Below, one piece after another: positions 1 through 64,000 of a stretch of DNA of 64,000 nucleotides (the first letter of the stretch is position 1; each line of letters starts with the position of its first letter). The notes beneath the pieces are model-generated. The model was not told the origin of the DNA and searched no databases. It saw only the letters and a list, made by a program, of their open reading frames with translations. The DNA is taken from the NCBI GenBank assembly GCA_965223165.1, contig CBDCVQ010000009.1, forward strand, positions 119,544 through 183,543. Direction: 5' to 3'. The position numbers were made by a program, and so were the translations under genes. The stretch is from Saprospiraceae bacterium. GTDB taxonomy: Bacteria; Bacteroidota; Bacteroidia; Chitinophagales; Saprospiraceae.

Positions 1-624
1 GGCCTCCTGTGGGTGGGCTGGTTTGGCTTCAACGCGGGAAGCTCCGTGGAAAGTGGACTGAGCACCGCCCAGGCTCTGACGGCCACCCAAGTGGCTGCGG
101 CCGCGGGAGCTATCACTTGGATCCTCGTGGAAGGCTGGCATCAAGGAAAGGCCACGGCCCTGGGTCTGGTCTCGGGCATCTTGGCCGGACTCGTCGCCGT
201 CACCCCGGCTGCAGGTGTCGTGCAGCCCCTAGGGGCACTCGTGCTTGGAGCTTTAGCCTCCCTACTGTGCTACGGCAGTCTGCTGATCAAGAACCAGATG
301 GGATATGACGACTCACTAGATGCCTTTGGCATCCACGGGGTCGGTGGCATCGTTGGTGCTATCTTTTTAGTCTTCTTCATTCGTCCAAGTTGGATGGAAG
401 AAGCGGCCGCGCTGGCCGGTGGTAGTTGGACCATTTGGCAGCAGCTTTCGGTACAATTGGCCGCTGTCGGCATCGCCATTGTGTATGCGGCTGCATGCAC
501 CTGGATATTGTTGATACTTGTAAACAAGCTGGTCAAGTTCAGGTCACCCGCGGAGGTCGAAATGCAGGGACTCGATGGGGCTTACCACGGAGAGCACGGC
601 TATGGAATGTTAAATCCCAACTAA
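1..624 (+). CDS. amt: Ammonium transporter (Amt family), C-terminal part; the 5' end lies outside the window
   Basis: Frame 1 is open from base 1. Translation starts GLLWVGWFGFNAGS (Amt signature) and continues with several hydrophobic helices to TAA 622-624. A P-II gene follows 9 nt later, the classic amt-glnK pairing. Confidence 0.9.
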   Translation, partial: GLLWVGWFGFNAGSSVESGLSTAQALTATQVAAAAGAITWILVEGWHQGKATALGLVSGILAGLVAVTPAAGVVQPLGALVLGALASLLCYGSLLIKNQMGYDDSLDAFGIHGVGGIVGAIFLVFFIRPSWMEEAAALAGGSWTIWQQLSVQLAAVGIAIVYAAACTWILLILVNKLVKFRSPAEVEMQGLDGAYHGEHGYGMLNPN

Positions 625-633
625 TTAAGCACA

Positions 634-996
634 ATGAAACTAATCACCGCCATAATAAGAGAATCACTCCTGGACCAAGTGCGAGAGGCACTGATCGAAG
701 CAGAGATTTCACGCATCACGGTCAGCCGTGTCTCCGGACACGGGCGACAAAAGTCGGAAGAAATCTACCGGGGGAAAAAGGTAGTACCCAATCTCATCCC
801 CAAGATCAAGCTGGAAATTGCGGTCAACGACCATTTTGTAGACATCACGGTGGACACGATTATAGCTGCCGCCAAGTCGTACAAGAACGGCGGCGAGGAG
901 ATCGTGGGATCCATAGGCGATGGCAAGATCTTTATCACCCCATTGGAGGAGTGCATCCGCATCCGGACCAACGAGCGGGGCTCAGATGCTATTTGA
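634..996 (+). CDS. glnK: Nitrogen regulatory protein P-II (GlnK type, Amt-linked)
   Basis: 120 aa beginning MKLITAIIR. It has a T-loop-like GHGRQKSEEIYRGKK and a C-terminal GDGKIFITPLEECIRIRTNERG, typical of P-II. It sits immediately downstream of amt. Confidence 0.9.
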   Translation: MKLITAIIRESLLDQVREALIEAEISRITVSRVSGHGRQKSEEIYRGKKVVPNLIPKIKLEIAVNDHFVDITVDTIIAAAKSYKNGGEEIVGSIGDGKIFITPLEECIRIRTNERGSDAI

Positions 997-1016
997 GTGA
1001 TCGCCACGGCAGCCGC

Positions 1017-1373
1017 ATGACCGAGTTTCAAATATTGCTTGCCATCTCCATCTATTTTGGCTTGCAGGGTCTTATGCATTTCATTTTTGGCAAAAAGATG
1101 GAGAAGTACGCGGTGGAAAATGATTTGCTCAACGCCGAGGTAGCCGTCCGCATGAGTGGCGCGTGGCTCATCGCCGGCAGCGTGCTGCTACATTTGCCGG
1201 AGTACCGAGACTATGGGTTTTACGCATTATGCCTTTTTCTGCTGCTGTCCGCCGTCATCCTGCACAAGTTCTGGTCCAAGCATACGCTACTGGACCAGAT
1301 CCTCGAACTCCTGCACTTCGGCAAAAACATCATGCTGTGCCTTTTGCTATGGTACCTGCATGGTAAGGTCTAA
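1017..1373 (+). CDS. Small integral membrane protein (about 4 predicted helices, possibly DoxX-like)
   Basis: An in-frame ATG at 1017 inside the long ORF 426..1373 gives 118 aa that are hydrophobic throughout (MTEFQILLAISIYFGLQGLMHFIF...). The part upstream of 1017 overlaps glnK in another frame and is not credible as coding. Confidence 0.5.
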   Translation: MTEFQILLAISIYFGLQGLMHFIFGKKMEKYAVENDLLNAEVAVRMSGAWLIAGSVLLHLPEYRDYGFYALCLFLLLSAVILHKFWSKHTLLDQILELLHFGKNIMLCLLLWYLHGKV

Positions 1374-1450
1374 ATTGAGTCGGTCAGATTTGACAGTGAC
1401 AGTGTAGTGTTCGGTAAGTACTCTGACCTGGCCGATGACGAGTGCAGTGG

Positions 1451-2890
1451 TTACAATGGCTTAAAGATAGTTTCGGGATTCTCGGATGTGAGGCGACCGT
1501 AGAACTTGATGGCATACTTGTTTGTCATTCCTGCAATGAAATCGCAGATGATTCTCTTTTTACCCGATTTCTCCATTCGACTATATAGTTCTTGGTAATC
1601 CTGAGGCAACAGTTGATAATTATCATCGGTTGTGAGGGTATCGAACAATCTCTTAATGATCTCCTTCCCCCTAATTTCTGCTACCTTAAGTTTTGGGGAA
1701 AGTATCTGTGACTCGTAGGTAAATGTCTTCAGAACTTCCACCTCAGCGAGAATCTCCTCCTTCAAAAATGCCACGGACAGAGTTGGGTTTTCCTCATCTA
1801 ACCGAAGAGCCACGCCTCTAATGAACTTGCCAACCAATCTGGATGTCAGCTGTGTCCTCAAGGCGCCATTTGATGCAATATTCTTGGAATTCTGATACGC
1901 ATTGCCGGTGTAGAAATAAATTAGCGATTCTCTGTTCTCGCTGCTAAAGGGAATCTTTTCGATTTCCTCTGTTGATCTCAAGATGTCCCCGTAGATCGAA
2001 ATTAGAATCTCTGACACTTGGTCAGCATCGACGCTACACTGCCCTCTGTTGTTCACTGATGTAACCACTCTTTCCAGGAGACTTGAATCAGGGTAGAGCA
2101 TATCAATCGGTGAAAGAAATCCGGCCTTGAAGGAGTCCTCTAAATCATAATTTGAATAAGCGATATCGTCGGCAATGTCCATTATGTAGCACTCGATCGT
2201 CTTAAATGTGCTGAAACTGCTTTGATTGGGTGCTAGTGCTGCTTTGATGCTTCTGACTAGGTTTGCCTCTGACTCATAGTACCCTTTGACCGGCCTGAAA
2301 TCTTCGGATTTGGCTTTGTGATATGCTTCTCTTTCCTTCTTCGAAGGCGGAATTATATTGTCATACTTCAAAATCGATGCAATCGATCTGTAGGTCAGGT
2401 TGAGGCCAACGCGTTGGTCTAGCCCATTCGGTGCAATTCCGGATGGACATTCCGGGTCATATAATTTCTTCTCGATCTTTGTGAGTATCCTCAAGGTCTG
2501 TGCATTGCCTTCGAAGCCCCCGGAATTCCTCATACAATCATCCAAGGCTTCCTCTCCCTGATGTCCAAAAGGTGGATGACCTATGTCATGCGATATCGCA
2601 GCAAATGAGACCAAGTCTAGGTCAATATTGATGTCATATAGATGATTTAGGCGATTGGCTATCGATCTCGCAATCTGTGCTACTTCGAGTGAGTGGGTTA
2701 GGCGATTTCGAAAGAAGTCCGTCTCATTATTTGGAAAAAGTTGGGTCTTGCCGGTCAGTCTTCTAAAACTGGGAGAGTGCAATACCCTGGCGAAGTCTCT
2801 GGAAAAATCAGATCTGTATTCTTCATCTGGAAGATCTGAGGCAGCCTCGCTAGCTACTCTAGACAGGTCCTTATCATTGTAGATGGTCAA
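1451..2890 (-). CDS. dgt: dGTP triphosphohydrolase-like HD-domain protein (dGTPase family)
   Basis: 479 aa with N-terminal FSRDFARVLHSPSFRRLTGKTQ, HD-domain motifs RLTHSLEVAQIAR and ISHDIGHPPFGHQGE, and a C-terminal DFIAGMTNKYA. All are characteristic of Dgt-family dNTPases. Confidence 0.85.
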   Translation of the reverse strand: MTIYNDKDLSRVASEAASDLPDEEYRSDFSRDFARVLHSPSFRRLTGKTQLFPNNETDFFRNRLTHSLEVAQIARSIANRLNHLYDINIDLDLVSFAAISHDIGHPPFGHQGEEALDDCMRNSGGFEGNAQTLRILTKIEKKLYDPECPSGIAPNGLDQRVGLNLTYRSIASILKYDNIIPPSKKEREAYHKAKSEDFRPVKGYYESEANLVRSIKAALAPNQSSFSTFKTIECYIMDIADDIAYSNYDLEDSFKAGFLSPIDMLYPDSSLLERVVTSVNNRGQCSVDADQVSEILISIYGDILRSTEEIEKIPFSSENRESLIYFYTGNAYQNSKNIASNGALRTQLTSRLVGKFIRGVALRLDEENPTLSVAFLKEEILAEVEVLKTFTYESQILSPKLKVAEIRGKEIIKRLFDTLTTDDNYQLLPQDYQELYSRMEKSGKKRIICDFIAGMTNKYAIKFYGRLTSENPETIFKPL

Positions 2891-2907
2891 GTGGAAAACT
2901 TCTACCT

Positions 2908-3060
2908 CTAGGGCTGCGGCGCCAGGCGAGTGCCAGCTGAGGTCTTGATGGTCTTTACGTGAGACCTCAACTTAGGAGGAACATACACCATCTTTGCCGA
3001 GGCCTTTGTAGAGCGAGCTATAACTTTAGATGCAGCCGATTCAACTGATTTCTTTTCCAT
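2908..3060 (-). CDS. Hypothetical small basic protein (50 aa), below the ORF-track cutoff
   Basis: Hand translation of the minus strand from ATG at 3060 gives MEKKSVESAASKVIARSTKASAKMVYVPPKLRSHVKTIKTSAGTRLAPQP, ending at TAG (2910-2908). It ends 17 nt upstream of the dGTPase start on the same strand. No homology was recognised. Confidence 0.25.
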   Translation of the reverse strand: MEKKSVESAASKVIARSTKASAKMVYVPPKLRSHVKTIKTSAGTRLAPQP

Positions 3061-3194
3061 GACATGAAGATAACGAAATTAGAACATGCAAAGTTGCACT
3101 ATCCTCTGTTACAGATATATTAATTACGCGCATTATCCAGCGCTGCTAGGTACGTTGCCAGTAAGACATACATTCGGCAGTGAGGTGAAGTAAC

Positions 3195-4601
3195 CTAACT
3201 CCACAGTCGGTCCCAAGCCCGAATCTTGTTCCACTCCGGTGTAGGGGCAAAGAGCTTTTCGCCATCAATGAGATATTTTTCAACCACCTCTTCGTTGAGT
3301 TCTACTCCGAGTCCAGGTGTCTCTGGCACCGTGACGTAGCCATCTTCGACGATGGGCTTGTCAATGCCCGTGACCAGGTTCTCCCAATCGGGTTTGTCGA
3401 CCGCGTGATGCTCCAGCCACATGAAGTTTTCGGTAGCGGCAGCACTATGCACACATCCCAGGAAGGAGACGGGGCCCGCCGCGTGGTGATGCATAAAGCC
3501 AATGCCGTGCTTGGTGGCAAAGTCTCCGATACGCTTGGTCTCCAGGATGCCCCCCGCCGTATTTGGATCGGGATGCACGATATCGACCGCTCGCTTGGTA
3601 ATCAGCTCCTCAAATCCACCTTCTAAGCGATAGATATCCTCGCCGGTTTGGGTCGGAGTGGTACTCGACTGGGTGATCTCGCGCCACTGATCGGTGTACT
3701 GCCAAGGTATGATGTCCTCGATATAGGCCAGATTGTACTTCTCTGTTGCCCGGGCGATCTTTATTGCTTCATTGACGCCAAAGTGGCCCCAGTGATCCGT
3801 ACCCATGGGGATCTCATACCCAATCTTGGATCGCATGACATCCAGAAATTCCATGAGCCGATCCAGCCCTTTCTCGGTGATTTGAACGCGCGTAAATGGA
3901 TGCTTTGTCAACCGGTAATCCCGGTACTCGTTTTTCCACGGGGCAAGATCACCACGCGGATCGTTGACGACAGCACCCTCCATACCCTCGAGGAGACCGA
4001 TGCCGATATCCATTTTGAGTGCGGTGTACCCCATGTCGATCCGTGCCTGCATGCGCTCGGCATATTCATGCGGATCTTTCGACACCGTCGTGTCACAGTA
4101 GACACGCACCTTGTCGCGATACTTGCCGCCCAGCAGTTGGTAGACGGGTACATTGTAGGCTTTGCCGGCTAGATCCCAGAGCGCCATCTCAACGCCGGAT
4201 ACCCCACCCCCTTGTCTGCCATGATGTCCAAACTGGCTGATGCGCTTAAATAGACGCTCTACATTGCAGGGATTTTCGCCCAAAATGCGGCTCTTCAGAA
4301 ACAGCGCGTATTCTTTGGCAGCACCATCGCGCACATCGCCATGCCCGACGATACCTTGGTTGGTGTAAATCCGGACAATAGGTGTGCGAAAGACCACCCC
4401 CTTGCCAATCTCGGCAATCCGCATATCAGTAATCTTCAGATCGGTCGGACTGGAATTTCTATTTACTTTCTGGGTGACGTATTCGAGCCGCTCCTCGACC
4501 GACACAAACGGAAGCGCGGCCAGGCTCAGACCTCCCAGTCCCGACTTTTGCAGAAAGGATCTACGATCGGAATTCTTGGCTTGAAGTTTCTTGTTTTCCA
4601 T
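3195..4601 (-). CDS. Enolase-superfamily enzyme (mandelate racemase / sugar-acid dehydratase subgroup) with a twin-arginine signal peptide
   Basis: 468 aa. The N-terminus SDRRSFLQKSGLGGLSLAAL is a Tat motif. The body carries MR/MLE-like segments (VSGVEMALWDLAGKAYNVPVYQLLGG, KMDIGIG, YIEDIIP, DIVHPD). Confidence 0.8.
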   Translation of the reverse strand: MENKKLQAKNSDRRSFLQKSGLGGLSLAALPFVSVEERLEYVTQKVNRNSSPTDLKITDMRIAEIGKGVVFRTPIVRIYTNQGIVGHGDVRDGAAKEYALFLKSRILGENPCNVERLFKRISQFGHHGRQGGGVSGVEMALWDLAGKAYNVPVYQLLGGKYRDKVRVYCDTTVSKDPHEYAERMQARIDMGYTALKMDIGIGLLEGMEGAVVNDPRGDLAPWKNEYRDYRLTKHPFTRVQITEKGLDRLMEFLDVMRSKIGYEIPMGTDHWGHFGVNEAIKIARATEKYNLAYIEDIIPWQYTDQWREITQSSTTPTQTGEDIYRLEGGFEELITKRAVDIVHPDPNTAGGILETKRIGDFATKHGIGFMHHHAAGPVSFLGCVHSAAATENFMWLEHHAVDKPDWENLVTGIDKPIVEDGYVTVPETPGLGVELNEEVVEKYLIDGEKLFAPTPEWNKIRAWDRLWS

Positions 4602-4803
4602 GATTTTTGACTATTGCAGCATTATGATTTTGGCAAGACGCCGGATGAAGGCCCTTAAAATAAGCAAGAGCCTACAGACTTCCAGATCGCCATCGGATTA
4701 AACTTCGCTCATGACCGGAGGCCGTACCACAATAGGGCTGATCTACGTACCTTAGGAAGTGCAACCGTCGCAAGGACGGTGCCTTTCACATCTAATACGT
4801 AGC

Positions 4804-6267
4804 ATGCAAGCACACAACCTAATTATGACTCCGAGCCATTGTTGGCTCTTTTTCATCGCCGTCCTGGCCCTGGCATGTGGCAGCCCTCCTTCATCCAGTT
4901 CGGATCAACATGAAGGGCCGCCAAACATCATTTACATCATTGCGGACGACCTTGGCTATGGCGATCTCAGCAGCTATGGACAAACCAAGTTTGCCACACC
5001 CAATATCGATCGACTAGCTAGGCAGGGGATGAAGTTTACCAGACATTATTCTGGCAGCACGGTTTGTGCCCCTTCCCGGAGTTGTCTGATGACGGGCCTT
5101 CATACGGGCCACACCCAGGTTCGGGGCAACAAGGAGGTCCGACCAGAGGGGCAGGAACCCCTCCTCGACGAGGTGGTCACTGTTGCAGAACTGCTACAGG
5201 CCGCAGGGTATGCGACGGGGGCCTTTGGCAAATGGGGACTGGGCGCACCCGGCTCAGAGGGAGATCCGGTCAATCAGGGCTTTGATCGATTCTACGGATA
5301 CAACTGCCAGAGGCTGGCACACAACTACTACCCCCTGCATCTCTGGGACAATGATCGCAAAGTGGAGTTGCCCGAAAATGCCGGAGCATCGGAAGGCCTT
5401 TACGCGCCCGATCTGATCCAGGAGCAGGCGCTGGACTTCATCGACGAGAACAAGGATGGCCCTTTCTTTATGTTTGTCCCAAACGTCATCCCACACGCCG
5501 AGCTGAAGGTCCCGGAGAAATATATGGCCATGTACCGGGATAAGTTTTTGCCCGAAAAGGTCTACGAAGGTTGTGATCCAGGCTGTGCACGGTACAAAGA
5601 CGGGGGTTATGGCTCTCAGACGGAGTCGCATGCGGCTTTTGCCGGCATGATTCATTTGCTTGATGAGCAGGTGGGACAAATTCTGGACCGGCTCGAGCAG
5701 CTGAATATCGATGATCGGACCATCGTTTTTTTCACCTCCGACAATGGTCCTCACCTGGAGGGAGGGGCAGACCCGGATTACTTTGACAGCAATGGCCCAT
5801 TGCGGGGCTACAAACGCGATCTCTATGAAGGGGGCATCAGGGTTCCATTGCTAGCCCGCTGGCCGGGCAGAGTGCCCGCCGGAGCGGAAGCCAATCACAT
5901 CTCCGCCTTTTGGGACATGCTTCCCACGTTTCTTGAGATTGCAGAACAACCATCGCCGGGTACCGAGCTGGATGGCATCTCTTTCCTCCCTACTTTGACG
6001 CAGCATCGTACCCAAGACAAGCACGACTACCTCTATTGGGAGTTTCATGAGCGAGGGCATAAGCAAGCCGTGGTGATGGAGCAGTGGAAAGGGATTCGAC
6101 TCATTGACCGCGAGGGAGTGGTGGCCCCTACCCTGCTCTATGACCTTTCGCAGGACGTGGGTGAGGAAAAAAACATCGCAGACGAGCATCCGAACATCGT
6201 TCAGCAGATGGAGCAAATCATGGCCGAGGCACGGACTCCGTCGAGCGTCGAAAACTGGAATTTCTAG
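4804..6267 (+). CDS. Arylsulfatase (formylglycine-dependent sulfatase family), lipoprotein-type signal
   Basis: Sulfatase signature SGSTVCAPSRSCLMTGLHTGH (C-x-P-x-R) follows NIIYIIADDLGYGDL. The N-terminal LALACGSPP resembles a lipobox. The ATG at 4804 was chosen over the GTG ORF start at 4759; the start is uncertain. Confidence 0.85.
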   Translation: MQAHNLIMTPSHCWLFFIAVLALACGSPPSSSSDQHEGPPNIIYIIADDLGYGDLSSYGQTKFATPNIDRLARQGMKFTRHYSGSTVCAPSRSCLMTGLHTGHTQVRGNKEVRPEGQEPLLDEVVTVAELLQAAGYATGAFGKWGLGAPGSEGDPVNQGFDRFYGYNCQRLAHNYYPLHLWDNDRKVELPENAGASEGLYAPDLIQEQALDFIDENKDGPFFMFVPNVIPHAELKVPEKYMAMYRDKFLPEKVYEGCDPGCARYKDGGYGSQTESHAAFAGMIHLLDEQVGQILDRLEQLNIDDRTIVFFTSDNGPHLEGGADPDYFDSNGPLRGYKRDLYEGGIRVPLLARWPGRVPAGAEANHISAFWDMLPTFLEIAEQPSPGTELDGISFLPTLTQHRTQDKHDYLYWEFHERGHKQAVVMEQWKGIRLIDREGVVAPTLLYDLSQDVGEEKNIADEHPNIVQQMEQIMAEARTPSSVENWNF

Positions 6268-6397
6268 GTCGAAAGTGCGTCCATCTACGCTTGGCTGCCT
6301 AAAATATGGGTTACCCCAAACGTGTTATTTACGAGAGGCATTGTTCACAGCCCTGCCCCAATTTTGTTAGTTTCAGGCCCACAAATTCCATCTACAG

Positions 6398-9300
6398 ATG
6401 AAGAAGCTCGTTGTCGCTGTCGTCCTGCTCGTACTTGCGGGAGCGACCTCCCTGGTGGCCCAGGAAATTAACTTCGAAGATTTCAAACAAATCAAACCCC
6501 GCAATATCGGACCTGCGGGGATGAGCGGGAGGGTGACTGCCATTGATGTCGACCTCAGCAATAAGGACCGCATTTACATCGGTACAGCATCTGGCGGTGT
6601 GTGGTTGTCCGAGAATGGGGGCATTTCTTGGAAGCCCATCTTTGATAAAATGCCGACGCAAAGCATCGGAGCCCTGAAGATCAATCAAAATAATCCAAGC
6701 GAGATCTGGGTCGGCACGGGAGAAGGCAATCCCCGTAATTCGCAGAATAGTGGTGCCGGCGTCTACAAGTCCATCGATGGAGGCAAAACTTGGATATGCA
6801 TGGGACTTGAGGCCACCAAAGTCATCCACCGGATACTGATCGACCCCTCCCGCCACGATGTGGTCTATGTCGGTGCCCAGGGATCGGCCTGGGGCCCAGG
6901 CGAAGCACGCGGCGTCTACAAAACTATGGACGGTGGGGCCACATGGGAAAAGATCCTCTACGTCGACGCAAACACAGGAGTGGCTGAGATGGTCATGGAC
7001 CCCAGTAATCCCAGCAAGCTCATCGTGGCCATGTGGGAGTTTGGCCGCAAACCATGGACCTTCAACAGCGGCGGGCCCGGTTCGGGCTTGCATATCACCC
7101 ACGATGGTGGTAAGAGCTGGAAAAAAGTCACCGACAAGGAAGGCCTTCCCAAAGGTGATCTGGGTCGTATCGGCCTGGCCATCGCTCCTTCCAAGCCTTC
7201 CATCGTCTATGCACTGATCGAGGCCAAGGAAAATGCCTTTTACAAATCGACAGACGGAGGAGAAAACTGGAAGAAGGTCGGGGCCCATAGCAACATGGGC
7301 AATCGGCCCTTCTACTACTCGGAGATCTACGTCGACCCTCAGAACGAAAACCGGGTGTACTCGCTCTGGTCATACGTGTCCAAAAGCGAGGACGGTGGTC
7401 GCACCTTTGACGTCATCGCCGACTATGGCAACGACGTCCATCCGGATCATCACGCCTTCTGGATCAATCCGGACGATCCGGCTCACTTGATCGACGGCAA
7501 CGATGGCGGGCTGAACATTTCTTACGATATGGGTGGCAACTGGCGATTTATCAATAACCTGCCGGTGGGACAGTTTTATCACGTCAATTTAGATCGCGAG
7601 TTCCCCTACAATGTCTATGGAGGCATGCAGGACAATGGATCCTGGGTAGGGCCAAGTTTTGTCCTGCGTAGCGGCGGCATAACCAATCACGATTGGCAGG
7701 AAGTGTACTTTGGGGATGGCTTTGACGTCGCCCCCAAGCGGGATGATTCTAAGATGGTGTACGCCATGTCGCAAGGCGGCAATTTGGGCTTGGTGGATCG
7801 TATCACGGGAGAGTCGCGATTTATCCGGCCCAACCACCCCGACAGCACCCGCCTCCGCTACAATTGGAACGCTGCATTCGCCCTGGACCCTTTTGCCGAT
7901 TGCGGCGTCTACTATGGCAGTCAGTTCGTTCACCACACCAACGATTGCGGCCAGTCCTGGACCATACTATCCCCTGATCTGACGACCAATGATACCAGCA
8001 AGCAGCACCAGGACAAAAGCGGGGGTCTGACGATTGACGCCACCAACGCCGAAAACAACACGACGATCACGGCTATTGCCCCCAGCCCGGTAGCACAAAA
8101 CGTACTGTGGGTGGGCACCGACGATGGCCGCCTGCACGTCTCAGACGACGGAGGGTCCCAATGGCAGGACATCTACGACCGACTGCCCGGCGCACCTGCA
8201 GGGGGCTGGATCCCGCAAATCGAGGTATCAACTACCGATGCCAATGCGGCCTTTGTGGTGATCAACAACTATCGCCAGGATGACTGGTCAGCCTACTTGT
8301 ATCACACCTCCGACCTGGGCCAAACCTGGCAGCGGCTGGTCACCGACGACAAGGTGGATGCCTTTGTCACTTCTATTTGTCAGGACAGAGAAGAGCCCAA
8401 TCTACTCTTCCTTGGCACCGACGCTGGCCTGTACATGTCCTTCGACTATGGAGGCAGCTGGCACCAATGGGATCAGGGCTTCCCCGCGGTGCAGATCAGA
8501 GACCTGAAAATCCAGCCCGATTTTGGTGACCTGGTCATAGGGACCTTCGGGCGGGCATTTTGGGTGATCGATGACATCGGGCCGTTTCGCGCCCTGTGCA
8601 ACAACAGCTATGCAGAAAGCCACTTTGAGCTGGTCAGCATCTCTCCTGCTTACTTAAGTCAAAACCGATCCTATCAGGGTATTCGGTTTAGGGGACAGGC
8701 AGAGTTTGAAGGCGATAATAAGAGCACAGATGCCGTGATCTCTCTTTGGATAGCACCACAGGACGAGGAAGATGCAGATTCAGGCCAAGATGACGATGGG
8801 GACGAAAAGAGCGACAAGAAGTCCAAGAAGAAGCAAATCAAATTTGTTGTCACCAATCTCGAAGGAGATACCGTGCGAAACTTTAGCCGAGATGTCAAGG
8901 AGGAGGGGTTGCAGCGCGTGCGATGGAGTTTGGATGAGAATGGCCCGCGCCGACTACGCAGATCAGAACCCAAAGCCGAGGATGATCCACCCTCGATTGC
9001 CCGCGTATTGCCTGGTACCTACCGGGTGATTGCCACCTACCAAGAGGAGGTGGATTCTATGGAAGTCGATGTAAGAATGGATCCGCGTATGGATGTTTCC
9101 GAAAGCGACTTGGCTGCCGTCCGGGCAAATCGGAATGCCATCAAGGAGGTCATGGAATCCGCTGCCGACAGCTATGATCGCATTCGACAAGCTCGCAAGA
9201 GTCTGGCCATCGTCGAGAAACTTACCGAAACGGTGAAGGACGACTCACTGAAAAAGGAGCTCACAAAACTAAATAAGGAGCAAAAGAAAAAGCTGACCGA

Positions 9301-9559
9301 GTTGGATGAGCTGTTTTTCAATAAAGAGGGACAAAAGGGCATCCAAAGAAACCCCGAAGTACTGACCGCCTATCTGGGTGCCGCAAGAATATACCTGCGT
9401 GGTATGACCGTGGCCGGTCCCAATGCAAATCTCGCGTTGGGAAGAGCGCAAGACAAGACCAACGCTGTGCTAGAGCAGGTAGAGCAGTACTTCTCCGGCG
9501 ACTGGCAGTCCTATCGTGCCCGCATCGACGCGATCGACTTCACCATCTTTCAAGAGTAG
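6398..9559 (+). CDS. Secreted BNR/Asp-box repeat protein (sortilin/VPS10-like beta-propeller glycosidase-like)
   Basis: 1053 aa with a signal peptide (MKKLVVAVVLLVLAGATSLVAQ). About ten S-x-D-G-G-x-T/S-W Asp-box motifs are present (SENGGISW, SIDGGKTW, TMDGGATW, THDGGKSW, STDGGENW, SDDGGSQW, and others). Confidence 0.8.
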   Translation: MKKLVVAVVLLVLAGATSLVAQEINFEDFKQIKPRNIGPAGMSGRVTAIDVDLSNKDRIYIGTASGGVWLSENGGISWKPIFDKMPTQSIGALKINQNNPSEIWVGTGEGNPRNSQNSGAGVYKSIDGGKTWICMGLEATKVIHRILIDPSRHDVVYVGAQGSAWGPGEARGVYKTMDGGATWEKILYVDANTGVAEMVMDPSNPSKLIVAMWEFGRKPWTFNSGGPGSGLHITHDGGKSWKKVTDKEGLPKGDLGRIGLAIAPSKPSIVYALIEAKENAFYKSTDGGENWKKVGAHSNMGNRPFYYSEIYVDPQNENRVYSLWSYVSKSEDGGRTFDVIADYGNDVHPDHHAFWINPDDPAHLIDGNDGGLNISYDMGGNWRFINNLPVGQFYHVNLDREFPYNVYGGMQDNGSWVGPSFVLRSGGITNHDWQEVYFGDGFDVAPKRDDSKMVYAMSQGGNLGLVDRITGESRFIRPNHPDSTRLRYNWNAAFALDPFADCGVYYGSQFVHHTNDCGQSWTILSPDLTTNDTSKQHQDKSGGLTIDATNAENNTTITAIAPSPVAQNVLWVGTDDGRLHVSDDGGSQWQDIYDRLPGAPAGGWIPQIEVSTTDANAAFVVINNYRQDDWSAYLYHTSDLGQTWQRLVTDDKVDAFVTSICQDREEPNLLFLGTDAGLYMSFDYGGSWHQWDQGFPAVQIRDLKIQPDFGDLVIGTFGRAFWVIDDIGPFRALCNNSYAESHFELVSISPAYLSQNRSYQGIRFRGQAEFEGDNKSTDAVISLWIAPQDEEDADSGQDDDGDEKSDKKSKKKQIKFVVTNLEGDTVRNFSRDVKEEGLQRVRWSLDENGPRRLRRSEPKAEDDPPSIARVLPGTYRVIATYQEEVDSMEVDVRMDPRMDVSESDLAAVRANRNAIKEVMESAADSYDRIRQARKSLAIVEKLTETVKDDSLKKELTKLNKEQKKKLTELDELFFNKEGQKGIQRNPEVLTAYLGAARIYLRGMTVAGPNANLALGRAQDKTNAVLEQVEQYFSGDWQSYRARIDAIDFTIFQE

Positions 9560-9720
9560 GGACGTCTTCTATGCCAAGTCAGGCTTCGGTCGCTCAAGGC
9601 CGACGCCAGGCCACCCGGATGCTGGGACAGAAGGGGCTAGCTACCACCGGAGTCCGGTTAGCACTGCGCTCTCGTCGGGAGCAATAATCCCGGTGAATCT
9701 CTCAAGGATTCATAGCCAGA

Positions 9721-9930
9721 TCAAGTGGTCTTTTGAGAACAAGTGGACAAGCCAAAGGGGGCGTAGAGAGGACAGAAACTGACCAGGCTAGTCACGACAA
9801 AAACGGCTGCCAGTACTAACAGGACAATACCGAGGGTACCCGTTATGACGTCCGTAAAATAAAGGGCAGCAATAACTATGGCAATGACTACCCGAATTCC
9901 GCGATCTGTGCTTCCCATGTTTGCTTTCAT
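9721..9930 (-). CDS. DUF2892 (YgaP-like) small membrane protein
   Basis: 69 aa. It has N-terminal MGSTDRGIRVVIAIVI, two hydrophobic helices and a C-terminal FCPLY motif, as in DUF2892 proteins. Confidence 0.65.
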   Translation of the reverse strand: MKANMGSTDRGIRVVIAIVIAALYFTDVITGTLGIVLLVLAAVFVVTSLVSFCPLYAPFGLSTCSQKTT

Positions 9931-10240
9931 GTCATTGTGTTTTGTGTTAGAAAATCAACTTAGCCAAGTGGACCAACGCAGCAACTCCTGCCACGCATAA
10001 CAGGCAGACCAGGATTAACTTTGTTGCCTTGTTTCCCCTTCGCATGTCCCAAAACTAGCTACTGCAAACTACTGGTTTGGTGATCGTCGTCACTGACCGG
10101 AGAGATTAGCAGTCACCGGGAACTCCTGTGGCTGAAACCATTCATGCCATCAGATTCCGGGTCAGCCAGCCCATCAGATGGTGATTCACAGGGACTCAGC
10201 ACAGTCCAAGAGATTAGCTAAATTGGATCTGCAAGAATAA

Positions 10241-10822
10241 ATGCATAGGATGGACCGACGAAATGCGATACGCCAAGCAGCCTTATGGAGTGGCATAGCC
10301 GTCTCCGGATCGGTGGGTACCCTTGTCCTACAAGGTTGCCGCCCAAAGTTAGACCTGGCTTGGTCGCCCGCTTTTCTAGGGAAGAGGGAAGCCGCGGTCA
10401 TTGAGCGGATTTCAGACATCGTACTGCCCAAATCAGACAGTCCCTCAGCGACGGAACTGGGGGTGCCCGCGTTTGTCGACCAGATTCTAAGTGACTGCCT
10501 GACCTCGGAGGAACAACAGGATTTCAGCGATGGTCTGACCTCGTTCTTGTCCGCTTTTCGGGAGGAGCACTCGATGGAGTTTCACGCTGCATCGCCGGAT
10601 GCCCAGACGAACTACGTCAGGGAAATCGACGAGAAGGCATTCTCCAAAGGTTCGACGAGCAGCTTTTACCCTCTGCTGAAGCAGTACATCCTGCTAGGAT
10701 ACTTCACTTCTGAGCAGGTGATGACCCAACACCTGGACTATCATGCCATTGCACAGCGCCACGACGCCTGTATCCCTTACGAAGGTCAGGCCGTTTTCGT
10801 CGACAACAATGTGGCGGGATAA
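10241..10822 (+). CDS. Gluconate 2-dehydrogenase subunit 3-like protein (Tat-signal small subunit)
   Basis: The N-terminus MDRRNAIRQAALWSGIAVSG is a twin-arginine signal. The protein is about 190 aa and lies directly upstream of a GMC oxidoreductase, the usual pairing. Confidence 0.7.
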   Translation: MHRMDRRNAIRQAALWSGIAVSGSVGTLVLQGCRPKLDLAWSPAFLGKREAAVIERISDIVLPKSDSPSATELGVPAFVDQILSDCLTSEEQQDFSDGLTSFLSAFREEHSMEFHAASPDAQTNYVREIDEKAFSKGSTSSFYPLLKQYILLGYFTSEQVMTQHLDYHAIAQRHDACIPYEGQAVFVDNNVAG

Positions 10823-10859
10823 GCAAAATCAGTGGGTCAAAATGAAACAAACTTAAGCT

Positions 10860-12548
10860 ATGGCCAAGGCAAATGAGTATGACGCCATCGTAGTGGGATC
10901 CGGAATCTCGGGGGGATGGGCAGCTAAGGAGCTCTGCGAAAAGGGATTGAAGACCCTCGTCTTGGAAAAGGGACGCAGCCTTCCGCACGTGGGGGGATAT
11001 ACCACGGCAAATACACCCCCATGGGAGCTGGAGCACCGAGGCAAGAAGACCCGGAGCGACCGGGAGGACTATCCCATCCAAAGCACCGTATATGCCTTCA
11101 ACGAAGGCACCCGACACTACTGGGTAAAAGACAAAGAACACCCCTATGAGTCAAGTGCCGAAGGTCCGGAGTACCGCTGGATCAGGGGATATCATCAAGG
11201 CGGTAGATCCATCATGTGGGGTCGGCAATGTTACCGCTGGAGTGATCTGGACTTTGAGGCCAATGCCCGCGATGGTTATGGGGTCGATTGGCCCATCAGG
11301 TATCGCGACATCGCTCCATGGTACTCCTACGTGGAGAGCTTCGCAGGGATCAGTGGTAAAAAGGAGGGACTTGCCCAGTTGCCCGATGGCGAGTTTCTGC
11401 CACCCTTTGAACTAAACTGCGTGGAGCAGTATGTAAAAGAAGGGATCGAGGCGGCCTACCCTGATCGAAGGATGACCATCGGTCGAGTGGCCAATCTGAC
11501 CGTACCGCATAACGGGCGGGGCCAGTGCCAACGACGCAACCTCTGCTACCGGGGCTGTCCCTACGGTGCTTACTTCAGCAGCCAGAGTTCGACGCTACCC
11601 GCTGCCGAAAAGACGGGCAATCTTACGCTGATGACAGATGCGGTAGCTGAGTCGCTACTCTATGACCGAAATGCCAATCGCATCAGCGGCGTACGTGTCA
11701 TTGACGCGAACACCGGCACCAGCCAGGAGTATAGCGCGAAGGTGGTCTTTCTCTGTGCCTCGACACTCAACAGTACCTGGTTGCTACTCCACTCGAAGAA
11801 TGAGACTTTTCCTGACGGCCTCGCCAACAGCAGCGGAGCACTGGGAAAGTATCTCATGGATCACTCTTATCGAGCAGGAGCCCGAGCCATATTTGAAGGA
11901 TTCGACGATCAATACTATTTTGGAGGAAGACCCACCGGCATCTACCTCGCCCGATTTAGAAATGTGACGGAGCAGCATCCCGACTTTCTCCGTGGGTATG
12001 GCTACCAAGGGGGGGCGACCCGGGCAAATTCCAGCCGGGGAGGACACCAGGCCGGCATTGGTGCAGACTTCAAAGATCAACTGACCCATCCCGGCCCATG
12101 GTTAATGTCGTTTACGGGCTTTGGAGAGGTACTTCCTTATGAGGATAACTATATCGAGATCAATCAAGATGTGCTCGATGTACATGGCCTGCCTACCCTG
12201 AGAATCCATTGCAGCCACCGAGAGAATGAACGGAAACTACGTGAAGACTACAAAAACCAAGCAGCTGAGATGCTAGAAGCAGCAGGCGGAAAGCAAGTGG
12301 AGATTTATGATGGCGTGGACTATCCTGGTTTTGGCATCCATGAGATGGGTACCGCTCGCATGGGTAAGGATCCGAAGACCTCCGTGCTTAACAAGTGGAA
12401 TCAAAGCCACGACATTCCCAATCTCTTTGTGACGGATGGATCTGCTATGGCTTCCGCCTCCTGTGTTAATCCGTCCATCACCTACATGGCGCTGACCGCT
12501 CGAGCCTGCGACTATGCTGTCAAAGCACTGGGGCGGTCGGAGCTTTAA
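10860..12548 (+). CDS. GMC-family FAD-dependent oxidoreductase
   Basis: N-terminal FAD fold YDAIVVGSGISGGWAAKEL with C-terminal GTARMG and LFVTDGSAM motifs typical of the GMC family. No signal peptide of its own was seen. Confidence 0.9.
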   Translation: MAKANEYDAIVVGSGISGGWAAKELCEKGLKTLVLEKGRSLPHVGGYTTANTPPWELEHRGKKTRSDREDYPIQSTVYAFNEGTRHYWVKDKEHPYESSAEGPEYRWIRGYHQGGRSIMWGRQCYRWSDLDFEANARDGYGVDWPIRYRDIAPWYSYVESFAGISGKKEGLAQLPDGEFLPPFELNCVEQYVKEGIEAAYPDRRMTIGRVANLTVPHNGRGQCQRRNLCYRGCPYGAYFSSQSSTLPAAEKTGNLTLMTDAVAESLLYDRNANRISGVRVIDANTGTSQEYSAKVVFLCASTLNSTWLLLHSKNETFPDGLANSSGALGKYLMDHSYRAGARAIFEGFDDQYYFGGRPTGIYLARFRNVTEQHPDFLRGYGYQGGATRANSSRGGHQAGIGADFKDQLTHPGPWLMSFTGFGEVLPYEDNYIEINQDVLDVHGLPTLRIHCSHRENERKLREDYKNQAAEMLEAAGGKQVEIYDGVDYPGFGIHEMGTARMGKDPKTSVLNKWNQSHDIPNLFVTDGSAMASASCVNPSITYMALTARACDYAVKALGRSEL

Positions 12549-12567
12549 AAAAAACGAATTCAAACGC

Positions 12568-13308
12568 ATGTCGACATCCAGGCTTATTCAATCGCTATTC
12601 AAGGTATTGCTAATTAGCACGCTGATTATCAGCCCCCTATTGTTGCTATCTCAACCAAAAGGTAAACTACTCGTGCGAAAGACTCAAGACTTTGAATTGG
12701 ATGGAGCCGGCTCGCACGAAGCTTGGAATCGGACCAGCTGGGCGGAGATCACCGCACAGAGGAATCCTAGACAGAATACCAGGACGCAGGCTAAGGTCTT
12801 GTACTCCGACAGTGGCTTGTACTTCCTATTTGACTGTCAGGACTCGCTACTGACTGCGTCCATGACGGAGGACATGGCGCATCTCTGGGAGGAGGACGTA
12901 GTGGAGGTTTTCCTGTGGACAGACAAAAAGCATCCGATCTATTTTGAGTACGAAATATCGCCCCTCAACTACGAGCTCCCTATCCTGGTGCCTAATCTCG
13001 GCTCGAGATTTAGGGGCTGGGCGCCCTGGGATTACGAGGGAGACCGCATGACCCGACGTCAGACCTCCGTGCAGGGTGGCAGCAAGCGCACGGGTGCCAG
13101 CATCAGCAGCTGGCGGGCGGAATTCTTCATCCCCTACGAGCTACTCATCCCACTGACCAAGGTGCCTCCGACCAGCGGCACCAAGTGGCGAGCGAATATG
13201 TATCGGATCGACTACGATGACCCTGCCAACCCAACTTGGTTTACCTGGCAGGAGATCCGCACCAATTTTCACGATTACAAACGATTTGGAACATTCATAT
13301 TTGAGTAA
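12568..13308 (+). CDS. Carbohydrate-binding family 9-like (DOMON-like) secreted protein
   Basis: ATG at 12568 gives a signal-like MSTSRLIQSLFKVLLISTLIISPLLLLSQ. The body (LYFLFDCQD, WEEDVVEVFL, WRAEFFIPY, WRANMYRIDYD) resembles CBM9-like domains. Confidence 0.65.
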   Translation: MSTSRLIQSLFKVLLISTLIISPLLLLSQPKGKLLVRKTQDFELDGAGSHEAWNRTSWAEITAQRNPRQNTRTQAKVLYSDSGLYFLFDCQDSLLTASMTEDMAHLWEEDVVEVFLWTDKKHPIYFEYEISPLNYELPILVPNLGSRFRGWAPWDYEGDRMTRRQTSVQGGSKRTGASISSWRAEFFIPYELLIPLTKVPPTSGTKWRANMYRIDYDDPANPTWFTWQEIRTNFHDYKRFGTFIFE

Positions 13309-13503
13309 CCACAAGTCTTACTGAGTGTTGACCTTGCTCTAGGGGAGACCAGAAGTCCTCTCAGGCAAACTACCTCCTGGACTCAGAGCAGATTAAGACA
13401 TGGCTCGCTACCAACGTACTTACATTGGCGATCTAGTCAATTATTTTACCGATCTTATTCCCATTCTGACTTGTTTACCGCCACAAAAAACCAAAATGGG
13501 ACC

Positions 13504-15048
13504 ATGCCACTTTCGAAAGTCTTAGCCTTAGTTCTTGGAATTGTATTGACGGGTTGCAGCGCCTCTCGAAACGCCGCCACCCAGCGGGACAATGGTAACA
13601 TTGAAATCATTGTACTGCAGCTAAACGACGTGTATGAAATTGCACCCCTTCCCGGCGACAATCTCGGGGGACTGGCAAGAGTTGCGACCCTCAAGCGAAG
13701 ATTGATTTCGGAAAATCCAAACACATTCATGATCCTTGCCGGTGACTTCGTCAGTCCATCGGTGATAGGCACCCTGGACGATGAGAACGGAGAAGGCATC
13801 GACGGCAAGCACATGGTCGAAACGCTGAATCATGCAGGCCTAGATATTGCCATATTCGGCAATCACGAATTTGACATCAAAGAGGCGGACCTTCAGAAGC
13901 GCATAAACGAATCTGCATTTGATTGGGTTAGCTCCAATGTTTTCTATGTGCAAAATGGCCAGGTAGGTCCTTTTTACAAGGTTCGAGGCTCGGAAAGACA
14001 GTTTGTACCCAAAACGCTCATTCGCCAGTTTAGCGATGGCGACGGCACCGAGTTGTCCGTGGGTGTTTTTGCCGTGACTCTGGACGTCAAGGACGCCCCG
14101 CATGTCACCTATGAAGACCCAACGGCTGTGGCTCGCGCGATGTTGACTGAGCTGCAGGAGCAGCAGGTGGATCTGGTCCTGCCCATCACGCATTTGAACA
14201 TTGCAGACGACGAACTATTGGCAGAGCAGATCCCTCATTTTCGATTGATTATGGGAGGGCATGATCATCACCACATGGCGCAAAAAGTGGGCAAAACGAC
14301 CATCACCAAGGCCGACGCCAACGCCAAAACGGCATATGTGCACCGGATCTTGCACAAGAAGAGGAGAGGAAAAACCAAGATCCGGTCTACGCTCGTCACG
14401 ATCGACTCGACGATTCCATCGGATCCGGGTGTACAGGCGGTGGTGGACAAATGGCAGCAAATCGCTGACAGCGATCTCAAAAAGAAAGGATTTGACCCCG
14501 ATGCCCTCGTCACGACCTTGGACACGCCGCTGGATGGTCGTGAACAAACCGTACGTGGGGGCCAATGTGAGTTGGGTGCCATCATTACCGGAGCAATCTA
14601 CGAGGCTGCTCAGGGTCAACCCGATCTGGCCCTAACCAACAGTGGCTCGATTCGGGTAGATGATATCCTGACAGGAAAACTAACTCAATACGACATCATA
14701 CGGATCCTACCCTATTCAGGGGAGACCTGGGAAGTGACAATGACCGGCACGCTGCTCAAGCGGCTTCTCGAGGCGAGCGAGGCCAACGTAAATGAAGGCG
14801 CCTATCTACAAATGAAGAATGTCGAGATCGATGCCCCTTCTAAAACCTTCAGAATCAATGGAGAACTTGTCAAGGTGGATCGAAACTATCGCGTAGCGCT
14901 CAACGATTTCATGCTGGCGGGCTACGACTATAAGTGGCTGACCGAACAGACCGAGGGCATCGTACAAATCGACAAGCCCTCTGTGACCAGCCCAGACGAT
15001 GTACGGCTAGACATCAGAAAAGCCGTCATCGCCTACTTGTCTAATTGA
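13504..15048 (+). CDS. Bifunctional metallophosphatase / 5'-nucleotidase, lipoprotein
   Basis: Lipobox VLTGCSAS. Calcineurin-like motifs are present (LQLNDVYE, AGDFVSPS, GNHEFD, GGHDHH), plus a C-terminal 5'-nucleotidase substrate-binding domain. Start taken at ATG 13504. Confidence 0.85.
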   Translation: MPLSKVLALVLGIVLTGCSASRNAATQRDNGNIEIIVLQLNDVYEIAPLPGDNLGGLARVATLKRRLISENPNTFMILAGDFVSPSVIGTLDDENGEGIDGKHMVETLNHAGLDIAIFGNHEFDIKEADLQKRINESAFDWVSSNVFYVQNGQVGPFYKVRGSERQFVPKTLIRQFSDGDGTELSVGVFAVTLDVKDAPHVTYEDPTAVARAMLTELQEQQVDLVLPITHLNIADDELLAEQIPHFRLIMGGHDHHHMAQKVGKTTITKADANAKTAYVHRILHKKRRGKTKIRSTLVTIDSTIPSDPGVQAVVDKWQQIADSDLKKKGFDPDALVTTLDTPLDGREQTVRGGQCELGAIITGAIYEAAQGQPDLALTNSGSIRVDDILTGKLTQYDIIRILPYSGETWEVTMTGTLLKRLLEASEANVNEGAYLQMKNVEIDAPSKTFRINGELVKVDRNYRVALNDFMLAGYDYKWLTEQTEGIVQIDKPSVTSPDDVRLDIRKAVIAYLSN

Positions 15049-15174
15049 TGTCCTGATCCAGGGAAATGTATTGATCGCTTTGGGAGCCAGACGATTTCGA
15101 GCAAGTTCCGCCGAGTAATCGTGTGGTCTCGAATGATGATCACTAGCGACATAAACTCTAAAGATTCCAGTCTA

Positions 15175-15253
15175 TTCTAATAATTAGCGCTAAATACTCG
15201 AGTCCGTTCTAATAATTAGCACTAAATACTCGAACCCATTCTAATAATTAGAG
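15175..15253. repeat. 32-bp direct tandem repeat, about 2.5 copies (TTCTAATAATTAGCRCTAAATACTCGARYCCR)
   Basis: Copies at 15175-15206, 15207-15238 and a partial copy at 15239-15253, each containing the near-palindrome CTAATAATTAG. It lies between the convergent 5'-nucleotidase and cupin genes. Confidence 0.85.
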
Positions 15254-15332
15254 TTTAAGGTCTCGGTTCGCCATGCTTGCTCGCGCTACTTAGCCTCGCC
15301 AAACGTGACCGCTGGTGTCCAATCGAGCTGCT

Positions 15333-15653
15333 TTAGGCTGCCTCTCCGCCCTCCGGGCCGTAAAAGAAGACCCAGGTAGAGAAGTCCGTGCTAAAATCCT
15401 CAAAGCGGTGCACCTCTCCTGCCGGAACAAATAACACATCGCCAGGGCCACAAGGCATCCGCTCACCTTCATGAAAAAACGTACCCGAACCCGTGGCAAT
15501 CACGTAGAGCTCATCGCGTGTATGCGGTTGCTGATCGTCAACCAAGTCGGGCTTATAGATTTCCACGGACAAGGTACCATGGGTAAATAGCTCGAGAAAT
15601 GGACGTTCTGTCTCTTCAAGCTTAGCTAGGGCGCTGGCAACGGTAATTCGCAT
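15333..15653 (-). CDS. Cupin-domain protein
   Basis: Internal ATG at 15653 gives 106 aa with the cupin-like core DELYVIATGSGTFFHEG...GDVLFVPAGEVHRFE. The longer ORF start at 15737 adds an implausible Arg/Gly/Pro-rich leader. Confidence 0.7.
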   Translation of the reverse strand: MRITVASALAKLEETERPFLELFTHGTLSVEIYKPDLVDDQQPHTRDELYVIATGSGTFFHEGERMPCGPGDVLFVPAGEVHRFEDFSTDFSTWVFFYGPEGGEAA

Positions 15654-15802
15654 GGTATTTGATTTGATCGAAAATACCAGAAATTCCCTCGTACCGGGGT
15701 CATCTCCCGGGTCACATCTACCCCCTTGACTTCTCAATCAAAGTTACCGACCTTATTGTAGCCCACCTACCGAAGAGGTTCGCCCGTTCAAACAGTATAT
15801 AA

Positions 15803-16708
15803 ATGAATCGCCGTACTTTCATAAAAGTCAGCTCTTTAGCAAGCATCAGCGCCAGTAAACTGTTAAGTCCAAATCAAGCAATGCTACGCCGCACCATTCC
15901 CTCTTCAGGTCAAGCCCTACCTGTGGTAGGCTTGGGCACGTGGATCCAATTTGACGTTGACCCGGCTTCCTCAGAGGTCGAAGATCTCAAGGAAGTCTTG
16001 CGCACTATGCATCGCCATGGCGGCAAGATCATTGACAGCTCTCCCATGTACGGCCGCTCCGAAGGCATGATCGGACGTCTTACCAGAGAATTGAACCTGC
16101 AAGATGAATTCTTCTACGCCACAAAGGTCTGGACCTCTGGTCGAAGCGCCGGCATCCAGCAGATGGAGCAATCTATGCGTCTGATGGGTCGCCAAACAAT
16201 GGACCTGATGCAGATTCACAATCTAATGGACTGGGAAACACACATACGGACTCTCAAAGATTGGAAGGCAGCAGGCAAGATCAAATACTTTGGCATCACT
16301 CACTATACTGATTCGGCACACTCTCGGCTACAGAAAATCATTCGAAGCGAACCTGAACTTGACTTTGTACAATGCAACTATTCGATCAATGACCGGCACG
16401 CCGAAGATCGTCTCCTGCCCATGGCAAAGGATTACAACGTAGCCGTCATCATCAATCGGCCCTATGCCGGAGGCGCTCTATTCAGAAAAATTAGAGGCCG
16501 AGATCTGCCGGCTTGGGCTGCCGAATGTGACATCAACAGTTGGGGGCAGTTCTTTCTAAAGTATCTGTTGGGCAATCCGGCCGTCACCTGCGTTATCCCC
16601 GGCACGTCCAACCCCCAACACCTCGCCGATAACATGGGAGCGGCCACGGGACGCTTGCCCGACCAGGCCTTCCGAGCGCGCATGGTTGCCCACTTTCGAG
16701 GTATCTGA
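15803..16708 (+). CDS. Aldo/keto reductase with a Tat-like signal
   Basis: MNRRTFIKVSSLASISA is followed by AKR motifs (GLGTW, IDSSPMYGRSE, DLMQIHN, GITHY, IPGTSNPQHL). Confidence 0.85.
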   Translation: MNRRTFIKVSSLASISASKLLSPNQAMLRRTIPSSGQALPVVGLGTWIQFDVDPASSEVEDLKEVLRTMHRHGGKIIDSSPMYGRSEGMIGRLTRELNLQDEFFYATKVWTSGRSAGIQQMEQSMRLMGRQTMDLMQIHNLMDWETHIRTLKDWKAAGKIKYFGITHYTDSAHSRLQKIIRSEPELDFVQCNYSINDRHAEDRLLPMAKDYNVAVIINRPYAGGALFRKIRGRDLPAWAAECDINSWGQFFLKYLLGNPAVTCVIPGTSNPQHLADNMGAATGRLPDQAFRARMVAHFRGI

Positions 16709-16735
16709 TGACAGCGCTATCGTACCGTTGAAGAA

Positions 16736-17602
16736 ATGAGCGACCAAATAAACAACTTAACCCTCTCCGTGCTGATCTTTCTGGTTGCAGGATATTCTCC
16801 ACAATCCATCGCCCAAACCACTCAATCCTTTGATGGCGTAGAGATTAGCTATGATGTAAAAGGGACAGTTCAGCCTGCCTTGATTTTTCTTCATGGTTGG
16901 GCTGGCAACAGGAATCATTTCCAGCATATGGTAGATTATTTCAGCTCAACCCATCAAACAGTCAGTATCGACTTGGCCGGATTCGGAGAATCTGGGAGTG
17001 AAAGGGATGACTGGACAATGACGAATTTTGCTAAGGACGTGACTGCCGTTATGGATCAAGAAGAAGTGGGACAGGCAGTGCTGGTTGGCCACTCTATGGG
17101 AGGATTGGTCATTTTGGAGGTGGCTAAGCAAATCCCAGAGAGAATTATTGGGCTGATCCCTCTTGACATCATAACCAATACCACTATCAATTCCGAACTC
17201 ACTCAAATACAGATACAAGAGGGGGTCGATTATTGGATGGATTGGGCAACAAAGCCGACATACGAAAAGACCAGGAGGATCTTTTCCAATGACACCGATT
17301 CCTTAATTGTGACAAAGGTCGTCAATGACTTGATGGAAGCATCCAAGGTTGGATGGAAAAATTCCATACTTGAATCTCTGAACTATTTGAATGAACTAGG
17401 CAATTCCTTGACAGAGATTGGGGTTCCGATACATTGTATCAACACCTCAGCAAACAAGTTGGATATTGAGATGGCTAGAACGCATAAGCCGCATATTTCA
17501 GACTCAACTATTGCGAATGTTGGTCACTTCTTTCTCTGGGATGCTCCGGAAGAAACCAATAGATTGATACAATTGGCCATATCCAAACTAATGAGTAAAT
17601 GA
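16736..17602 (+). CDS. Alpha/beta-fold hydrolase, secreted
   Basis: Signal-like N-terminus, an HGW oxyanion region (LIFLHGWAGN), nucleophile elbow GHSMGG, and a C-terminal VGHFFLWD (catalytic His region). Confidence 0.8.
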   Translation: MSDQINNLTLSVLIFLVAGYSPQSIAQTTQSFDGVEISYDVKGTVQPALIFLHGWAGNRNHFQHMVDYFSSTHQTVSIDLAGFGESGSERDDWTMTNFAKDVTAVMDQEEVGQAVLVGHSMGGLVILEVAKQIPERIIGLIPLDIITNTTINSELTQIQIQEGVDYWMDWATKPTYEKTRRIFSNDTDSLIVTKVVNDLMEASKVGWKNSILESLNYLNELGNSLTEIGVPIHCINTSANKLDIEMARTHKPHISDSTIANVGHFFLWDAPEETNRLIQLAISKLMSK

Positions 17603-17658
17603 GCGAGCTTCACATGACCGCAGGCGCACGCTATTGTGCTGGTTGTACCCTTAGATCA

Positions 17659-18558
17659 TTACTTGATCACCTTCTCGAGTGAACTGACAGCCGAGACACA
17701 AAAGAAACCCAGCACGGGCTGATCACCCATCTGGACCTCGATGTTGGTCGGAGCATTGGCAATGGGGCTGGCAAAGATCGTGTTGGTGCCATTGAGAATC
17801 TGGTCGCGCATCGTCTCGATAAAGAAGAAAGCGTCTAAGGTGATCGAGTGAATTTCCACGCGTACCATGTCACCCACATCATAGGGTGATTCATCCGTGT
17901 CCAGGCTATCTGGCACCGGGTTTGCCAGCTCGCGAATCGGGGGTATAAATATCAGGCCATCGATCTCCGCGCCGGCATCAAAGCCTGCGTCGTAGGCGAG
18001 GTTGATCTCGCTCGGCTTGTTGAGAAAAGCGCTGTTTTTGAAGGTCTTGATCCAGTAGACATCCCCAAGGCCAATGGGATCCCTGGCGAAGAACTCGGCA
18101 TAGATGCCGTCAGGACCCAATTCATCCGTACGCAGCTCCTGCGAGATGCTATCTATGACCGGGACACGGTTCATTTGAGAGAATGCACGCAGCTCGGCAC
18201 CATCCACCTCGATGGTCAGCTCATAACGATCTCCCAACTTGCCAATGTCCTCGCTCGAGGTAGGCGTCCATTCATAGTTGCCGCCACCCGTCTCTTCAAA
18301 GTCGTATGTCTGCCCATTAGTCGATGTGATTTGTACCAATGCCCCAGTTATACCGGCGGCAAAATCATCATCAAAATAGGGCTGACTTTGGGTTAGCCTG
18401 ATGGTTTGCGTTTCCAATAAATTGGTAATCCAGGCATCCACCACGATTGCCGTGGGTGCTTCATCGGTCTGCACGTCGATGACATCTTCGCATGAGGCCA
18501 GCAGTGCCACCAGCAGGAGGCAACCGATCCAGCCATATGAACGCAGTGGTTTTTTCAT
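17659..18558 (-). CDS. DUF4249-like lipoprotein (partner of the upstream TonB-dependent receptor)
   Basis: Lipobox LLASCEDV. It is about 300 aa and overlaps the receptor stop by 4 nt, the usual TBDR-DUF4249 arrangement in Bacteroidota. The family assignment is from memory. Confidence 0.6.
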   Translation of the reverse strand: MKKPLRSYGWIGCLLLVALLASCEDVIDVQTDEAPTAIVVDAWITNLLETQTIRLTQSQPYFDDDFAAGITGALVQITSTNGQTYDFEETGGGNYEWTPTSSEDIGKLGDRYELTIEVDGAELRAFSQMNRVPVIDSISQELRTDELGPDGIYAEFFARDPIGLGDVYWIKTFKNSAFLNKPSEINLAYDAGFDAGAEIDGLIFIPPIRELANPVPDSLDTDESPYDVGDMVRVEIHSITLDAFFFIETMRDQILNGTNTIFASPIANAPTNIEVQMGDQPVLGFFCVSAVSSLEKVIK

Positions 18559-20930
18559 CGAAATTTGAAATTGTATGATACGGAGGGTATAAAGCTTCCA
18601 ACCACCGATAGACGCACTGCCTCCGTAGTGGTCGGCTGGTTCTCTCCCACCCGATCGGGATCCTGGCGGAAGAAAATCGAAAACGGATTACGTCGGTTGT
18701 ACAGATTGTAGACGGAGAAGACCCAATCTCCCAGCCACCTGTCCTTATCACTCTTGTAGCGGCCCTTGAGTGTGGCAGAGATATCCAGCCGGTGGTAATC
18801 GGGGATCCGGACGTTGTTGCGAGTGTCGAGACCATTGTGCGGCACCACATAGCCCTGCTGCTCATACCTGGTGGTGGCAAAGGTGGTCGGAGTGCCCGTA
18901 TTATAGACAAAGGAGGCGCTGCAAGACCAGCGGCTGTTGATATCATAAAAGCCGGAGAGGCTGAGATTATGCAGTTGATCGTAGCGGGCTGGGTACCAGT
19001 CATTTTGGTTGACTCCCGCCACCTGCCGCTCCGTCCGGGCCAGTGTATAACTCAACCAGCCCGACAACTTGCCCTTCACCTTCTTGGCCTGTAGTTCGAG
19101 CCCGTAAGCCCTGCCTTTCCCTACCAGCAGGTCTCCTTCGATAAATTCGTTTAGTAGAAGATCCGCTCCGTCGATATAGTCGACTAGGTTGCGGACTTCC
19201 TTGTAGTAGACTTCGCTACTAAACTCGTAGGTATTGTCGGCAAAATTGCGGAAGTAACCCAGCGCCACTTGATCTCCCTTCTGGGGCTTGATGTTATTCG
19301 TGCTGGGCATCCAAACATCGACGGGTGTCGATGCTGTCGTATTGGAAATGAGATGGATAAACTGCGTCGTGCGATTATAACTGGCCTTCATCGAGCTCAC
19401 GTCATCAAGTTGGTATTTGATGGACAGCCGTGGCTCCAGGCTTTGGTAGGTCTGGATCGACTCCCACTGATCAAAGCGCTCGACGTCCGTGACTGGCCGG
19501 CGTTTACCCAAGGCCGCTTCTCCGTATGTGTAGGCGTTGCCCTTGCCCGTATAGTTAAAGTGGGCAAATCTAAGTCCATAGTTGATCTTGAGCCGACCAG
19601 AAATATCCTGTTCGTTTTCGATATACAAGGCTGACTCAATCGCATACCTGTTTGGTAAGCTGATGTCACTAGTCTCCCCCTCGCTCACCCCAACCGCATT
19701 GCCGGGCTCGAAGGTGTATACGATGCCTTGGCCTCCAAAACGTAGGATGTTGCTCGGGTTAAGAAAGTAGGTAAATTCCGGCTTGAGGCTGTAATTTTCA
19801 ATATTGGCATTCCAATCAAATCGATTCACGGCGTCATCGCCAAATCTAAGCCGATAGTCGTAATCGCTGAAGTAGACGGTGAAGTTGCTGAATAGCCGCT
19901 CGTTAAAGAGATGATTCCATCGAAAGGTACCCGTACTGTTGCCCCAGTTGAACCCAGCGGCGTCCCCAAATCCAAAGTTGTCACGGCCAAAATAACCCGA
20001 CAAATAGATGCGATTCTTCTCATTGATGTTATAGTTGGCTTTTAGGGTCAAATCATAAAAATTGAGCACCGATCCATCGAGATCATCGCCCAGAAACGGG
20101 GCCGCTAAGACGTCGATGTAGGACCTGCGCCCTGCCACGATAAATGACGCCTTGTCTTTGACGATAGGAGCCTCCAGCGCCAGCCGGCTAAAAATGAACC
20201 CCACCCCGCCGTCCATGCTAAATTGCTTGTTGTTGCCTTCCTTCATGCGTACATCCAGGATGGACGAGATGCGGCCACCATACCGGGCCGGGATGCCACC
20301 CTTAAACAGCTTCACGTCTTTGATCGCATCGGGGTTGAATACGGAGAAGAAGCCAAACAGATGTGAGGAATTGAACACCGGGGCTTCGTCCAGCAATACC
20401 AGATTTTGATCAATGCTGCCACCCCGCACATTAAAGCCTGACGCCCCCTCCCCCACGGAGGTCACCCCGGGCAACAGCTGTAGGCTGCGGATCACCTCCA
20501 CCTCTCCCAACAAGGAGGGAATCGCTTTGATCGTCTGGATATCAAGTTTGTTGACGCTCATCTCAATCTCCGTAACGTTGCGGTCTTCTGCCTCGCCCGT
20601 CACGACGACCTCCGCAAGGTTGGTAGCCTCGGTCTCCATTTCGACGTTAAGTGTGGTACTCTCCACCAGGGACACTTCCACGCGCTGGGTCACGAAGCCC
20701 AGATACGCGTACTCTACCGTGTAGTCCCCTCCGGGCGCGGTAAGGGAGTAAAATCCATATTCATTGCTCGTAATTCCCTGATCCAGCTCGAGGATGTAGG
20801 CGGTCGCTCCAATCAACGTTTCGCCGTTGTCCGCATCCTTTATGTAGCCGCTCAACGTCACTCGGTCCTGGCCCAGGCCAGATATCAGAGAAGACAGCAG
20901 CAGGCTAAGGGTGAATAGTATTCTTGTCAT
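18555..20930 (-). CDS. TonB-dependent receptor with an N-terminal carboxypeptidase-regulatory-like domain
   Basis: Internal ATG at 20930 gives the signal MTRILFTLSLLLSSLISGLGQ, then VTLSGYIKDADNGETLIGATAY (CarbopepD_reg). A plug region follows (LLPGVTSVGEGASGFNVRGG), then a long beta-barrel ending in the aromatic terminus NFKFR. Confidence 0.85.
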   Translation of the reverse strand: MTRILFTLSLLLSSLISGLGQDRVTLSGYIKDADNGETLIGATAYILELDQGITSNEYGFYSLTAPGGDYTVEYAYLGFVTQRVEVSLVESTTLNVEMETEATNLAEVVVTGEAEDRNVTEIEMSVNKLDIQTIKAIPSLLGEVEVIRSLQLLPGVTSVGEGASGFNVRGGSIDQNLVLLDEAPVFNSSHLFGFFSVFNPDAIKDVKLFKGGIPARYGGRISSILDVRMKEGNNKQFSMDGGVGFIFSRLALEAPIVKDKASFIVAGRRSYIDVLAAPFLGDDLDGSVLNFYDLTLKANYNINEKNRIYLSGYFGRDNFGFGDAAGFNWGNSTGTFRWNHLFNERLFSNFTVYFSDYDYRLRFGDDAVNRFDWNANIENYSLKPEFTYFLNPSNILRFGGQGIVYTFEPGNAVGVSEGETSDISLPNRYAIESALYIENEQDISGRLKINYGLRFAHFNYTGKGNAYTYGEAALGKRRPVTDVERFDQWESIQTYQSLEPRLSIKYQLDDVSSMKASYNRTTQFIHLISNTTASTPVDVWMPSTNNIKPQKGDQVALGYFRNFADNTYEFSSEVYYKEVRNLVDYIDGADLLLNEFIEGDLLVGKGRAYGLELQAKKVKGKLSGWLSYTLARTERQVAGVNQNDWYPARYDQLHNLSLSGFYDINSRWSCSASFVYNTGTPTTFATTRYEQQGYVVPHNGLDTRNNVRIPDYHRLDISATLKGRYKSDKDRWLGDWVFSVYNLYNRRNPFSIFFRQDPDRVGENQPTTTEAVRLSVVGSFIPSVSYNFKFR

Positions 20931-21167
20931 TCGAAGGTCGGCCAAAAACAAAACATCATAACGAACGAACGTGGGTTTTTGTTTGGGGGTTTTCGACCAA
21001 GGCAAGGACTGGACAAACGATTGAAATACGCCACCCGATCGCAGGGGTCATTCCGCAATGGAGAGGGTGTCATAAAATGTATCGCCCAGCGTTGGGAACC
21101 CTTGCCCTTATGTGACTGCCTGCACCGGGAGAGTCAGGATTCTTTGCTAATATCGCATGCATCGAGC

Positions 21168-23012
21168 ATGACAAGTGAATCCCTCATTATTCTGGGTATA
21201 TCTGCCTACTACCACGATTCAGCTGCAGCACTGCTGATCGATGGTGAGATCGTGGCGGCTGCACAAGAGGAGCGATTTAGCCGCAAGAAGCACGATGCCA
21301 GCTTCCCCGTGGAGGCCATCAAATTCTGTTTGTCTTTCGCAAGTGTCGAGCTGAGCGATGTCGACGCGATCGCCTTTTACGACAAACCCTTTCTCAAATT
21401 CGAACGCTTGTTGGAGACTTACTATGCTTTTGCGCCACGTGGGCTTCGATCGTTTGTCACCGCTGTCCCAGTGTGGCTGAAGGAAAAAATCTTTCTGAAG
21501 CGGGAGATCTGGTCGGAGCTGCGCGACATTGGCACGGTGGACAAGAAGAAGATGAAGCTGCTATTTCCAGAGCATCACTTATCGCATGCTGCCAGTGCCT
21601 TCTACCCATCATCCTATCGCGAGGCCGCCATCCTGACCATCGATGGTGTTGGAGAGTGGGCCACTGCCCTGATCGCTCAAGGGCAAGACCACTCGATCGC
21701 TCCCCTCAAGCAGCTCGACTTCCCGCATTCCCTGGGCCTCTTCTATTCCTCCTTTACCTACTACTGCGGCTTCAAGGTCAATGCAGGAGAATATAAGTTG
21801 ATGGGCCTGGCCCCTTATGGAGATCCTGACGGAGCCCAAACCGGTCAGTTTATTGCACTGATCAAGGAGCACTTGATAGACATCAGGTCCGACGGCTCCC
21901 TGTTTCTTCATCAGTCCTACTTTCGCTATGCCACGGGCCTAAAAATGGTGTCCGAACGGAAATGGGAACGCCTATTTGGATTTCCTCGGAGACAGCCTGA
22001 GTCAGAGCTGACGGCTACCTATTGCAACCTGGCATTGGCCGCCCAACGAATTACGGAAGACGTGGTGTTGCTAATGGCTCGAGAGGCTAAGAGACTGACC
22101 GGCAGTGATCAACTTTGCCTGGCAGGTGGCGTCGCGTTAAACTGTGTGGCCAACGGCAAACTATCGGAAGCTGGCCTTTTTAAAGAGCTCTTCATTACGC
22201 CAGCGGCAGGTGATGCCGGTGGTGCTTTAGGCGCCGCTTACGCTGCTCACCACATCTACTACAAACAGGGAAGACAAATCTCCACAGAGCTGATGGACGC
22301 ATTAAAAGGGGCGTACTTGGGACCCAAATTTTCCCCTGCTGAGATACGAGCAGCGGCCCGAAGACATGGCGCCCATTTTATCCACATCACAGACGACGAG
22401 GAGCTGCTCGAAAAGGTCGCCGAAGATCTATCTCGGGGCAAGGTCATCGGCTGGTTTCAGGGCAGAATGGAGTTTGGTCCCAGGGCCTTGGGAGCTCGGA
22501 GTATTTTGGCCGATGCCCGCAATCCGGAGATGCAGCGCAATCTGAACCTCAAAGTCAAGTTTCGCGAGACTTTTCGCCCTTTTGCCCCCATCGTACTGGC
22601 CGAAGAAGTAGCGGATTATTTCGAACACCAAGGCAGCTCGCCCTATATGCTGCTGGCCAAGCAAGTCAAGAAGGCGCGGACGCATAGCTACCCCTCTGAG
22701 CTAGCGTTAGGGGACTGGGCACAAAGGCTTGCCTTCGTACGCAGTGACCTGCCCGCGGTAACCCACGTCGACTACTCTGCACGGCTCCAGACAGTGCATC
22801 AGCAGACCAATCCGAGACTGTGGCGACTCTTGCACAAATTCAAAAATCTAACAGGATACTCAGTCCTGGTCAACACGAGCTTCAACCTGAGAGGAGAACC
22901 CATCGTGCGGTCTCCGGAAGATGCTTACCAATGCTTTCAAAAATCTGGAATCGATGTTTTGGTGATGGAGAACTTTGTTTTTGAGAAACAAAGACCTCAA
23001 GATGCCGGATAA
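21168..23012 (+). CDS. Carbamoyltransferase (NodU/CmcH/SxtI family)
   Basis: From ATG 21168 the protein reads MTSESLIILGISAYYHDSAAALLIDGEIVAAAQEERFSRKKHD, the canonical N-terminus of this family. A C-terminal YrdC/Kae1-like part follows (VLVNTSFNLRGEPIV). The upstream part of ORF 20979.. overlaps the divergent receptor leader and was discarded. Confidence 0.9.
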   Translation: MTSESLIILGISAYYHDSAAALLIDGEIVAAAQEERFSRKKHDASFPVEAIKFCLSFASVELSDVDAIAFYDKPFLKFERLLETYYAFAPRGLRSFVTAVPVWLKEKIFLKREIWSELRDIGTVDKKKMKLLFPEHHLSHAASAFYPSSYREAAILTIDGVGEWATALIAQGQDHSIAPLKQLDFPHSLGLFYSSFTYYCGFKVNAGEYKLMGLAPYGDPDGAQTGQFIALIKEHLIDIRSDGSLFLHQSYFRYATGLKMVSERKWERLFGFPRRQPESELTATYCNLALAAQRITEDVVLLMAREAKRLTGSDQLCLAGGVALNCVANGKLSEAGLFKELFITPAAGDAGGALGAAYAAHHIYYKQGRQISTELMDALKGAYLGPKFSPAEIRAAARRHGAHFIHITDDEELLEKVAEDLSRGKVIGWFQGRMEFGPRALGARSILADARNPEMQRNLNLKVKFRETFRPFAPIVLAEEVADYFEHQGSSPYMLLAKQVKKARTHSYPSELALGDWAQRLAFVRSDLPAVTHVDYSARLQTVHQQTNPRLWRLLHKFKNLTGYSVLVNTSFNLRGEPIVRSPEDAYQCFQKSGIDVLVMENFVFEKQRPQDAG

Positions 23013-23079
23013 AACCTAATTTCAGCCTTCAGGCGGCTCGAGCCACAGACTGGACGACGTCACAAAAAATGGATCGACG

Positions 23080-23229
23080 ATGGAATTCTTGAGAGATCTC
23101 TGGTGGTTTGTCCGACACCGGAAGAAGTATTGGCTGGTGCCGCTGATCGTGGTACTGATGCTGCTCGGCATTCTAATTGTCATCGGTGGCAACTCGGCGG
23201 CAGCTCCCTTCATCTACACAATCTTCTAG
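23080..23229 (+). CDS. DUF5989 / SxtK-like small membrane protein (49 aa)
   Basis: Hand translation gives MEFLRDLWWFVRHRKKYWLVPLIVVLMLLGILIVIGGNSAAAPFIYTIF. This matches, from memory, the conserved small protein found after carbamoyltransferases. It is below the ORF-track cutoff. Confidence 0.6.
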   Translation: MEFLRDLWWFVRHRKKYWLVPLIVVLMLLGILIVIGGNSAAAPFIYTIF

Positions 23230-23234
23230 GCCAG

Positions 23235-23597
23235 ATGCAACGTAAAGAGTTGGAAACCATTCTGGTACTCGTGCTGGCACTGGGAGCTATCTATTGGTTT
23301 AGCGGCGATCCGGCGTGGCTCGGCGCGGCAGGCATACTCGGTGTTCTAGCCCTCCTCCTGCCATCGGCTCGGTATTGGATTCATGCGGGTTGGATGGGCC
23401 TGGCCAAGTTACTTGGATTTGTGATGAGCCGAGTTCTACTCAGTTTGATCTATTTGCTGATCCTAGTGCCGGTCGCCTTCCTAGCCAGGTGGTTTGGAGC
23501 CAAAAATCAGGTGCGGCGTAAGCTGCCCGAGAGCCAGTCCCACTATACCCAACGTTCGGGAGTCTACACCGGGGAAGACTTGATCCACCCCTGGTAA
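23235..23597 (+). CDS. SxtJ-like membrane protein
   Basis: Internal ATG at 23235 gives a 120-aa protein with three hydrophobic helices, 5 nt after the SxtK-like stop. The position and size fit the carbamoyltransferase/SxtK/SxtJ trio. Confidence 0.55.
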   Translation: MQRKELETILVLVLALGAIYWFSGDPAWLGAAGILGVLALLLPSARYWIHAGWMGLAKLLGFVMSRVLLSLIYLLILVPVAFLARWFGAKNQVRRKLPESQSHYTQRSGVYTGEDLIHPW

Positions 23598-23628
23598 GTA
23601 CGTGATGCTCTCACCACGGATCCCTCCG

Positions 23629-25575
23629 TTAGACCTGTGGTAGATCCACCTTTCGCACCAACGCCTGAAATCTTGGCAGATGCCGCATGGGGTCCCAGGA
23701 TGGGTTGATCGAGAGAAACACCACCGAGCCCAGACGATTTTCGTATGCCAGTTCTAGCTGATCCATTGCCAGATCAAAATCCCCCATGGCTTGATAGACG
23801 GCGGCATAGTCCAGGTAGAGCATCACATCAGGTTCTGCGTTCTGGCGGGCATCCAGTTTCTGCATGATCTGCCACACCTTAGAGGTCTCCTTCATCAGGC
23901 CATAGACGTATGCAAGGGGCACCCATCCTTTGTTGGCACTGCCAGTCATGGCTTGGTACTCTTCAAACTGGCGATGAGCTGCTTGCAGGTCCCCTCGCTG
24001 CACGTGAATTTGTCCCTTTGCTTCAATGGCTCCACGGAAGTCCGGGGCTAGGCGCAAGACTTCGTCTAGGATGTCCATCGCCCGGTCCAGCTGCTTGTCA
24101 TAAAACAGTGCCTGGGCCAAATAATAGAGTATGATGGGATTTAGGGGATCCACCGGGATGGCTTGGTCCATCACCGTCACCGCGTGAGCTGTCTGTCCTT
24201 GGGCAGATAGGTACATGCCGAGTGTGATGTAGTATTCAGGAGCCTGAGTGCTCGCAGCCTTTGCTTGCTGAAGATGCCACTCCACCGCTTGCCAATCCCA
24301 TTCATAGAAGAATGCAATCAAGGCCTTGGCCACATGGGCCGCTCCGTCTCCATGATCTTTCTCCAAGACAAAGTCGGCATGCTCCGAAGCCAATGCAAAG
24401 GCCTTGGCCGGGGCAACGGCTCCGACAGATCCGAGATAGGAGTAGATCGAGGCCATCTGCGACCGCGGCAATAAGAAGTTGGGTTCGACCAGACAGGCCT
24501 GCTCGAAGTAGCGTAGAGCCTTGCCTGCATCGGTGGGGTTAAACTTGTGGTAGTAGAATTTGCCCCGCAAATAATGCTCGTAGGCCTCCAGGTTGTCTGT
24601 GGGTGGAGATGTTCTCATACCCAGGCCGGGATCTGTGAGCTGCGCCCGCATCTTGGCGGCAATCTTGGCAGCGATTTCGTCCTCCACTGCAAAGATGTCT
24701 TCTAGATCCAGATCATAGGTCTCAGACCATAGGTGGGTGTCCTCGACCGCATTGACAAGCTGGGCGGTCACGCGTACTCTATTTCCGGCGCGTCGCACAC
24801 TTCCTTCCAAGATGGTAGTTACCCCGAGCTTGCGTGCGATCTCTCCCACATCTTCCTTGGTGCCCTTAAACGAAAAAGAAGACGTACGGGAGGTCACCTG
24901 AAGCCCTTCGAGTGGTACCAATGCATTGAGGATCGACTCCGTGATCCCATCACTGAAGTACTCATTCTCAGGATCGCTACTTCGATTGACGAATGGCAGT
25001 ACAGCCAAGGTGCGTCGTCTCAACTGGCCCTTGCCGGTTAGCTCCTTTGCTTCGGGCACTACCAGTCCGTCTGCCACGACGGCGCTGATACGGACGGGCA
25101 GCTGGACATTCTTGAGATCAAAGTTACCCAGGTCAGTCGTCGTGATATCAGGATGGTTGGCCAGCTCCCGCACGATGGCATCCGAAACCAGGATAGATCC
25201 CGGCACAGCCATGCCCTCGATCCTGGCAGCAATGTTAACCCCTTGTCCATAGACCCCTTCCTCCTCAAATACGATGTCTCCCAAATGGATGCCGATACGC
25301 AACGGAATCTGGGGCTTCTGCGCTAAATCCCGTTGGACGTCCACCGCAAAGTGCACAGAGGAAACCACACTGTCAAAAGTGATAAGGGAGCCGTCGCCGT
25401 AGTATTGAATGATCTCGCCTCCATGCTGCTTACTTCGCTGCTCAAGCGCCTGGCGATGCCTCGAACGCAACCCCTTAGCATGTTGTTCATTCTCGCCCAT
25501 CAAGCGAGTATAGCCCACCATGTCTGTAAACATGATAGCCGAGAGTCGACGATGAACGGTTTCTGAAAAGGACAT
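23629..25575 (-). CDS. Class III adenylate/guanylate cyclase fused to a TolB-N-like segment and TPR repeats
   Basis: From ATG 25575, the cyclase core is LSAIMFTDMVGYTRLMGE...IQYYGDGSLITF...IGIHLGDIVFEEEGVYGQGVNIAARIEG. It is followed by LAVLPFVNRSSDPENEYFSDGITESI and a long TPR-like C-terminus. Confidence 0.85.
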   Translation of the reverse strand: MSFSETVHRRLSAIMFTDMVGYTRLMGENEQHAKGLRSRHRQALEQRSKQHGGEIIQYYGDGSLITFDSVVSSVHFAVDVQRDLAQKPQIPLRIGIHLGDIVFEEEGVYGQGVNIAARIEGMAVPGSILVSDAIVRELANHPDITTTDLGNFDLKNVQLPVRISAVVADGLVVPEAKELTGKGQLRRRTLAVLPFVNRSSDPENEYFSDGITESILNALVPLEGLQVTSRTSSFSFKGTKEDVGEIARKLGVTTILEGSVRRAGNRVRVTAQLVNAVEDTHLWSETYDLDLEDIFAVEDEIAAKIAAKMRAQLTDPGLGMRTSPPTDNLEAYEHYLRGKFYYHKFNPTDAGKALRYFEQACLVEPNFLLPRSQMASIYSYLGSVGAVAPAKAFALASEHADFVLEKDHGDGAAHVAKALIAFFYEWDWQAVEWHLQQAKAASTQAPEYYITLGMYLSAQGQTAHAVTVMDQAIPVDPLNPIILYYLAQALFYDKQLDRAMDILDEVLRLAPDFRGAIEAKGQIHVQRGDLQAAHRQFEEYQAMTGSANKGWVPLAYVYGLMKETSKVWQIMQKLDARQNAEPDVMLYLDYAAVYQAMGDFDLAMDQLELAYENRLGSVVFLSINPSWDPMRHLPRFQALVRKVDLPQV

Positions 25576-25691
25576 TATATGCGCCACTATTCCTTGAGAT
25601 GGGCACTCCGGTGCAAGTAAATACAAAAATCTGGCGAAGTTGCATTATCCGTGCTTCGTCATAGCGGACGATGACTAGATGCGAAACCGGC

Positions 25692-28307
25692 CTAGTCTGA
25701 TCGCAAGGTAGTAGCCGGATTTATTGCCGCGGCCCTGGCACTCAAAAGACTAATGACGACGAGGCTCACCAATAAGATCATAAAGCACGCCAGGAGGAAG
25801 GCTCCCCCACCCAAGTGGATTCTATGCGCAAAATCTGCCAACCAGGCGCTAGTGACCGCATAACTTACCGGTATGGCTAAGGCAAAACTCAGCACGATGA
25901 TCAGCACAAAATCCTTACTTATCATACGGATGATAGACTGCGCGCTCGCGCCCAGGACTTTGCGTATACTGATCTCCCTCCTGCGCTGTTGCAGGGTCAA
26001 CGCCGTCAGTCCATATAGTCCTAGGACGCATAGAAGTAGACCGATCAAGGCAAAATATCTGGTGGTCCTGAGGAGCTTCTCTTCATCTTGGTACAGGGAG
26101 GCAAACCACTGGTCCACAAAATAAAATTCAAAAGGAGTTTTGGTGGCACTTTTGTTCCAGGCAGCCTCGATATGACTAAGACTGTTATCCAGGCTTTCGC
26201 CATCCAACTTGATCGAGGCATTCTGTACGTCATTTACACTGAGAAAAATGGCCATCGGTTCTACCGCCTCCGTAGCCAACGAGGCGTAGTGAAAGTCGTC
26301 GACGACACCGATAATCGGGTAGCCGGCATGCGCTCGATCTGGTTTGAGCCTTTTTCCCACCGGGTCCTCCCACTTTACGAAATCAATAAGGGACTGGTTG
26401 ACGATCACATGCATGCTATCGGCGATCGAATGGGTGAGAAAGGACCGGCCCTGATTGACGGTGAGACCGTAGGTCTCAAAAAAATCAGCATCGACCGAAA
26501 AAACTCGTGTGTTCACCTCCTCGTGCTGACCCTCCGGGATGAAGGTCGTCGAATAACTTCCTCCGCCAATCGCCGATCTTCCGATGGACACCGATAGTAC
26601 GCTCGGATGCTGCAACAAATCTGACTCGAAGACCTCTGCCTTAGCTCCAACCTCGTTGTACAGATCTACCACCACCACATTCTCCTTATCAAAACCCAAA
26701 GGCTTCTGCTGGAGATACGTCGTCTGCTTAATAATTACGATGGTGCATATGATGAGAATGGTAGCCATGCCGTACTGCACTCCTAGCAGCACCTTTCGGA
26801 TCAGACCGGCATCCTGCCACCCGCTCATGCTACCCTGGAGGATTCGAGAGGCCCGCGGTCGGGCCAGGATGAAGGCCGGATAGAGCCCCATCAACAGGCA
26901 GAAAACGAGATAGAGACTAAGCAGGGCAACAAAGGTGGAGGGCTGAAGTAGCAATCGGGGTGACAGATCCCTGCCGATCGTCTCGCCGACAGCTAGAAAA
27001 ACCTTGGGCAATATCGCATAGGCAATCATCGATGCCACCGTGAGATTAATGACCGTCTCGATCATGAACCGAACCATCAACTGAAAGCGCCCTGAGCCAA
27101 GGGCTTTACGCACTCCAATTTCCTTACGCTTTTCGAAGGCACGTGACAGGGTAATATTTATGTAGTTGACCACCACAATACACACGATGAGAAGGGTGGA
27201 CAAAATCAGCGAAGTCAGAAACCTCCTGCTGGTCAGATCCATTCCGCGCTGCGCCCTGATCTCGCTACCACGCAGATGAAGGGTTTGGAAGGGTTGCAGT
27301 CTAAGAAAATATTGATCGGCTCGCTCCGGGAAGAATCGCTCCATCATATCAGGCAGCTTGGCTTCCACAGAGGCTGGCACTGCTTGCGGATCCAACTCGA
27401 CGAAGGTGAGTAAGCTCTGTGCCAACCAATTGTTCATCCAGCCAAAGGACAACGGTCCAACGCCAGGCACGGTCGTGGACCAAGAGACCAGTGCTTCAAA
27501 TTGCAGGGTCGATTGTGGACCCGGATCCGCGATGACACCCTCGACCACAAATTCGATGTCATTTATACCGGTGATGGTCTGGCCCATGGGATCCGTGGAG
27601 GGGAAGATGCGCGTCGCCAGTTGCTCCGTAATCACCATCGACCGGGGGCTGCGTAAGACCTTGTCGGCATCGCCATGGAGCAAAGGGTAGTCGAACACAT
27701 CCAAAAATGAGGAGTCCACAAAGCACCAACCCGTCGTTTCGTGCATCTCATCATCCCGATATAGCCGGACCTTGTCCCACCAGGGGCAGATTCTCACCAC
27801 GCCTTTGATCTCAGGATATTCCCTCTTCATCGTCGGCCCCATCATTCCTGATGTTTCTGCCGTTAGGTGATCAATCTGCTCTCTTTCATTGAGATGCCTC
27901 TTGTACAATTGATAAATATGATCGCGCTTTTCATGGATCCGGTCATAATGGAGATCATGCCAGAGCAGGACAAAAGCAAACAGTGAGCAGGCGACGGCAC
28001 AGACCAGTCCCACTAGGTTAATAGCTGAAAATGACTTGCGTCGCAGCATCGATCGCCAGGCACTCACCCAATAGTTCACCAACATCCCAGAGGTCATGCC
28101 GCTGCTTCTATTTTGATTTCGAAAGCTCCAACGGAAAAAGCCCAGCGCCTGCCAAACATAAATCAGTCTTGCCAAGCGCACTCCGCGTCGCTGGACTTGT
28201 TGATGAAAACGCTCTTGCAGATCTCCCAGGATACCCTCTAGCAGATGTGGGTCGCAGAAGCGTTCCAGGAGTCTTACAATGACTTTCGGCGGTGCTGAAT
28301 TCTTCAT
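25692..28307 (-). CDS. Duplicated FtsX/MacB-type ABC permease with an N-terminal cytoplasmic 'prefix' domain (paralog 1 of 10)
   Basis: 871 aa. The prefix is PPKVIVRLLERFCDPHLLEGILGDLQERF. There are two FtsX modules (VNYINITLSRAFEKRKEIGVRKALGS and RRREISIRKVLGAS), each after a large extracytoplasmic domain. The C-terminus is NPATTLRSD. The start overlaps the padR stop by 4 nt. Confidence 0.9.
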   Translation of the reverse strand: MKNSAPPKVIVRLLERFCDPHLLEGILGDLQERFHQQVQRRGVRLARLIYVWQALGFFRWSFRNQNRSSGMTSGMLVNYWVSAWRSMLRRKSFSAINLVGLVCAVACSLFAFVLLWHDLHYDRIHEKRDHIYQLYKRHLNEREQIDHLTAETSGMMGPTMKREYPEIKGVVRICPWWDKVRLYRDDEMHETTGWCFVDSSFLDVFDYPLLHGDADKVLRSPRSMVITEQLATRIFPSTDPMGQTITGINDIEFVVEGVIADPGPQSTLQFEALVSWSTTVPGVGPLSFGWMNNWLAQSLLTFVELDPQAVPASVEAKLPDMMERFFPERADQYFLRLQPFQTLHLRGSEIRAQRGMDLTSRRFLTSLILSTLLIVCIVVVNYINITLSRAFEKRKEIGVRKALGSGRFQLMVRFMIETVINLTVASMIAYAILPKVFLAVGETIGRDLSPRLLLQPSTFVALLSLYLVFCLLMGLYPAFILARPRASRILQGSMSGWQDAGLIRKVLLGVQYGMATILIICTIVIIKQTTYLQQKPLGFDKENVVVVDLYNEVGAKAEVFESDLLQHPSVLSVSIGRSAIGGGSYSTTFIPEGQHEEVNTRVFSVDADFFETYGLTVNQGRSFLTHSIADSMHVIVNQSLIDFVKWEDPVGKRLKPDRAHAGYPIIGVVDDFHYASLATEAVEPMAIFLSVNDVQNASIKLDGESLDNSLSHIEAAWNKSATKTPFEFYFVDQWFASLYQDEEKLLRTTRYFALIGLLLCVLGLYGLTALTLQQRRREISIRKVLGASAQSIIRMISKDFVLIIVLSFALAIPVSYAVTSAWLADFAHRIHLGGGAFLLACFMILLVSLVVISLLSARAAAINPATTLRSD

Positions 28308-28630
28308 TCAAAGGCAATCTTTGGTATGGCATCCCACAGATCATTTCGCATGTTCCTGGCATGTGCCAAGGCCTTTTGCCCCGCCACGGTCACAGTAAAT
28401 AGGTGCTTTCGCCTTCCACCCCGCTCTGCGGTTTGACCCGCATATCGCGACTGGAGGTAGCCCTTTTTCTCGAGTCTAGCCAGGACCGCGTGCACCGTGC
28501 TGATGGCAATCGACCGCCCACAGCGCTCTTTGACAGCGTCTTGTATCGCTAGCCCGTAAGCTTCATCATATAGGAGTGCGGTAATCAGCAGCACTAGCTC
28601 CTCCAATTCTCCCAGATTCGTTCCCTTCAT
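28304..28630 (-). CDS. PadR-family transcriptional regulator (short, about 108 aa)
   Basis: Winged-helix PadR pattern: LGELEELVLLITALLYDEAYGLAIQDAV...STVHAVLARLEKKGYLQSRYAGQTAERGGRRKHLFTVT. Confidence 0.9.
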   Translation of the reverse strand: MKGTNLGELEELVLLITALLYDEAYGLAIQDAVKERCGRSIAISTVHAVLARLEKKGYLQSRYAGQTAERGGRRKHLFTVTVAGQKALAHARNMRNDLWDAIPKIAFE

Positions 28631-28714
28631 AAATGACTTATTACCCTACTTGGTGCTCACAGACAGCTTTTGGATACTTGCCGTCTCTCCCAAAATAGTA
28701 ATTTCTTTCGTATT

Positions 28715-28734
28715 TGTAGATTTTGATACCTACA
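28715..28734. promoter_or_regulatory. Candidate PadR operator: inverted repeat TGTAG-N10-CTACA
   Basis: Read directly as TGTAGATTTTGATACCTACA, 85-104 nt upstream of the padR start at 28630. A related TGTAG...CTACA palindrome precedes the second padR. Confidence 0.35.
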
Positions 28735-28801
28735 GCTGATGCGGCGACGCCAAGACGCCACGATCCAGATGCCCACAAGGGTTTGCGATTGGGTATGGGT
28801 C

Positions 28802-30136
28802 CTAATGAAGGGTCACGATAAACTCAGTGCCACCTTCTGGTGGAGAATAGGCAGATAGTGTACCGCCGTGCTGATAGATGATTTGGCGGCACAAGCTCAA
28901 CCCGATGCCTGAACCGTCCTTCTTGGTGGTAAAAAATGGAATGAAAATCTGGTCTAGTAATTCAGGAGGAATGCCGGGACCGCTGTCGATGATTCGGAAG
29001 ATGGTGCTTTCATCCCGTTTTTCGATAGAGATAATTATTTGACGCTCCTCGACTTCCTCGACCGCTTCTATCGCGTTTTTTATCAAATTGATGAATGTCT
29101 GCTCGAGCTGATCCGGGTCACCCATGAAAGGATATTCTTTCCCCTCATACTGCTTGATCAGATGGATCTCCCTGTCCTTGATCGCAGATTTCATCAGCAA
29201 CAAGATCCGATCCATGATCTCGGCGCCCTCCAGGGGCTCCTTTTGGGGTGGTGGTACTTTGGTCAGCTTTCGGTAGGTCTCGGTGAAATGCAGCAGCCCT
29301 TCGCTTCTCTTTTGAATCGCTCGGACCGCCGCCCGGATTTCCCCACGCACGTCTGGCGTCACTTCCACTTCCTGCGCCAGCAGGTCGTTGGTACTACCGG
29401 CCAATGACACGACGGGAGACACCGAGTTCATGATCTCATGCGTGAGGATTCTAATCAGTTTCTGCCAGCTGACAATCTCCTGTGCCTGCAATTCGGCATG
29501 AATATTCTGAAAGGAATAAATCAGATAAGTCAGGTCCTTGACACGCAGCTCTGTCTTTTGAATAGCCAGTTGGATGGTTTCTTGGGCCACGACTTTCTTA
29601 AACATCTGCTTATCGCCAGACTTCATTTCAAGCAGCAGGTCATGAAGGTCGTCGTCATACTTTCTAATGGATTCAAATGTCGGGAAAAATGATTTGTGCA
29701 GGGCCATCTGCAGCGCCTTGTTCATAAAGATCGTCTTTCCATTGTCCTCAAATCCGATCAAGCCAGTCTCTACCTTTTCCACCAGGGTCTGGAAATACTG
29801 AAATTGAATTTCCTTTTCCAGGCGAATATTCCGGAATTTCCCATTGATCATATTGAATGCGCCAAATAGGGCTTTCTCTGACTGCTCTTGTCCCGACTCT
29901 CGGTAATTGGTTTCGAAGTCATCGTATTTAATGCTCATCAGAAAATTGGCCAGATGGCGATTGGTCTGATTCACGACCCGAAAAAGACTGAAAATCGTGA
30001 AGACCCCCAGAACGACAAACAGCCCGCCCAGCAAAAAAGACTGCTGCTGAAAAATCAGGAACAACCCCCCCGCCAGCAGCAATACAAGCAGAGCGACGCG
30101 TGTAAAAACCTGCATCTTGAATTTCGTCAGCGTCAT
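28802..30136 (-). CDS. Membrane sensor histidine kinase
   Basis: Two N-terminal TM helices, H-box LTHEIMNSVSP, N-box INLIKNAIEA, and G-boxes IDSGPGIPPE and GSGIGLSLCRQI. It lies downstream of the response regulator on the same strand, after a 78-nt gap. Confidence 0.9.
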   Translation of the reverse strand: MTLTKFKMQVFTRVALLVLLLAGGLFLIFQQQSFLLGGLFVVLGVFTIFSLFRVVNQTNRHLANFLMSIKYDDFETNYRESGQEQSEKALFGAFNMINGKFRNIRLEKEIQFQYFQTLVEKVETGLIGFEDNGKTIFMNKALQMALHKSFFPTFESIRKYDDDLHDLLLEMKSGDKQMFKKVVAQETIQLAIQKTELRVKDLTYLIYSFQNIHAELQAQEIVSWQKLIRILTHEIMNSVSPVVSLAGSTNDLLAQEVEVTPDVRGEIRAAVRAIQKRSEGLLHFTETYRKLTKVPPPQKEPLEGAEIMDRILLLMKSAIKDREIHLIKQYEGKEYPFMGDPDQLEQTFINLIKNAIEAVEEVEERQIIISIEKRDESTIFRIIDSGPGIPPELLDQIFIPFFTTKKDGSGIGLSLCRQIIYQHGGTLSAYSPPEGGTEFIVTLH

Positions 30137-30214
30137 CGTGCCCTGGAGGATTTAGTCATCGGTGTCGCGCGTTTAATTTATGTGAAATTCCTTGAGATTG
30201 TCGTACTTCAAGGG

Positions 30215-31594
30215 TCAAATCCCATATTTTTCCAAACGGCGATAGAGTGAGGTGCGAGTCAGACCCAGTTCAGCCGCAGCCTTAGAGATATTGCCATTGT
30301 GCTTTTTCAGAGCCATGCGAATTAGTTTTTCTTCTGCAGCTTCCAGCGTGGTGGGCTCAGGATCAGAATCCACTAGTGATGCGGAAGATCGGTTGACACC
30401 AAGTGCAATATCATCAGGCAGGATCACCACACCCTCACACATGATAACGGCACGTTCGATGATGTGCCGTAACTCTCGCACGTTGCCCGGCCAGTGGTAC
30501 TGATCCAACTTTTGCAAGCTCTCGTCGCTGAGTTGCAGCTCGGGTTTCTTGTACTTCTTGCGGTACTGCTCAAGGTAAAAGTGGGTTAGCAGCTCCACGT
30601 CACCCTTCCTGTCTCGGAGGGCAGGCAACTGGATTTCGACCGTGTTTATGCGGTATAAGAGGTCCTGTCGAAATGTATTTTCTTTGACCATGTCGTAGAG
30701 CGGCATATTTGTCGCGCAAATGAGGCGAATGTCGACACGAAGCGGCTGATTGCTGCCCACCGGAATAATCTCGTGGCGCTGTAAGGCCTGCAACAACTTG
30801 GCCTGCGAAGACTGCGGCAGATTGCCGATCTCGTCGAGAAACAACGTCCCGCCTGAGGCCGCTTCAAAACGGCCGATACGATCTTGATGTGCGCCGGTAA
30901 ATGACCCTTTTTTATGGCCAAATATCTCGCTTTCAAAGAGGGATTCGGGAATGGCCCCCAGATCGACCGGAATAAAGATCGAAGCGTTGCGTTGCGACTT
31001 GCGGTGAATGGCTCGTGCGATCAGCTCCTTGCCTGTACCATTTTCGCCCAGGATCAATACATGCGCATCCGTATCTGCGACTTTGTCGATGGTGCGAAAG
31101 ACAGCCTTCATTGTAGCGGACTCACCTACGATATCCACAAAGGGCTGATCCACCGCCTCACTGAGCGCACGTTGTGATACCGCCAGCTTTTCCGCCTTCT
31201 TTTCTGCCTGCCTTCGGTCGAAGGCTGCGCGGATTGTTGCGACCATCTTCTCATTGCGCCAAGGTTTTTCCACAAAGTCTGTCGCACCAGCCTTCAGTGC
31301 CTCTACCGCGATCTTGACGTCGCTGTAGGCCGTCATAGTGACCACCGGCACAAATGGCTGAATCTCCTTGGTCTTGCGCAGCCACTCCAGGCCTTCCTCT
31401 CCGGAGTCCCTCCCCTTGCCAAAATTCATGTCGAGTATGACGACATCAGGCTGGTGTAAACGCAATAAGCGAGGCAGGTGATAGGGGTTGTGATCGGTGA
31501 AAACGGCTTTGAAATGTTGCTTGAGCAGGAACTTGAGTGAAAACAGAATGTCCTCCTCATCGTCGATAATCAATATCGTACCTTCCTTGGCCAT
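30215..31594 (-). CDS. Sigma-54-dependent response regulator (NtrC family: REC, AAA+, Fis-type HTH)
   Basis: REC domain (ILIIDDEEDILFSL...VVILDMNF), Walker A GENGTGKE, GAFTGA-type loop (HKKGSFTGA), Walker B LFLDEIG, the PGNVRELRH motif, and C-terminal HTH NISKAAAELGLTRTSLYRRLEKYGI. Confidence 0.95.
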   Translation of the reverse strand: MAKEGTILIIDDEEDILFSLKFLLKQHFKAVFTDHNPYHLPRLLRLHQPDVVILDMNFGKGRDSGEEGLEWLRKTKEIQPFVPVVTMTAYSDVKIAVEALKAGATDFVEKPWRNEKMVATIRAAFDRRQAEKKAEKLAVSQRALSEAVDQPFVDIVGESATMKAVFRTIDKVADTDAHVLILGENGTGKELIARAIHRKSQRNASIFIPVDLGAIPESLFESEIFGHKKGSFTGAHQDRIGRFEAASGGTLFLDEIGNLPQSSQAKLLQALQRHEIIPVGSNQPLRVDIRLICATNMPLYDMVKENTFRQDLLYRINTVEIQLPALRDRKGDVELLTHFYLEQYRKKYKKPELQLSDESLQKLDQYHWPGNVRELRHIIERAVIMCEGVVILPDDIALGVNRSSASLVDSDPEPTTLEAAEEKLIRMALKKHNGNISKAAAELGLTRTSLYRRLEKYGI

Positions 31595-31614
31595 ACCTCA
31601 AAGGTAGCCAATAG

Positions 31615-31630
31615 TGTACGATATCGTACA
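31615..31630. promoter_or_regulatory. Perfect 16-bp palindrome TGTACGATATCGTACA (candidate enhancer site for the adjacent sigma-54 activator)
   Basis: Read directly. It lies in the divergent spacer between the regulator (start 31594) and the adaptor gene (start 31746). Extra ATCGTAC(A) half-sites occur at 31574-31580 and 31656-31663. A 15/16 match is at 51447-51462. Confidence 0.6.
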
Positions 31631-31704
31631 TATAGTGCACGGTTCCGCACAGATTATCGTACACGCATTTGCACCCATACCTCTAATGTCTTGATTTACA
31701 ATAA

Positions 31705-31730
31705 CATATAGTTTTGGCATATATTTCTAT
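31705..31730 (+). promoter_or_regulatory. Conserved promoter box CATATAGTTTTGGCATATATTTCTAT (sigma-54 -24-like TGGCA; alternatively a Bacteroidota -7 box TAGTTTTG)
   Basis: 25 of 26 nt are identical to 51539-51564. TGGCA at 31715-31719 lies about 94 nt from the palindrome centre. The -12 region reads TCTA where canonical TGGCAC-N5-TTGC spacing predicts TTGC, so the sigma-factor assignment is open. Confidence 0.5.
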
Positions 31731-31745
31731 TACAGATACATAGAT

Positions 31746-32996
31746 ATGGATAGAAAAATCGAACGAAAGAAATGGCGATGGCAACGAATCCTACCGATTG
31801 TCATCATCGTAGGGATCTTGGGCTACGTGGGTCAGAGCGTCTATCGCAATAGCGGTAAGAGCAGGCTCAATGTCCAACCGGAGCGCCTACTCTTTGATAC
31901 GGTGCAGGAAGGTACCTTTCAAGAATTTATTCCTGTGACAGGGTCCGTCCTACCGATCAAGACGGTACTGATTGGGGCGGTCGAAGGAGGACGAGTCGAG
32001 AGCAAATTTCTGGAGGATGGCGTGCTGGTGAAGGCCAATCAGAAGATTCTCCAACTAAGCAATCCGGATCTCCAACTCAACTATGTGACGCAGGAGGCCT
32101 CTATCGTGGCTCAAATCAATCAAATCCGGAGCAACAGTCTCCTGATGGAGCAGCAGAGCCTACGACTCAAGGAAACTGCGCTGGACATCGACTATCAGAT
32201 TGATTTGTTGAGTAAGCGCGTGTCGAGAAATAAGAGCCTCTATGGCGATGGTGTCATTGCCGAAGTAGAATTTCAAGAGACGGAGGACGAATTTGAACAC
32301 CTCGAACGTCGAAAGCTACTACTGCAGGAGACCATTAAAAAAGATAGCGCCTCCGCCGAGCTGCAGCGACAACAGATGCAGAACACCCTGGACCTGATGC
32401 AACGCAACCTATCGATCGCCCGCAAGAGTCTTGAAAATCTCACCGTACGGGCACCGATAGATGGTCAACTTTCAGGCTTGGATTCAGAGCTGGGTGAACT
32501 GATCATCGAGAGCAGCCAAATTGCGCAGATTGACGACCTCTCCGATTTCAAAATACGCGTCCAGATCGATGAATTCTATATCTCTCGAGTTTTCGCAGGT
32601 CAATCCGGCTCATTTCAATTTGCGGGGGACACGTATTACCTAACCATTCAGAAAATATTTCCCCAGGTGATCAATGGGGCCTTCGCTGCTGACATGCTGT
32701 TTGAGGGCGAGACGCCCGATGGCATCAAGCGAGGCCAGACCGTCTCCGTCAAACTTGAGCTGAGTGCGCAGGAACGTGCACTGCTTGTCGCCAAAGGCGG
32801 ATTCTATCAGACGACCGGTGGCAACTGGGTCTATGTGCTTACGGCAGACGGAGCCGTTGCCACCAAGCGAGACATACGAGTGGGCAGGCAAAATCCCAAT
32901 TTTTACGAGGTGCTCAGCGGGCTCCAGAGTGGAGAGGTCGTAATCACCTCCAGCTATGAAAACTTTGGTGACAAGGATGAGCTTGTCATGAGATAA
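31746..32996 (+). CDS. HlyD/MacA-type periplasmic adaptor (membrane fusion protein)
   Basis: 416 aa with an N-terminal anchor helix (ILPIVIIVGILGYVG), a long coiled-coil middle, LTVRAPIDGQLSG (lipoyl/beta-barrel motif), and a C-terminal beta domain. It is the first gene of the ABC operon. Confidence 0.85.
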   Translation: MDRKIERKKWRWQRILPIVIIVGILGYVGQSVYRNSGKSRLNVQPERLLFDTVQEGTFQEFIPVTGSVLPIKTVLIGAVEGGRVESKFLEDGVLVKANQKILQLSNPDLQLNYVTQEASIVAQINQIRSNSLLMEQQSLRLKETALDIDYQIDLLSKRVSRNKSLYGDGVIAEVEFQETEDEFEHLERRKLLLQETIKKDSASAELQRQQMQNTLDLMQRNLSIARKSLENLTVRAPIDGQLSGLDSELGELIIESSQIAQIDDLSDFKIRVQIDEFYISRVFAGQSGSFQFAGDTYYLTIQKIFPQVINGAFAADMLFEGETPDGIKRGQTVSVKLELSAQERALLVAKGGFYQTTGGNWVYVLTADGAVATKRDIRVGRQNPNFYEVLSGLQSGEVVITSSYENFGDKDELVMR

Positions 32997-33091
32997 AAAG
33001 TAATTAGAAATGTAACTATATCGCTCGTCGTGCGTCCGTTTTTTGTGCGACCCGATTGAAAAATCAATTTAATCAACTTAACTAACCATTG

Positions 33092-33778
33092 ATGATAAAA
33101 ACTGACAAGCTCGTCAAGGTCTACACAACCGAAGACGTAGAGACCACAGCCCTTAACGAGGTCAATCTCGAAATCCAGGAGGGCGAATTTGTGGCCATAA
33201 TGGGGCCCTCAGGCTGTGGCAAATCGACCTTACTTAATGTATTGGGCATGATCGATAGCCCCACGGCAGGAGATTACTTCTTTCTCGAGCAAGAAGTAGG
33301 ACAACTGCCTGAACGCAAGCGGTCCAACGTACGCAAGCACAATCTTGGGTTCGTATTTCAGAGCTTTAATCTCATCGACGAACTGACAGTGTTTGAGAAT
33401 GTGGAACTGCCCATGTTATACACCAACACACCTAGTGCTGAGCGTAAGAAGAGAGTGGAAGAGCTGTTGGAAAACATGAAGATGATGCATCGGCGCAATC
33501 ACTTTCCCCAGCAATTATCGGGAGGACAGCAGCAGCGAGTCGCCGTGGCGCGAGCTATTGTCAATCATCCCAAATTAATTCTTGCGGATGAACCCACCGG
33601 TAACCTGGACAGTTCGAACGGCGATGATGTCATGAGGCTAATGGCCGATCTGAATGCTGCTGGCACCACCATCGTGATGGTGACACACTCGCAGTATTGC
33701 GCAGAGTTTGCCAACCGGATTGTGCGAATGCTTGACGGCCAGGTCGTTACGGAGAATGTGGTAAGACAATTCCTTTGA
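33092..33778 (+). CDS. ABC transporter ATP-binding protein (MacB/LolD-type NBD), copy A
   Basis: Walker A GPSGCGKST, Q-loop FVFQSFNL, signature LSGGQQQRVAVARA, Walker B LILADEPTGNLD, and H-loop MVTHS. Confidence 0.95.
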   Translation: MIKTDKLVKVYTTEDVETTALNEVNLEIQEGEFVAIMGPSGCGKSTLLNVLGMIDSPTAGDYFFLEQEVGQLPERKRSNVRKHNLGFVFQSFNLIDELTVFENVELPMLYTNTPSAERKKRVEELLENMKMMHRRNHFPQQLSGGQQQRVAVARAIVNHPKLILADEPTGNLDSSNGDDVMRLMADLNAAGTTIVMVTHSQYCAEFANRIVRMLDGQVVTENVVRQFL

Positions 33779-33852
33779 TTTAAAAAAAACAATATTGAGT
33801 ACTCGATGACCGGAGCGGATCAATTAAAACGCTCGGTACACCATTTATAACT

Positions 33853-34557
33853 ATGATCAAATTAATAAACATCGAACGCTATTATAAGAGCGGTCTTCAA
33901 AAGTCATGGGTACTCAGGGATATCTCTTTAGATATTGAGGAAGGTGAATTTGTCACGATTATGGGCCCTAGCGGCTCAGGCAAAACTACCCTCCTTAATA
34001 TCATTGGGATGTTGGATCAACCCAATGGGGGAGAATATTATTTCATAGATGAACCCGTACATCGCTTCAACGAGCGACGCAGAACAGATCTCCACAAGCA
34101 TTACATCGGATTCATATTTCAGGCCTATCACCTGATCGACGACCTCACCGTGTACGAGAATATCGAAACGCCATTGCTGTACAAGAAGGTAAAGCGCAGC
34201 CAACGGAAGGCTGTGGTCGCTGACATTCTCGATCGATTTAACATTGTGGCAAAGAAAGATTTGTTTCCCCATCAACTGTCTGGTGGGCAGCAGCAGCTTG
34301 TCGGGGTAGCACGTGCCGTGGTTGGCAAACCCAAACTGCTGCTTGCAGACGAGCCGACGGGAAATCTGCACTCCTCCCAGGGCAAAATTATAATGGACAC
34401 CCTCGCTCAATTGCACAAGGAAGGAATGACCATCGTACAAGTCACTCATGACGAAAAGAATGCGCTCTACGGGGACCGCATCATTCAACTTTGGGATGGC
34501 TTTATCAAGGACGACAAGATCGTCAGAGAGCGACAACAGGTGGAAAGTCCAGAATGA
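33853..34557 (+). CDS. ABC transporter ATP-binding protein (MacB/LolD-type NBD), copy B, divergent from copy A
   Basis: Walker A GPSGSGKTT, signature LSGGQQQLVGVARA, Walker B LLLADEPTGNLH, and H-loop QVTHD. Confidence 0.95.
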   Translation: MIKLINIERYYKSGLQKSWVLRDISLDIEEGEFVTIMGPSGSGKTTLLNIIGMLDQPNGGEYYFIDEPVHRFNERRRTDLHKHYIGFIFQAYHLIDDLTVYENIETPLLYKKVKRSQRKAVVADILDRFNIVAKKDLFPHQLSGGQQQLVGVARAVVGKPKLLLADEPTGNLHSSQGKIIMDTLAQLHKEGMTIVQVTHDEKNALYGDRIIQLWDGFIKDDKIVRERQQVESPE

Positions 34558-34716
34558 CCTGATCGCTGACGGCGGTATAGCGCAGACCGTCCCTACAGCC
34601 CCTGCACTGCGGAAGAGCATCCGGTTGGGCACGCTGAAGCATACTTACTCGACGGTCTCAAAGAGACATGTTGCATTTTATTGGGCTCGTAGCCAAAATA
34701 AATCTCATTTGACCCA

Positions 34717-37167
34717 ATGCTAAAAAATTACATTAAGATTGCTTGGCGCAACCTGGTGCGCAATAGAAATTATGCCGTCATTAATATTCTAGGGCTGGCC
34801 ATTGGCTTGGCTTGTTTCATGTTGATCATGAGCTATGTCCAAGATGAACTTAGCTACGACAAATTTCATGAAGATGGCGATCAGATCTACCGGATGGCAT
34901 TAGAACGCATCTATCCGGGGCGTTCTCGCCATTACGCCATCATTCCTCAATCCTACGCTGCAGCCGTAAAAAACGATTATTCGGAGGTAGAAGAATCCTG
35001 CCGTATCTTCTATTTTCAGGGAAACAATCTCGTATTTAAGGTCAACGACGAACCCTTTGAAGAGGAGTACTACCTATGGGCAGATACGACATTCTTCGAT
35101 CTATTCAAGATCCCGCTCATCGACGGCGATATCACTAATGCGTTGTCCAAGCCCAATTCGGTGGTCCTGACCCGCACTCAGGCAGAAAAATACTTTGGAT
35201 CTGAGGTAGCGGTCGGTAAAATGCTGGATTTTCCCCAAGCCCAGAATTCACTTACAGTGACCGGCGTCTGCGAAGACCTACCTGAGAATTCACACTTGCG
35301 TTTCAACATGCTGATCTCCTCCTCTTCACTGGGACAATTTCTCAGCACCCCAAATTATATCAACTTTAGTGCCTATACATACCTGAAGTTGCATCCCGAA
35401 GCTGATCCGCAGCAGCTGGAGGCAAAATTTCCAGAAATGGTCGTCAAATATGCCTCCGGCCCGGTACTCACACAATTTGGCGTCGACTACGCCGAGTACC
35501 AGCGACAGGGCAATGGCTATCGGTATTTTCTACAGCCGCTGCCCGACATCTATCTGGAGTCCAATCTCGAATCCGAGATAAAGCCCCCTGGCTCTAAGCA
35601 GCGAGTTTATTTCTTTCTCGCCATTGCCGTACTGATCCTTGCCATTGCCTGCATTAATTTCATGAATCTAGCTACGGCTCGCTCCACTGGCCGGGCACGT
35701 GAGGTGGGCATTCGAAAAACGTTGGGATCGGAGCGGCGACAAATCGCGCTACAGTTTCTACTGGAGGCCGTGATCATCAGCTTGGTCGCGGCCGGCATCG
35801 CACTGGTTATCAATTTTCTTGTGATCAACGGCTTTAATTCCCTCACGGGCAAAAACTTCTCGCCGAGCCACTTTGGAAGCATTAGTTATTTGGCCATACT
35901 GATTGGGATCGCCGGCCTAGCGGGTCTGTTGGCAGGTGCGTATCCGGCCTTTGCCCTGTCTTCATTCAAGCCCGTCGAAGTATTGAGCGGAAACCTCATG
36001 CAGAAAACAAAGGGTGCAGGACTAAGGAATGTGCTGGTCGTATTTCAGTTTGGTATTTCCGTATTTCTCATCATCTCAAGCCTCATTGTCTACCGGCAGT
36101 GGATGTATACCCAGGGCAAGGAACTTGGATTTGACAAAGACAGCGTCATCACGATCCAAGGCGCCGGCGGCATGGATATCCAACAGGGTGAAACCTTCAA
36201 GAAGGAGCTCGCTCTCATCCCTGGTGTTGAAGCGGTAAGTGGTTGCAACACGCAGCCCGGGCAGCAATATTTTGGTATGTCCTTCCAACCCCAGGGAGCA
36301 TTGGAAATGACCACGGGCAGTGGTCTTATCGTCGATGAAGGATACATCGAATGCATGAAGATGGATGTGGTGGCCGGACGGAGCTTCTCGAAGCAGTTTA
36401 TGGACACACTGTCGATCGTCATCAATGAAGCCGCAGCTCGGGAGATGGAGTTAACCGATCCGGTGGGCAAGACCATCACCAGCAACGATGGCTTTCTCAA
36501 TCCAGTGGAAGATCAGCAGTCGGTGTATACGGTGATCGGAGTCGTCAAAGATTTTCATTTTCAATCGCTGCACCACCCCATATCTCCCCTATTTCTCGTG
36601 CATAACCAGAGAAGCTTCAACCCTGGGGTGGACCAACAGGTGACCATTCGGGTGCAGGGCCAGGCTCTGCAGGGTGCACTAGCACGCATGGGCAACCTCT
36701 GGGCCGAGTTTCAACCAGATCTGCCCTTCCGCTACGCCTTTCTCGATCGAGAATGGGCGGCACTCTATGAAAAGGAGGTGACGACGAGGAAAGTATCGGG
36801 CCTGTTTACGCTCATCGCCATATTTATCGCCTGCCTAGGACTTTTGGCTCTGGCAGCCTATACGGCAGAAAGAAGGACCAAAGAGATCGGCATCCGCAAG
36901 GTCTTGGGGGCGTCTGTTGGCAATCTGGTCACTCTGCTGTCCAAGGACTTCCTAAAATTGGTCGTCATCTCGATACTTATTGCCTCACCCGTAGCATGGT
37001 ATGCTATGAACAAGTGGTTGGAAAATTTTGCATACCGAATTGAGATTGGGCCGGGCGTATTTGTGCTGGCTGCCGTCTTGGCCATCGTGATCGCCTTTCT
37101 GACCGTCAGTTTTCAAAGTGTCAAGGCCGCACTACTCAATCCCATGCATTCCCTACGAGATGAATAA
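34717..37167 (+). CDS. Duplicated FtsX/MacB-type ABC permease (paralog 2)
   Basis: 816 aa with N-terminus MLKNYIKIAWRNL. FtsX motifs are INFMNLATARSTGRAREVGIRKTLGS and RRTKEIGIRKVLGAS. There are two large extracytoplasmic domains and the C-terminus NPMHSLRDE. Confidence 0.9.
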   Translation: MLKNYIKIAWRNLVRNRNYAVINILGLAIGLACFMLIMSYVQDELSYDKFHEDGDQIYRMALERIYPGRSRHYAIIPQSYAAAVKNDYSEVEESCRIFYFQGNNLVFKVNDEPFEEEYYLWADTTFFDLFKIPLIDGDITNALSKPNSVVLTRTQAEKYFGSEVAVGKMLDFPQAQNSLTVTGVCEDLPENSHLRFNMLISSSSLGQFLSTPNYINFSAYTYLKLHPEADPQQLEAKFPEMVVKYASGPVLTQFGVDYAEYQRQGNGYRYFLQPLPDIYLESNLESEIKPPGSKQRVYFFLAIAVLILAIACINFMNLATARSTGRAREVGIRKTLGSERRQIALQFLLEAVIISLVAAGIALVINFLVINGFNSLTGKNFSPSHFGSISYLAILIGIAGLAGLLAGAYPAFALSSFKPVEVLSGNLMQKTKGAGLRNVLVVFQFGISVFLIISSLIVYRQWMYTQGKELGFDKDSVITIQGAGGMDIQQGETFKKELALIPGVEAVSGCNTQPGQQYFGMSFQPQGALEMTTGSGLIVDEGYIECMKMDVVAGRSFSKQFMDTLSIVINEAAAREMELTDPVGKTITSNDGFLNPVEDQQSVYTVIGVVKDFHFQSLHHPISPLFLVHNQRSFNPGVDQQVTIRVQGQALQGALARMGNLWAEFQPDLPFRYAFLDREWAALYEKEVTTRKVSGLFTLIAIFIACLGLLALAAYTAERRTKEIGIRKVLGASVGNLVTLLSKDFLKLVVISILIASPVAWYAMNKWLENFAYRIEIGPGVFVLAAVLAIVIAFLTVSFQSVKAALLNPMHSLRDE

Positions 37168-37230
37168 CCCCGGTGCAGAGATGGCGGGCTGACGCCGCCC
37201 AAGATCACTTAAAAGAAAAAGCATACAGTC

Positions 37231-39663
37231 GTGCTATTCAACTACTTAAAGATCATCAGCCGTACATTGATGAAGTATCGGTACTTCACTGCCATCCATG
37301 TGGCGGGGTTGTCCTTGGGTCTTACCTGCTGCCTGCTTATCAGCTTCTTCATCCGTCATGAGTTCAGCTTTGACCGTCATCACCTAAAAGGTGACCGAAT
37401 CTATCGCATCGGCGTCGTGGAGACGAGTCCTCACGGGATACGGCATTCGGGTGGCACACCATATCCATGTGGTGAGGCAATGCGCCTTGATTTTGAAGAC
37501 CTGGAGCAAGTGGTGCAGATCTACCAGGCAGGCGAAGTGGGGCTGAAATTACCAGGTGGTACACGTTATCCGGTCGAAAACATCGTGTTTGCGGAGCCGT
37601 CGTTTGTGGATGTCTTTGACATCAAGACCAGCCGTGGAGATATCTCACACTCTTTGAGCACGCCCAACCGCGCCGTCATTGATGAGACGACCGCTCGACT
37701 CCTATTTGGCGATGATGACCCCCTGGGTCAGGTGCTGAGCGTCAATAATGTCATCACTGTCGAAGTGGGTGCCGTCATGCAAGATTTGCCCACAAATACG
37801 CACTTGCCGGCATCCATCATGCTGTCACATGAATCACTCAGTGCCGAATTTGTGGGTATAGAAATAAAAAACTGGGGAGTGACTGTGGGCGGCGCCACCT
37901 ACGTCTTACTTCCTCCCGGCATCCCACCCTCCACCTATGAGGGACGACTCCAGGCATTTGCTGACAAATACATGAACAGTGAGGAAGACAGTGGCTTCTC
38001 GCATGCATTGACGCTTCAAGCTCTGGCCGACATTCACTTTCAACCCCACTACTCAAGTAATTCGCCCGTTACTCCGATCCGGCCCATCTACCTTTGGATC
38101 TTCGCTTGTATCGGCCTGCTGGTGCTGGCCATCGCATCATTCAATTTTATAAATCTTTCCACGGTCCAGGCCCTGAAGCGACATAAGGAGGTAGGCGTAC
38201 GTAAGGTGCTCGGAGCCAATCGCCGTCAATTGATGCAGCAATTTCTAGGAGAGGCACTGATCATAAGTTTTGTTGCGGGCGTCCTAGCCTGCGCCTTCGC
38301 CATGTTTAGCCTGCCCTATGTCAATGACTTACTTAACAAGCAGATCGACACGGCGATCTTTTCGTACCTACCTAATGGCCTGATCATCGTGGGACTACCG
38401 CTGCTGATCGGAATCCTGTCTGGCATCTATCCCGCGCTGGTACTTTCTCGTTACGAGCCAGCCAGCGCCCTGGTACCTTCCCACCGAAGGGGTCGCAGTG
38501 GAAGCCAGTGGTTGCGGAGATCGCTGGTCGTTGCCCAATACACCATCACGATCGGCTTAATTATAGGGACCATTGTCGTGTCGCGACAGGTCAGATACAT
38601 GGAAGGCAAAGACCTTGGATTTCAAAAGCAAGGCATTGTGATGCTGGACATCCCTCAGCAGGATCAACTGGAGCCGTTGCGCAGTGAATGGCTCAGAGAT
38701 CCTTCGATCCATCAGGTTACGTTCACGCTCGGCGCCCCCACCTCCGTCAACAACATAGGCACATCCTTCCATCCCAAAGGCATGGACCCAAGCGTACATA
38801 CCTACCGCATGGACCTAAAAACGGTGGACTATGCCTATGCGGACACCTACGACCTTGAATTAGTTGCAGGGCGGTGGATGACCAAAGAGGAGGATCGACG
38901 TGCGGCATTGGAGGTACCAAGCGAAGATAGATCATACGTCTTTGTCGTTAATGAAGCCCTTGCCAAGCAAGTGGGGCATGCAGACCCTGCAGCCATGGTG
39001 GGTCAACGCCTGATTACTGGCATCAACGACATAGAGGCTGAGGTCATCGGTGTGGTTAAGGACTTTCACTCCACATCACTGCACAATGAAATTGAACCCA
39101 CGCTGTTCATCCATTTCCCCCGGTTGGATTATCGAGCGGGACTGAAAATTGATCTCGCGGATACTAAGGCCACGTTGGCACATATTGAAGATGTTTGGAC
39201 ACGTCAGTTTCCGGATGATTATTTCAACGCCACCTTTTTGGACGAGACGATTGCACTGCTGTACGACAATGAGCAACGACTTTTTCAGCTCTTCCGGATA
39301 TTCACAACCCTGGCCATTGTCATAGGAGCACTTGGCCTGTTTGGCCTAGTCAGCTACATCGTGGAGCTGCGGACCAAGGAGATCGGCATCCGGAAGGTGT
39401 TGGGCGCCACCGTAGGAAGTATATTACTGCTGGTGTCCAAGGAATTTATCATGATTGTCGGCAGTGCCATCCTGCTCGCGATTCCGATGGCCTGGTATTG
39501 CATGGAACGCTGGCTGCAGAACTTTGCATTCCACATTAATTTGGGGCTAGGAATATTTGTGTTGGCCATATTGATCACTTTTTCGATCACAATTGGCGCT
39601 GTGGGATTTCAGAGCGCAAGGGCCGCATTGATGAATCCGGTGGATTCGCTGAGAAACGAATAA
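37231..39663 (+). CDS. Duplicated FtsX/MacB-type ABC permease (paralog 3), GTG start
   Basis: 810 aa. The N-terminus MLFNYLKIISRTL aligns with the other paralogs only if GTG 37231 is the start. Motifs are FNFINLSTVQALKRHKEVGVRKVLGA and LRTKEIGIRKVLGAT; the C-terminus is NPVDSLRNE. Confidence 0.9.
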   Translation: MLFNYLKIISRTLMKYRYFTAIHVAGLSLGLTCCLLISFFIRHEFSFDRHHLKGDRIYRIGVVETSPHGIRHSGGTPYPCGEAMRLDFEDLEQVVQIYQAGEVGLKLPGGTRYPVENIVFAEPSFVDVFDIKTSRGDISHSLSTPNRAVIDETTARLLFGDDDPLGQVLSVNNVITVEVGAVMQDLPTNTHLPASIMLSHESLSAEFVGIEIKNWGVTVGGATYVLLPPGIPPSTYEGRLQAFADKYMNSEEDSGFSHALTLQALADIHFQPHYSSNSPVTPIRPIYLWIFACIGLLVLAIASFNFINLSTVQALKRHKEVGVRKVLGANRRQLMQQFLGEALIISFVAGVLACAFAMFSLPYVNDLLNKQIDTAIFSYLPNGLIIVGLPLLIGILSGIYPALVLSRYEPASALVPSHRRGRSGSQWLRRSLVVAQYTITIGLIIGTIVVSRQVRYMEGKDLGFQKQGIVMLDIPQQDQLEPLRSEWLRDPSIHQVTFTLGAPTSVNNIGTSFHPKGMDPSVHTYRMDLKTVDYAYADTYDLELVAGRWMTKEEDRRAALEVPSEDRSYVFVVNEALAKQVGHADPAAMVGQRLITGINDIEAEVIGVVKDFHSTSLHNEIEPTLFIHFPRLDYRAGLKIDLADTKATLAHIEDVWTRQFPDDYFNATFLDETIALLYDNEQRLFQLFRIFTTLAIVIGALGLFGLVSYIVELRTKEIGIRKVLGATVGSILLLVSKEFIMIVGSAILLAIPMAWYCMERWLQNFAFHINLGLGIFVLAILITFSITIGAVGFQSARAALMNPVDSLRNE

Positions 39664-39799
39664 ACGTGGGTGCGACCCAAGGGCTGGCGCAGCACCATCC
39701 TGCATTGGGAGGGTAATCCCGAACGATTTTTTTAAGAAAAGTAGGTCGCCTAAACCAATCATTGGACTCATGGCTGCCACAACCGAAAGTACGATTACT

Positions 39800-42241
39800 A
39801 TGTGGAGAAATCATCTGATGGTGGCTATCCGGAGTCTCTCCAAAAAGAGATTCTACACGATCATCAACATAGCTGGCCTTGCCTTGGGATTAATGGCGGC
39901 CATCTTTATCTGGCAGGACGTCTCTTACGAACGGAGCTTTGACGAGTTCCATGACCACGCGAATCGAATTTTTCGATTGGCAACCGTCTTTGAGACCCAT
40001 GGGGGACAGTTGGAGAATGACGCCTCCAATGCCGCGCCTGTCGGGCCGGCCCTGAAGGCCGAATTTGCCGAGGTCGAAGATTTTGTCCGGATCTCGCCTG
40101 AGTACGGACGCATGGTCTTGCAATACGGGGACCAGACCCACGAGCAACACAAAGTCTATTATGTAGATTCTAATTTCCTTCAGTTTTTTGATCACGAAAT
40201 CATCCAGGGAGATCCGCATACTGCCTTGGTGGCCCCCTACTCCATCGTCCTGACAAGATCCGCGGCGGAACGCTACTTTGGCCCGCGCGAACATTGGACA
40301 GAGACCTATGTCGGTAGAAGCTTGCGGGTCAATCAAACCGCTGACTACCAGATCACCGCGATTATTGAGGACCCGCCCCCAAATACTCACTTTAGGTTCG
40401 GCTCCCTCCTTTCCTTTACCACCTTTCCGATCACCAATGGCGATCCCAGCAACGAATGGGAGTGGAATGATTTTTACACCTACATCCTTTTGGGAGAGGC
40501 TGCGCAAATGCACGACCTGGAGCCTAAGCTGCGCGCCTTTGCCGACAGACACATCAATCAAAAAGGAACCGAGGGCTATACCGTCTCGTACTTGCCTCAA
40601 TCCCTCAAGGGCATTCATTTAAATTCCAGGTTAGGGTACGAATTGCAAGCGAATGGAGATGCGACCACGACTAATTTCTTATTTCTAATCGCAGTCTGTA
40701 TTCTTCTGATCGCATGGGCAAATTACATCAACCTCTCCACCGCTCAAGCAGAGGACCGAGCTGAAGAAGTGGGTATTCGAAAGGTGATTGGGGCCAATCG
40801 GCGCTCGCTAATCACCCAATTTTTGATCGAAGCATTGGTGGTAAATACCAGCGCAGTAGCACTAGCAATATTATTGGTATTTCTCCTGCAGCCATGGATG
40901 AATGCGCTGACGGGCAAGACCCTCGAAGCCTTTGCCTATTTTCCCATTTCCGTGCCCGGTGTCTTTCTGCTCCTGTCCATTGGCAGCACCTTAATCTCGG
41001 GCATCTATCCATCCGTAGTCTTGTCTGGCTATTCACCGTCAAAATCCCTGCAACCTCAAATGCGCGGTGGTCCGCAGCAGTGGCTGAGGAAAGGCCTCGT
41101 GACCTTCCAGTATATGTCCTCGATCGTTTTGATCATTGGGACCTTTGTCGTTTTCAGGCAATTGGACTTTATGAAAAGCGCCGACCTTGGTTTCTCGGCA
41201 GATCACAAATTAATTCTCAATGCTCCATCCATCTATACGGATTCGGTGCACCACCTGCGCTACCAGACGTTCAAAACCAAACTTCTCCAGCATCCCACGA
41301 TATCCAGCGTCACGGCCTCATCAGCGATACCCGGCAAGTTTTACAACGACCTGGATAACTGGGGAGGCATCCGTATGCAGAGTGCCGACGACAGCCAAAA
41401 AGCGAGTTTTACCCTCTACCGGGTGGACGACCACTATTATGAGACCTACGGCTTGCAGGTCATCGCCGGCCAGGCCTTTTCCAATGAGACCACTGCTGAC
41501 GACCGCTCGCTGGCGGTCAATGAGGCAGCCCTTCAATTGCTCGGATTTGATGATCCAAAGGAAGCGATCGGCCAGAAAGTCCGTATGCAAAGTGATCGCC
41601 GCATATTTCCTATCTCCAACGTATTTCGAAACTATCACCACAAGTCGCTCCGTCACAATCACGAACCCACCATTCTTTGGAATTTCATTCCAGATCCCCT
41701 GTATTATTCCATCAAGTATCATGAAAGTGCCTCAGCCGAACCCAACCAACTGCTCCGCACGGTCTCGGAGATTTGGGAGGAAGTGTTTCCTGACAACCCC
41801 TTTGTACACACCTTCTTTGAAGACCAATACAATGACCAGTACACATCTGACAGCCGCCTGGGAAGGATCATAGCAGTCTTTGCCCTTTTTGCCGTTTTCA
41901 TCGCTTGTCTAGGCATCTTAGGCATGACTTCCTATATGATCGCCATGCGCACCAAAGAATTGGGCATTCGAAAAGTGCTTGGAGCCAGTGTCCGGAGCAT
42001 TGTGCTGGTCCTGTCAATGGATTTCGTTTGGCTAATTGTGCTTGCCTCACTCGTGGCTATTCCGATTGCCTTTGTCCTTGCCAGCAGGTGGCTCGAAAAC
42101 TTTGCCTACAAGACCTCTCTGGATTGGTGGCTATTTGCTACCGCTGGGGTGCTGACGCTGGTCACCGCGATGGTCACCGTCAGCTTTCAAAGCGTCCGAG
42201 CGGCCTTGAAGAATCCGATCGATGCCCTTCGTACCGAATAA
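39800..42241 (+). CDS. Duplicated FtsX/MacB-type ABC permease (paralog 4)
   Basis: ATG 39800 (MWRNHLMVAIRSL) was chosen by alignment with the paralog N-termini; the ORF is open from 39770. Motifs are ANYINLSTAQAEDRAEEVGIRKVIGA and MRTKELGIRKVLGAS; the C-terminus is NPIDALRTE. Confidence 0.9.
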   Translation: MWRNHLMVAIRSLSKKRFYTIINIAGLALGLMAAIFIWQDVSYERSFDEFHDHANRIFRLATVFETHGGQLENDASNAAPVGPALKAEFAEVEDFVRISPEYGRMVLQYGDQTHEQHKVYYVDSNFLQFFDHEIIQGDPHTALVAPYSIVLTRSAAERYFGPREHWTETYVGRSLRVNQTADYQITAIIEDPPPNTHFRFGSLLSFTTFPITNGDPSNEWEWNDFYTYILLGEAAQMHDLEPKLRAFADRHINQKGTEGYTVSYLPQSLKGIHLNSRLGYELQANGDATTTNFLFLIAVCILLIAWANYINLSTAQAEDRAEEVGIRKVIGANRRSLITQFLIEALVVNTSAVALAILLVFLLQPWMNALTGKTLEAFAYFPISVPGVFLLLSIGSTLISGIYPSVVLSGYSPSKSLQPQMRGGPQQWLRKGLVTFQYMSSIVLIIGTFVVFRQLDFMKSADLGFSADHKLILNAPSIYTDSVHHLRYQTFKTKLLQHPTISSVTASSAIPGKFYNDLDNWGGIRMQSADDSQKASFTLYRVDDHYYETYGLQVIAGQAFSNETTADDRSLAVNEAALQLLGFDDPKEAIGQKVRMQSDRRIFPISNVFRNYHHKSLRHNHEPTILWNFIPDPLYYSIKYHESASAEPNQLLRTVSEIWEEVFPDNPFVHTFFEDQYNDQYTSDSRLGRIIAVFALFAVFIACLGILGMTSYMIAMRTKELGIRKVLGASVRSIVLVLSMDFVWLIVLASLVAIPIAFVLASRWLENFAYKTSLDWWLFATAGVLTLVTAMVTVSFQSVRAALKNPIDALRTE

Positions 42242-42259
42242 GCAATTCCAAGATCGGAT

Positions 42260-42397
42260 CAATTTCAATGGCAATTTCAATTTCAATGGCAATGGCAATT
42301 TCGATGGCAATGGCAATTTCAATGGCAATGGCAATGACAATTTCGATGGCAATGGCAATTTCAATGGCAATGGCAATTTCAATGGCAATGACAGTGG
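42260..42397 (+). repeat. Hexanucleotide tandem array (CAATKK), 23 units, with an 18-bp higher-order unit CAATTT-CAATGG-CAATGG
   Basis: Parsed unit by unit from the sequence. Variants are CAATTT, CAATGG, CGATGG, CAATGA and CAGTGG. It starts 18 nt after the paralog-4 stop codon. Confidence 0.95.
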
Positions 42398-42502
42398 TCG
42401 CCAGGCCGTGTGATCATCCAGATATACCAAACACTAATCATTTGGCAGTAATGACAAGCTAACCTGGCGGCCTTCTACCTTGCTACGCTACCTTGTCAAA
42501 AA

Positions 42503-42892
42503 ATGCTGCTTATGAATGCCTCTCTTCCTCTTCAACTTGCACTGGCTGCCTACCACGGATTTGCCAGGGGCGACATGCATCCATTATTTGCCATGCTGGC
42601 AGAGGACATCGTCTGGACGAATCACAGCTCCAGTCCCTACTCGCCTTTTGCCGGTGTCCACTACGGCATTGAGGGAGTAAAATCCTATTTCAGCCATATG
42701 CCGGAGATCGATCAAGAGCGGTTCGCGATTCAGGCCATCGCTGAACAAAATGGATATGTGATGGTCACCATCGACCGAAAGGCCACCTACCTGGCTGCTG
42801 ATAAAATACATGAAGGGCAGATCGCCCACGTGCTCCACTTTGAGGAGGGCAAACTGCGACGTATGGATATTTACGAGCACCGGTACGGTTAA
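42503..42892 (+). CDS. SnoaL-like / NTF2-fold small protein
   Basis: 129 aa. Pattern LALAAYHGFARGDMHPLFAMLAEDIVWTNH...HVLHFEEGKLRRMDIY is typical of SnoaL-like/ketosteroid-isomerase-like domains. The start could be the ATG at 42512. Confidence 0.55.
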   Translation: MLLMNASLPLQLALAAYHGFARGDMHPLFAMLAEDIVWTNHSSSPYSPFAGVHYGIEGVKSYFSHMPEIDQERFAIQAIAEQNGYVMVTIDRKATYLAADKIHEGQIAHVLHFEEGKLRRMDIYEHRYG

Positions 42893-43025
42893 ACCATCTG
42901 CGAGACCATGGCGATCGCTCGCTCGTCTACGGCAACTGGTCCGGATACCTAGCATTCAGAGCGAGTCTCGTTGTGACTCTGGCAAAGTCGTGCTAACTTA
43001 AGGCTAGTCGAATCTCGATGACTAA

Positions 43026-44234
43026 ATGTCCATTCGCAATACCTGGCTTTCGATCCTGTGCATTTTCTGTTCTGGTTGCATACCGGAGGATGAAGGACTG
43101 ATGTATCCTGCGGATCCATTGGCAGACGCAGAAGCACGTAGCATCTGTGTCGTTCAGGAGGAATGGACCCAGCCCAACGACGGCGCTCTTTCCCTGGATC
43201 TGCTCTTTGTGATGGACGACTCCGAGTCGATGAGCGACAATCGAAATGCGATGGCCTCGGGCATTCCGCGATTCCTGGAGGTATTGGATTCACTTGGGGT
43301 AAACTACTGCACGGGCTTAATGCTCGCCTACGCCGATGAGCCTGAAAAGTCCGGTCGCTTTGTCGCAGCCGATGGCTCTGAACTCGTGCTTTGTCGAAAG
43401 GACTGGACCACCACTGAACTGACCGCTCGACTGCTGGAGAATATTCTTAGTGTCTCCACCAACAGCGTCACGGGAGAGGCTGGCTTGTACAGTCTGAAAG
43501 AGGCGGTCACGACTCACCTCGACGAAAATCAAGCACTGGGTTTCTTTGCCGATGGTGCCGCGCTGGCGATCGTCTTCATGAGTGATGAAAATGACATCAG
43601 TGAGTCCCGAGATCCGGGTGGATGCCCTACTGGACCCTATACCTTTCAACCCCAGGGTCGGTCGACCGTCGGCAATAATTGTGCGGAGGCCGAGGTGCGC
43701 CATAGATTTTATTCTTCCGAAGACGGTTTCCTTCGCTGGGGTTACCGACAGGTCTTTGGCAGCGTTCTGGATCTCAAAGGCAATGATCCCATTTTTGCTT
43801 CTTCGATCGTGCATCTGCCGGGGGACGACGTGCACGAGAGTGAAGATTACGGGTATGGCTATATCGAGTTTACCGAGCTGGCTCCGCAGGGACAATTAAT
43901 TAACCTAAACCTATTGGGCGCATCAGATTTGGATTCCTTCTATCAGGAGTTCATTCGATTTGCCGAATTGCTGGGCAGTATTACCTACCGACAAAGCGCC
44001 TTTCGACTCAGCCAATCAACCTGGCGAGGTTCGCCCAGAGTTTTTGTCGACGGAGTCCAGCTGCCTAAGGAGGCCGTAGGTGGCGACGAAGACACGGTGA
44101 TCCTTGACCCTAGATTTGTCGGTGGACCGGGCTCGCAAATCACGATATTTTATACGCCCAGACAGGGTTGTGATAATAAGCCCGCGCTGATCGAGAAAAT
44201 GGATCACAAGGGCTTCAAAAAGAAGCTGGGGTAA
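43026..44234 (+). CDS. Hypothetical lipoprotein with a vWA-like (MIDAS D-x-S-x-S) domain
   Basis: Lipobox IFCSGCIP, then LDLLFVMDDSESMSDN (MIDAS-like DxSxS), with a later IVFMSDEND. No closer family was recognised. Confidence 0.5.
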   Translation: MSIRNTWLSILCIFCSGCIPEDEGLMYPADPLADAEARSICVVQEEWTQPNDGALSLDLLFVMDDSESMSDNRNAMASGIPRFLEVLDSLGVNYCTGLMLAYADEPEKSGRFVAADGSELVLCRKDWTTTELTARLLENILSVSTNSVTGEAGLYSLKEAVTTHLDENQALGFFADGAALAIVFMSDENDISESRDPGGCPTGPYTFQPQGRSTVGNNCAEAEVRHRFYSSEDGFLRWGYRQVFGSVLDLKGNDPIFASSIVHLPGDDVHESEDYGYGYIEFTELAPQGQLINLNLLGASDLDSFYQEFIRFAELLGSITYRQSAFRLSQSTWRGSPRVFVDGVQLPKEAVGGDEDTVILDPRFVGGPGSQITIFYTPRQGCDNKPALIEKMDHKGFKKKLG

Positions 44235-44261
44235 GCGCATGGAAGCGCCCCCGCAAGAAAG

Positions 44262-45484
44262 TCAAACAGCTACCCTGGGCAGCGACGGATTAAGGTGCAT
44301 AAATAGATCATAGATCGAGACTCCGGTCTTGGTCGAAATCCAATTCGGATCGATCTCCGGCGAACCAGATCCTATCAGGGTAGCAATATCACCCACCCGC
44401 ACCGTTTGCTCTTGGCCGATCTCCAAGATGGTGTGACTGGCGGATACTGCGCCAATGACGGGATAAGTCTTGGATCCGATCGAGACAACCGCACCTTTGG
44501 TCGCTGCTCTGGGATAACCATCTGCGTGTCCCACAGGAAGGGTCGCCACCCACGTAGGCTCCGTTGCCACGTATCTCCTTCCGTAACTCACGCTATCTCC
44601 GGCCCCCAATCGCGCCACTCTCACTACCCTTGCTTTTAGTCGCACCGTGCAAGCCAGATCGGCTGATGGTCTCTGCCTGGCTGGGTCGTTTGGATAGCCG
44701 CCGTATAGCGCCATGCCGGGACGCACCATATCGAGATGCGCGGCAGACAAGTCGAAGACCGCACTGGAGGAGGCTGCATGCAGCACCCCAATGGCTACAC
44801 CCTGCGACCTTGCTTGCTCGGCCACCGATAAAAACCGATCCAACTGCTCGACATCAAAATCCGGATCTCCGTAAAGCCCATAAACATGCCCTCGATCGCG
44901 ACCATTCCTGCGTCGTGTAGTTTGGTGAGCCAGGGCAGGGCTTTGCGATAAGGCATACCCATGCGACTCATGCCCGTATCTAAGTACACTTGGGCTGAAA
45001 TGGGCGCTGCCTTTCGACCACTCATGGCTGCAATCAGATCGAAGTCGTCCTCAGAATAGAGACAAGGTTGAATATTTCGATGCACCAATTCGGCAGCGAG
45101 GGTTTGAGGCACCCGAGCCATCAGATGGATCGGTTTAGTAATCCCCGCATCTCGCAAAGCAAAAGCCGAAGCGGCCTTGACCACCGCAAAGCCAGCAATC
45201 TCAGGCCGAGACTCCAGATAGCTGCCTGCCTGGATCAGGCCTAATCCATAGGCATTGTTTTTTACCACCGCAAGAATGGGCCTGCCCCCTCCCAGGCGAT
45301 GCACCTCCTCTACATTGTGCCATAATGCTGCCCGATCCACCTCTATCCAGGGATCGAAACGGTCTTTATCGAGCTGTCCTTCCCCTACCATTGAGCCCTG
45401 ATGTCCAAGAAGAGAGCTGCCGAGGCCGGTCGCGGCCACAGATAGAGCCGCCTGTTTCATAAATGTACGTCGAGGTTGTGCCAT
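44262..45484 (-). pseudogene. alr: Alanine/amino-acid racemase (PLP, fold type III) with a Tat signal, interrupted by a 1-nt frameshift near 44867
   Basis: The N-terminal ORF runs from ATG 45484 (MAQPRRTFMKQAAL..., VVKNNAYGLG PLP-Lys motif ... GMFMGFTE). The C-terminal ORF ends at 44262 (FLSVAEQ...HAASSSAVFD...DMVRPGMALYGG...VSYGRRY). Inserting one base at GGATCTCC (44863-44870) restores ...GFTEDPDFDVEQLDRFLSVAEQ. Confidence 0.75.
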
Positions 45485-45669
45485 GGTATTGATGCAAATC
45501 AAGAAATGCGAGAAATGAGATGCCCTTACCAAATATATCAATTCCAACCTCAGGTAGAGGCCAGCCTTGGCTCCTGCTCGTACGCTAATTTGCTGGCTTA
45601 GACCACAACGAATCTTCCCCTTCCTGCAACCTTGACTCAGTTTTGTCCGTCCTTGATATATACCTGATT

Positions 45670-45695
45670 TGTAGTTTATTTTAATAATAACTACA
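45670..45695. promoter_or_regulatory. Candidate PadR operator: inverted repeat TGTAGTT-N12-AACTACA
   Basis: Read directly as TGTAGTTTATTTTAATAATAACTACA, 19-44 nt upstream of the padR ATG at 45714, in an AT-rich spacer. Confidence 0.4.
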
Positions 45696-45713
45696 TTTAA
45701 GGCAAATAAGCCT

Positions 45714-46046
45714 ATGAGTAGACATCACCTGGGAGAATTTGAAGAGATCGTCATGCTGACTGTAGCCATCCTGCACGGGGAGGCATATGGTATTGCCATC
45801 TTAAATGAAATCGAGGACCGTCTCCATCGCAAGGTGAGTATCGGCTCGCTTCAGACCGTGTTGCGGCGGCTCGAAGACAAGGGCTATCTCAGTTCTGAGC
45901 TTGGTGAGGCCACAGCGGTACGGGGAGGAAAACGAAAGCGATTCTTTCAGGTGACAAATTACGGAAAGAAAGTGCTGACACAGACGAAGGAGCAACGAAT
46001 GTCTCTTTGGAAAGCTATTCCTAAAATCGCCTGGGATCGCTCATGA
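45714..46046 (+). CDS. PadR-family transcriptional regulator (short, 110 aa)
   Basis: LGEFEEIVMLTVAILHGEAYGIAILNEI...GSLQTVLRRLEDKGYLSSELGEATAVRGGKRKRFFQVT. Its stop overlaps the next start (ATGA). Confidence 0.9.
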   Translation: MSRHHLGEFEEIVMLTVAILHGEAYGIAILNEIEDRLHRKVSIGSLQTVLRRLEDKGYLSSELGEATAVRGGKRKRFFQVTNYGKKVLTQTKEQRMSLWKAIPKIAWDRS

Positions 46047-48655
46047 GTACCAACCCCCGATATCCCGATGCCCCCAAATGGGCTGTGCGTTTCTTCCGCT
46101 GGTTTTGCCGGCCAGACATTGTCGAGGACATCGAGGGGGATCTGAGAGAAAGGTACCATGCAGTGCAGTTGCAGCAAGGACCTGCGAAAGCCACGCGGTT
46201 CCTATGGTGGCAGGTACTCTTATTATTTCGTCCGGGCATTATTCGTCCCATGGGACAACACCTTCAATTAATAAACACGATGATGATTTCTCACAATTTG
46301 CGACTAAGTTGGCGGCTACTCAACAAGAATAAAGGCTTTGCCCTGATTAATATCGGTGGCCTGGCGACCGGTATGGCCATCGCCATGTTTATTGCCATCT
46401 GGATCACCGACGAATTAAAGTATGACCGCTTTCACGAGAACGGCGATCTCCTCTTCAAGGTGATGCGGCATGTCTATTCCGGCAATGAGATCCATACCAG
46501 TGACCGGGTAACCTACAACATTGCCGCCCGGCTCAAGGAGGATTATGCCGAGGTAGCAAATGTGGCAGTGCTCTCTCGTCCGATCGAGCTCATTGCGATC
46601 CAGGATGACTTTTCGTTGAGGATGCAAGGGTATTTTGGTACGCCATCATTTGCCGACATGTTCTCCTGGCGCATCATAGCCGGCGATGGCAAGTCTCTGC
46701 TGGATGATCCAAGCTCCATGGTCATTTCTGCCTCACTCGCAAAGAAGTATTTTGGGGCTGATCGCTATGCCTCCCAGGATATCGTGGGGCGTACCCTCAG
46801 ACATAATCTCGACGGCCTTGCCGAGTTTACCATCGCAGGTATATTTGAAGATCTGCCCGCCCAAAGCAGTCTCCAATTTGATTATCTGCTTCCGTTGGAG
46901 ATCTATAAAAGCCGCAACCGCTGGCTTACCGACTGGAACAATAGCGGTCCGCACATATTCGCCCAGATGCACGATGGTGCCGACTGGCAACACGTGAGCG
47001 AAGACATGGTAAACATGCAAAACGAACATATCGAAGGATTTCGCAGTGACCTCTTTCTACATCCTTATCCAGATCAGCATCTATATGGGTCCTTTAAGAG
47101 TGGCGTTTTGCAGGGCGGCCGCATCCAATACGTCAGGATCTTTGGCCTGATCGGACTAATGATCATTCTCATCGCCTGCATCAATTTTATGAATTTGGCC
47201 ACGGCTCGGTCGATATGGCGTATTAAAGAAATTGGGGTACGTAAAACCGTGGGGGCCGGAAAGCGCTCATTAATTGTCCAGTTTATGAGCGAATCGGTCT
47301 TGCTTATTGCCATTTCCTATCTGCTTGCTCTTTCACTGGTCTTACTAGGACTGCCCTTCTTTAACGGCCTGACCGGCAAAATGCTCAGTTTGGCAGACAT
47401 TAATCCCCCGACCTTTGTCCTCTTTGGACTCATAGGTATCACGACGGCAGTGTTGGCCGCGACGTATCCATCCTTCTATTTGTCCTCCCTTTCGGTGATT
47501 CGCATGTTCAATAAATCAGCAGGCTCTGCGGGAAACAAGAACTCATTTAGGAGAGGTCTCGTCGTATTTCAGTTTGCCATGTCCTTTTTGTTGATTGTAG
47601 GCACATTGGTTGTCTACCGGCAAATGTCCTTTATCCATCAGAAAAATCTAGGCCTGGATCGAGCACATGTCGTGACCATGCCTCGAGAGGCTGCCTGGCG
47701 GGATCAGTACGAGGCCATGAAATCACAGCTTCAACAGCATCCATCGATTACTCAGGTCTCTTGTGCCAGTGAGACGCCGCTGGACATTGGATCAAATACC
47801 CACTCCGTACAGTGGAGCGGCAAGGATCCCCAAGCAGAAATCTCCATTAAAATTCTATCGGTGGGTTATGACTTTGTCGAAACACTTAGGATGCAATTGG
47901 CCGCCGGTCGATCCTTTGATCCGGCCCTTGACAATGAATCGGATCGGTATTTAATCAACGAAGAGGCAGCCGCCGTGATGGGGTTTGACGATCCGCTGGG
48001 ACAGCATCTAAAATTCTGGGGCGGGGAGGGACCCATTGTGGGCGTGGTCCGGGATTTTCACATGAGCTCATTCTATAGAGATATTGAACCCACCATTTTG
48101 CGCCTAAGACCTCGCAATGCCTCGGACATCTTTATTCGTGTAGCGGGCGAGCAAACCGAGGAGGCTTTGGCTGCCTTGGAGCAAGTACATACTCGATTTA
48201 ATCCCAATATCCCTTTCAGCTATGAATTCTTAGACGATCAATTTGCAAAGAAGTATGAGAGTGAGCAAGCCATCGGTCTGCTGTCATTTTGGTTTACGAC
48301 TTTTGCTCTCCTCATTGCGGCGATGGGTCTGCTTGGCCTGGCCATCTTCGCCGGGCATCAGAGACTCAAGGAAGTCAGTGTCCGTAAAATCCTGGGTGCC
48401 ACCACGTGGCAGGTCACGTACCTTTTGTCACGAGATTTTTTGCTCCTGATTTTTGTCGCCCTGTTGATCGCCTCCCCCATTGCCTATGTTTTTACGGAAA
48501 ACTGGCTGGGCAATTTCTCCTATCGGATTAATCTGGGAATGGATTTATTCGTACTCGCAGGTCTGGCAACGATGCTCATTTCTCTGACGATCGTAGGCCT
48601 ATATGCCCTTCGGATTGCATTCGTCAACCCTATTCAAGCACTGCGATCAGAATGA
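46043..48655 (+). CDS. Duplicated FtsX/MacB-type ABC permease with an N-terminal prefix domain (paralog 5)
   Basis: 870 aa. The prefix is PKWAVRFFRWFCRPDIVEDIEGDLRERY...LLFRPGIIR. Motifs are INFMNLATARSIWRIKEIGVRKTVGA and HQRLKEVSVRKILGAT; the C-terminus is NPIQALRSE. ATGA overlaps occur at both ends. Confidence 0.9.
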   Translation: MSTNPRYPDAPKWAVRFFRWFCRPDIVEDIEGDLRERYHAVQLQQGPAKATRFLWWQVLLLFRPGIIRPMGQHLQLINTMMISHNLRLSWRLLNKNKGFALINIGGLATGMAIAMFIAIWITDELKYDRFHENGDLLFKVMRHVYSGNEIHTSDRVTYNIAARLKEDYAEVANVAVLSRPIELIAIQDDFSLRMQGYFGTPSFADMFSWRIIAGDGKSLLDDPSSMVISASLAKKYFGADRYASQDIVGRTLRHNLDGLAEFTIAGIFEDLPAQSSLQFDYLLPLEIYKSRNRWLTDWNNSGPHIFAQMHDGADWQHVSEDMVNMQNEHIEGFRSDLFLHPYPDQHLYGSFKSGVLQGGRIQYVRIFGLIGLMIILIACINFMNLATARSIWRIKEIGVRKTVGAGKRSLIVQFMSESVLLIAISYLLALSLVLLGLPFFNGLTGKMLSLADINPPTFVLFGLIGITTAVLAATYPSFYLSSLSVIRMFNKSAGSAGNKNSFRRGLVVFQFAMSFLLIVGTLVVYRQMSFIHQKNLGLDRAHVVTMPREAAWRDQYEAMKSQLQQHPSITQVSCASETPLDIGSNTHSVQWSGKDPQAEISIKILSVGYDFVETLRMQLAAGRSFDPALDNESDRYLINEEAAAVMGFDDPLGQHLKFWGGEGPIVGVVRDFHMSSFYRDIEPTILRLRPRNASDIFIRVAGEQTEEALAALEQVHTRFNPNIPFSYEFLDDQFAKKYESEQAIGLLSFWFTTFALLIAAMGLLGLAIFAGHQRLKEVSVRKILGATTWQVTYLLSRDFLLLIFVALLIASPIAYVFTENWLGNFSYRINLGMDLFVLAGLATMLISLTIVGLYALRIAFVNPIQALRSE

Positions 48656-51279
48656 GTGAGAGAAATCCAACAGGCGAATTCAAAGATCCTCCCCAGGGGC
48701 CACTCCGCTTCTTTCGCTGGTTTTGTCGAAGGGACATTCAGGAAGATATCGAGGGTGATCTACGTGAGCGTTACCAGGAGAAAGTGGCGCAGCGAGGTGC
48801 GACCCGTGCGGGACGTTTCCTTTGGTACCAGGTAATTTTACTTTTTCGTCCGGGCATCATCAGGCGCTTTGGTGAAGGAAGCAACTTTGTGATGATCGCT
48901 CAAAATTTCAAAGTCAGCTGGCGTGCCTTGAAGCGAAGAAAGATCCATGCACTAATCAACATAGGTGGCCTTGCACTAGGCCTCACTGCCTGCCTCATGA
49001 TTGCCCTTTGGCTGTATGACGAACTCTCCTTTGACTCGCTTGTCCCAGATCGAGACCGCATCGCTTATGTCATGCGTCACCAGCAGTTTGGCGATGAGGT
49101 CAGAACCTGGTACGGACAACCTATGCAGCTGGCACCGGTACTACGCGAACAATACGGGCAAGATTTCGAACGGGTAGTGACCGCTACCTCGTCGACGACG
49201 CGGCTGCTCAGCTGGGAAAATCAGAAGCTGAGACGGTCCGGACGATTTGTCGAACCCGGCTTTCTGGATCTGTTTGCCATCCGTCTGCTGCGCGGCTCGG
49301 CTGATGAGCTGCATGATCCTTCGGCCATCTACTTATCTAGCCTGACGGCGACGGAGATGTTTGGCGACCAAGATCCCATAGGCCAGACACTCCGGATCGA
49401 CAATCGCATGGACGTCCAAGTGGCGGGCCTATTCGCGGATCTGCCGGACAACAGCACCTTTGCCGGGCTGGACTTTGTCGCGTCATTCGAGCTGCTAAAG
49501 CAAGCGGACAACCTCGAGCAGCGGGTGGGATGGGGCAATAACTGGTTTAATCTATTTGTTTTGCTTCCCAGAGGCAGTGATATTGATATGGCTGCCGCCA
49601 AAATCAAGTATCTCACGCGTGACTATGTCCCGCCTGAAATCCGTGACCGCAATCAGCCGGAGTTATTCTTGCACCCAATGAAAAAGTGGCACCTCCATAG
49701 TCGCTTCGCAAATGGTGTCAACACAGGAGGTCGGATCGAATATGTCTGGATTCTCGGGATTATCGGACTATTTATCCTCGCGATTGCCTGTATCAACTTT
49801 GTCAACCTGAGCACAGCTCGGTCAAGCCAGCGAGCCCTTGAGGTCGGCATCCGGAAGACCATTGGGTCCAATCGATCCCAGCTCATCACTCAGTTTATGA
49901 GTGAGTCCTACATCGTCGTAGCATCGGCCTATGTCATTGCCCTAGGACTTGCCAGATCGAGCCTCCCCCTCTTTAATCTGGTGACGGATAAGCAAATGTC
50001 GTTGCCGTGGGCAGATGGCTATTTTTGGTTGGCATCTCTCGGTGGTGTCTGCCTGATCGCTAGTCTGGCAGGTATTTATCCCTCCTTCTATTTATCTTCC
50101 TTTCGGCCCATCAGCGCATTGCGAGGAGCTAGGCAGCATACTGGCCAGACCTTCACGTTGCGTCGCGTTCTCGTCACCTTTCAGTTTGTGATTTCGGTCG
50201 CACTCATCATTGGCACCTTGGTCATCCTTCGTCAAATACAATATGCCAAGAACCGTCCCATCGGCTATAAGCAGGACCACATTATCTCTGTGCCCATCCG
50301 CACCTCTGAGGTGGTAGATCACTACGAAACGATCCGTCAGGAACTGCTAGCCACGGGAGCCGTCACCCATGTGACTGCATCCGACGTGGTGGTTGCCGCG
50401 ACGAATACCACCAATAGTGGATTTGATTGGCAGGGCAAAGATCCGCAGATGCGGGATGAGTTTTATACGTTGCGAGCCACGCACGGCTTTGGCGAAATGA
50501 TCGAATGGGAGATCAAGGAGGGTCGAGATTTTTCTCGCGAATACGGGACCGATTCGCTTGCATTTATTCTCAATGAGACCGCCGTTGAATACATGGGGTT
50601 TGATGACCCCATTGGCCAGCAGGTGCGTTGGGGCAGAAACGGCATATTTCATGTCGTGGGAGTAGTCAAGGACATGATCACCCGATCTCCCTACCACCAG
50701 ATTAAACCGATGATCTACACATTGCACTACGGCCGATTTATCCGCTATCTAAATCTAAAACTGCACCCCGAAAACAGTGCTGCAGATGCCCTCGACAAGA
50801 TCAAATCGGTCATGGCACAGCATGATCCCGCCAATCCTTTCGAATATCAATTTATGGATGAACGGTATGCAAAAAGATTTGGCAATGAAGAGAAGGTGGC
50901 CAAGCTGGCCGGATACTTTGCTATCCTGTCGATCCTCATCTCCTGTGTGGGACTGCTGGGCATTGCCATCCTCGTGACCGAGCAGCGACAAAAGGAAATC
51001 AGTGTGCGAAAAGTACTGGGCGCCTCCGTCCAAAATCTCTGGGTCTTGCTATCTAAAGAATTTGTCCTGCTCGTGCTGTTGGCTACCTGCTTAGCGGTCT
51101 TGCCCACGCACTATTTGATGGGCAAGTGGTTGGATCAATTTGGGCTCCGCATTGGCCTCCCCTGGTGGATATTTGCATTGTCTGGCATGGCTGCCCTTTT
51201 CCTAACCGCGCTGACCGTAAGCATTCAAACGATCAGAGCCGCTTGGGTCAATCCGTCCCAAGCCCTGCGGAGTGAGTAG
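48652..51279 (+). CDS. Duplicated FtsX/MacB-type ABC permease with an N-terminal prefix domain (paralog 6)
   Basis: 875 aa. The prefix is PQGPLRFFRWFCRRDIQEDIEGDLRERY...LLFRPGIIR. Motifs are INFVNLSTARSSQRALEVGIRKTIGS and QRQKEISVRKVLGAS; the C-terminus is NPSQALRSE. Confidence 0.9.
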   Translation: MSERNPTGEFKDPPQGPLRFFRWFCRRDIQEDIEGDLRERYQEKVAQRGATRAGRFLWYQVILLFRPGIIRRFGEGSNFVMIAQNFKVSWRALKRRKIHALINIGGLALGLTACLMIALWLYDELSFDSLVPDRDRIAYVMRHQQFGDEVRTWYGQPMQLAPVLREQYGQDFERVVTATSSTTRLLSWENQKLRRSGRFVEPGFLDLFAIRLLRGSADELHDPSAIYLSSLTATEMFGDQDPIGQTLRIDNRMDVQVAGLFADLPDNSTFAGLDFVASFELLKQADNLEQRVGWGNNWFNLFVLLPRGSDIDMAAAKIKYLTRDYVPPEIRDRNQPELFLHPMKKWHLHSRFANGVNTGGRIEYVWILGIIGLFILAIACINFVNLSTARSSQRALEVGIRKTIGSNRSQLITQFMSESYIVVASAYVIALGLARSSLPLFNLVTDKQMSLPWADGYFWLASLGGVCLIASLAGIYPSFYLSSFRPISALRGARQHTGQTFTLRRVLVTFQFVISVALIIGTLVILRQIQYAKNRPIGYKQDHIISVPIRTSEVVDHYETIRQELLATGAVTHVTASDVVVAATNTTNSGFDWQGKDPQMRDEFYTLRATHGFGEMIEWEIKEGRDFSREYGTDSLAFILNETAVEYMGFDDPIGQQVRWGRNGIFHVVGVVKDMITRSPYHQIKPMIYTLHYGRFIRYLNLKLHPENSAADALDKIKSVMAQHDPANPFEYQFMDERYAKRFGNEEKVAKLAGYFAILSILISCVGLLGIAILVTEQRQKEISVRKVLGASVQNLWVLLSKEFVLLVLLATCLAVLPTHYLMGKWLDQFGLRIGLPWWIFALSGMAALFLTALTVSIQTIRAAWVNPSQALRSE

Positions 51280-51446
51280 TCGCCCTAGGACAGGTTAAGC
51301 AGTGCTCGTCTGCCTCCGAATGCGGTCGATCGACGTTGCGATCCCTGACTGTATCGAAGGCCAGGGACCCTCCACTCGAAGATCGAAAGCTGTCGCTCGT
51401 AGCGTTCCTGGGCAGATCAGTCGAAATGTGTCTGCTTCGTTAGCAG

Positions 51447-51462
51447 TGTCCGATATCGTACA
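51447..51462. promoter_or_regulatory. Near-palindrome TGTCCGATATCGTACA (15/16 match to 31615-31630), second candidate enhancer site
   Basis: Read directly. A CGTACA half-site follows at 51478-51483. Its centre lies about 95 nt upstream of the TGGCA at 51549-51553, the same spacing as at the first site. Confidence 0.55.
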
Positions 51463-51538
51463 GTTTCTGACCGCTGGCGTACAATCTTGGGGGCGCTTGA
51501 ACCGGTCTTTCATTCTCTATCTATCTGGTTATCAATCA

Positions 51539-51564
51539 CATAGAGTTTTGGCATATATTTCTAT
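51539..51564 (+). promoter_or_regulatory. Second copy of the conserved promoter box CATAGAGTTTTGGCATATATTTCTAT
   Basis: 25 of 26 nt are identical to 31705-31730, while the roughly 80 nt between palindrome and box are not conserved. It is 104 nt upstream of the paralog-7 ATG at 51668. Confidence 0.5.
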
Positions 51565-51667
51565 AGCTTATATAAAGGAGCGCCCTCGGCTTGCATGGAA
51601 TCAGTTGACAATCAAGGAGTAAGCAATGCCAGGGGAGCTCAGATCAAACTAGACGAATTAGCACCTT

Positions 51668-54115
51668 ATGTTTCGAAATAATCTGAAGATCGCATGGCGA
51701 AACGTCCTTCGCCACAAACTGTACAGCTTGCTCAACGTGCTTGGGCTGGGATTTGGCATCGCCTGCTTTCTCTTCATAGCACTATATGTCATCGATGAGT
51801 TAACCTTCGACCGATTTCACCAAAAGTCGGATCGGATATATCGACTCGTCCAACATCGTGAATCGCCCGAGGAGGGTGTCCAAAAATTTGGAGCCGTTTC
51901 TTACAATGCCGGCGTAGCTGCGCGCGAGGAGATCGCCGGCGTGGAAAGCAGTACCCATCTCTTCATGTTTGGTCGGGCCGTCCTGCGCAATCCGGCCAAC
52001 CAAAATGCCTTCTATCAGCCATTCTTAACGGCTGAGCCCACTTTTTTTGATCTCTTTGATTTTGCGTTCATCTCAGGAGATCCATCTACGGCTCTGGCAG
52101 AACCAAACACGGTCGTGTTGGAGCAAGACCTGGCTCAAAGACTCTTTGGCGACCTTGACCCCATGGGACAAATACTACGTAGCGATCGGGGCATGGATCT
52201 GGAGGTTACCGGTGTGCTGAAAGACCTACCTTCCAATTCGCATATTCAATTTGAATCCTTGATCTCACAGGCTACCCTCGAAGCGGTACCCTTTTGGGAG
52301 AGGAATATGCCCGGCGATTGGTCCAGCCAGAACTTTGGCACCTACCTGGCACTGCACCCCGACCAGGAGCCTGCAACGATCGGTGCGCAATTGACGGATT
52401 TTGCCCGGGCCCGAGCAAGGGAAGAACGGCCTTTTACGGGCCATTTGGAATTGCAACCCCTCACCGACATTCACTTTGGATCCGAGGGATACCAGCGCGA
52501 ATTAAACGAGCAGAAGAGCACCTATACTTATCTCTACATATTTAGTTTGATCGGACTTTTTATTGTACTCATTGCTTGTGTCAACTATGTAAACCTGGCC
52601 ACCGCACGTTCGTCCAAGTACAGCCGAGAGGTCGGCGTAAGAAAGGTGGTAGGTGCCGGTCGCCGACAGTTGTTCGCTCGCTTCCTTTCTGAAAGTGTAG
52701 TGTTGACGCTGTTGGCTTTCTTCCTGGCCGTGGCCTTGACCCAGGCAGGCTTACCTCTGTTTAATGAATTTACCGGCAAAGCACTCACTCTCAATTTATT
52801 TGCCTCTGGCTGGACCATCCCCACCATGGCTGCGATCATTTTCCTGGTCAGCCTATTGGCCGGTAGTTATCCCTCGATCTATCTCTCTCGATTTCGGCCA
52901 TCCGTGGTACTCAAGGGCGTACAAAACACGGAAAAGGGTAAGCATGGTCTGTTGAGGCGAGGACTGGTCGTACTTCAGTTTTCGATCTCCATTCTGATGA
53001 TCATCGGCACATTGGTCGCGTGGCGTCAGGTAAGTTTCGTGATGCATCGTGATCTGGGTTTTGCCCAAGACCAGCGTATCGTAGTAGATATAAATAGTGG
53101 TCGGGTGCGGCAGGGATTTGAAACCATCAAGCATGGCTATGAGCAATTGCCGGACGTAAGATCGGTTTCTGTGAGCAGCCGCGTCCCCGGCGAATGGAAG
53201 ACTCTACTGCAGGCGGAGATCCGACCGGAAGGCAAGTTTGCCGAAACGGGGCCTACCCCTTGGTTTATTGGTGCGGACGAGGATTTTCTCGAGACCTTTG
53301 AAATCGATCTGATCAGCGGGCGAAATTTTGATCCGCAGCGTCCCATGGATTCCGCATCAATCATTCTCAATCAGCAAGCGGCAGCGGTCTTAGGCATCGA
53401 TGCTGCCGCGGGACAGTCCGTGCAAGTGGTCAGCCGAATTGCCAATGGTTCAGAGCGGATGTTTGACGAACCATTTCGGGCGCAAGTCATTGGCATCATG
53501 GAGGACTTCAATTTTCAGTCGTTATACGAGCCCGTTACTCCACTGGTGCTGGCATACCGCAGTAATCCGGTGCAAGCCATCGATTATTTTACCGCCCATG
53601 TATCCGGTCAAAACACCGAAAGGACGATCCAGCAGATGACCGAGATCCTGCACTCCGTCGATCCTGAACAATTATTCGAATATCACTTTTTGGACGAGCA
53701 GATCGATCAATTTTACGAGGCAGACGTCCAGCGCTCACAGCTCTTTTCTACCGCAGCCCTCTGTGCCATCTTTATTGCGTGCCTGGGGCTCTTTGGTCTC
53801 GCCGCATTTATGGCCGAGCAACGCACCAAGGAAATTGGCATACGGAAAGTGCTGGGATCGAGTACCGTTGGCATCGTCCAACTGCTGTCGAAGGATTTTA
53901 TCAAACTGGTACTGATTGCGCTGTTGGTGGCCTCTCCCCTTGCCTATCACTTCATGGAGCAATGGCTGCAGGGGTTTGCCTACCGCATTAGCATCGCCTG
54001 GTGGATGTTTGCGGTAGCCGGTGCCTTTGCCGCTACCATCGCTTTGGTGACGGTAGGATATCATAGTATTAGAGCCGCTACGTCCAACCCGGCAGAAGCA
54101 TTGCGGAGTGAATAG
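51668..54115 (+). CDS. Duplicated FtsX/MacB-type ABC permease (paralog 7)
   Basis: 815 aa with N-terminus MFRNNLKIAWRNV. Motifs are VNYVNLATARSSKYSREVGVRKVVGA and QRTKEIGIRKVLGSS; the C-terminus is NPAEALRSE. Confidence 0.9.
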   Translation: MFRNNLKIAWRNVLRHKLYSLLNVLGLGFGIACFLFIALYVIDELTFDRFHQKSDRIYRLVQHRESPEEGVQKFGAVSYNAGVAAREEIAGVESSTHLFMFGRAVLRNPANQNAFYQPFLTAEPTFFDLFDFAFISGDPSTALAEPNTVVLEQDLAQRLFGDLDPMGQILRSDRGMDLEVTGVLKDLPSNSHIQFESLISQATLEAVPFWERNMPGDWSSQNFGTYLALHPDQEPATIGAQLTDFARARAREERPFTGHLELQPLTDIHFGSEGYQRELNEQKSTYTYLYIFSLIGLFIVLIACVNYVNLATARSSKYSREVGVRKVVGAGRRQLFARFLSESVVLTLLAFFLAVALTQAGLPLFNEFTGKALTLNLFASGWTIPTMAAIIFLVSLLAGSYPSIYLSRFRPSVVLKGVQNTEKGKHGLLRRGLVVLQFSISILMIIGTLVAWRQVSFVMHRDLGFAQDQRIVVDINSGRVRQGFETIKHGYEQLPDVRSVSVSSRVPGEWKTLLQAEIRPEGKFAETGPTPWFIGADEDFLETFEIDLISGRNFDPQRPMDSASIILNQQAAAVLGIDAAAGQSVQVVSRIANGSERMFDEPFRAQVIGIMEDFNFQSLYEPVTPLVLAYRSNPVQAIDYFTAHVSGQNTERTIQQMTEILHSVDPEQLFEYHFLDEQIDQFYEADVQRSQLFSTAALCAIFIACLGLFGLAAFMAEQRTKEIGIRKVLGSSTVGIVQLLSKDFIKLVLIALLVASPLAYHFMEQWLQGFAYRISIAWWMFAVAGAFAATIALVTVGYHSIRAATSNPAEALRSE

Positions 54116-54307
54116 CAATTTCAATGGCAATAGCAATTTCAATGGCAATTTCAATGGCAATGGCAATTTCAATTTCAATGGCAATGGCAATGGCAATTTC
54201 AATGGCAATAGCAATTTCAATGGCAATGGCAATTTCAATGGCAATAGCAATTTCAATGGCAATAGCAATTTCAATGGCAATTTCAATGGCAATGGCAATG
54301 GCAATTA
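54116..54307 (+). repeat. Hexanucleotide tandem array (CAATTT/CAATGG/CAATAG), 32 units, starting at the base after the stop codon
   Basis: Parsed unit by unit. The stop TAG is at 54113-54115 and the first CAATTT is at 54116. A recurring 18-bp super-unit is CAATTT-CAATGG-CAAT(G/A)G. Confidence 0.95.
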
Positions 54308-54356
54308 GCAGTGAACAATTAGCAATTAGCAATGAACAATTAACAATGAGCAATGA
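54308..54356 (+). repeat. Heptanucleotide tandem array (RCAATKA), 7 units
   Basis: GCAGTGA ACAATTA GCAATTA GCAATGA ACAATTA ACAATGA GCAATGA, read directly and contiguous with the hexamer array. Confidence 0.85.
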
Positions 54357-54430
54357 GCAGTTTATTAGGATCGTAGAGCACGGACGCTTTGCGGGAGTGA
54401 TCTGCGAGCCGCAACCAGGGATACAACTAG

Positions 54431-54528
54431 CAGTGAACAATTAGGCAATGGCATTTCAATATCAATAGCAATGTCAATGACAATGTCATACAGTGCACAA
54501 ATCAACAATTCAACATCTACACAATTCC
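54431..54528 (+). repeat. Degenerate CAAT-core repeat tract
   Basis: CAGTGAACAATTAGGCAATGGCATTTCAATATCAATAGCAATGTCAATGACAATGTCA...CAACAATTCAACATCTACACAATTCC. It mixes decayed 6-8-bp CAAT units between the heptamer and octamer arrays. Confidence 0.7.
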
Positions 54529-54728
54529 ACCATAAAACCATAAAACCATAAAACCATAAAACCATAAGACCATAAGACCATAAGACCATAAGACCATAAG
54601 ACCATAAAACCATAAAACCATAAAACCATAAGACCATAAGACCATAAGACCATAAAACCATAAAACCATAAAACCATAAAACCATAAGACCATAAAACCA
54701 TAAAACCATAAAACCATAAGACCATAAA
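54529..54728 (+). repeat. Octanucleotide tandem array (ACCATAAR), 25 units, ending 2 nt before the ATG of paralog 8
   Basis: Parsed unit by unit. With A = ACCATAAA and G = ACCATAAG the order is AAAA GGGGG AAA GGG AAAA G AAA G A. It is exactly 200 bp, followed by AT then ATG (54731). Confidence 0.95.
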
Positions 54729-54730
54729 AT

Positions 54731-57103
54731 ATGTTTAGAAATCACATGAGGGTGGCCTGGAGGAATTTGATTAAATATCCCTCCTATTCATTGGTGAATC
54801 TTTGCGGATTGGCGCTCGGTATCTCCGCCTCCTTCGTGCTGCTGCTCTATGCGATTCAGGAGTTGAGCTATGATCGGCATTTTGCTGATGGCGATCGCAT
54901 CTACCGCATCGCTGCGGACTTCTATAATATGGGTGGCTTCGCCAAGAGCCAGGAGGGGCTGTTGGATCATCTGCCTTCCGAGTGTCCCAGCATTGCGCAG
55001 TATACGCGATTTGACAAGGGAACCGCTTTGGAGCTGACAGTGGATGATCAGCCTTATGTGGAACGAGATTTCCTTTATGTCGACTCTCTTTTCTTTCAGA
55101 TGTTTCCTTACACATTCGTAGAAGGAGAGGCCGGCGAGGTGATGACCACGCCTCATGAGATCATTCTCTCGGAAAGGCTTGCCCGCAAATATTTTGGAAA
55201 AGAAAGCGCACTCGGCAAGTACGTGGAAATCGGAGAAGATGGACTATCGTATCGCGTATCAGGGGTGGTACAGTCTACGACCAAGAAGACTCATCTAAAG
55301 TCTGATCTCTGGCTCCCCGTATACAATAGACATGAGAAAAATCCACATTGGACCAATGTCACCTACTATAATTACGTAAAACTACATCCATCTGCGGGGG
55401 CGCATGATCTTGAGATTGCGCTGGAGGAGTTGCGGCGAAAGAAAGTGCATCCTTCGATCGCACCTAATTCTAGCTTTGAGGAGTGGTCACAGAGTGATTT
55501 TGCCGTCAAATTCTTCGTACAGCCGCTCCATGACATTTATTTGCACTCCGACTTTGCCATGATGGAGACGATACCCGGCGGCAATCCTACGCAAATTTAC
55601 ATCCTCGGGATCATAGGTATATTCATCATTCTGATCGCCGGATCCAATTACATAAACCTCACCACGGCTCGATCGTCCCTTCGCGGAAAGGAAGTGGGTA
55701 TCCGCAAGACCTTGGGCGCGGAGCGTCGGATGCTCGTCAAACAGATGCTGACCGAGTCCATTCTGTTTAGCCTGTTGGCCGCGGTGATCGCAGCTGGCTT
55801 GGTCGAAATCCTGCTCTTGGCCTTTAAGAAGATCAGTGGGACAGCCATTCTATCGACGCTGCTCAGCGGCTGGCAATACATTGGTCTGCTATTGTTATAC
55901 TCCTTGCTATCAGGAGTATTCGCGGGCATTTATCCTGCGTTTTATCTGACGGCCTTCCGACCTGCACGCACGATCAAGGGCAACTTTACGGCCAAGGGCA
56001 ACAAGCGTCTTCGCGGCGGACTAGTCAGCCTACAGTTTTGCATCGCGATCGCCTTGATTGTATCCAGCCTAATCGTCTACCAGCAATTAAGATATCTCCA
56101 GACCAAGGATACGGGATTTGAAATGGAGGGAGTGGTAGTAGTGGATAATGTGGTCGACCTGGGTGGGCAGGAGGAAGCGTTCAGACAAAAATTAAGGACG
56201 CAGCCGCAGTTGCAGTTATCTAGCTTTGCGCAGCGATTACCCGCTGGCAACAGCATGTGGATGAGTTCTTACCGTACGCCGGAGATGAGTGAGACGGTAA
56301 CGATCCAGACCTTTCCGGTAGACGCCGACTACATACCTGTGATGGGTATGCGATTGGAGTCCGGTCGAAACTTTGACCGCCAACTGGCGACTGACTCCAA
56401 TTCGGTTATTATCAACGAGATGGCCGCCAAGAAGCTGGGGCTTACTCAGCCAATTGGTTCGGTACTCAACGGCAATCTGAAAGTGGTTGGCCTGGTACGC
56501 GATTTTAATTTCCAATCGTTTAGAGACCAGATCGCTCCTGCCGTCCTGACGATGGGAAAAGAGATGGGTAGACTACTCATTCTCAAACTCCATGGCACCG
56601 ACATCAGTAGCTTCTTAACCTATATGAATGAAACATGGCTCGAATTCTCCAGTGAGGAGCCGATACAGTATCATTTTCTCGAGGAAAATTTTGCAACCCT
56701 GGTCCAGAACGAACGAACCTTGAGTCAAGCCATCGGTTTTTTCACTCTTTTGGCATTGATCATCGCCTGTCTGGGCCTTTACGGCTTGGCATCCTTCACG
56801 GCAGAGCAGCGGACGCGAGAAATCGGCATTCGCAAGATCCTAGGTTCGTCGACGTTTGGTATCGTCAGTCTACTTTCACGGGACTTCCTCAAACTCGTCC
56901 TGATTGCTTTAGTGGTGGCAGCCCCGATTGCCTACGTCTTAATGAATCAATGGCTGCAGGGCTTTGCCTTTCGGATTCAGATATCGTGGTGGACCTTTGC
57001 CTTAGCGGGCCTAGCGGCTATGGCTATTGCATTTCTCACCGTAGGATATCAAAGTCTGAAAGTAGCCCTTACAAACCCTGCAGATTCGCTACGAAATGAA
57101 TGA
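54731..57103 (+). CDS. Duplicated FtsX/MacB-type ABC permease (paralog 8)
   Basis: 790 aa with N-terminus MFRNHMRVAWRNL. Motifs are SNYINLTTARSSLRGKEVGIRKTLGA and QRTREIGIRKILGSS; the C-terminus is NPADSLRNE. Confidence 0.9.
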   Translation: MFRNHMRVAWRNLIKYPSYSLVNLCGLALGISASFVLLLYAIQELSYDRHFADGDRIYRIAADFYNMGGFAKSQEGLLDHLPSECPSIAQYTRFDKGTALELTVDDQPYVERDFLYVDSLFFQMFPYTFVEGEAGEVMTTPHEIILSERLARKYFGKESALGKYVEIGEDGLSYRVSGVVQSTTKKTHLKSDLWLPVYNRHEKNPHWTNVTYYNYVKLHPSAGAHDLEIALEELRRKKVHPSIAPNSSFEEWSQSDFAVKFFVQPLHDIYLHSDFAMMETIPGGNPTQIYILGIIGIFIILIAGSNYINLTTARSSLRGKEVGIRKTLGAERRMLVKQMLTESILFSLLAAVIAAGLVEILLLAFKKISGTAILSTLLSGWQYIGLLLLYSLLSGVFAGIYPAFYLTAFRPARTIKGNFTAKGNKRLRGGLVSLQFCIAIALIVSSLIVYQQLRYLQTKDTGFEMEGVVVVDNVVDLGGQEEAFRQKLRTQPQLQLSSFAQRLPAGNSMWMSSYRTPEMSETVTIQTFPVDADYIPVMGMRLESGRNFDRQLATDSNSVIINEMAAKKLGLTQPIGSVLNGNLKVVGLVRDFNFQSFRDQIAPAVLTMGKEMGRLLILKLHGTDISSFLTYMNETWLEFSSEEPIQYHFLEENFATLVQNERTLSQAIGFFTLLALIIACLGLYGLASFTAEQRTREIGIRKILGSSTFGIVSLLSRDFLKLVLIALVVAAPIAYVLMNQWLQGFAFRIQISWWTFALAGLAAMAIAFLTVGYQSLKVALTNPADSLRNE

Positions 57104-57104
57104 G

Positions 57105-57158
57105 CAATGGCAATTTCAATGGCAATTTCAATGGCAATTTCAATGGCAATAGCAATAC
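57105..57158 (+). repeat. Hexanucleotide tandem array (CAATGG/CAATTT alternating), 9 units
   Basis: It starts 1 nt after stop TGA 57101-57103: CAATGG CAATTT CAATGG CAATTT CAATGG CAATTT CAATGG CAATAG CAATAC. Confidence 0.9.
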
Positions 57159-57169
57159 GGAGGTCAGTT

Positions 57170-57217
57170 CAACAATTCAACAATTCAACAATTCAACAAT
57201 TCAACAATTCAACAATT
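57170..57217 (+). repeat. Octanucleotide tandem array (CAACAATT), 6 perfect units, ending 14 nt before the ATG of paralog 9
   Basis: Parsed directly. It is followed by CGACACCATAACAC then ATG (57232). The ACCATAA just before the start echoes the 54529 array unit. Confidence 0.9.
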
Positions 57218-57231
57218 CGACACCATAACAC

Positions 57232-59610
57232 ATGATTAGAAATTACTTCATCACGGCATATCGCAATTTGTGGCGGAACAAAATGGTGTCCGCGATCAGT
57301 ATTGTAGGACTATCCATTGGTATAGCTGTCGGGCTGCTCAGTTATCTTCATATCAGATACGAACTTAGCTTCGATGGATTTCACGATAAGAAAGACCGGA
57401 TCTATCGCATCGTCACCGGAGACGTCAAGTCCGGTCAAGGATGGGTGGGGATTTCGGCACCCATTCCTCCGAAATTAAAATCGGATATTCCCGAGATTGA
57501 AGATTTTGTGCGTCTGACCAAGCTGGACCGAGATGGAAAGGTCGTTGTCCACCACGACAACCAAAGTTTTAACGAGGCCAATTTCTTTCTGGCGGATGCC
57601 TCCCTGTTCTCCATTTTTGATTTTTCCTTTATTCATGGACAGCCCGAGCAGGCCTTTCAGACGCCCGATGGCATAGTCGTCACGGCTAGCAGGGCCGAAA
57701 AGTTGTTTGGGGCAAGTTCACCCCTGGGTAAGATTGTCAAGATCAACGACAAACACGAGTTTCGTGTCAGCGGTGTCATCGAAGATCTGCGGCCTAACTC
57801 GCACCTCGCGTTGGACATGATTGTTTCCTTCGAAAACTTGGAAACGCTGCTTCCGTACGCCAGCTTGGACGGCAACTGGGGACAATACAATTACTATGGT
57901 TATGCCCTACTCCGTCAAGGAGCCGATCTTGCTGCTGCCGAGCGCAAGATAAAAGCGATCGAAGTGCCCCTCAAAGATTACACGCATACTTTTGAACAGC
58001 TGGGGCTGCAGCCCATGACCGACATTCACTTCGAACACAATCGGGGGAATATGAAGGCCTCTTATGATCGTAAATATTTGTACATCTATGGGGCCTCTGC
58101 CCTTGGGCTCATCTTTATTTCTTTGGTCAACTTCATAAATCTGAAAACGGCTGGGTCGTCCAAACGCATCCGCGAGGTAGGCGTGCGAAAAGCGATCGGG
58201 GCAAGACGCGGCGAACTCGTGGTGCAGTTTGTTGCCGAGGCCTTCCTTCTTTGCCTGGTCTCGTTGGCCCTCGGCCTATTTATCATGAACACCTGGCTCC
58301 TGCCCTACGTCAATAATTTACTGGGTGCCGACCTCCAGTTTCACCTATTTGACCTCCCCAATGCCAGTCTTGGCCTCCTTGGCCTTCTCGTGATCAGCCT
58401 ATTGTCAGGTACCTATATCGCCCAATTCATCACGTCCTTCTCACCTATGGAGGCCCTCAAGAGTCAAATTAAGACCAGCTCAGGTCGTGGATTGAAGTTT
58501 CGTGATGTGCTGCTCGGCGTCCAGTTTTTTGTGTCTCTGATTTTGATCATTGGCAGCTTGATCATCACCCGCCAAATGCAGCATGTCTCCGATATCAACT
58601 TAGGTCTCAATCCGGACCAGGTCCTCAACATCCCGCTCTATGTCGAAGTGGAGAAGGAGAAGCGATCGGTCCTGAAGAACGAGTTGAACTCCCTACCCAA
58701 CGTCACCCACGTGTCACTCAACAGCTTTAATCCCGGTCAGGCCAATTGGAATCAGACCACCTGGTGGGAGGGGCAGGAAGAGGACGAGAGCATGTTTATC
58801 ATCAGTGTAGATCCTGACTTCTTTGAAACGGCCGACGTCAAATTAATCGAAGGTAGCCTTGACCACATCAAAAGCAACCTCAGCGAACGCTATACCTATG
58901 TGCTCAACCAGTCGGCCAGGCAACACATCGGATGGGAGCAGGCGGTGGGACGGCAAGTATCACCCTTTGGCGATGACGCCCGAAAGCCGGTAACCGGAGT
59001 GATCGAAGACTTCACCTTTCAGTCCCTGCACGATCGTGTAAAGCCATGCCTCCTGGTCGTAGGTGATCTTACCCCGTCCCAACTGTATGTAAAGGTCAGG
59101 GCACAAGATGTGCAGGCGACCGTAGCAGCCGTCGAGGACAAGTTGGCAAGCATTCTGCCGGCACTGCCCTTTGAATATGCGTTTTTGGATGATCTCTTCG
59201 GTCAGTTATATTTGGCAGAAACGCAAGCTAGAGAAATCAGTCTATTCTATACCATCGTTTGCATACTGCTGGCCTTATTCGGCTTATATGGGATTCTGAC
59301 GTTTGAAGTCACCGAACGAGCCAAAGAAATCGCCATTCGCAAAGTGATTGGGGCCAAGGTATTGCACATCGTGGGTCTACTTTCTCGCGACTTCTTAAGG
59401 CTCATCCTGATCGCACTCGTCTTGGCCTCTCCCATCGCCTATTTTATGATGGATGGATGGCTCCAGGATTTTGCCTACCGCATTGACATTCCGTGGTGGA
59501 TTTTTGTCGTCGCAGGTCTGGTGGCGGCGCTCATTGCCCTGGCAATTGTCGCACTCCAAGGTGTGCGTGCAGCTCTACTAAATCCCGTACACGCATTAAG
59601 AGGAGAATAA
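57232..59610 (+). CDS. Duplicated FtsX/MacB-type ABC permease (paralog 9)
   Basis: 792 aa with N-terminus MIRNYFITAYRNL. Motifs are VNFINLKTAGSSKRIREVGVRKAIGA and ERAKEIAIRKVIGAK; the C-terminus is NPVHALRGE. Confidence 0.9.
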   Translation: MIRNYFITAYRNLWRNKMVSAISIVGLSIGIAVGLLSYLHIRYELSFDGFHDKKDRIYRIVTGDVKSGQGWVGISAPIPPKLKSDIPEIEDFVRLTKLDRDGKVVVHHDNQSFNEANFFLADASLFSIFDFSFIHGQPEQAFQTPDGIVVTASRAEKLFGASSPLGKIVKINDKHEFRVSGVIEDLRPNSHLALDMIVSFENLETLLPYASLDGNWGQYNYYGYALLRQGADLAAAERKIKAIEVPLKDYTHTFEQLGLQPMTDIHFEHNRGNMKASYDRKYLYIYGASALGLIFISLVNFINLKTAGSSKRIREVGVRKAIGARRGELVVQFVAEAFLLCLVSLALGLFIMNTWLLPYVNNLLGADLQFHLFDLPNASLGLLGLLVISLLSGTYIAQFITSFSPMEALKSQIKTSSGRGLKFRDVLLGVQFFVSLILIIGSLIITRQMQHVSDINLGLNPDQVLNIPLYVEVEKEKRSVLKNELNSLPNVTHVSLNSFNPGQANWNQTTWWEGQEEDESMFIISVDPDFFETADVKLIEGSLDHIKSNLSERYTYVLNQSARQHIGWEQAVGRQVSPFGDDARKPVTGVIEDFTFQSLHDRVKPCLLVVGDLTPSQLYVKVRAQDVQATVAAVEDKLASILPALPFEYAFLDDLFGQLYLAETQAREISLFYTIVCILLALFGLYGILTFEVTERAKEIAIRKVIGAKVLHIVGLLSRDFLRLILIALVLASPIAYFMMDGWLQDFAYRIDIPWWIFVVAGLVAALIALAIVALQGVRAALLNPVHALRGE

Positions 59611-59618
59611 CGTAAAAA

Positions 59619-61286
59619 ATGAATCGCGTCATGAGATTTCGAATCATACACATTTTGATCGCTGCCATCTGCCTATCGCCAGCACCCATTTACGGCCAGC
59701 AGACGCTGACGGCCACACAGTGGCAAGAAGATCTGATCTATCTTAAACACAAAGTGCAAAGCGAGTACCCCTTCCTCTTTAAAAAGGTTACGGTCAAAGA
59801 GTTTGGAGAGGAAGTGGAGACCCTACATCGCTCGATTCCCGACCTTGCCGATCACGAGATCATCGCTGGGTTTGCACGCATCATCTCTCTTTTCAAATAT
59901 GGTCATACGAGGATGGGATTGCAGGGTGGTCCGGTCACTTTCCGCACCCTCCCGATAAACATCTATCAATTTAAGGACGGGTTTTATGTAGAGGGTACCC
60001 ATCGGGATTACAAACAGGCCCTCGGAGCACGTATTGTGCAAATCGAGGGAATGCCCGTAGCGGAGGCACTGCAAAAAATACGGCCGGTCATTCCTGCAGA
60101 AAATGATCAATTTGTGAAGGCTTACGGCCTCAGCTACCTGAGAGTTCCTGAAATCTTGCATGCCCAAGGCGTAACCAAAGAGCTCAAATCAGAGATCCGC
60201 ATGACGCTGGATAAAGACGGCCAATCGATCGATGTTACATTCACGGCCGGTACGGAACGGGCACCTACCCAGTACGGTTTTGTAGAGGAGGAAGACCCAT
60301 GGCTTAGCATGCGAAACCAAGAGGCTACACCTCGCTACCTCAAGCACCTGGACAAGATCTATTATCACGAATACCTACCTGAGCACAAGGCCCTCTATGT
60401 ACGACATAGTCAGATCCAGGACGATCCTGCCAAAGACATACCCGCGTTTTATGAAGAGGTATTTGCCTTTGTTGAAGACAACGACGTAGAGCGGTTAATT
60501 CTTGACGTCCGACTCAACGGAGGTGGCAACAATTACAAGAACAAGCCCATCGTCACCGGGGTAATAAAAAGTGACAAGATCAATCAACCCGGTCAATTTA
60601 TCGTCATCATCGGCCGGCGCACTTTTTCGGCCTGCCAAAACCTAGTTAACGAACTCGACAATTATACGCAGGCCATCTTCATAGGCGAGCCTACCTCTGA
60701 AAACGTCAACTTCTACGGTGATAATCGGCGGGTGGAACTACCAAATAGTAAAATGTCTGCCTACCTGTCCTTTGCCTGGTGGCAAGACAAGCCCCCATGG
60801 GAAAATGCCCCCCACCTTGCGCCACATGTCGCCGTGGAGATGAGTGCCGCAGAGTATGCTGCTAATGCGGATCCGGTGCTGGATCTTGCCTTGACGTACT
60901 CGTCCAAGGACTTCGTGAGCGACCCCATGGCGCACCTCACCAAACTATTTGAGCAAGGTAAGATTGCAGAAGTCGAATCAGCGGCCAGACGTTTTGTCGC
61001 TGACCCCAGATATCAGTTTGTCGACTTCGAGGACAACTTCAATCGTGCTGGGTACAATTTAATGCAAGGCGATCGCCTCGAGGAGGCACTATTTGTTTTC
61101 CGCCTGAACAATGAATTGTTTCCCGAATCTGCTAACACCTGGGACAGTCTGGGTGAGGCGTTACACAAGGCAGATCGAAGGGACGAAAGTATAAGCCACT
61201 ATAAGAAGGCCATCGAACTGGATCCGGACGGTCCGGTGGGCGAAAACGCTCGAAAAATGCTGGCCGAGATCGACACACAAGACTGA
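59619..61286 (+). CDS. Secreted S41-peptidase-like protein with C-terminal TPR repeats
   Basis: Signal peptide (ILIAAICLSPAPIYGQQ). LILDVRLNGGGN and GRRTFSACQNL resemble the S41 D-x-R-x-N-x-GG and Ser-nucleophile regions. The C-terminal TPR-like part reads NTWDSLGEALHKADRRDESISHYKKAIELDP. It starts 8 nt after the paralog-9 stop. Confidence 0.55.
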   Translation: MNRVMRFRIIHILIAAICLSPAPIYGQQTLTATQWQEDLIYLKHKVQSEYPFLFKKVTVKEFGEEVETLHRSIPDLADHEIIAGFARIISLFKYGHTRMGLQGGPVTFRTLPINIYQFKDGFYVEGTHRDYKQALGARIVQIEGMPVAEALQKIRPVIPAENDQFVKAYGLSYLRVPEILHAQGVTKELKSEIRMTLDKDGQSIDVTFTAGTERAPTQYGFVEEEDPWLSMRNQEATPRYLKHLDKIYYHEYLPEHKALYVRHSQIQDDPAKDIPAFYEEVFAFVEDNDVERLILDVRLNGGGNNYKNKPIVTGVIKSDKINQPGQFIVIIGRRTFSACQNLVNELDNYTQAIFIGEPTSENVNFYGDNRRVELPNSKMSAYLSFAWWQDKPPWENAPHLAPHVAVEMSAAEYAANADPVLDLALTYSSKDFVSDPMAHLTKLFEQGKIAEVESAARRFVADPRYQFVDFEDNFNRAGYNLMQGDRLEEALFVFRLNNELFPESANTWDSLGEALHKADRRDESISHYKKAIELDPDGPVGENARKMLAEIDTQD

Positions 61287-61299
61287 ATCACAGAGCAAG

Positions 61300-63735
61300 A
61301 TGTGGAGAAATTATTTGAAGATTGCCCGGCGCCAGATGCGCAACAAATGGCAGCTTTCCGCGCTCAAAATACTGGGCTTGGCATCTGCAGTTTCGGCCAG
61401 TCTGCTACTGATTAAATACGTCTCCTGGCAGTGGACCTTTGACCGCTTTCACGAGCAGGCAGCACATATTGTCAGAATTCAGAATGACCACCACGATGTG
61501 GAAGGGCGATTAAGTCGCAGTGCCAAGACCTACAGCGGTGTAGCTGTGGTGGCTAATGATCGATTTCCGGCGGTGCACGACTATGTGCGGATGGGGCGCT
61601 GGATTGCCAACGATGTGGTGTTTAGATTTGAGGAACAGATGTTCCGTGGAAGGGACGTATTCTTTGTCGATTCTTCTTTCTTTGATGTTTTCAGCTTTGA
61701 GCTGGTCAGAGGCGATCCTCAGAATGCACTTGCGGAGCCAAACAGTGTCGTGCTCACAGAAAAGGTCGCCCGTCAACTCTTCGGCGATCGGGAAGCCATC
61801 GGAGAGGAAATTATTTTCGAAAATCGACGAAATTTTCACGTAACCGGCATAGTGGCGGATCCTCCCAAGGAATCTCACATCCAATTTGACATTCTTGCAT
61901 CTCTGTCCACTTTTCACAGCTGGGGATTTCAGGTATACGGAGATGCACAATTACGACAACCCTATGTCTATAGCTACCTCTTGCTAGAACCGGGCACCGA
62001 TGTCCCGGAACTCGCTACCCAATTGACCCGTGAGATTAGTTCACTGAAGGTTGACATTCCCGGATCAGACGAATTCGACTTGCAGCCCCTCACCGAGATT
62101 CACCTCTATTCCAACCTAGAGCAGGAATTATCAAGTACTGGTCAGGGAAATAATATCTGGATCCTCAGTGGAGTCGCTCTGCTGATTTTGTTGCTTGGAT
62201 GGATCAATCATTTTAATCTGTTTACCGCCTCAGCCCTGCAGCAGTCAGAGTCGCTGAGCATCCGAAAGATCATCGGTGCTGAGCGAAAACACTTATTCGC
62301 CCAGATCGCCATCGCAGGTAGTATCTATGGCATGCTCAGTCTAGCCCTTGCCGCTGTCGTTGTTGAGGTTGTTCAGCCCTTGATTTCAGCCAACTTCGAT
62401 GTGCCTTTGGCAGAAGTTCCGTTGGTAAATTGGCAAATTTCCAATCCCGCATTTATCTTATTGATCCTTCTCGTCGTCGGTACCGGCCTTAGTATTTGGG
62501 GGCCCGCCATCCTACTGTCGGAAATCCGGCCCAAGCACCTGCTCAGTCGCAAGCTATTTTTCAATCCGGGCGGTTGGCACTTCCGACGTGTCCTGGTGGG
62601 CTTCCAGTTTACGATCATCATTTGCTTACTCGCATGTACAATCGTGGTCTTTCAGCAGACGCGATATATGCAGCGGCAGGATCCGGGACTTGCAGTTGAT
62701 GACGTGCTGGTTTTAAGAGCTCCCCTGGGCATTGGCTACGAGAATCTAAGGGGCAGTTTCCCCGGATTTAGAGATGACGTGATGAGCCGAGGCGAAGTGC
62801 TCCAAATGAGCCTTTCTCATTCCATCCCTGGGGAGGAATTGGAGCTAATAAATAAAGTTGAGCACAACGGCAAGACCTATAGCTTCAGTTTTTATCGCAA
62901 TTATGGCAGCCTGGATTATTTCGACAGTTATGATATCGCCTTTCTGGAGAAATCAGATGTCCTTTCTGCACCCGCTGCCGCCCAAGGCTCCGATGAGCTT
63001 CGTCGCTCTGTGATTAATCAAAAGGCCTCGCAACTGCTTGGGTTTGCCTCACCTGCCGAGGCAATCGGTCAAAAGATCAGACGGTGGGAGCAGGACCAAG
63101 TGATCGTTGCGGTGGTGGACGATTATCATCAGCGCTCGTTACACCACGCCCAGGCTCCCATCATCTACGACATTATCGCCAACGATCTGATCGAAGATGG
63201 GTACTATTCCTTTGAGTTAAATCATCCTGACGAGAGGACATTGTTGCTCACGCATCTTCAAGATGCCTATCAAAAGGCATTTCCCCATACCGTTTTTGAA
63301 CCCGTTGATCCCCAGGAGCAATACGCGCAGCAGTATGCACAAGACAATCATTTTGCTCAACTCAATATGGCCTTTACTGTCCTCGGCATTTTGATCGGCG
63401 TACTTGGGCTCTTGGGTCTGATGATCATTGTGGTTGAAATGCGAACCCGGGAAGTCAGCGTCAGGCGAATACTCGGTGCAACCTACTGGCAGATCATTTC
63501 TACGCTGTCACATCAGCTGGTTAAGGCAGTGATCATAAGCTTTTTGATCGCCCTGCCCGTGGGATATTATTTAATGGGAAAGTGGTTGGATAATTTCAGC
63601 TACCACGTTGCTGTGGATTTTGGCGCTTTCGCGATCTCTGGCATGGTAGCTCTCCTATTGGTGCTACTGACAGTCGCCTATCACGGCATCAAGGTGGCCA
63701 AACTTAATCCCGCGGATGTGTTGCGGGAGGAGTGA
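61300..63735 (+). CDS. Duplicated FtsX/MacB-type ABC permease (paralog 10, most divergent)
   Basis: 811 aa with N-terminus MWRNYLKIARRQM. Motifs are INHFNLFTASALQQSESLSIRKIIGA and MRTREVSVRRILGAT; the C-terminus is NPADVLREE. Confidence 0.85.
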   Translation: MWRNYLKIARRQMRNKWQLSALKILGLASAVSASLLLIKYVSWQWTFDRFHEQAAHIVRIQNDHHDVEGRLSRSAKTYSGVAVVANDRFPAVHDYVRMGRWIANDVVFRFEEQMFRGRDVFFVDSSFFDVFSFELVRGDPQNALAEPNSVVLTEKVARQLFGDREAIGEEIIFENRRNFHVTGIVADPPKESHIQFDILASLSTFHSWGFQVYGDAQLRQPYVYSYLLLEPGTDVPELATQLTREISSLKVDIPGSDEFDLQPLTEIHLYSNLEQELSSTGQGNNIWILSGVALLILLLGWINHFNLFTASALQQSESLSIRKIIGAERKHLFAQIAIAGSIYGMLSLALAAVVVEVVQPLISANFDVPLAEVPLVNWQISNPAFILLILLVVGTGLSIWGPAILLSEIRPKHLLSRKLFFNPGGWHFRRVLVGFQFTIIICLLACTIVVFQQTRYMQRQDPGLAVDDVLVLRAPLGIGYENLRGSFPGFRDDVMSRGEVLQMSLSHSIPGEELELINKVEHNGKTYSFSFYRNYGSLDYFDSYDIAFLEKSDVLSAPAAAQGSDELRRSVINQKASQLLGFASPAEAIGQKIRRWEQDQVIVAVVDDYHQRSLHHAQAPIIYDIIANDLIEDGYYSFELNHPDERTLLLTHLQDAYQKAFPHTVFEPVDPQEQYAQQYAQDNHFAQLNMAFTVLGILIGVLGLLGLMIIVVEMRTREVSVRRILGATYWQIISTLSHQLVKAVIISFLIALPVGYYLMGKWLDNFSYHVAVDFGAFAISGMVALLLVLLTVAYHGIKVAKLNPADVLREE

Positions 63736-63736
63736 A

Positions 63737-64000
63737 CGATGGCAATGGCAATGGCAATGGCAATGACAATTTCAATGGCAATGAACAATGAACAGTGAAC
63801 AATGAACAGTGAACAATGAACAGTGAACAGTGAACAGTGGCAATGACAATGACAATGGCAATGACAATATCAATGGCAATGAACAATGAACAGTGAACAA
63901 TGAACAGTGAACAATGAACAATGAACAGTGAACAATGAACAGTGAACAATGAACAGTGAACAATGAACAGTGAACAATGAACAGTGAACAATGAACAGTG
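63737..64000 (+). repeat. Composite tandem-repeat tract of alternating hexamer (CAATGR/CAATTT) and heptamer (ACAATGA/ACAGTGA) blocks, running off the window end
   Basis: Parsed directly as hexamers 63737-63784 (8 units), heptamers 63785-63840 (8), hexamers 63841-63882 (7), and heptamers 63883-64000 (16+, mostly the 14-mer ACAATGAACAGTGA). It starts 1 nt after stop TGA 63733-63735. Confidence 0.95.

Follow-up and report, generated by a model that had tools for sequence, protein, structure and literature searches.

The window, by which we mean the whole 64-kb stretch of DNA that was analysed, contained ten intact open reading frames (ORFs) for fused double MacB-type permeases (P1 to P10), one adaptor gene (MFP) and two genes for separate ABC ATPases (NBD-A and NBD-B); the adaptor and the two ATPases are called the engine below. 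The features were located as follows.

25692-28307, minus strand: P1, fused double MacB-type permease of 871 aa with an N-terminal perm_prefix_2 domain (Pfam, 2x MacB_PCD and 2x FtsX; 8 TM).
28304-28630, minus strand: PadR-family regulator of 108 aa (Pfam PadR, 36 bits against a cutoff of 27), its stop overlapping the P1 start by 4 nt.
28802-30136, minus strand: sensor histidine kinase with N-terminal TM segments (Pfam HATPase_c).
30215-31594, minus strand: sigma-54-dependent response regulator (REC, AAA+ Sigma54_activat, HTH_8; Sigma54_activat at 1.8e-67), divergent from the adaptor gene.
31615-31651, no strand: two palindromic TGTNCG-N4-CGTACA sites 21 bp apart (motif search), candidate enhancer for the response regulator.
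31711-31733, plus strand: candidate sigma-54 -24/-12 promoter, degenerate at -12, formed by the conserved element TTTGGCATATATTT some 30 nt ahead of the adaptor ATG.
31746-32996, plus strand: periplasmic adaptor (MFP, HlyD/DarC-like) of 416 aa with an N-terminal TM anchor (Pfam HlyD_3; NCBIfam RND_mfp above cutoff).
33089-33778, plus strand: NBD-A, ABC ATPase of the MacB/LolD type in which the motifs are canonical (Pfam ABC_tran; 274.6 bits with the DarD model).
33853-34557, plus strand: NBD-B, paralogous ABC ATPase 46% identical to NBD-A (profile matches, tblastn).
34717-37167, plus strand: P2, the first of three fused double permeases in the engine operon (Pfam; 62-70% orthologue directly in the engine operon of three of four relatives).
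37231-39663, plus strand: P3, the second of these three fused double permeases (Pfam; 53% orthologue in the L004 engine operon).
39770-42241, plus strand: P4, the third of these fused double permeases, with which the engine operon ends (Pfam).
42260-42390, plus strand: (CAATGG/CAATTT)n tandem array directly after the P4 stop (repeat scan).
45714-46046, plus strand: PadR-family regulator of 110 aa (ORF and Pfam), its stop overlapping the P5 start by 4 nt.
46043-48655, plus strand: P5, prefix-bearing fused permease of 870 aa (profile matches; 54-55% orthologues in PadR-led arrays without NBDs).
48652-51279, plus strand: P6, prefix-bearing fused permease of 875 aa, its start overlapping the P5 stop by 4 nt (54% orthologue in the L009 PadR array).
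51447-51483, no strand: second paired TGTNCG-N4-CGTACA site set (motif search).
51545-51567, plus strand: second copy of the engine promoter element, located about 100 nt ahead of the P7 ATG and identical over 21 nt (AGTTTTGGCATATATTTCTAT; sequence match).
51668-54115, plus strand: P7, fused permease in a stand-alone position, placed in the engine regulon (Pfam; engine-type enhancer and promoter upstream).
54731-57103, plus strand: P8, stand-alone fused permease with (ACCATAAR)x25 ahead of it (Pfam).
57232-59610, plus strand: P9, fused permease with a spacer of 8 nt between it and the S41/TPR gene that follows (Pfam).
59619-61286, plus strand: secreted protein with a signal-peptide-like N-terminus, a weak partial S41-peptidase match and a C-terminal TPR (Pfam), possible periplasmic partner.
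61300-63735, plus strand: P10, most divergent fused permease (Pfam; paralogue comparison).
54111-54359, 57099-57156 and 63731-64000: arrays similar to that after P4, following P7, P8 and P10, respectively.

All ten double-FtsX ORFs of the first-pass annotation were present, at the positions where it had placed them, and the Pfam profile search that it had proposed detected MacB_PCD (PF12704) and FtsX (PF02687) above the gathering score in every protein. Each permease comprised two MacB_PCD and two FtsX modules and eight TM helices; FtsX passed the gathering score twice in every protein, and MacB_PCD twice in eight and once in P4 and P10. A hydropathy scan placed the helices in a 1+3 / 1+3 layout around two extracytoplasmic blocks of about 250 aa each, P6 showing seven peaks at the threshold used. 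The permease motifs quoted earlier and the invariant C-terminal NP-x3-LR were both found; in P2 the E-[VI]-G-[IV]-R-K coupling helices lay at residues 327-336 and 721-729, with NPxxxLR at the C-terminus. The AF2 model of P2 (pLDDT 83) contained two alpha/beta domains (46-290 and 470-680), and its best match in the PDB by Foldseek was E. coli YbbP over the full length (E 5.6e-20), followed by MacB (3.9e-14), LolCDE, BceAB and HrtBA, with a probability of 1.00 throughout.

The claim that only two NBDs and one adaptor accompany these permeases was borne out when both NBDs, the adaptor and two permeases were compared by tblastn with the six frames of the window, which yielded exactly two NBDs, one adaptor and ten permeases. 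The NBDs were co-operonic with P2-P4, and no NBD adjoined any of the other seven permeases in the window. The adaptor scored 124.6 bits with RND_mfp (cutoff 94.9) and 206 bits with the DarC model, under the cutoff of the latter. NBD-A had LSGGQQQR and a GNLD D-loop, and NBD-B departed from this canon (LSGGQQQL and GNLH); the departures were kept in its orthologues, the Arg to Leu change after LSGGQQQ in 117 of 121 and the Asp to His change of the D-loop in all 121. Identity to the relatives was 89-93% for NBD-A and 85-89% for NBD-B; such conservation is normal for ABC ATPases and is by itself no evidence of a hub role. In agreement with the first-pass annotation, no OEP/TolC domain was detected in the scanned window ORFs of at least 150 aa (a few ORFs nested in larger genes were left out), nor was an outer-membrane factor found among the called genes beside the engine in four relatives; this component could be encoded away from both the window and the engine.

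The response regulator carried a GSFTGA loop at residue 230 and was 72-77% identical in relatives, and the histidine kinase lay beside it in four related genomes (61-68% identity). The palindrome motif matched six times in the window against 0.47 expected, and the matches were confined to two loci: the adaptor gene and P7 were the only genes with the paired palindromes and the identical 21-nt promoter element upstream, and our window motif search found neither upstream of P8-P10. The adaptor-upstream palindromes were conserved in L004, L007 and L008, the pairs lying about 100 nt upstream, and TTTGGCATAT was unchanged across four genomes, with an invariant TGGCA -24 half. Wider relatives approached TGGCAY-N5-TTGC; because the -12 half was TCTA, not TTGC, in this genome, the sequence makes sigma-54 dependence of the engine operon only probable.

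P1, P5 and P6 each bore an N-terminal prefix domain of 75-85 aa, which matched perm_prefix_2 (NF038404; cutoff 35 bits) with 61.6, 61.5 and 54.3 bits, respectively; the profile search did not find this domain in the other seven permeases. Its model (pLDDT 72) showed three helices (12-21, 24-45 and 47-61), and no match to Pfam HAAS-related models (DUF1700/DUF1129/DUF1048-like), no PDB sequence match and no significant PDB fold match were obtained. A PadR gene 79% identical to that of the window was present upstream of the P5-orthologue arrays in L009 and L010, where the PadR-led permease arrays were conserved without NBDs; in relatives, units of the P1 and P5-P6 type were separated from the engine by 0.43 Mb and up to 7.2 Mb and had no neighbouring NBD. 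The S41/TPR gene was separated by 13 nt from P10. The CAATGG/CAATTT-type arrays were found nowhere else in the window and in none of ten related loci. The two PadR genes, the prefix domain, the divergent sigma-54 regulator with its histidine kinase and the interrupting genes had been overlooked in the first-pass annotation; the last are unrelated genes coding for a SnoaL protein, a 402-aa protein and a split alanine racemase.

All-against-all comparison of the ten permeases gave an overall identity of 23-38%. That the periplasmic segments are less alike than the TM cores, as had been judged by eye, was confirmed by the values for the periplasmic blocks (PCD1 25.6%, PCD2 24.2%) against those for the TM blocks (34% and 43%). 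The best conserved segments of all ten paralogues were the presumed NBD-docking elements: the coupling helices and the C-terminal helix were 48-52% identical, compared with roughly 30% for the whole proteins and roughly 25% for the periplasmic domains, the first coupling helix of P10 being divergent. A cytoplasmic coupling helix following TM2 in each unit and a C-terminal minor coupling helix have been assigned this role (PMC5985334, PMC12646458). Within the P2 orthologue group the periplasmic domains were about as conserved (58-60%) as the TM blocks (57-66%), which points to a separate constraint on each periplasmic domain.

Comparison with related genomes, also proposed at the outset, showed that the engine was kept and that the number and set of permeases varied. 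In four related Saprospirales genomes, the histidine kinase and sigma-54 regulator genes lay beside a divergent MFP-NBD-A-NBD-B-permease operon with one, two, at least four and at least four permeases; identity to the window was 89-93% for NBD-A, 85-87% for NBD-B and 76-81% for the MFP. The P7 orthologue (59%) lay inside the engine operon in L004 and L008; in both it was the last readable permease gene of the operon and itself ran over the locus end. Conversely, the P4 orthologue (56%) was stand-alone in L010 and kept an engine-type enhancer and promoter. P2, P3, P4, P5, P6 and P7 all had 53-70% orthologues in other genomes, and clustering of all ten permeases was not conserved.

The permease family comprised 21,314 cluster representatives. 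In 48 metagenomic loci we counted 154 permeases and 14 NBDs, that is, about 11 permeases per neighbouring NBD, and 34 of the 48 lacked an NBD. The metagenomes held MFP-NBD-permease operons with four to seven permeases and also arrays of eight or nine permeases without any NBD.

Gene order and regulatory DNA divided the locus into at least five units: the engine operon with P2-P4, P7, the PadR-P1 and PadR-P5-P6 units, P8, and P9-S41/TPR-P10. We consider it probable, from these comparisons of sequence, that the locus is composed, as a mosaic, of units under separate control, in which the engine would be shared by P2-P4 and P7 and the remainder would be PadR-permease units and other orphans. In the proposed mechanism, the histidine kinase and the response regulator would activate the divergent operon MFP, NBD-A, NBD-B, P2, P3 and P4. 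We infer that NBD-A pairs with NBD-B in a differentiated heterodimer, whose two subunits would each engage one of the coupling helices of a fused, pseudo-dimeric permease, in the way that two YbbA subunits bind one YbbP. P2, P3 and P4 would use the same ATPase pair and adaptor in turn, and P7, expressed from its own copy of the enhancer and promoter, would use them as well. A common engine for these four permeases seems well supported by the conserved engine, the P7 orthologue in the engine operon and the stand-alone P4 orthologue with its engine-type promoter. As the four differ mainly in their periplasmic domains, they would probably act on different envelope substrates by mechanotransmission. 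In the PadR-P1 and PadR-P5-P6 units, a cytoplasmic three-helix prefix may be coupled to a PadR repressor, most likely for sensing and autoregulated efflux after the HAAS-PadR dyad, and P8 and P9-S41/TPR-P10 are further orphans. Other MacB-type NBD genes may exist beyond the window and may serve P7 or other orphans.

The first-pass annotation had proposed a repertoire in which all ten permeases are interchangeable cartridges on the single NBD-A/NBD-B and adaptor engine. The part concerning P2-P4, co-operonic with the only NBD pair of the window and with the adaptor in a module found in four relatives, and P7, with its enhancer/promoter copy and its orthologue in the engine operon, found support. 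For the locus as a whole we find the proposal quite unlikely: although the 64 kb hold only two NBDs and one adaptor, the NBD-docking motifs are kept in all ten and orphan arrays are the rule in this family, so that, provided that these proteins are active, ATPases working in trans must be widespread, P1, P5 and P6 are under their own PadR control and remote from the engine in relatives, P8-P10 show no engine link, co-location of the ten is not conserved, and the first coupling helix of P10 has diverged. How one adaptor could dock on periplasmic domains with only about 25% identity is also not obvious, making its fit to ten such domains doubtful. It is possible, if on balance unlikely, that P1, P5, P6, P8, P9 and P10 are instead powered by MacB/LolD-type ATPases encoded elsewhere and lie near the engine incidentally. 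The distant PadR arrays of the relatives and the many metagenomic arrays in which the position of the NBD varies, or in which 10 kb around them contain none, are consistent with this, as is the size of the source contig (604 kb) and of the genome (probably 6-8 Mb), most of which lies beyond the window; however, the ratio of about 11 permeases to each neighbouring NBD makes one-to-one dedicated ATPases unlikely, and no candidate ATPase was seen in ten fully annotated related loci without the engine.

Some orphans might not transport at all, the prefix permeases being PadR-linked envelope sensors and P9 and P10 FtsX-like regulators of the S41/TPR protein, possibly without ATP hydrolysis. The translational coupling of the PadR genes to prefix permeases, the HAAS-PadR dyad concept, which covers FtsX/MacB_PCD fusions (PMC11237479), the closeness of the S41/TPR gene to P9 and P10, and the precedent of FtsEX and YbbAP-TesA, Type VII systems able to drive periplasmic hydrolases (PMC12646458), all point that way. 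We nevertheless hold it to be doubtful, since the coupling helices of these paralogues are as conserved as those of P2-P4, which argues that ATPase binding was retained; moreover, the S41 match is weak and partial and the prefix did not match HAAS. As for recent tandem duplication or decay without functional differentiation, the tandem arrangement and the simple-sequence repeats between some genes would fit, but the low identity among paralogues, the full length and intact motifs of all ten ORFs and the orthologue pairs of P2-P7 in other genomes contradict it and leave it scarcely credible. The preferred mosaic reading could be generalised: a conserved, differentiated NBD-A/NBD-B heterodimer with one adaptor would drive a variable complement of fused MacB-type permeases, whether encoded in cis or in trans, in an ECF-like modular arrangement within Type VII ABC transporters. 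This would explain how the very large orphan ADOP-like family is powered, and the permeases of the PadR/prefix type would signal the activity of the transporters to the transcription machinery. We regard this extension as speculative and unlikely.

Sequence clusters of duplicated MacB-type permeases without ATPase genes number in the tens of thousands, and genomes of soil and aquatic Bacteroidota and of Acidobacteria carry dozens of copies each. The present locus and its relatives provide a concrete, testable case, with one ATPase pair and adaptor, probably sigma-54-controlled, and four candidate client permeases, two of which (P4 and P7) swap between operon and stand-alone positions among genomes. 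If sharing were confirmed, the principle of one motor for many membrane modules would extend to mechanotransmission pumps, and the annotation and counting of such genes in resistance and secretion surveys would change; if it were refuted, the orphans would have to be explained otherwise, for instance as sensors or as scaffolds that work independently of ATP.

In group II ECF transporters, one ATPase module energises several membrane modules, whose genes lie in cis or in trans. One ATPase likewise serves several membrane modules in the MsmK/MsiK sugar importers (PMC4519317) and in MceG with Mce1 and Mce4 (PMC9947336). A shared ATPase, part of the mix-and-match architecture for which the first-pass annotation knew of no experimental demonstration, is established in other ABC classes (importers, Mce and ECF), where it was shown experimentally; in the literature searched we found no experimental case for Type VII/MacB-type systems. 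[quoted passage not shown] MacAB-TolC shares the FtsX-type 4-TM unit, the periplasmic core domain, the major and minor coupling helices and the adaptor (PMC5985334), and differs in its fused MacB NBD, its homodimeric permease and its requirement for TolC. In E. coli YbbAP-TesA (PDB 9GE6/9GE7; PMC12646458), YbbP is a fused pseudo-dimeric Type VII permease bound by two NBDs through two coupling helices; however, it has 10 TM helices including a linking pair, against eight here, at 13-14% sequence identity, YbbA is a homodimer, the partner TesA is a hydrolase and not an adaptor, and there is one permease per ATPase gene.

The DarBCD darobactin exporter (NF038008, NF038010, NF038007) combines, like the engine operon, a fused double permease, a HlyD-type adaptor and a separate MacB-type ATPase, and, among named models, those of DarBCD scored best with the adaptor and with both NBDs and second-best with the permeases, although all scores were far under the equivalog cutoffs (86-155 bits for the permeases against 700 for DarB, NF038008). 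No darA/darE-type, radical-SAM or precursor-peptide genes were seen in the window, and the engine operon differs from DarBCD in having two ATPase genes, not one, and several permeases, not one. The permeases themselves are close in architecture to the acidobacterial duplicated orphan permeases (ADOP, TIGR03434), an already described family of "duplicated orphan permeases" whose organisation is understudied. ADOP arrays had thus been named, and a ten-paralogue cluster published from genomic island 43 of Psychroflexus torquis (PMC3914696), which makes the earlier claim of a new mix-and-match architecture too strong; further transporter genes, which include ATP-binding regions, lie in that cluster as well, and the proteins that it encodes are abundant (PMC3914696). 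Dyadobacter genomes carried 28-33 ADOP copies. ADOP proteins share with those of the window the 2x(MacB_PCD+FtsX) structure, a length of about 800 aa, large paralogous families and tandem clusters usually with no adjoining ATPase gene; here duplication was seen in 10 of 10 and lack of an adjacent NBD in 7 of 10. Since the window permeases scored 186-307 bits, below the ADOP cutoff of 622.3, they are relatives of ADOP and not members sensu stricto. Unlike ADOP, they come from Bacteroidota (Saprospirales), three of them lie in cis with ATPase genes and one more shares the promoter.

The ten large ORFs of the window (P1 to P10) were present in the ORF list where the first-pass annotation had placed them, and in the Pfam scan all ten passed the gathering score for both MacB_PCD and FtsX, with two FtsX matches in every permease and two MacB_PCD matches in eight, P4 and P10 having one each. 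When the ABC ATPases (NBDs), the adaptor and two permeases were compared with the whole window by tblastn, we found two NBDs (NBD-A and NBD-B, 46% identical to each other), one HlyD-type adaptor (MFP), ten permeases and no more; a further ABC ATPase or a TolC-like protein was not detected among the other large window ORFs with Pfam and NCBIfam. The annotated inventory of ten double-FtsX permeases, two ATPase genes and one adaptor, with no outer-membrane factor in the window, was thus borne out, and the alignment confirmed the motifs quoted there as well as the NP-x3-LR that is invariant at the C-terminus.

A hydropathy scan indicated eight TM helices arranged as TM1, about 250 aa, TM2-4, TM5, about 240 aa and TM6-8, with only seven peaks for P6 at the threshold used. 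Because the TM4-TM5 linker has only about 30 residues, the window permeases are direct 8-TM tandem fusions, and therefore of another type than the 10-TM YbbP/BceB permeases (PMC5985334). The AlphaFold2 model of P2 (31-sequence alignment, pLDDT 83, pTM 0.76) showed coupling helices at residues 327-336, after TM2, and 721-729, after TM6. Its top fold match with Foldseek was E. coli YbbP, over the full length (E 6e-20), with MacB, LolCDE, BceAB and HrtBA ranking behind; a PDB sequence search with P2 retrieved single-unit MacB-type chains only, YbbP surfacing by fold alone. In YbbAP one fused permease binds two NBD subunits via two coupling helices (PMC12646458), which makes two NBD genes exactly one engine's worth per fused permease, and by this analogy two NBD genes would not in themselves be a shortfall. 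The nearest NCBIfam model for all ten permeases was TIGR03434, "ADOP family duplicated permease" (186-307 bits, cutoff 622), followed by the darobactin permease DarB, and the best models were DarC for the adaptor and DarD for both NBDs, also with scores under cutoff. Membership of the window permeases in ADOP sensu stricto, as well as in DarB, was ruled out by these scores.

The ten paralogues were 23-38% identical overall. Of their blocks, the periplasmic ones diverged most (25.6% and 24.2% identity) and similarity was greatest in the TM blocks (34% and 43%), in agreement with what had been noticed by eye. Within the P2 orthologue group, periplasmic domains (58-60%) and TM blocks (57-66%) were equally conserved. 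Conservation within P2 orthologues together with the greatest divergence between paralogues indicates that the periplasmic domains are old and stably differentiated, a pattern that would fit differing substrates or partners but does not fit a recent duplication; recent duplication or pseudogenes were ruled out by the 23-38% identities and the intact ORFs. Of all segments compared, identity across the ten was highest, at 48-52%, in the coupling helices and C-terminal helix. Since the NBD-docking elements were kept in all ten permeases, all of them probably still bind some ATPase.

The locus is a mosaic, not a single unit. Its central part is an operon in the order MFP, NBD-A, NBD-B, P2, P3 and P4, with intergenic spacers of 63-159 nt, the first three genes being referred to here as the engine:

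28802-30136, histidine kinase, divergent from MFP
30215-31594, sigma-54-type response regulator with a GSFTGA loop, divergent from MFP
31746-32996, HlyD-type adaptor (MFP)
33089-33778, NBD-A
33853-34557, NBD-B

The divergent region of 152 nt contained a pair of TGTNCG-N4-CGTACA palindromes, separated by 21 bp, and an invariant TTTGGCATAT element that precedes the adaptor ATG by about 30 nt; three related genomes have conserved both the palindrome pair and the element. In the window the candidate promoter was degenerate in its -12 half, the equivalent sites of wider relatives reading TGGCAT-N5-TTGC. The strict TGGCAC-N5-TTGC promoter gave no match at the engine operon, the relaxed search was swamped by CAATGG repeats, and a generic promoter/terminator scan was not better than shuffles. 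Judging from the sequence, sigma-54 dependence of the engine operon is probable.

Relatives of NBD-B at 85-89% identity were found in Saprospiraceae and Lewinellaceae assemblies. In all four relative contexts the order was histidine kinase and response regulator, divergent from MFP, NBD-A and NBD-B, then 1, 2, at least 4 and at least 4 fused permeases, so that the comparison of loci showed a conserved engine with a changing permease set.

Identity of the engine and regulator proteins of the relatives to those of the window
NBD-A, 89-93%
NBD-B, 85-87%
MFP, 76-81%
Response regulator, 72-77%
Histidine kinase, 61-68%

High NBD conservation was discarded as a sign of a hub role, since NBDs are generally, and to our knowledge always, the most conserved ABC subunit. 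P2 was the sole window permease for which three of four relatives had an orthologue (62-70%), P3 had one in a single relative (53%), and several of the relatives' in-operon permeases had no window orthologue.

In NBD-B the signature reads LSGGQQQ-L, the signature-adjacent Arg being replaced by Leu in 117 of 121 orthologues, and the D-loop Asp is His in all 121. NBD-A is canonical at both positions, and Walker A, Walker B and the H-loop are kept in both proteins. These departures of NBD-B from the canonical NBD-A suggest an asymmetric ATPase heterodimer, and an obligate NBD-A/NBD-B heterodimer on an asymmetric fused permease would fit them. We know of no description of an asymmetric ATPase heterodimer for Type VII ABC systems.

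The palindrome pair together with an identical 21-nt AGTTTTGGCATATATTTCTAT occurred at exactly two places in the window of 64 kb, one before the adaptor gene and the other before the apparent orphan P7, with a spacing that was taken as the same at both copies (98 and 100 nt). The palindrome motif had 6 matches in the window against 0.47 expected, and none of 100 shuffles had as many. The P7 orthologue (59%) was the last readable permease gene within the engine operon in two relatives, and in one of these the P4 orthologue (56%) was stand-alone, with an engine-type enhancer and promoter, on the contig of the engine operon but at a distance of up to 7.2 Mb from it. These positions imply that orthologous permeases shift between operon and stand-alone locations with the engine regulatory signature retained, from which we conclude that P2, P3, P4 and P7 would constitute one regulon served by MFP, NBD-A and NBD-B, a reading well supported by the comparison; the P7 and P4 evidence is the strongest result for engine sharing. 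The proposal of a shared engine with interchangeable permeases is thus supported in part, for these four, and the ten-permease repertoire is not a conserved unit.

Three other permeases, P1, P5 and P6, were the only ones of the ten with an N-terminal perm_prefix_2 domain above cutoff (NCBIfam), and are found in units led by a PadR gene:

28304-28630, minus strand, PadR gene overlapping the P1 start by 4 nt
45714-46046, plus strand, PadR gene overlapping the P5 start by 4 nt

P5 and P6 also overlap by 4 nt. Their orthologues in relatives (54-55%) belonged to arrays that are headed by a PadR gene and contain two to four permeases with the prefix. These arrays shared a contig with the engine operon, at distances of 0.43 Mb and up to 7.2 Mb, and neither an NBD nor an adaptor was found within 10 kb of them. 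One PadR gene preceded up to four consecutive prefix permeases (878, 866, 864 and 857 aa) in two related loci (L009, 4229-15187; L010, 2960-5967 and 9672-15274). Should the prefix signal to PadR, a single repressor would receive input from several sensors. The arrangement matches the HAAS-PadR dyad, whose proposal lists FtsX/MacB_PCD fusions (PMC11237479). The prefix domains alone had no Pfam match, and neither a sequence profile search nor a fold search of the model gave a match in the PDB; the predicted model of three helices (pLDDT 72) was the one support for a possible tie to HAAS. Since the prefix sits where MacB has its fused NBD, beside an amphipathic helix before TM1, it could conceivably sense the ATPase cycle.

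P7 and P8 are each stand-alone genes, the genes for P9, P10 and the secreted S41/TPR-like protein between them are tightly packed (spacers of 8 and 13 nt), and no link of P8-P10 to the engine was detectable. The array is broken by unrelated genes, namely a SnoaL-like gene, that of a 402-aa protein and a split alanine racemase gene, of which the first two separate the engine operon from the second PadR unit; they are listed here together with two other places in the window:

20979-23597, plus strand, carbamoyltransferase (NodU-like), then a small SxtJ-like protein; unrelated to the permease finding and adjoining a TonB-dependent receptor and a TPR-adenylate-cyclase protein
42503-42892, plus strand, SnoaL-like protein of 129 aa
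43026-44234, plus strand, 402-aa protein with no Pfam match, a weak MIDAS-adhesin match and a lipoprotein-like N-terminus
44262-45547, minus strand, alanine racemase, split, with overlap, between the ORFs 44262-44843 and 44795-45547
59619-61286, plus strand, secreted protein between P9 and P10, matching S41 peptidase in part and with TPR at its C-terminus

The S41/TPR protein may belong to a Type VII system as a partner in the periplasm, much as EnvC does with FtsEX or TesA with YbbAP. No link of the 402-aa or SnoaL-like protein to the permeases was found, and the split of the alanine racemase is a frameshift, reflecting either a pseudogene or a sequencing error. Hexamer-based tandem arrays of CAATGG/CAATTT/CAATGA with periods of 6, 12 and 18 (42260-42390, 54111-54359, 57099-57156 and 63731-64000) start at, or no more than about 20 nt past, the stop codons of P4, P7, P8 and P10, all in gene orientation, and coincide with predicted transcription-unit 3' ends; none occurred in the rest of the window or in ten related loci. 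Octamer arrays lie close to two starts, (ACCATAAA/ACCATAAG)x25 at 54529-54729, ending one base ahead of the P8 ATG, and (TTCAACAA)x7 at 57168-57222, ending 9 nt ahead of the P9 ATG. Slipped-strand mispairing in them could change leader length and so the phase or level of expression of single permeases.

Among 50%-identity cluster representatives, searched exhaustively, there were 21,314 matches at E<=1e-30, and the best 150 of them were nearly all full length, many with an N-terminal extension of 70-90 aa. A neighbourhood sample of 48 metagenomic loci, each of at least 12 kb (862 kb in total) and anchored on one relative each, contained about 154 fused permease genes, 14 NBD genes, 6 adaptors and 11 PadR genes; 34 of the 48 had no NBD, and arrays of 8-9 permeases without any NBD over 22 kb were among them. 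Spirosoma terrae had four fused permeases in 22 kb and no NBD, and a scan of genome contigs with P10 yielded distant relatives only (29-37%).

That mix-and-match had not been demonstrated held in so far as no experimental work on such permease arrays was found in the literature on Type VII shared ATPases or on PadR with FtsX, but the kind is known and ATPases serving several systems are recorded in other ABC classes (PMC4519317, PMC9947336). What seems undescribed in the searchable literature is a conserved heterodimeric ATPase pair, an adaptor that would work, in cis as well as in trans, with fused permeases whose set changes, and one sigma-54 two-component system that would control that set. 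Many duplicated permeases with few ATPases are already a known kind, as recorded for Psychroflexus torquis, with a 42-kb highly translated cluster of ten ADOP paralogues and other transporter genes (PMC3914696), and for Dyadobacter, with 28-33 ADOP copies per genome (PMC11573002). The known kin are ADOP-like duplicated orphan permeases, DarBCD-like and YbbAP-like fused Type VII systems, and the shared ATPases of other ABC classes.

Follow-up and report, generated by a model that had tools for sequence, protein, structure and literature searches.

The 151-bp intergenic region between a two-component regulator gene and a divergent ABC efflux operon is, in our reading of its sequence, probably a complete enhancer-dependent control region. 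As such it would be of an ordinary type, although its −12 element is degenerate in an unusual way and the predicted mRNA leader is minimal. An NtrC-type regulator is likely to bind tandem sites within this region and to activate the sigma-54 promoters of two operons, one adjoining it and one about 20 kb downstream. This reading is built on observed sequence elements, their duplication, conservation and phasing, and the domain content of the regulator, within a 64-kb window (the whole stretch of DNA analysed; Table 1) and in related loci.

Results

The regulator carries the Pfam domains Response_reg, Sigma54_activat (1.8e-67), AAA_lid_14 and HTH_8, an architecture of REC domain, AAA+ sigma-54 interaction domain and C-terminal Fis-type HTH, with the Walker A motif GENGTGKE and, at residue 230, the L1 loop GSFTGA, for which a preliminary description of this DNA had rightly called it a sigma-54 activator; across the regulator family the loop variants are limited to GAFTGA, GSFTGA, GAFTDA and GSFTDA. 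REC, AAA+ with Walker A and GAFTGA-type loop, HTH and an adjoining kinase gene together place it in the NtrC family of two-component regulators. Its nearest NCBIfam families are PrsR, AtoC and NtrC, with every score under the cut-off, so that it is not AtoC, NtrC, PrsR or ZraR itself. The kinase gene lies 78 nt downstream of the regulator gene, an order kept in all orthologous loci. By hydropathy and translation, the kinase N-terminus is a hairpin of two transmembrane helices (about residues 8–55) without a periplasmic domain, and about 170 cytoplasmic residues precede the H-box and could themselves act as the sensor.

Table 1 Features of the control region, its duplicate and the flanking genes.
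Feature	Position	Strand	Basis
Sensor histidine kinase, 444 aa	28802–30136	−	Pfam HATPase_c; hydropathy and translation
NtrC-family response regulator (bacterial enhancer-binding protein), 459 aa	30215–31594	−	Pfam
TACCTTTG, TAnnTTTG match 4 nt upstream of regulator ATG	31599–31606	−	Candidate −7 box
Candidate enhancer (UAS) site 1, TGTACGATATCGTACA, perfect palindrome of the form TGTnCG-N4-CGnACA	31615–31630		Sequence
Candidate enhancer (UAS) site 2, TGCACGGTTCCGCACA, imperfect 16-bp copy	31636–31651		Sequence
Lone half-site ATCGTACA	31656–31663	+	Sequence; not conserved in copy B or orthologues
IHF-consensus site, AATCAAGACATTA = WATCAANNNNTTR	31684–31696	−	Between candidate enhancer and promoter
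Promoter box A, AGTTTTGGCATATATTTCTAT	31710–31730	+	Sequence; conserved; PWM
Predicted sigma-54 start and adaptor ATG	31741–31748	+	Geometry: G at −24 = 31717, +1 about 31741, ATG 31746
Operon A: adaptor, two ATPases, three permeases	31746–42241	+	Pfam; synteny conserved
HlyD-type adaptor (operon A)	31746–32996	+	Pfam HlyD_3
Two ABC ATPases (operon A)	33089–33778, 33853–34557	+	Pfam ABC_tran
Three duplicated FtsX/MacB_PCD permeases, about 810–823 aa (operon A)	34717–37167, 37231–39663, 39770–42241	+	Pfam
Enhancer copy B: TGTCCGATATCGTACA (51447–51462), 5 bp, TGACCGCTGGCGTACA (51468–51483)	51447–51483		Sequence
Promoter box B, 21/21 identical to box A	51544–51564	+	Sequence
Gene array B, without its own ATPase or adaptor	51668–63735	+	Pfam; NCBIfam; ORF list
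FtsX/ADOP-type permeases (array B)	51668–54115, 54731–57103, 57232–59610	+	Pfam-confirmed
S41-like/TPR protein	59619–61286	+	Array B
811-aa ORF matching the permeases in size	61300–63735	+	ORF list

On the other side of the intergenic region, Pfam finds in operon A an adaptor, a MacB-type ATPase and MacB_PCD/FtsX permeases, the components of a MacB-type tripartite exporter, and the best NCBIfam matches are DarC, DarD, DarB and ADOP, all under the curated cut-offs; judged from these matches, operon A is of MacAB/DarBCD-like architecture and no equivalog. No outer-membrane factor gene was seen, and neither rpoN nor an IHF gene was found among the ORFs of the window scanned with Pfam.

The perfect 16-bp palindrome reported earlier upstream of TGGCA is read directly from the sequence as site 1, and site 2 starts exactly 21 bp, or two helical turns, from its start. 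Allowing at most three mismatches, this palindrome has two occurrences in the window against 0.12 expected, the generic site TGTNCGNNNNCGNACA (at most one mismatch) occurs only four times in the 64 kb, as two pairs that are each 21-bp phased, and none of 300 Markov simulations produced even one pair so phased. The count of the generic site comes from a mismatch-tolerant search; a strict GT.C/G.AC regular expression misses site 2. Of two additional half-sites described earlier, ATCGTACA lies where it had been placed, and the other, ATCGTAC, falls at 31575–31581 instead of 31574–31580, within the regulator coding sequence. In alignments neither is conserved in copy B or the orthologues; ATCGTACA is probably incidental, and the scattered half-sites appear to be better read as the second, imperfect 16-bp site.

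The regulator start codon (CAT on the + strand, 31592–31594) stands 20 nt before the palindrome. The TAnnTTTG match upstream of it abuts site 1 and is tentatively taken as the housekeeping −7 box of the regulator–kinase operon; boxes resembling it were read by eye in the orthologous loci L001 (TACATTTG), L083 (TATTTTTG) and L087 (TATCTTTG). No TGGCA faces the regulator gene, which is without a TGGCA promoter. With the sites this close to the regulator ATG and no TGGCA pointing toward it, autoregulation, if any, would most plausibly be repression by occlusion, the bound regulator probably repressing its own gene.

Facing operon A, the TTTTGGCATATATTTCTAT box does begin at 31712 and the adaptor ATG at 31746, as first described. 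Within promoter box A, the −24 element TGGCAT (31715–31720; TGGCA at 31715–31719), with its GG in the TGGCAC/T context, is followed by a T-tract; scored with a PWM derived from the wider family, box A reaches 12.3 bits in the −24 half (family mean 13.1) and −1.5 bits in the −12 half (family mean 6.1, family minimum 0.06), and as a whole site it ranks only 43rd in the window. Instead of TTGC(W) with its GC exactly 10 nt after the GG, positions −15 to −12 read TCTA (31726–31729), so that the caveat raised at the outset about this element stands, and the missing −12 GC proves to be clade-wide. Box A, copy B and L001 read TGGCAT-ATATT-TCTA, without GC at −13/−12, and the −12 of the orthologues reads TTCT in most cases, else TTCA, TGTA, TTAA or TACT. 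The T-run ahead of the C differs by one base among the orthologues, and hence the sole recurrent base of the −12 region stands at no fixed distance from the GG. The exact canonical TGGCA-N6-TTGC has a single match in the whole window (17911), within a coding ORF, and the excess of one-mismatch matches to it in the window stems from hexamer tandem repeats.

By geometry, the predicted leader of promoter A is about 5 nt. This, too, had been stated as a caveat and holds throughout the clade: the T of TGGCA is 27–31 nt from the ATG in all 11 promoters that have a start close by, corresponding to a predicted leader of 1–5 nt at the adaptor gene, a conserved feature like the missing −12 GC. Leaderless mRNAs make up 5.5% of the mRNAs of F. 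psychrophilum (PMC9723704), and about 3.7% of the 5′ UTRs of B. thetaiotaomicron are shorter than 10 nt (PMC7366714); since short leaders are uncommon in Bacteroidota, the predicted leader counts against a sigma-54 start.

The IHF-consensus site is centred at −51 relative to the predicted start. The consensus is exact at this position in the window, L002, L081 and L011 and has one mismatch at the same position in L086, L087, L089 and L038, with the alignment columns TA-N6-TGA conserved; exact matches number only three in the whole 64-kb window. Copy B has no IHF-consensus site at −51. The literature, searched for IHF in Bacteroidota and for a −12 logo specific to this phylum, yielded nothing usable.

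The candidate enhancer and promoter recur as a module (51447–51564) about 20 kb downstream, ahead of a second FtsX/ADOP permease array. The 21-nt promoter box has two exact copies in the window against 0.00 expected, and the TGGCAT of copy B (51549–51554) lies 102 bp from the start of its site 1, closely matching the 100 bp of promoter A; a regulator with Sigma54_activat domain and GSFTGA loop is accompanied by tandem sites that lie, at both promoters, within the roughly 80–150 bp usual for the upstream activating sequences of sigma-54 promoters. The DNA between and around the two modules is unrelated: blastn of A against B gives only two short blocks (32 nt at 94% and 18 nt at 94%). A segmental duplication with a decayed regulator was rejected on blastn and tblastn, the latter finding no regulator relic at copy B. 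For copy B the start is predicted near 51575, which would put about 93 nt of leader ahead of the array. An Rfam scan of the whole window had no matches, so that neither the promoter box nor this leader is a known RNA element, and E. coli-type sigma-70 promoter scans and intrinsic-terminator scans of both promoters and both operons gave counts not above those of shuffles and are uninformative on operon ends. The regulon would include at least one further promoter, at 51549.

Comparison was extended to 10 distinct orthologous loci (L001, L002 and eight of L081–L089, L088 being nearly identical to L002), in which the regulator is 64–77% identical. In all 10 the gene order RR-HK / HlyD-ABC-ABC-FtsX is maintained, both sites are there in tandem and TGGCAY does not vary; site 1 is thus present in every one of them as well as in the paralogous copy B. 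Sites and box are conserved across the 10 loci and the intervening sequence is not, and all 12 close promoters have TGGCAY. Site 1 is either 90–91 or 100–102 bp from TGGCA and at no other distance, two classes that differ by one turn of the helix, as would be expected if looping depends on helix face; in L081 the distance is 90 bp at both promoters of one genome. A metagenome scan on DNA alone, with the enhancer skeleton plus TTGGCAT as pattern, matched 41 loci, of which about 25 were discarded as one recurrent chance match in human-gut coding sequence and 15 are genuine tandem-site loci. By tblastn, nine of the 15 lie between an RR-HK pair and an HlyD gene, behind which ABC and FtsX genes follow on contigs that extend far enough, four lie directly ahead of a further FtsX gene, and two are without a match. 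Seven of the 15 carry the canonical TGGCAT-N5-TTGC, not required by the search pattern; in more distant relatives, then, the same enhancer type stands upstream of canonical promoters. The module being duplicated, conserved in 10 loci, quantised in distance and paired with canonical promoters in distant relatives, comparative evidence supports the core of the preliminary description, namely that the regulator pair drives the adaptor-NBD-NBD-permease operon through a palindromic enhancer.

Discussion

Enhancers about 100–150 bp away, IHF-assisted looping and contact through GAFTGA constitute a textbook mechanism (PMC7057263), by analogy to which the elements described above can be arranged in a predicted sequence of events. 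The membrane kinase would phosphorylate the regulator, dimers of which would bind the two 16-bp sites of consensus TGTnCG-N4-CGnACA; these, being 21 bp apart, would lie on the same helix face, and the dimers bound in tandem would build the active AAA+ ring. A bend at the IHF-consensus site would loop the ring onto the sigma-54 RNA polymerase held at TGGCAT, and ATP hydrolysis would open the AT-rich DNA downstream, with transcription beginning about 5 nt ahead of the adaptor ATG. The product of operon A would be a MacB/DarBCD-like tripartite ABC exporter made of the adaptor, two ATPases and three duplicated FtsX permeases. Copy B would place the ATPase-less permease array under the same regulator, so that these permeases would be expressed jointly with the ATPases and adaptor on which they would depend. 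In Flavobacterium, also of the Bacteroidota, mapped sigma-54 promoters have typical −24/−12 elements (PMC9723704), and FtsX permeases (COG0577) are computationally enriched for sigma-54 promoters in Bacteroidia (PMC12316311).

A wider reading, which we regard as possible yet somewhat doubtful, is that these promoters form a distinct sigma-54 class of this Saprospiraceae-related clade, with a perfect −24, a T-tract and no −12 GC, giving an effectively leaderless induced adaptor mRNA, and that one enhancer type co-ordinates ADOP permeases with borrowed ATPases and adaptor. We know of no description of a sigma-54 promoter without −12 GC combined with an effectively leaderless induced mRNA.

The same bases that hold TGGCA in promoter A also hold a perfect TAnnTTTG, TAGTTTTG (31709–31716), as had been pointed out with concern. 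It is unlikely, in our estimation, that in some lineages, including that of promoter A, two promoters overlap here, sigma-A giving basal transcription from TAGTTTTG with a leader of about 23 nt and sigma-54 giving induced transcription from shared bases. A start about 7 nt after TAGTTTTG would yield this leader, matching the modal 23–24 nt of Bacteroidota mRNAs (PMC7366714, PMC9723704), the degenerate −12 element might weaken the sigma-54 site, and a perfect TAnnTTTG overlaps TGGCA in L082, L083, L085 and L087 as well. However, read by eye, the motif is absent or has at least two mismatches in L001, L081, L084, L086 and L089 and has one mismatch in copy B (GAGTTTTG) and L002; it is thus perfect in five of 12 promoters, against 12 of 12 for TGGCAY, which weakens the −7 box as a rival of the sigma-54 element. 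TAnnTTTG, if this lineage uses it at all, stands upstream of only two of 34 genes in the window, against about 1.2 expected by an estimate from its density there; it is thus not enriched, and the figure neither supports nor excludes the sigma-A reading.

More improbable still is transcription by the housekeeping sigma alone from TAGTTTTG, with TGGCAT as an ancestral sigma-54 relic and the tandem sites serving only the promoter of the regulator. The clade-wide loss of the −12 GC and the same leader-length argument would fit, but a relic would not remain invariant in 12 of 12 promoters, including a copy 20 kb away, amid diverging flanks, and the quantised distance and the fixed IHF-like site would be left purposeless. 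Moreover, copy B is without a perfect TAnnTTTG, and sigma-A polymerase is not open to activation by an AAA+ protein whose sigma-54 contact loop is intact (PMC7057263). That the palindromes, the box or both are operators of another regulator, such as a nearby PadR, with coincidental linkage to the sigma-54 activator, is very improbable: two PadR genes in the window do adjoin related permeases, but the PadR-linked permease genes (28630–25692, 45714–51279) have no such sites upstream, and the sites accompany the regulator gene in 10 protein-selected and nine DNA-selected loci, most showing no PadR.

The arrangement favoured here, activation of sigma-54 promoters from tandem sites, is worth comparing with that of the NtrC–glnAp2 class (NtrC, NifA, XylR-Pu, ZraR/AtoC). 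Common to both are a REC–AAA+–Fis HTH regulator encoded beside its kinase, a pair of neighbouring dyad sites some 100 bp upstream that share one face of the helix, a bend site of IHF consensus lying between them and the promoter, a TGGCAY −24 and sites that overlap the upstream region of the regulator itself, as NtrC sites do at glnAp1/glnLp. In contrast to that class, the −13/−12 GC is replaced here by a T-tract and then CT or TA, the start codon lies 1–5 nt past the predicted start, and the target is an efflux pump and not nitrogen metabolism. The half-site also differs, TGTnCG with a 4-bp spacer standing against the TGCACC-N5-GGTGCA of NtrC.

Sigma-54 control of COG0577 has been predicted computationally in Bacteroidia, Opitutia and Gammaproteobacteria (PMC12316311, 2025), for the same gene family and phylum as here. 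That survey used PWM hits only, with activator, enhancer sites and phasing undefined, and by its own account misses promoters deviating from TGGCAC-N5-7-TTGCT, as the present promoter does. If the latter is sigma-54 dependent, surveys of regulons by PWM overlook an entire class of sites in this lineage. The conserved loss of the −12 GC and the predicted near-leaderless geometry amount to a natural experiment on the −12 requirement of sigma-54 polymerase, the geometry also bearing on whether enhancer-dependent promoters can feed leaderless translation.

The exporter itself resembles MacAB/DarBCD and the ADOP permeases (TIGR03434) in its HlyD-type adaptor, its MacB-type ATPases and its permeases with two MacB_PCD and two FtsX domains, and differs from them in that six or seven paralogous permeases would stand under one regulator with two ATPase genes. 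In Bacteroidota and Acidobacteriota few transporter families are as expanded and as poorly understood as the duplicated FtsX/ADOP permeases, many of which are 'orphans' without an ATPase. For these the locus yields a testable regulon, with a defined activator, a 16-bp site in two copies 21 bp apart, a promoter box and two target operons, one without ATPases; the site as defined here (TGTNCGNNNNCGNACA in pairs spaced by 21 bp, together with the box pattern TTGGCATATATTT) lets the regulon be enumerated in any related genome.

Finally, the two-helix-hairpin kinase, lacking an extracellular domain and encoded beside an FtsX-family transporter, recalls BceRS–BceAB of Firmicutes, in which an intramembrane-sensing kinase senses through an FtsX-type ABC transporter. 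The likeness may serve as a lead only; the regulator here is a sigma-54 activator and not of the OmpR type.

Architecture of the divergent control region

The elements named in the preliminary description of this region were all found when the sequence was read directly: the perfect 16-bp palindrome TGTACGATATCGTACA, TTTTGGCATATATTTCTAT beginning at 31712, the adaptor ATG at 31746, TCTA at the -12 position with TGGCAY-N5 spacing, and TAGTTTTG as a perfect TAnnTTTG match. The 21 nt separating palindrome and regulator gene hold when counted from the first palindrome base to the last base of the start codon (CAT, 31592-31594). One coordinate slipped: the extra half-site ATCGTACA lies at 31656-31663 as described, and that within the regulator gene at 31575-31581, not 31574-31580. 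Neither half-site has a counterpart in alignments with copy B, a second module in the window, or with the orthologues, and the enhancer is better read as two tandem sites. The generic site TGTNCGNNNNCGNACA, with at most one mismatch, matches exactly four times in the 64-kb window (31615, 31636, 51447, and 51468), forming two pairs with starts exactly 21 bp apart in each (a 16-bp site plus 5 bp); in 300 dinucleotide-Markov simulations of the window, not even one pair so phased arose. These tandem sites very probably constitute the enhancer at which the regulator acts.

Features of the window
Feature	Positions	Strand	Remark
Histidine kinase gene	28802-30136	-	
NtrC-family regulator gene	30215-31594	-	
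TAnnTTTG match TACCTTTG	31606-31599	-	4 nt before regulator ATG, 8 nt from site 1
Site 1, TGTACGATATCGTACA	31615-31630		
Site 2	31636-31651		
IHF consensus WATCAANNNNTTR	31684-31696	-	centred at -51 from predicted start
TAnnTTTG match TAGTTTTG	31709-31716		
Promoter A box AGTTTTGGCATATATTTCTAT	31710-31730		TGGCAT at 31715-31720
Operon A	31746-42241	+	
Copy B palindrome TGTCCGATATCGTACA	51447-51462		
Copy B box	51544-51564		21/21 identical to promoter A box
Array B	51668-63735		FtsX-type permeases, S41-like/TPR protein
Hexamer arrays	42260-42390, 54111-54359, 57099-57156, 63731-63888		genes ending 42241, 54115, 57103, 63735
ACCATAAA x25	54529-54729		ends 2 nt before permease ATG at 54731
TTCAACAA x7	57168-57222		before permease ATG at 57232
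CAATGAA x32	63779-63997		short tandem repeat
PadR-permease regions	25692-28630, 45714-51279	-, +	
Alanine racemase, two overlapping ORFs	44262-45547	-	44795-45547 N-terminal domain, 44262-44843 rest
32-nt tandem repeat, 2.9 copies	15158-15251		85% matches; intergenic gap, unrelated to control region

The gene assignments made earlier agree with the domain searches. The sigma-54 activator is a 459-aa protein (Sigma54_activat, E = 1.8e-67) that also has receiver, AAA-lid, and Fis-type HTH domains, with the GSFTGA loop at residue 230, and the neighboring gene encodes a histidine kinase. Operon A has the order described: the HlyD-type adaptor comes first, then two ABC ATPases, and finally three permeases of ~810-823 aa, all of which contain two MacB_PCD and two FtsX domains apiece. 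These are the parts of a MacB/DarBCD-type tripartite exporter, although all NCBIfam matches, including that of the permeases to the ADOP 'duplicated orphan permease' family, fall below curated cut-offs. The kinase has two adjacent transmembrane helices (~residues 8-55) forming a hairpin without a periplasmic domain, followed by ~170 cytoplasmic residues before the H-box; a HisKA domain was not detected by Pfam at a threshold of 0.001. The hairpin resembles that of transporter-coupled Bce-type kinases, a likeness to be taken as a lead and no more.

No TGGCA points toward the regulator gene. If TACCTTTG, which has similar TAnnTTTG-like boxes by eye in the orthologue regions L001, L083, and L087, serves as its promoter, polymerase would compete with the bound regulator, and negative autoregulation might result.

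Duplication of the module and conservation in related loci

In a mismatch-tolerant search of the window, both the palindrome (0.12 matches expected) and the box (0.00 expected) recur in copy B. Loci A and B are alignable in these blocks only, the DNA between and around them being unrelated, and comparison with the regulator revealed no relic of its gene at copy B. The array following copy B contains no ATPase or adaptor gene; placing it under operon A's type of enhancer would be a sensible way to co-produce partners. In L081, a related locus, a copy-B-type module (at about 2586, minus orientation) immediately precedes the first permease gene, in the same phasing class as the first module of that genome. 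Secondary enhancer and promoter modules lie directly ahead of extra FtsX permease genes in L081, L094, L120, L126, and L127; with such modules found again in other genomes, the window's two-promoter layout is a family trait.

Scanning genomes with the regulator protein and inspecting the context of homologues at 64-77% identity yielded 11 closely related loci from Saprospiraceae-like Bacteroidota; L088 being nearly identical to L002, 10 are distinct. HlyD-ABC-ABC-FtsX genes diverge from the regulator-kinase pair wherever the contig is long enough, that of L090 being too short for the full synteny, and the enhancer-promoter architecture is shared by all 10 distinct loci. Site 1 reads TGT[A/T]CG-N4-CG[T/A/G]AC[A/G] and site 2, 5 bp after it, TG[C/A/T]nCG-N4-CGnAC[A/G]; a poorly conserved spacer, a conserved TA-N6-TGA...ACATA block, and an invariant TGGCAY follow. 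Measured from the first base of site 1, the T of TGGCA is only ever 90, 91, 100, 101, or 102 bp away. These values fall into two classes one helical turn apart, the pattern to be expected if DNA looping has to bring the bound protein face to face with the promoter. In L090, a run of AGCGAC(C/A)A(C/A)-type tandem repeats (GCGACCACAGCGACAAAAGCGACC...), at about 130-250 of the region upstream of the regulator gene, separates that gene from the enhancer sites.

The IHF consensus matches exactly at the same position in L002, in L081, and in L011, a more distant locus, and with one mismatch in L086, L087, L089, and L038. Exact matches number only three in the entire window, both strands counted; the site is absent at -51 of copy B. 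Enhancer, bend site, and -24 element, in this order, make up the textbook sigma-54 promoter layout (PMC7057263).

TGGCAT as a probable -24 element

Public metagenome contigs were scanned at the DNA level only, for the right half of site 1 followed by the site 2 skeleton, a 56-70 nt gap, and TTGGCAT. About 25 matches, all repeats of a single chance match within gut-bacterial coding sequence, were discarded, and 15 loci have genuine tandem palindromes. Matches to the window proteins were found by tblastn in 13 of the 15; nine are flanked by a regulator-kinase pair (45-53% identity) on one side and a HlyD gene on the other, with ABC and FtsX genes next wherever the contig extends far enough, and four directly precede an additional FtsX permease gene. 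TTGC stands exactly five bases after TGGCAT in 7/15, a feature not demanded by the pattern, and the remaining loci have TTGA, TTGG, ATGC, and similar. More distant Saprospiraceae paralogues, selected by protein, likewise carry tandem sites at 99-103 bp and TGGCAY-N5-TTGC, TTGG, or TGGG. Across the family, then, this type of enhancer goes together with bona fide sigma-54 promoters, and the window's TGGCAT occupies the place homologous to their -24 element.

The GC of the -12 element is gone in the window's own clade: TGGCAT-ATATT-TCTA is found in both copies of the window and L001, and the -12 position reads TTCT in 6 of the 11 related loci and TTCA, TGTA, TTAA, or TACT in the rest. Scored by a PWM from 22 family promoters outside this clade, the -24 half reaches 12.3 bits (family mean 13.1) and the -12 half -1.5 bits (family mean 6.1, minimum 0.06), the box ranking only 43rd within the window by whole-site score. 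Positions of about -18 to -14 hold a conserved T-tract; T-tracts of this kind make sigma-54 bind more strongly at nifH promoters, and activated transcription is still possible from non-consensus -12 regions, with silencing loosened. Since mapped Bacteroidota sigma-54 promoters look canonical (PMC9723704), the clade is a deviation, not the phylum norm.

An alternative that stays alive is a housekeeping (sigma-A) promoter driving the adaptor gene from TAGTTTTG, because initiation ~7 nt after this box would leave a ~23-nt leader, which is the modal length among Bacteroidota (PMC7366714). Against it, just 5 of the 12 close promoters, copy B not being one of them, have a perfect TAnnTTTG overlying TGGCA, whereas TGGCAY is present in 12/12; L084 keeps TGGCAC with TTTG wholly missing, and an AAA+ activator is unable to act on sigma-A polymerase. 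Moreover, of 34 window genes just two, both at this intergenic region, have TAnnTTTG in the 150 nt upstream, so that the motif is not demonstrably a promoter signal used generally by the lineage. With low probability, a weak sigma-A promoter may overlap the box in some lineages. We consider it probable that the full sigma-54 mechanism applies; the regulator-enhancer-sigma-54 promoter model proposed earlier is supported and extended by the duplication, the orthologues, and the metagenome loci, and the locus is a well-preserved example of a known mechanism. A sigma-54/FtsX link in Bacteroidota has been noted computationally (PMC12316311).

Placing G(-24) at 31717 puts the predicted sigma-54 start near 31741, so that 5 nt remain ahead of the ATG. 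Promoter A and 10 related loci have a start codon close by; in these 11 promoters the T of TGGCA lies 27-31 nt from the adaptor ATG, corresponding to predicted leaders of 1-5 nt; the adaptor N-terminus (MDRKIE...) is conserved and the ORF has no earlier start codon. Short leaders are uncommon in Bacteroidota, with 5.5% of mRNAs leaderless in F. psychrophilum (PMC9723704) and ~3.7% of 5' UTRs below 10 nt in B. thetaiotaomicron (PMC7366714). Leaders are long for copy B (~93 nt predicted) and the canonical relatives, so the working of the box does not depend on how far away a start codon lies. The missing -12 GC and the near-leaderless geometry, two conserved peculiarities, deserve experiment.

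Other features of the window

Hexamer repeat arrays, (CAATGG/CAATTT)n, begin within ~20 nt of the stop codons of four permease-size genes, with TGGCAA every 6, 12, or 18 nt on the plus strand; on the minus strand, TTGCCAT-N5-TTGC receives a high score from the family sigma-54 PWM, yet it carries GC in place of the required GG. A similar array is present in just one of 131 loci retrieved, L053 (5388-5423). The short tandem repeats ACCATAAA, TTCAACAA, and CAATGAA, A-rich and situated in gaps before permease start codons, are presumably unstructured spacers.

Genes for PadR-family regulators (108 and 110 aa) have a 4-nt overlap with the starts of ADOP-type permeases of 870-875 aa, of which the one scanned against NCBIfam (46043-48655) has an N-terminal 'permease prefix' domain. 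No tandem enhancer sites lie upstream of the PadR-linked genes in the window, and this arrangement is a second, sigma-54-independent regulation of the same permease family. Finally, the split alanine racemase gene indicates a frameshift, a pseudogene, or a sequencing error.

Follow-up and report, generated by a model that had tools for sequence, protein, structure and literature searches.

Prokaryotic long simple-sequence repeats (LSSRs) are built from units of 5-11 nt (Mrazek et al. 2007, as summarised in PMC4679880). The systems used here for comparison are the TAACTGA heptamers of Beggiatoaceae, Cyanobacteria and some Bacteroidetes (MacGregor 2015, PMC4679880), together with the cyanobacterial STRR heptamers. 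A TAACTGA set has mostly 2-6 copies and lies in one orientation (forward), within a few nt ahead of a start codon (PMC4679880). Heptamer arrays in intergenic DNA, missing in close relatives, are on record for Flavobacteriia (PMC4679880), and the STR density of Bacteroidota is unusually high (PMC12699852). No description of CAATNN arrays was found in the literature, the nearest accounts being PMC4679880, PMC12699852 and PMC6749651. The four arrays described here, all located in a 64,000-nt stretch of Saprospiraceae DNA (the window), have the head-to-tail units of prokaryotic long simple-sequence repeats and, like these, a length greater than composition predicts.

Array 1 begins 18 nt past the stop codon (TAA) of an FtsX/MacB_PCD permease, the last gene of an MFP-ABC-ABC-FtsX x3 cluster, and thus marks the 3' end of that cluster (Table 1). 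Its in-phase hexamers are CAATGG (10 units), CAATTT (8), CGATGG (2), CAATGA (2) and CAGTGG (1), and this unit-by-unit count agrees with the preliminary description of the locus, in which 23 hexamers of CAATTT and CAATGG with minor variants were reported. The 18-bp super-unit noted there was recovered by Tandem Repeats Finder (TRF) as a period of 18 nt (consensus CAATTTCAATGGCAATGG), along with periods of 6 and 42 nt. The 42-nt period (2.7 copies, 95% matches) is due to the duplication, within the array, of a seven-unit, 42-bp block, CAATTT-CGATGG-CAATGG-CAATTT-CAATGG-CAATGG-CAATGA/TTT. The 18 nt between the stop codon and the array, also taken for decayed units in the preliminary description, can plausibly be read as three such units with one deletion. 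The gene that follows array 1 is SnoaL-like and unrelated (Pfam).

Table 1. Permeases, repeat arrays and spacer segments at the four array loci of the window.
Feature	Positions	Strand	Basis and remarks
FtsX/MacB_PCD permease upstream of array 1	39770-42241	+	Pfam; ends ...ALRTE-TAA
Spacer, 18 nt, G CAATTC CAAGAT CGGAT	42242-42259	+	read off the sequence
Array 1, 23 hexamers with 18-bp and 42-bp higher-order periods	42260-42397	+	TRF, unit count
FtsX/MacB_PCD permease before array 2	51668-54115	+	Pfam; ends ...ALRSE-TAG; GAATAG in phase with array 2
Array 2, 31 hexamers: CAATGG x16, CAATTT x11, CAATAG x4	54116-54301	+	TRF, unit count
Heptamer tail of array 2: CAATTAG, CAGTGAA, CAATGAA, CAATGAG ...	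54302-54359	+	unit count
Second short CAATNN run: CAATAT, CAATAG, CAATGT, CAATGA	54440-54490	+	unit count
(ACCATAAR)x25 array, 58% A, 5% G	54529-54729	+	TRF, composition
FtsX/MacB_PCD permease before array 3	54731-57103	+	Pfam; ends ...SLRNE-TGA
Array 3: (CAATGG CAATTT)x3.5, then CAATAG, CAATAC; 9 units	57105-57158	+	TRF, unit count
(TTCAACAA)x7 array, 2% G	57168-57222	+	TRF, composition
FtsX/MacB_PCD permease before array 4	61300-63735	+	Pfam; ends ...VLREE-TGA
Array 4, hexamer part: CGATGG, CAATGG x4, CAATGA x2, CAATTT	63737-63784	+	unit count
Array 4, continuation: alternating CAATGAA/CAGTGAA heptamers, hexamer island inside	63785-64000	+	TRF, unit count; array extends past the window end (64000), length given is a lower bound

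Three further arrays of the same orientation had been noticed behind permease genes, at 54116, 57105 and 63737, and all of them are indeed found on the + strand, directly after the stops: array 2 begins 0 nt past the TAG at 54115, and arrays 3 and 4 begin 1 nt past the TGA codons at 57103 and 63735, respectively. The CAATKK dimer CAATKKCAATKK has 45 matches in the window, all on the + strand and all inside the four arrays, while 0.29 +/- 0.59 are expected by chance (dinucleotide-preserving shuffles). Variants private to an array are CGATGG in array 1, CAATAG in array 2, the pure 12-mer in array 3 and the heptamers in array 4. Arrays 2-4 belong to one co-directional run, with the order PadR, three FtsX genes, array 2, FtsX, array 3, FtsX, S41 peptidase, FtsX, array 4.

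The spacers are mosaics, in which the CAATKK hexamers adjoin CAATGAA/CAGTGAA heptamers, the (ACCATAAR)x25 array and the (TTCAACAA)x7 array, none of which figures in the preliminary description. An 80-nt unique segment, richer in G+C and containing a hairpin, separates the heptamer tail of array 2 from the second CAATNN run. Strictly alternating CAATGAA/CAGTGAA heptamers are present both in this tail and in the continuation of array 4, and TRF also gives a 98-bp higher-order period. The (ACCATAAR)x25 array is composed of 15 ACCATAAA and 10 ACCATAAG units, arranged in blocks, and 1 nt separates it from the ATG of the permease at 54731-57103, so that the entire translation-initiation region of this gene is repeat. 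The (TTCAACAA)x7 array ends 9 nt upstream of the ATG of the permease at 57232-59610; it is preceded by an isolated GGAGG (~57161-57165), too distant from the ATG to be a Shine-Dalgarno sequence.

The window holds ten FtsX/MacB_PCD paralogs (the ORF at 18555-21005 is a TonB-type receptor and not an FtsX gene). Arrays are found behind four of the ten, the other six being without an array, compared with none of ~35 other genes (Fisher p ~0.001, the four cases being spatially non-independent), and the enrichment behind FtsX genes in this window is real. At the four arrays the permease genes terminate in Glu-stop, as GAATAG, GAATGA+G, GAGTGA+A and GAATAA+G; these termini share the phase of the arrays and differ by one base from the units CAATAG, CAATGAG, CAGTGAA and CAATTAG. 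This terminus may have seeded or anchored the local arrays, but the suggestion is a weak one, since the six paralogs without arrays likewise end in Glu/Asp-stop. As a general cause it was rejected, with the same terminus in array-less paralogs and arrays after unrelated termini elsewhere; it could be a local contributor only.

The MFP-ABC-ABC-FtsX x3 cluster and a sigma-54 two-component pair (histidine kinase at 28802-30136, NtrC-type regulator at 30215-31594) are arranged divergently, and this arrangement (28802-42241) is kept, in synteny, in the related locus L191, where six successive FtsX genes are separated by 10-40-nt spacers free of repeats. Elsewhere in the window, between the convergent genes 13471-15048 (+) and 15333-15737 (-), there are three direct copies of a 32-bp unit (15158-15251), each with the palindrome TCTAATAATTAGA, which look like an iterated operator or binding site. 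The alanine racemase at 44262-45547 (- strand) is split into two overlapping ORFs, one (44795-45547) with most of the N domain and the other (44262-44843) with the end of the N domain and the C domain; it represents a frameshifted pseudogene or else an error of the assembly at this place.

The closest homologs of the permease in front of array 1 are 54-57% identical to it, and one of them comes from a Saprospiraceae MAG. No CAATKK array is present in five related loci (L121, L122, L189, L190 and L191; 112 kb with ~20 FtsX genes), and the 3' flanks of the orthologs of this permease in the five loci are plain. By this comparison the link to FtsX 3' ends is a local one: orthologous permeases at 54-57% identity carry no array. 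An array of another kind is present in L122 at 5511-6117, 2 nt past the stop of a different FtsX paralog. It is a ~600-bp, C-free and purine-rich array (AAAGGGTAA, AAAAAGGTA and others), which holds a 63-bp higher-order unit in 3.4 copies at 100% identity, and its GGG tracts, 5-6 nt apart, could form G-quadruplexes. Because the orthologs are plain and the single array in L122 is unrelated, the arrays behind FtsX genes are sporadic and lineage-specific rather than a conserved feature of the gene family.

Beyond these loci, a scan for (CAATKK)x5 in one genome per species gave at least 120 matches, with several genomes listed twice. At least 78 of them are pure CAATGG runs, at least 54 of these 78 standing in a frame with no stop over 150 nt to either side, suggestive of coding repeats of the Asn-Gly type; the open-frame runs are mostly from Proteobacteria and Actinobacteria, with Bacteroidota making up 2 of the 78 among the matches listed. 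The mixed-unit matches (CAATTT, GG, GT, TG) number at least 26 and, among the matches listed, 21 of 26 are from Flavobacterium, Saprospiraceae or other Bacteroidota, 18 of these 21 being non-coding. A metagenome scan for CAATGGCAATTTCAATGGCAAT added 66 further contigs, and in both the species-genome and the metagenome set the arrays are mostly intergenic. Flavobacterium cellulosilyticum AR-3-4, for example, carries an array of 18 units (L094). Read as simple repeats, the CAATDD mixed-unit arrays would form a recognisable microsatellite family typical of the phylum.

In respect to gene context, 21 of the family arrays have an upstream neighbour on the same strand and 19 have one on the opposite strand, the figures for the downstream neighbour being 18 and 21, respectively; co-directional, convergent and divergent arrangements are all found, and the orientation is ~50:50. 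At the loci in other genomes no FtsX gene adjoining a family array was found (tblastn). The upstream neighbours examined there are AhpC, Sir2, a HerA-like helicase, OEP, an ABC-2 permease, a HAD hydrolase, a Por_Secre_tail protein and an Hsp70-like protein, a heterogeneous set that speaks against a shared functional class of neighbour genes. The proposed association with FtsX 3' ends therefore holds within the window (4/10 vs 0/~35) and fails outside it, where FtsX neighbours are missing, the orientation is ~50:50 and the orthologs are bare. The preliminary description had opposed to this association a generic satellite scattered over the genome. With no FtsX neighbour at the loci elsewhere, unrelated genes around them and ~50:50 orientation, the CAATDD family behaves, by that standard, as a generic lineage-wide satellite, and a permease-specific device finds no support.

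The start of the arrays relative to the genes is similar elsewhere, with 10 of 21 independent same-strand family arrays starting no more than 9 nt past a stop codon. Some same-strand arrays include the stop codon as AAATAG or GAATAG. The stop adjoining same-strand arrays is TAG at 8 of 16 loci of other genomes, which seems high for the A+T-rich Bacteroidota, and in some cases the stop codon may be provided or substituted by the unit CAATAG. The spacers of the family arrays often hold other 7-8-nt arrays as well, as they do in the window.

More elaborate forms of the repeat were also observed. In a Saprospiraceae MAG (L045, 7723-7828) an inverted copy of a CAATNN array stands behind the array itself, with 38-nt arms that are 87% complementary and a 30-nt loop, and a weaker inverted pair is present in a Flavobacterium genome (L031, 3249-3363). 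Such pairs would form a long intergenic hairpin; the window arrays are without a partner of this kind. In Flavobacterium myungsuense (L107, 2560-3250) three CAATNN arrays each lie inside a tandem unit of ~220-280 bp. This repeat is a composite and not a bare microsatellite, because its unit joins a unique part that is conserved, with the hairpin CCTGCCTGTCGGCAGATAGG in it, to a tail of CAATTCC heptamers.

The length of the family arrays was compared in metagenome contigs of the same locus from different samples, at loci other than those of the window. In the case of L123 and L179, the flanks are 100% identical over 790 nt and the arrays have 25 and 26 units in a different order, while the third contig of this locus, L125, with flanks 98-99% identical, has 30 units. 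L136 and L155 have 22 and 16 units next to a left flank that is 100% identical, and with flanks 98-100% identical there are 4 vs 6 units in L150 and L172 and 21 vs 22 units in L129 and L152. The arrays of the CAAT-core family mutate much faster than their flanks, i.e. they are hypervariable. Array 1 is, by analogy, plausibly a hypervariable spacer as well, and the hypervariable spacer is the best supported of the three ideas put forward in the preliminary description (spacers, recombination substrates between paralogs, multi-site binding platforms): the variability is observed at other family loci with flanks 98-100% identical, and for the window locus it follows by analogy only. The view of array 1 as a non-coding short-unit repeat was likewise borne out, and its status as a slippage hotspot is likely.

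In independent assemblies some arrays are identical by unit count and composition (L129 = L130; L126 = L133 = L143 = L185). An origin of the arrays as assembly artefacts, the other outcome considered in the preliminary description, is unlikely, because of these identical arrays, the private variant units and the multi-unit duplications; the family is reproduced in isolate genomes as well as in independent assemblies. Between L129 and L176 the array is kept across flanks that are just 77% identical, which hints at persistence.

The hexamers are not equally variable along their length. In the 70 hexamers of the window, C1 and T4 are invariant, A2 and A3 vary four times, and G/T/A are found 42/23/5 times at position 5 and 43/23/4 times at position 6. 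In 551 units from 56 other arrays, counted outside the search seed and with core figures somewhat biased by the extension rule, A2 is kept in 97%, A3 in 93%, C1 in 76% and T4 in 84%, while at positions 5 and 6 G, T and A are near-even and C amounts to 2-3%. The family consensus is C-A-A-T-D-D, with C almost never in the last two positions, and the CAAT core recurs in distant Bacteroidota classes. Conservation is far stronger in the core than in the tail, which simple neutral decay does not predict.

The arrays carry no sign of a defined structure or of a known signal. The RNA of 42242-42500 folds worse than dinucleotide shuffles (z = +1.63), and so does that of 54116-54730 (z = +3.77); no terminator-like or sigma-70-like promoter site was found inside the arrays, no -35/-10-type elements bracket them, the window arrays have no inverted repeats or inverted partner, and no match to Rfam 15 at gathering score was found anywhere in the window. 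These results speak against an intrinsic terminator or REP/BIME-type palindrome, on the grounds of the poor folding and the lack of terminator-like sites and inverted repeats, and, with the promoter and Rfam scans empty, also a sigma-70-type promoter or a known RNA family. With the gene of a sigma-54 activator close by, a mimic of the sigma-54 promoter (TGGCA-N6-TTGCA) came into question; it was discarded by inspection, there being no TTGC on the TGGCA strand of the array. A Rho-loading (rut) site was also rejected by inspection: G (19-22%) exceeds C (17%) in the arrays, and the related array of L122 is C-free. CRISPR arrays consist of direct repeats of ~24-48 nt with unique spacers of similar length, and the contiguous 6-8-mers without spacers do not fit this type.

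In our judgement the arrays are probably long simple-sequence repeats that have grown by slippage and multi-unit duplication up to the coding sequence, and that serve at most as unstructured spacers. Array 1 is a non-coding microsatellite of a CAAT-core hexamer family that populates the intergenic DNA of Bacteroidota. Its growth may be ascribed to slipped-strand mispairing and unequal multi-unit duplication, of which the 12-, 18- and 42-bp higher-order periods and the array-private variant units would be the traces. Expansion would halt at sequence under selection, and the arrays would stop at, or a few bases from, a stop codon because growth ends where selection begins. The role of the arrays is probably nothing sequence-specific, but that of a variable-length, structure-free 3'-UTR or intercistronic spacer, and their placement behind four FtsX genes is most likely a matter of local, genome-specific history, in which the Glu-stop terminus may have served as seed or anchor. 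Several observations sit uneasily with neutral slippage. All four window arrays share orientation and gene family (p ~0.001 for the family), compared with the ~50:50 orientation elsewhere, and the CAAT core is more strongly conserved than the last two positions. The core conservation and the retention of the array between L129 and L176 across 77% flanks keep a functional reading alive. A required sequence-specific role is nonetheless disfavoured by the ~50:50 orientation, the placement between convergent genes, the lack of arrays at orthologous loci and a copy number that drifts freely.

The functional reading that survives best, although we consider it unlikely, is that the arrays, transcribed as 3'-UTR or intercistronic RNA, are multi-site binding or standby sites for a general binder of single-stranded nucleic acid, such as ribosomal protein S1, a Csp or an RRM protein, and that copy number tunes the translation or stability of the mRNAs of the flanking permeases. 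It would account for the marked lack of structure (z = +1.63 and +3.77) and for the conservation of the CAAT core next to two variable trailing bases. The co-directional permease cluster contains arrays 2 and 3, and G-poor, A/C-rich arrays reach the next start codons (ACCATAAR x25 to 1 nt, TTCAACAA x7 to 9 nt). Translation in Bacteroidota starts largely without Shine-Dalgarno pairing, and A-rich, unstructured leaders are favoured, which is on the side of this explanation. Binding of S1, Csp or Csr has likewise been proposed for the TAACTGA heptamer repeats (PMC4679880). The family-wide evidence points the other way: the orientation is ~50:50, arrays are also found between convergent genes, a position that rules out a role as leader, the orthologous permease loci are without arrays, and near-identical strains have drifted freely apart in copy number and unit order.

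In a wider form of this idea, the CAAT arrays would be a conserved cis-element of Bacteroidota, in which CAAT, repeated every 6 nt, is recognised by a phylum-wide nucleic-acid-binding protein and copy number tunes the expression of the neighbouring genes. This is improbable in our view. If true, the variable dinucleotide and the copy number would tune occupancy by a single-strand or duplex binder, and arrays at gene boundaries would set strain-specific expression, here of FtsX/MacB-type efflux permeases. Should selection be the cause of the core conservation, the arrays would amount to a tunable cis-element of a new kind, and this in a phylum with signals for transcription and translation unlike those of model bacteria.

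Equally doubtful is a role of the direct arrays as recombination substrates, i.e. as portable homology for unequal crossing-over by which permease cassettes are deleted, amplified or shuffled. The geometry would allow it, with the same-orientation arrays 2, 3 and 4 bracketing one permease (54731-57103) and a three-gene block (57232-63735), and with near-identical runs of 50-190 bp, a length sufficient for RecA-type recombination. The ten paralogs, however, share just 24-37% protein identity; they are ancient, and nothing in the cluster has been duplicated recently. The near-perfect arrays were thus not inherited with gene duplicates, and their origin by recent gene duplication is ruled out. 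Moreover, the family is found elsewhere at single, unrelated loci, and no rearranged variant of the cluster was found in the five related loci. There is no sign of recent array-mediated duplication, and neither recombination between paralogs nor multi-site binding platforms, both raised in the preliminary description, are supported by the evidence.

A contingency (phase-variation) locus, in which the unit number switches or tunes a downstream gene as in the SSR loci of Haemophilus or Neisseria, is more doubtful still. The family is hypervariable in copy number, as this would require, and behind arrays 2 and 3 there are permease genes that could be affected. The arrays, however, follow stop codons and are not coding, a 6-nt unit is frame-neutral, no promoter-type elements bracket the arrays, array 1 is followed by the unrelated SnoaL-like gene, and arrays elsewhere lie between convergent genes. 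Finally, a coding repeat (frames MAIS... or NGNF...) or a mis-assembly can be given hardly any weight: the hexamer parts can be read without a stop in two forward frames and give ORFs such as 54124-54444, but this ORF has no Pfam match, the arrays stand in differing frames relative to the upstream stops and the 7- and 8-nt units (heptamers, octamers) break any frame, which excludes a coding or read-through peptide, while the recurrence of the family in isolate genomes and independent assemblies, with some arrays identical, argues against mis-assembly.

On the simple-repeat reading, the arrays are of practical relevance in several respects. Because they change between strains with identical flanks, they could be used to type strains in populations of Flavobacterium and Saprospiraceae. 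They are a known break-point risk for short-read assemblies. Stop-free frames run from the arrays on both strands, as at 53735-54745 (-) and 41905-42462 (+), with ORFs of 106-189 aa. Such long ORFs are spurious, and caution is advised, as gene callers could list them as hypothetical proteins.

Compared with the known systems, the window arrays resemble LSSRs, as these are portrayed in the summary cited above, in being head-to-tail, beyond chance length, mostly intergenic, attributed to slippage and sporadic among related genomes; they differ from that portrayal by their mixed units with a fixed CAAT core, their 12/18/42-bp super-units and their junction with 7- and 8-nt arrays. With the contingency loci of host-adapted pathogens the CAATDD arrays have in common that they are hypervariable short tandem repeats changing by slippage. 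Unlike those loci they lie outside coding sequence and promoter elements, are frame-neutral, belong to an environmental organism and have no evident switchable gene. The TAACTGA repeats share more features with the window arrays: they lie between genes, are unstructured by prediction, carry stop codons when read forward, can abut the upstream stop or overlap it, form mosaics with other heptamers in Flavobacteriia and are missing from the orthologous spacers of close relatives (PMC4679880). The window arrays are nevertheless not repeats of this type, as none of their units (CAATGG/CAATTT, CAATGAA/CAGTGAA) is a rotation of TAACTGA. Unlike the TAACTGA sets, they have 9-31+ units, begin at stop codons and belong to a family with no orientation preference elsewhere. 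The start-codon placement of the TAACTGA sets does not apply to them either, the CAATKK arrays abutting the upstream stop and the ACCATAAR and TTCAACAA arrays the next start.

Follow-up and report, generated by a model that had tools for sequence, protein, structure and literature searches.

Tandem enhancers acting on sigma-54 promoters are a textbook arrangement. Among the closest described cases are the NtrC- and NifA-type systems, in which glnAp2 is served by tandem NtrC sites and nif promoters by a NifA UAS of the form TGT-N10-ACA; the E. coli glnAp2 promoter reads TGGCACAGATTTCGCT. A computational survey has tied promoters of this type to ABC transporters in the Bacteroidota, with sigma-54 promoters enriched before FtsX-like permease genes (COG0577) in Bacteroidia (PMC12316311, 2025). 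Permeases of the ADOP type (acidobacterial duplicated orphan permease, TIGR03434) form a cluster of ten paralogs with associated transporters in Psychroflexus torquis (PMC3914696). The transporter genes considered below also resemble MacAB-type tripartite efflux pumps; their nearest named NCBIfam set, the darobactin exporter DarBCD, combines an adaptor, a stand-alone ATPase and an FtsX-type permease.

We analysed a 64-kb stretch of a Saprospiraceae genome (the window), in which two forward-strand transporter operons are each preceded by the same combination of palindromes and a promoter-like box (sites 1 and 2). Operon 1 (31746-42241) encodes a membrane-fusion adaptor (31746-32996), two ABC ATPases (ABC_tran; 33089-33778 and 33853-34557) and three duplicated MacB_PCD/FtsX permeases of ~800 residues (34717-37167, 37231-39663 and 39770-42241), all on the + strand. 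Operon 2 (51668-63735, also +) consists of four MacB_PCD+FtsX permease genes (51668-54115, 54731-57103, 57232-59610 and 61300-63735) and a gene for an S41/TPR protein (59619-61286). As the initial annotation had proposed, operon 2 is without an ATPase (NBD) gene of its own, the ABC_tran domain not being found in 51668-63735, and among the larger ORFs of the window this domain is confined to the two ATPase genes of operon 1. Behind the first gene of operon 2, short tandem repeats take up a gap of 615 nt (54116-54730), and the site 2 transcript may either end there or run on as a single unit to 63735.

Like ADOP proteins, the permeases of the window contain MacB_PCD+FtsX in duplicate (2 x) within ~800 residues, belong to many-paralog arrays in which most members have no adjacent ATPase gene, and are in some cases adjoined by PadR genes (45714-46046; 28304-28630). 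Unlike in the ADOP case, part of the array here is preceded by an adaptor gene and two ATPase genes, and a regulator can be identified for it. The permeases score 306.6 and 284.4 bits against the TIGR03434 cut-off of 622.3, and by this model are to be regarded as ADOP-like rather than as members. The resemblance to MacAB and DarBCD extends to the adaptor (nearest NCBIfam models DarC/MacA) and the ATPases (DarD/LolD/MacB NBD), all of which score below the curated cut-offs; here, however, the permease is internally duplicated, seven such genes accompany two ATPase genes, and the window showed no gene for an outer-membrane channel.

The interval between the two operons holds a SnoaL-like gene, an ORF of 402 residues without assignment and an alanine racemase gene in two pieces, as well as a PadR gene accompanied by two permease genes of 870 residues. 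The racemase is represented by overlapping reverse-strand ORFs (44262-44843 and 44795-45547) that divide its N-terminal domain between them, and is probably a frameshifted pseudogene or the product of a sequencing error. PadR-plus-permease units occur twice in the window (45714-51279, + strand; 25692-28630, - strand), with permeases of ~870 residues that are ~55-60 residues longer than the others. The pairing of PadR with an orphan duplicated permease is a known one; both units are without UAS and box, so that this neighbourhood seems to contain transporter genes under more than one kind of control.

Tandem repeats fill several of the gaps within and behind the operons (42260-42390, 54111-54359, 54529-54729, 57099-57222 and 63731-64000). 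CAATGG/CAATTT hexamers begin right at the stop codons, an array of 25 copies of ACCATAAA ends 1 nt before the ATG at 54731, and seven copies of TTCAACAA precede the ATG at 57232. In an orthologous operon of a related genome (L038), like gaps are occupied by markedly different repeats (9-mers in 21-24 copies, and heptamers; 6157-6245, 7380-7591 and 8367-8556), and a more distant locus (L034) also has a repeat gap (9886-9929). Such repeats might serve as unstructured spacers for Shine-Dalgarno-independent initiation, or might be length-variable elements.

Divergently from site 1 runs the gene of an NtrC-type enhancer-binding response regulator (30215-31594, - strand) with the Pfam domains Response_reg, Sigma54_activat (E 1.8e-67), AAA_lid_14 and HTH_8. 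It thus has the receiver, AAA+ and Fis-type HTH modules of the NtrC family, as well as an adjacent histidine kinase gene. In this composition the regulator resembles the NtrC/NifA-type activators, although NifA itself has a GAF domain in place of the receiver, and although the sigma-54 contact loop reads GSFTGA here; in the 20 closest relatives this loop is either GSFTGA or GAFTGA. Against the NCBIfam equivalogs the regulator reached no cut-off, the best model being that of the PEP-CTERM-box regulator (413 bits vs 503). The neighbouring kinase gene (28802-30136, - strand), which occupies the same position in four related loci (L031, L036, L037 and L038), encodes a HATPase_c domain and is likely to specify the partner of the regulator. 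Its translated product carries a pair of membrane segments near the N-terminus, with a connecting loop of ~4 residues, and lacks a recognisable sensor domain. In this it resembles intramembrane-sensing kinases, such as BceS of the BceS/BceAB type, which sense their signal via a partner FtsX-type transporter.

The distal palindrome of site 1 (TGTACGATATCGTACA, 31615-31630; the palindromes are given without strand) is perfect, and that of site 2 (TGTCCGATATCGTACA, 51447-51462) departs from it at one of 16 positions. With up to three mismatches allowed, the window holds no copies beyond these two (shuffle mean 0.33), and none of 100 shuffles reached four matches. At both sites we found a second, weaker palindrome, absent from the initial annotation, exactly 21 nt downstream of the first (TGCACGGTTCCGCACA, 31636-31651, and TGACCGCTGGCGTACA, 51468-51483). 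The promoter boxes (31705-31730 and 51539-51564, both +; the latter reads CATAGAGTTTTGGCATATATTTCTAT) likewise differ at a single position out of 26, a degree of likeness for which shuffled sequence gave 0 matches, and share an identical 17-nt core, TTGGCATATATTTCTAT. The element TGGCAT lies at 31715-31720 in site 1 (-24 GG at 31716-31717) and at 51549-51554 in site 2 (GG at 51550-51551), placing the UAS pair at -100/-79 and -102/-81 relative to TGG. The single-mismatch agreement of the first palindrome and of the box had both been recognised from the start, and they stand: neither would be expected by chance, and both elements are unique in the window to these two places. The distances first given from palindrome centre to TGGCA (~94 and ~95 nt) were close to the 92.5 and 94.5 nt that we obtain, but the sites differ by 2 nt rather than 1. 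The intervening spacer, earlier called unrelated, is roughly so. On formal alignment, the 53-55 nt between UAS pair and box are weakly similar, with 47 of 1000 shuffles scoring equally, and the similarity sits mainly in the ~20 nt adjoining the box.

With the NtrC/NifA-type systems the two sites share tandem inverted repeats on one helix face and a TGGCA -24 element ~100 bp further downstream; the NifA consensus TGT-N10-ACA is matched literally by the palindrome, and the glnAp2 sequence quoted above is matched by the box at 12 of 16 positions. The -24 element is canonical; the departure from those systems is in the -12 region. Where the canonical element TTGCW would place GC, 10 nt after the GG, the window carries TA (TGGCATATATTTCTAT), and at site 1 the region is a T-rich TTTCTAT without GC. 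The targets here, moreover, are transporter genes and not genes of nitrogen metabolism. A scan of the window for canonical TGGCAY-N5-TTGC gave one exact match (17911-17925), inside an ORF (17659-18558), and many of the one-mismatch matches fell in hexamer repeats, while a scan for housekeeping sigma-70-type promoters gave no excess over chance. An ORF that overlaps the site 2 spacer (51302-51622) has no family match and was treated as spurious.

If canonical sigma-54 geometry applies, transcription would start at about 31741 in site 1 and about 51575 in site 2, with predicted leaders of ~5 nt and ~93 nt. The 104-nt leader originally proposed for site 2 corresponds to the distance from the end of the box to the ATG at 51668, which is 103 nt, and becomes ~93 nt when counted from the predicted start. 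We rejected a riboswitch or other structured leader at site 2, since this leader gave no Rfam match and no unusual fold (z-score -1.3).

We then compared ten sites in six genomes, the two of the window and eight in five related genomes; four of these were represented by loci around relatives of the regulator (L031, L036, L037 and L038) and one by a locus from an exact-match scan (L003). Close relatives of the regulator are 57-77% identical to it, the named ones being mostly annotated as Saprospiraceae, Lewinellaceae or Bacteroidota. The divergent arrangement of regulator and adaptor genes, together with the same signature, recurs in all five related genomes. The distal palindrome conforms to TGTNCG-N4-CGNACA at every one of the ten sites and is always the strong one; the proximal palindrome, TG[C/A]NCG-N4-CGNAC[A/G] in the five related genomes, is weaker and lies exactly 21 nt downstream, again without exception. 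The central 4 nt vary freely while the half-sites are kept, the pattern expected of a dimeric HTH protein. The start of the distal UAS lies at -90/-91 from the T of TGG in three genomes (L031, L036 and L037) and at -100 to -102 in the others (window, L003 and L038). These two distance classes are thus ~10-11 nt, one helical turn, apart, as would be expected if the activator needs a set DNA face relative to the polymerase. Across the 442 kb searched, the tandem pattern occurs at these regulatory sites only, and in none of 200 random windows of the same composition. The palindromes are therefore dyad, tandem, phased and conserved at orthologous loci, as bacterial enhancers are, and we regard them as putative binding sites. 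That selection has acted on the elements and their spacing, and that the spacer was not recently duplicated, had been argued from the window alone; the comparison bears this out, all ten sites keeping the layout while the spacers diverge.

The boxes are conserved in a similarly uneven manner. TGG is invariant in all ten and TGGCAY is present in nine, whereas GC at GG+10 is found in none; T11 and T12 are invariant there, with TC, TTC or the like coming next. At the six regulator-adjacent sites, 28-32 nt separate the T of TGG from the ATG of the adaptor gene (conserved start MDRKIE...). This fixed geometry argues for a transcription start where a sigma-54 promoter predicts it, and with the canonical start distance the main transcripts of the six genomes would have leaders of 1-5 nt and be near-leaderless, a further difference from the NtrC/NifA-type systems. 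At all main sites examined the distal UAS begins 20 nt after the start codon of the regulator gene, so that its occupation would probably also control the regulator's own promoter, making the gene autoregulated.

The signature is not limited to the adaptor promoter. In three other genomes an internal copy is found before ATPase-less permease genes, downstream of the ATPase genes. In L031 it separates the second ATPase gene from the first permease gene (UAS pair, with TGGCAC at 6496 on the - strand); in L032/L036 it follows a small inserted reverse gene and consists of TGTACGCTAACGAACA, then TGCCCGCTTTCGCACA at +21, then TTTGGCATGACCTTTCGAT; in L037 it follows two inserted non-permease genes and consists of a UAS pair and then TTGGAACGATTTTTCAAC. 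The leaders of the internal sites measure 33-93 nt. As these promoters precede different permease ortholog groups, they must have been gained or moved repeatedly. In L032, orthologs of the permease genes at 34717 (70% identity) and 51668 (62%) stand in one array behind the ATPase genes, which supports the view that operon 2 of the window belongs functionally with operon 1; the gene order suggests that, as ~9 kb of unrelated genes came to separate the two units, operon 2 either gained a control region of this kind for itself or retained one. The link between 51668 orthologs and the signature is not universal: in the more distant L033, L034 and L035 these orthologs lie in two-permease clusters with neither box nor UAS upstream. 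A degenerate site before 34717, the position of the internal promoter in L031 and L032, was looked for and not found. Directly after the internal promoter of L032 there is a 67-residue ORF (4740-4943) with a permease-like N-terminus (MIFYYVKLALSNLTRNRF...), apparently a truncated permease fragment left at the insertion point.

From the sequence elements, protein domains and cross-genome conservation described above, we infer that each site is an enhancer with a sigma-54-type promoter and that both are read by the activator encoded at 30215-31594, a reading to which we assign a probability of roughly 75%. The adjacent divergent gene, a sigma-54 activator of the NtrC type with a Sigma54_activat domain, is the obvious common reader for two sites so alike. 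In the proposed sequence of events the kinase would phosphorylate the regulator, whose dimers would then bind, through the Fis-type HTH, the strong (TGTNCG-N4-CGTACA) and the weaker site, which lie 21 bp from each other and share one helix face. The bound dimers would assemble into an AAA+ ring, and this ring would loop ~90-100 bp of DNA to contact sigma-54 polymerase at the TGGCAT box and open the promoter. Site 1 would drive the adaptor gene, the two ATPase genes and three permease genes from an almost leaderless mRNA, and site 2 the ATPase-less permease genes behind a leader of ~93 nt. The same signal would switch on both units and so allow the permeases of site 2 to be produced alongside the two ATPases, the only ones that the locus encodes. 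Co-regulation of operons 1 and 2 is, at the level of sequence, well supported, and common use of the two ATPases by the operon 2 permeases is plausible and fits the gene order of L032.

The alternative that survives best, which we nevertheless consider unlikely, accepts that the regulator binds the palindrome pairs but holds that the TGGCAT...TTTC box is no sigma-54 promoter; it would be a promoter of a different type or the binding site of another protein, the regulator then being a repressor or the partner of some other sigma factor. Some relatives of the enhancer-binding proteins do act in one of these ways. The consistent lack of the -12 GC favours such a reading, as does the conservation of the box over at least 19 nt relative to L003, beyond what the classical -24/-12 contacts need. 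Yet TGG is fixed in position at all ten sites, and the distance and helical phasing between UAS and box are those typical of activation by looping. Moreover, the GAFTGA/GSFTGA loop that contacts sigma-54, a feature usually lost in sigma-54-independent relatives, is retained here. The box does hold the -33 motif TTTG, but by eye there is no -7 motif of the Bacteroidota housekeeping type (TAnnTTTG) ~20 nt downstream. A non-canonical -12 region is in itself no obstacle, for validated E. coli sigma-54 promoters include examples that deviate there (PMC12316311). For flavobacterial sigma-54 promoters, located by 5'-end sequencing, the reported -24/-12 elements are typical (PMC9723704), and the deviation seen here is therefore peculiar to this promoter family rather than general in the phylum. 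No rpoN gene lies within the window. The gene is listed for Saprospiria in the supplement of the computational survey, with two copies in Haliscomenobacter hydrossis and several Chitinophagia (PMC12316311), and the unusual -12 sequences of these promoters might be connected with such an additional sigma-54 paralog.

A scan of metagenomes for UAS, gap and box returned two loci, L029 and L030, which were set aside as probably belonging to other regulons. Both have a palindrome, TGTTCG-N4-CGTACA, ~80-90 nt upstream of TTGGCAT boxes (L029, 4243-4356; L030, 5160-5285). In L029 the -12 region is TTTCGCA, with the canonical GC, and precedes what appears by eye to be a gene for a TolC-like outer-membrane channel; in L030 it is TTTCGTA, with GT in place of GC. 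Related regulators may thus use canonical promoters elsewhere.

Less probable still is that site 2 is a non-functional leftover, made by duplication or gene conversion of parts of the site 1 spacer, with the genes from 51668 onward expressed by read-through from the PadR-permease unit (45714-51279) or from some other promoter. The near-identity of the two boxes over 26 nt, continued by likeness for ~18 nt further upstream, would fit such an origin. The main and internal boxes of L031 or L036 differ much more from each other, so that the pair in the window may share recent ancestry, and no terminator-like site was found in 51279-51668. Against this, site 2 retains all three elements, namely the distal UAS, the proximal UAS precisely 21 nt from it, and the box, with the correct spacing across 53-55 nt that are barely similar, and the same geometry recurs with different sequences in three genomes, before three permease ortholog groups. 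The source genome is covered by the 64-kb window alone, but that palindrome and box form a dispersed repeat or mobile element at many unrelated loci is scarcely credible: the window has two copies only, similarity ends at the elements with no extended repeat, in related genomes the signature is confined to the immediate vicinity of the regulator and the interior of its transporter array, and neither the window, nor the 442 kb, nor the 28 exact 19-mer matches in species-representative genomes (the source genome not being among these) showed it in unrelated contexts, the single match with a UAS being that of the orthologous L003 and the other 27 chance or coding-sequence matches in unrelated taxa.

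Beyond the reading of two sigma-54-type promoters under one activator, a bolder extension can be framed, which we hold to be doubtful. These sites would represent a distinct class of activator-dependent promoters in this group of Bacteroidota, with a canonical TGGCAY at -24, a T-tract/C instead of the -12 TGC, recognition by a second RpoN paralog or by altered -12 contacts, and almost leaderless mRNAs. Such promoters would have been repeatedly installed in orphan-permease arrays, so that one pair of sensor-less kinase and activator coordinates many interchangeable permeases with a single ATPase pair.

The overall arrangement is solid but fairly ordinary regulation with a modestly unusual promoter. 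The survey cited at the outset, like our analysis, connects FtsX/MacB-type ABC permease genes of this phylum with sigma-54 promoters. It differs in using class-level matrices built on TGGCAC-N5-7-TTGCT and in stating that strongly deviating promoters are missed, and its accessible part names neither a cognate activator nor UAS nor internal second promoters (PMC12316311). What is new here is that an activator and a motif for it are identified, that the enhancers are tandem and phased with the helix, that internal copies recur before ATPase-less permeases, that the -12 region departs from the canon at every site, and that the predicted main transcript is near-leaderless. The orphan duplicated MacB/FtsX permeases form a large family about which little is understood, and for them this provides a concrete, testable regulon of one regulator, one motif and two promoters; if the ATPase-less permeases are indeed made together with the only two nearby ATPases, the locus would be a good place to examine whether several permeases share one ATPase pair. 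The non-canonical -12 region and the near-leaderless transcript would broaden what counts as a sigma-54 promoter in Bacteroidota, and promoters that deviate in this manner would probably escape predictors based on the consensus.
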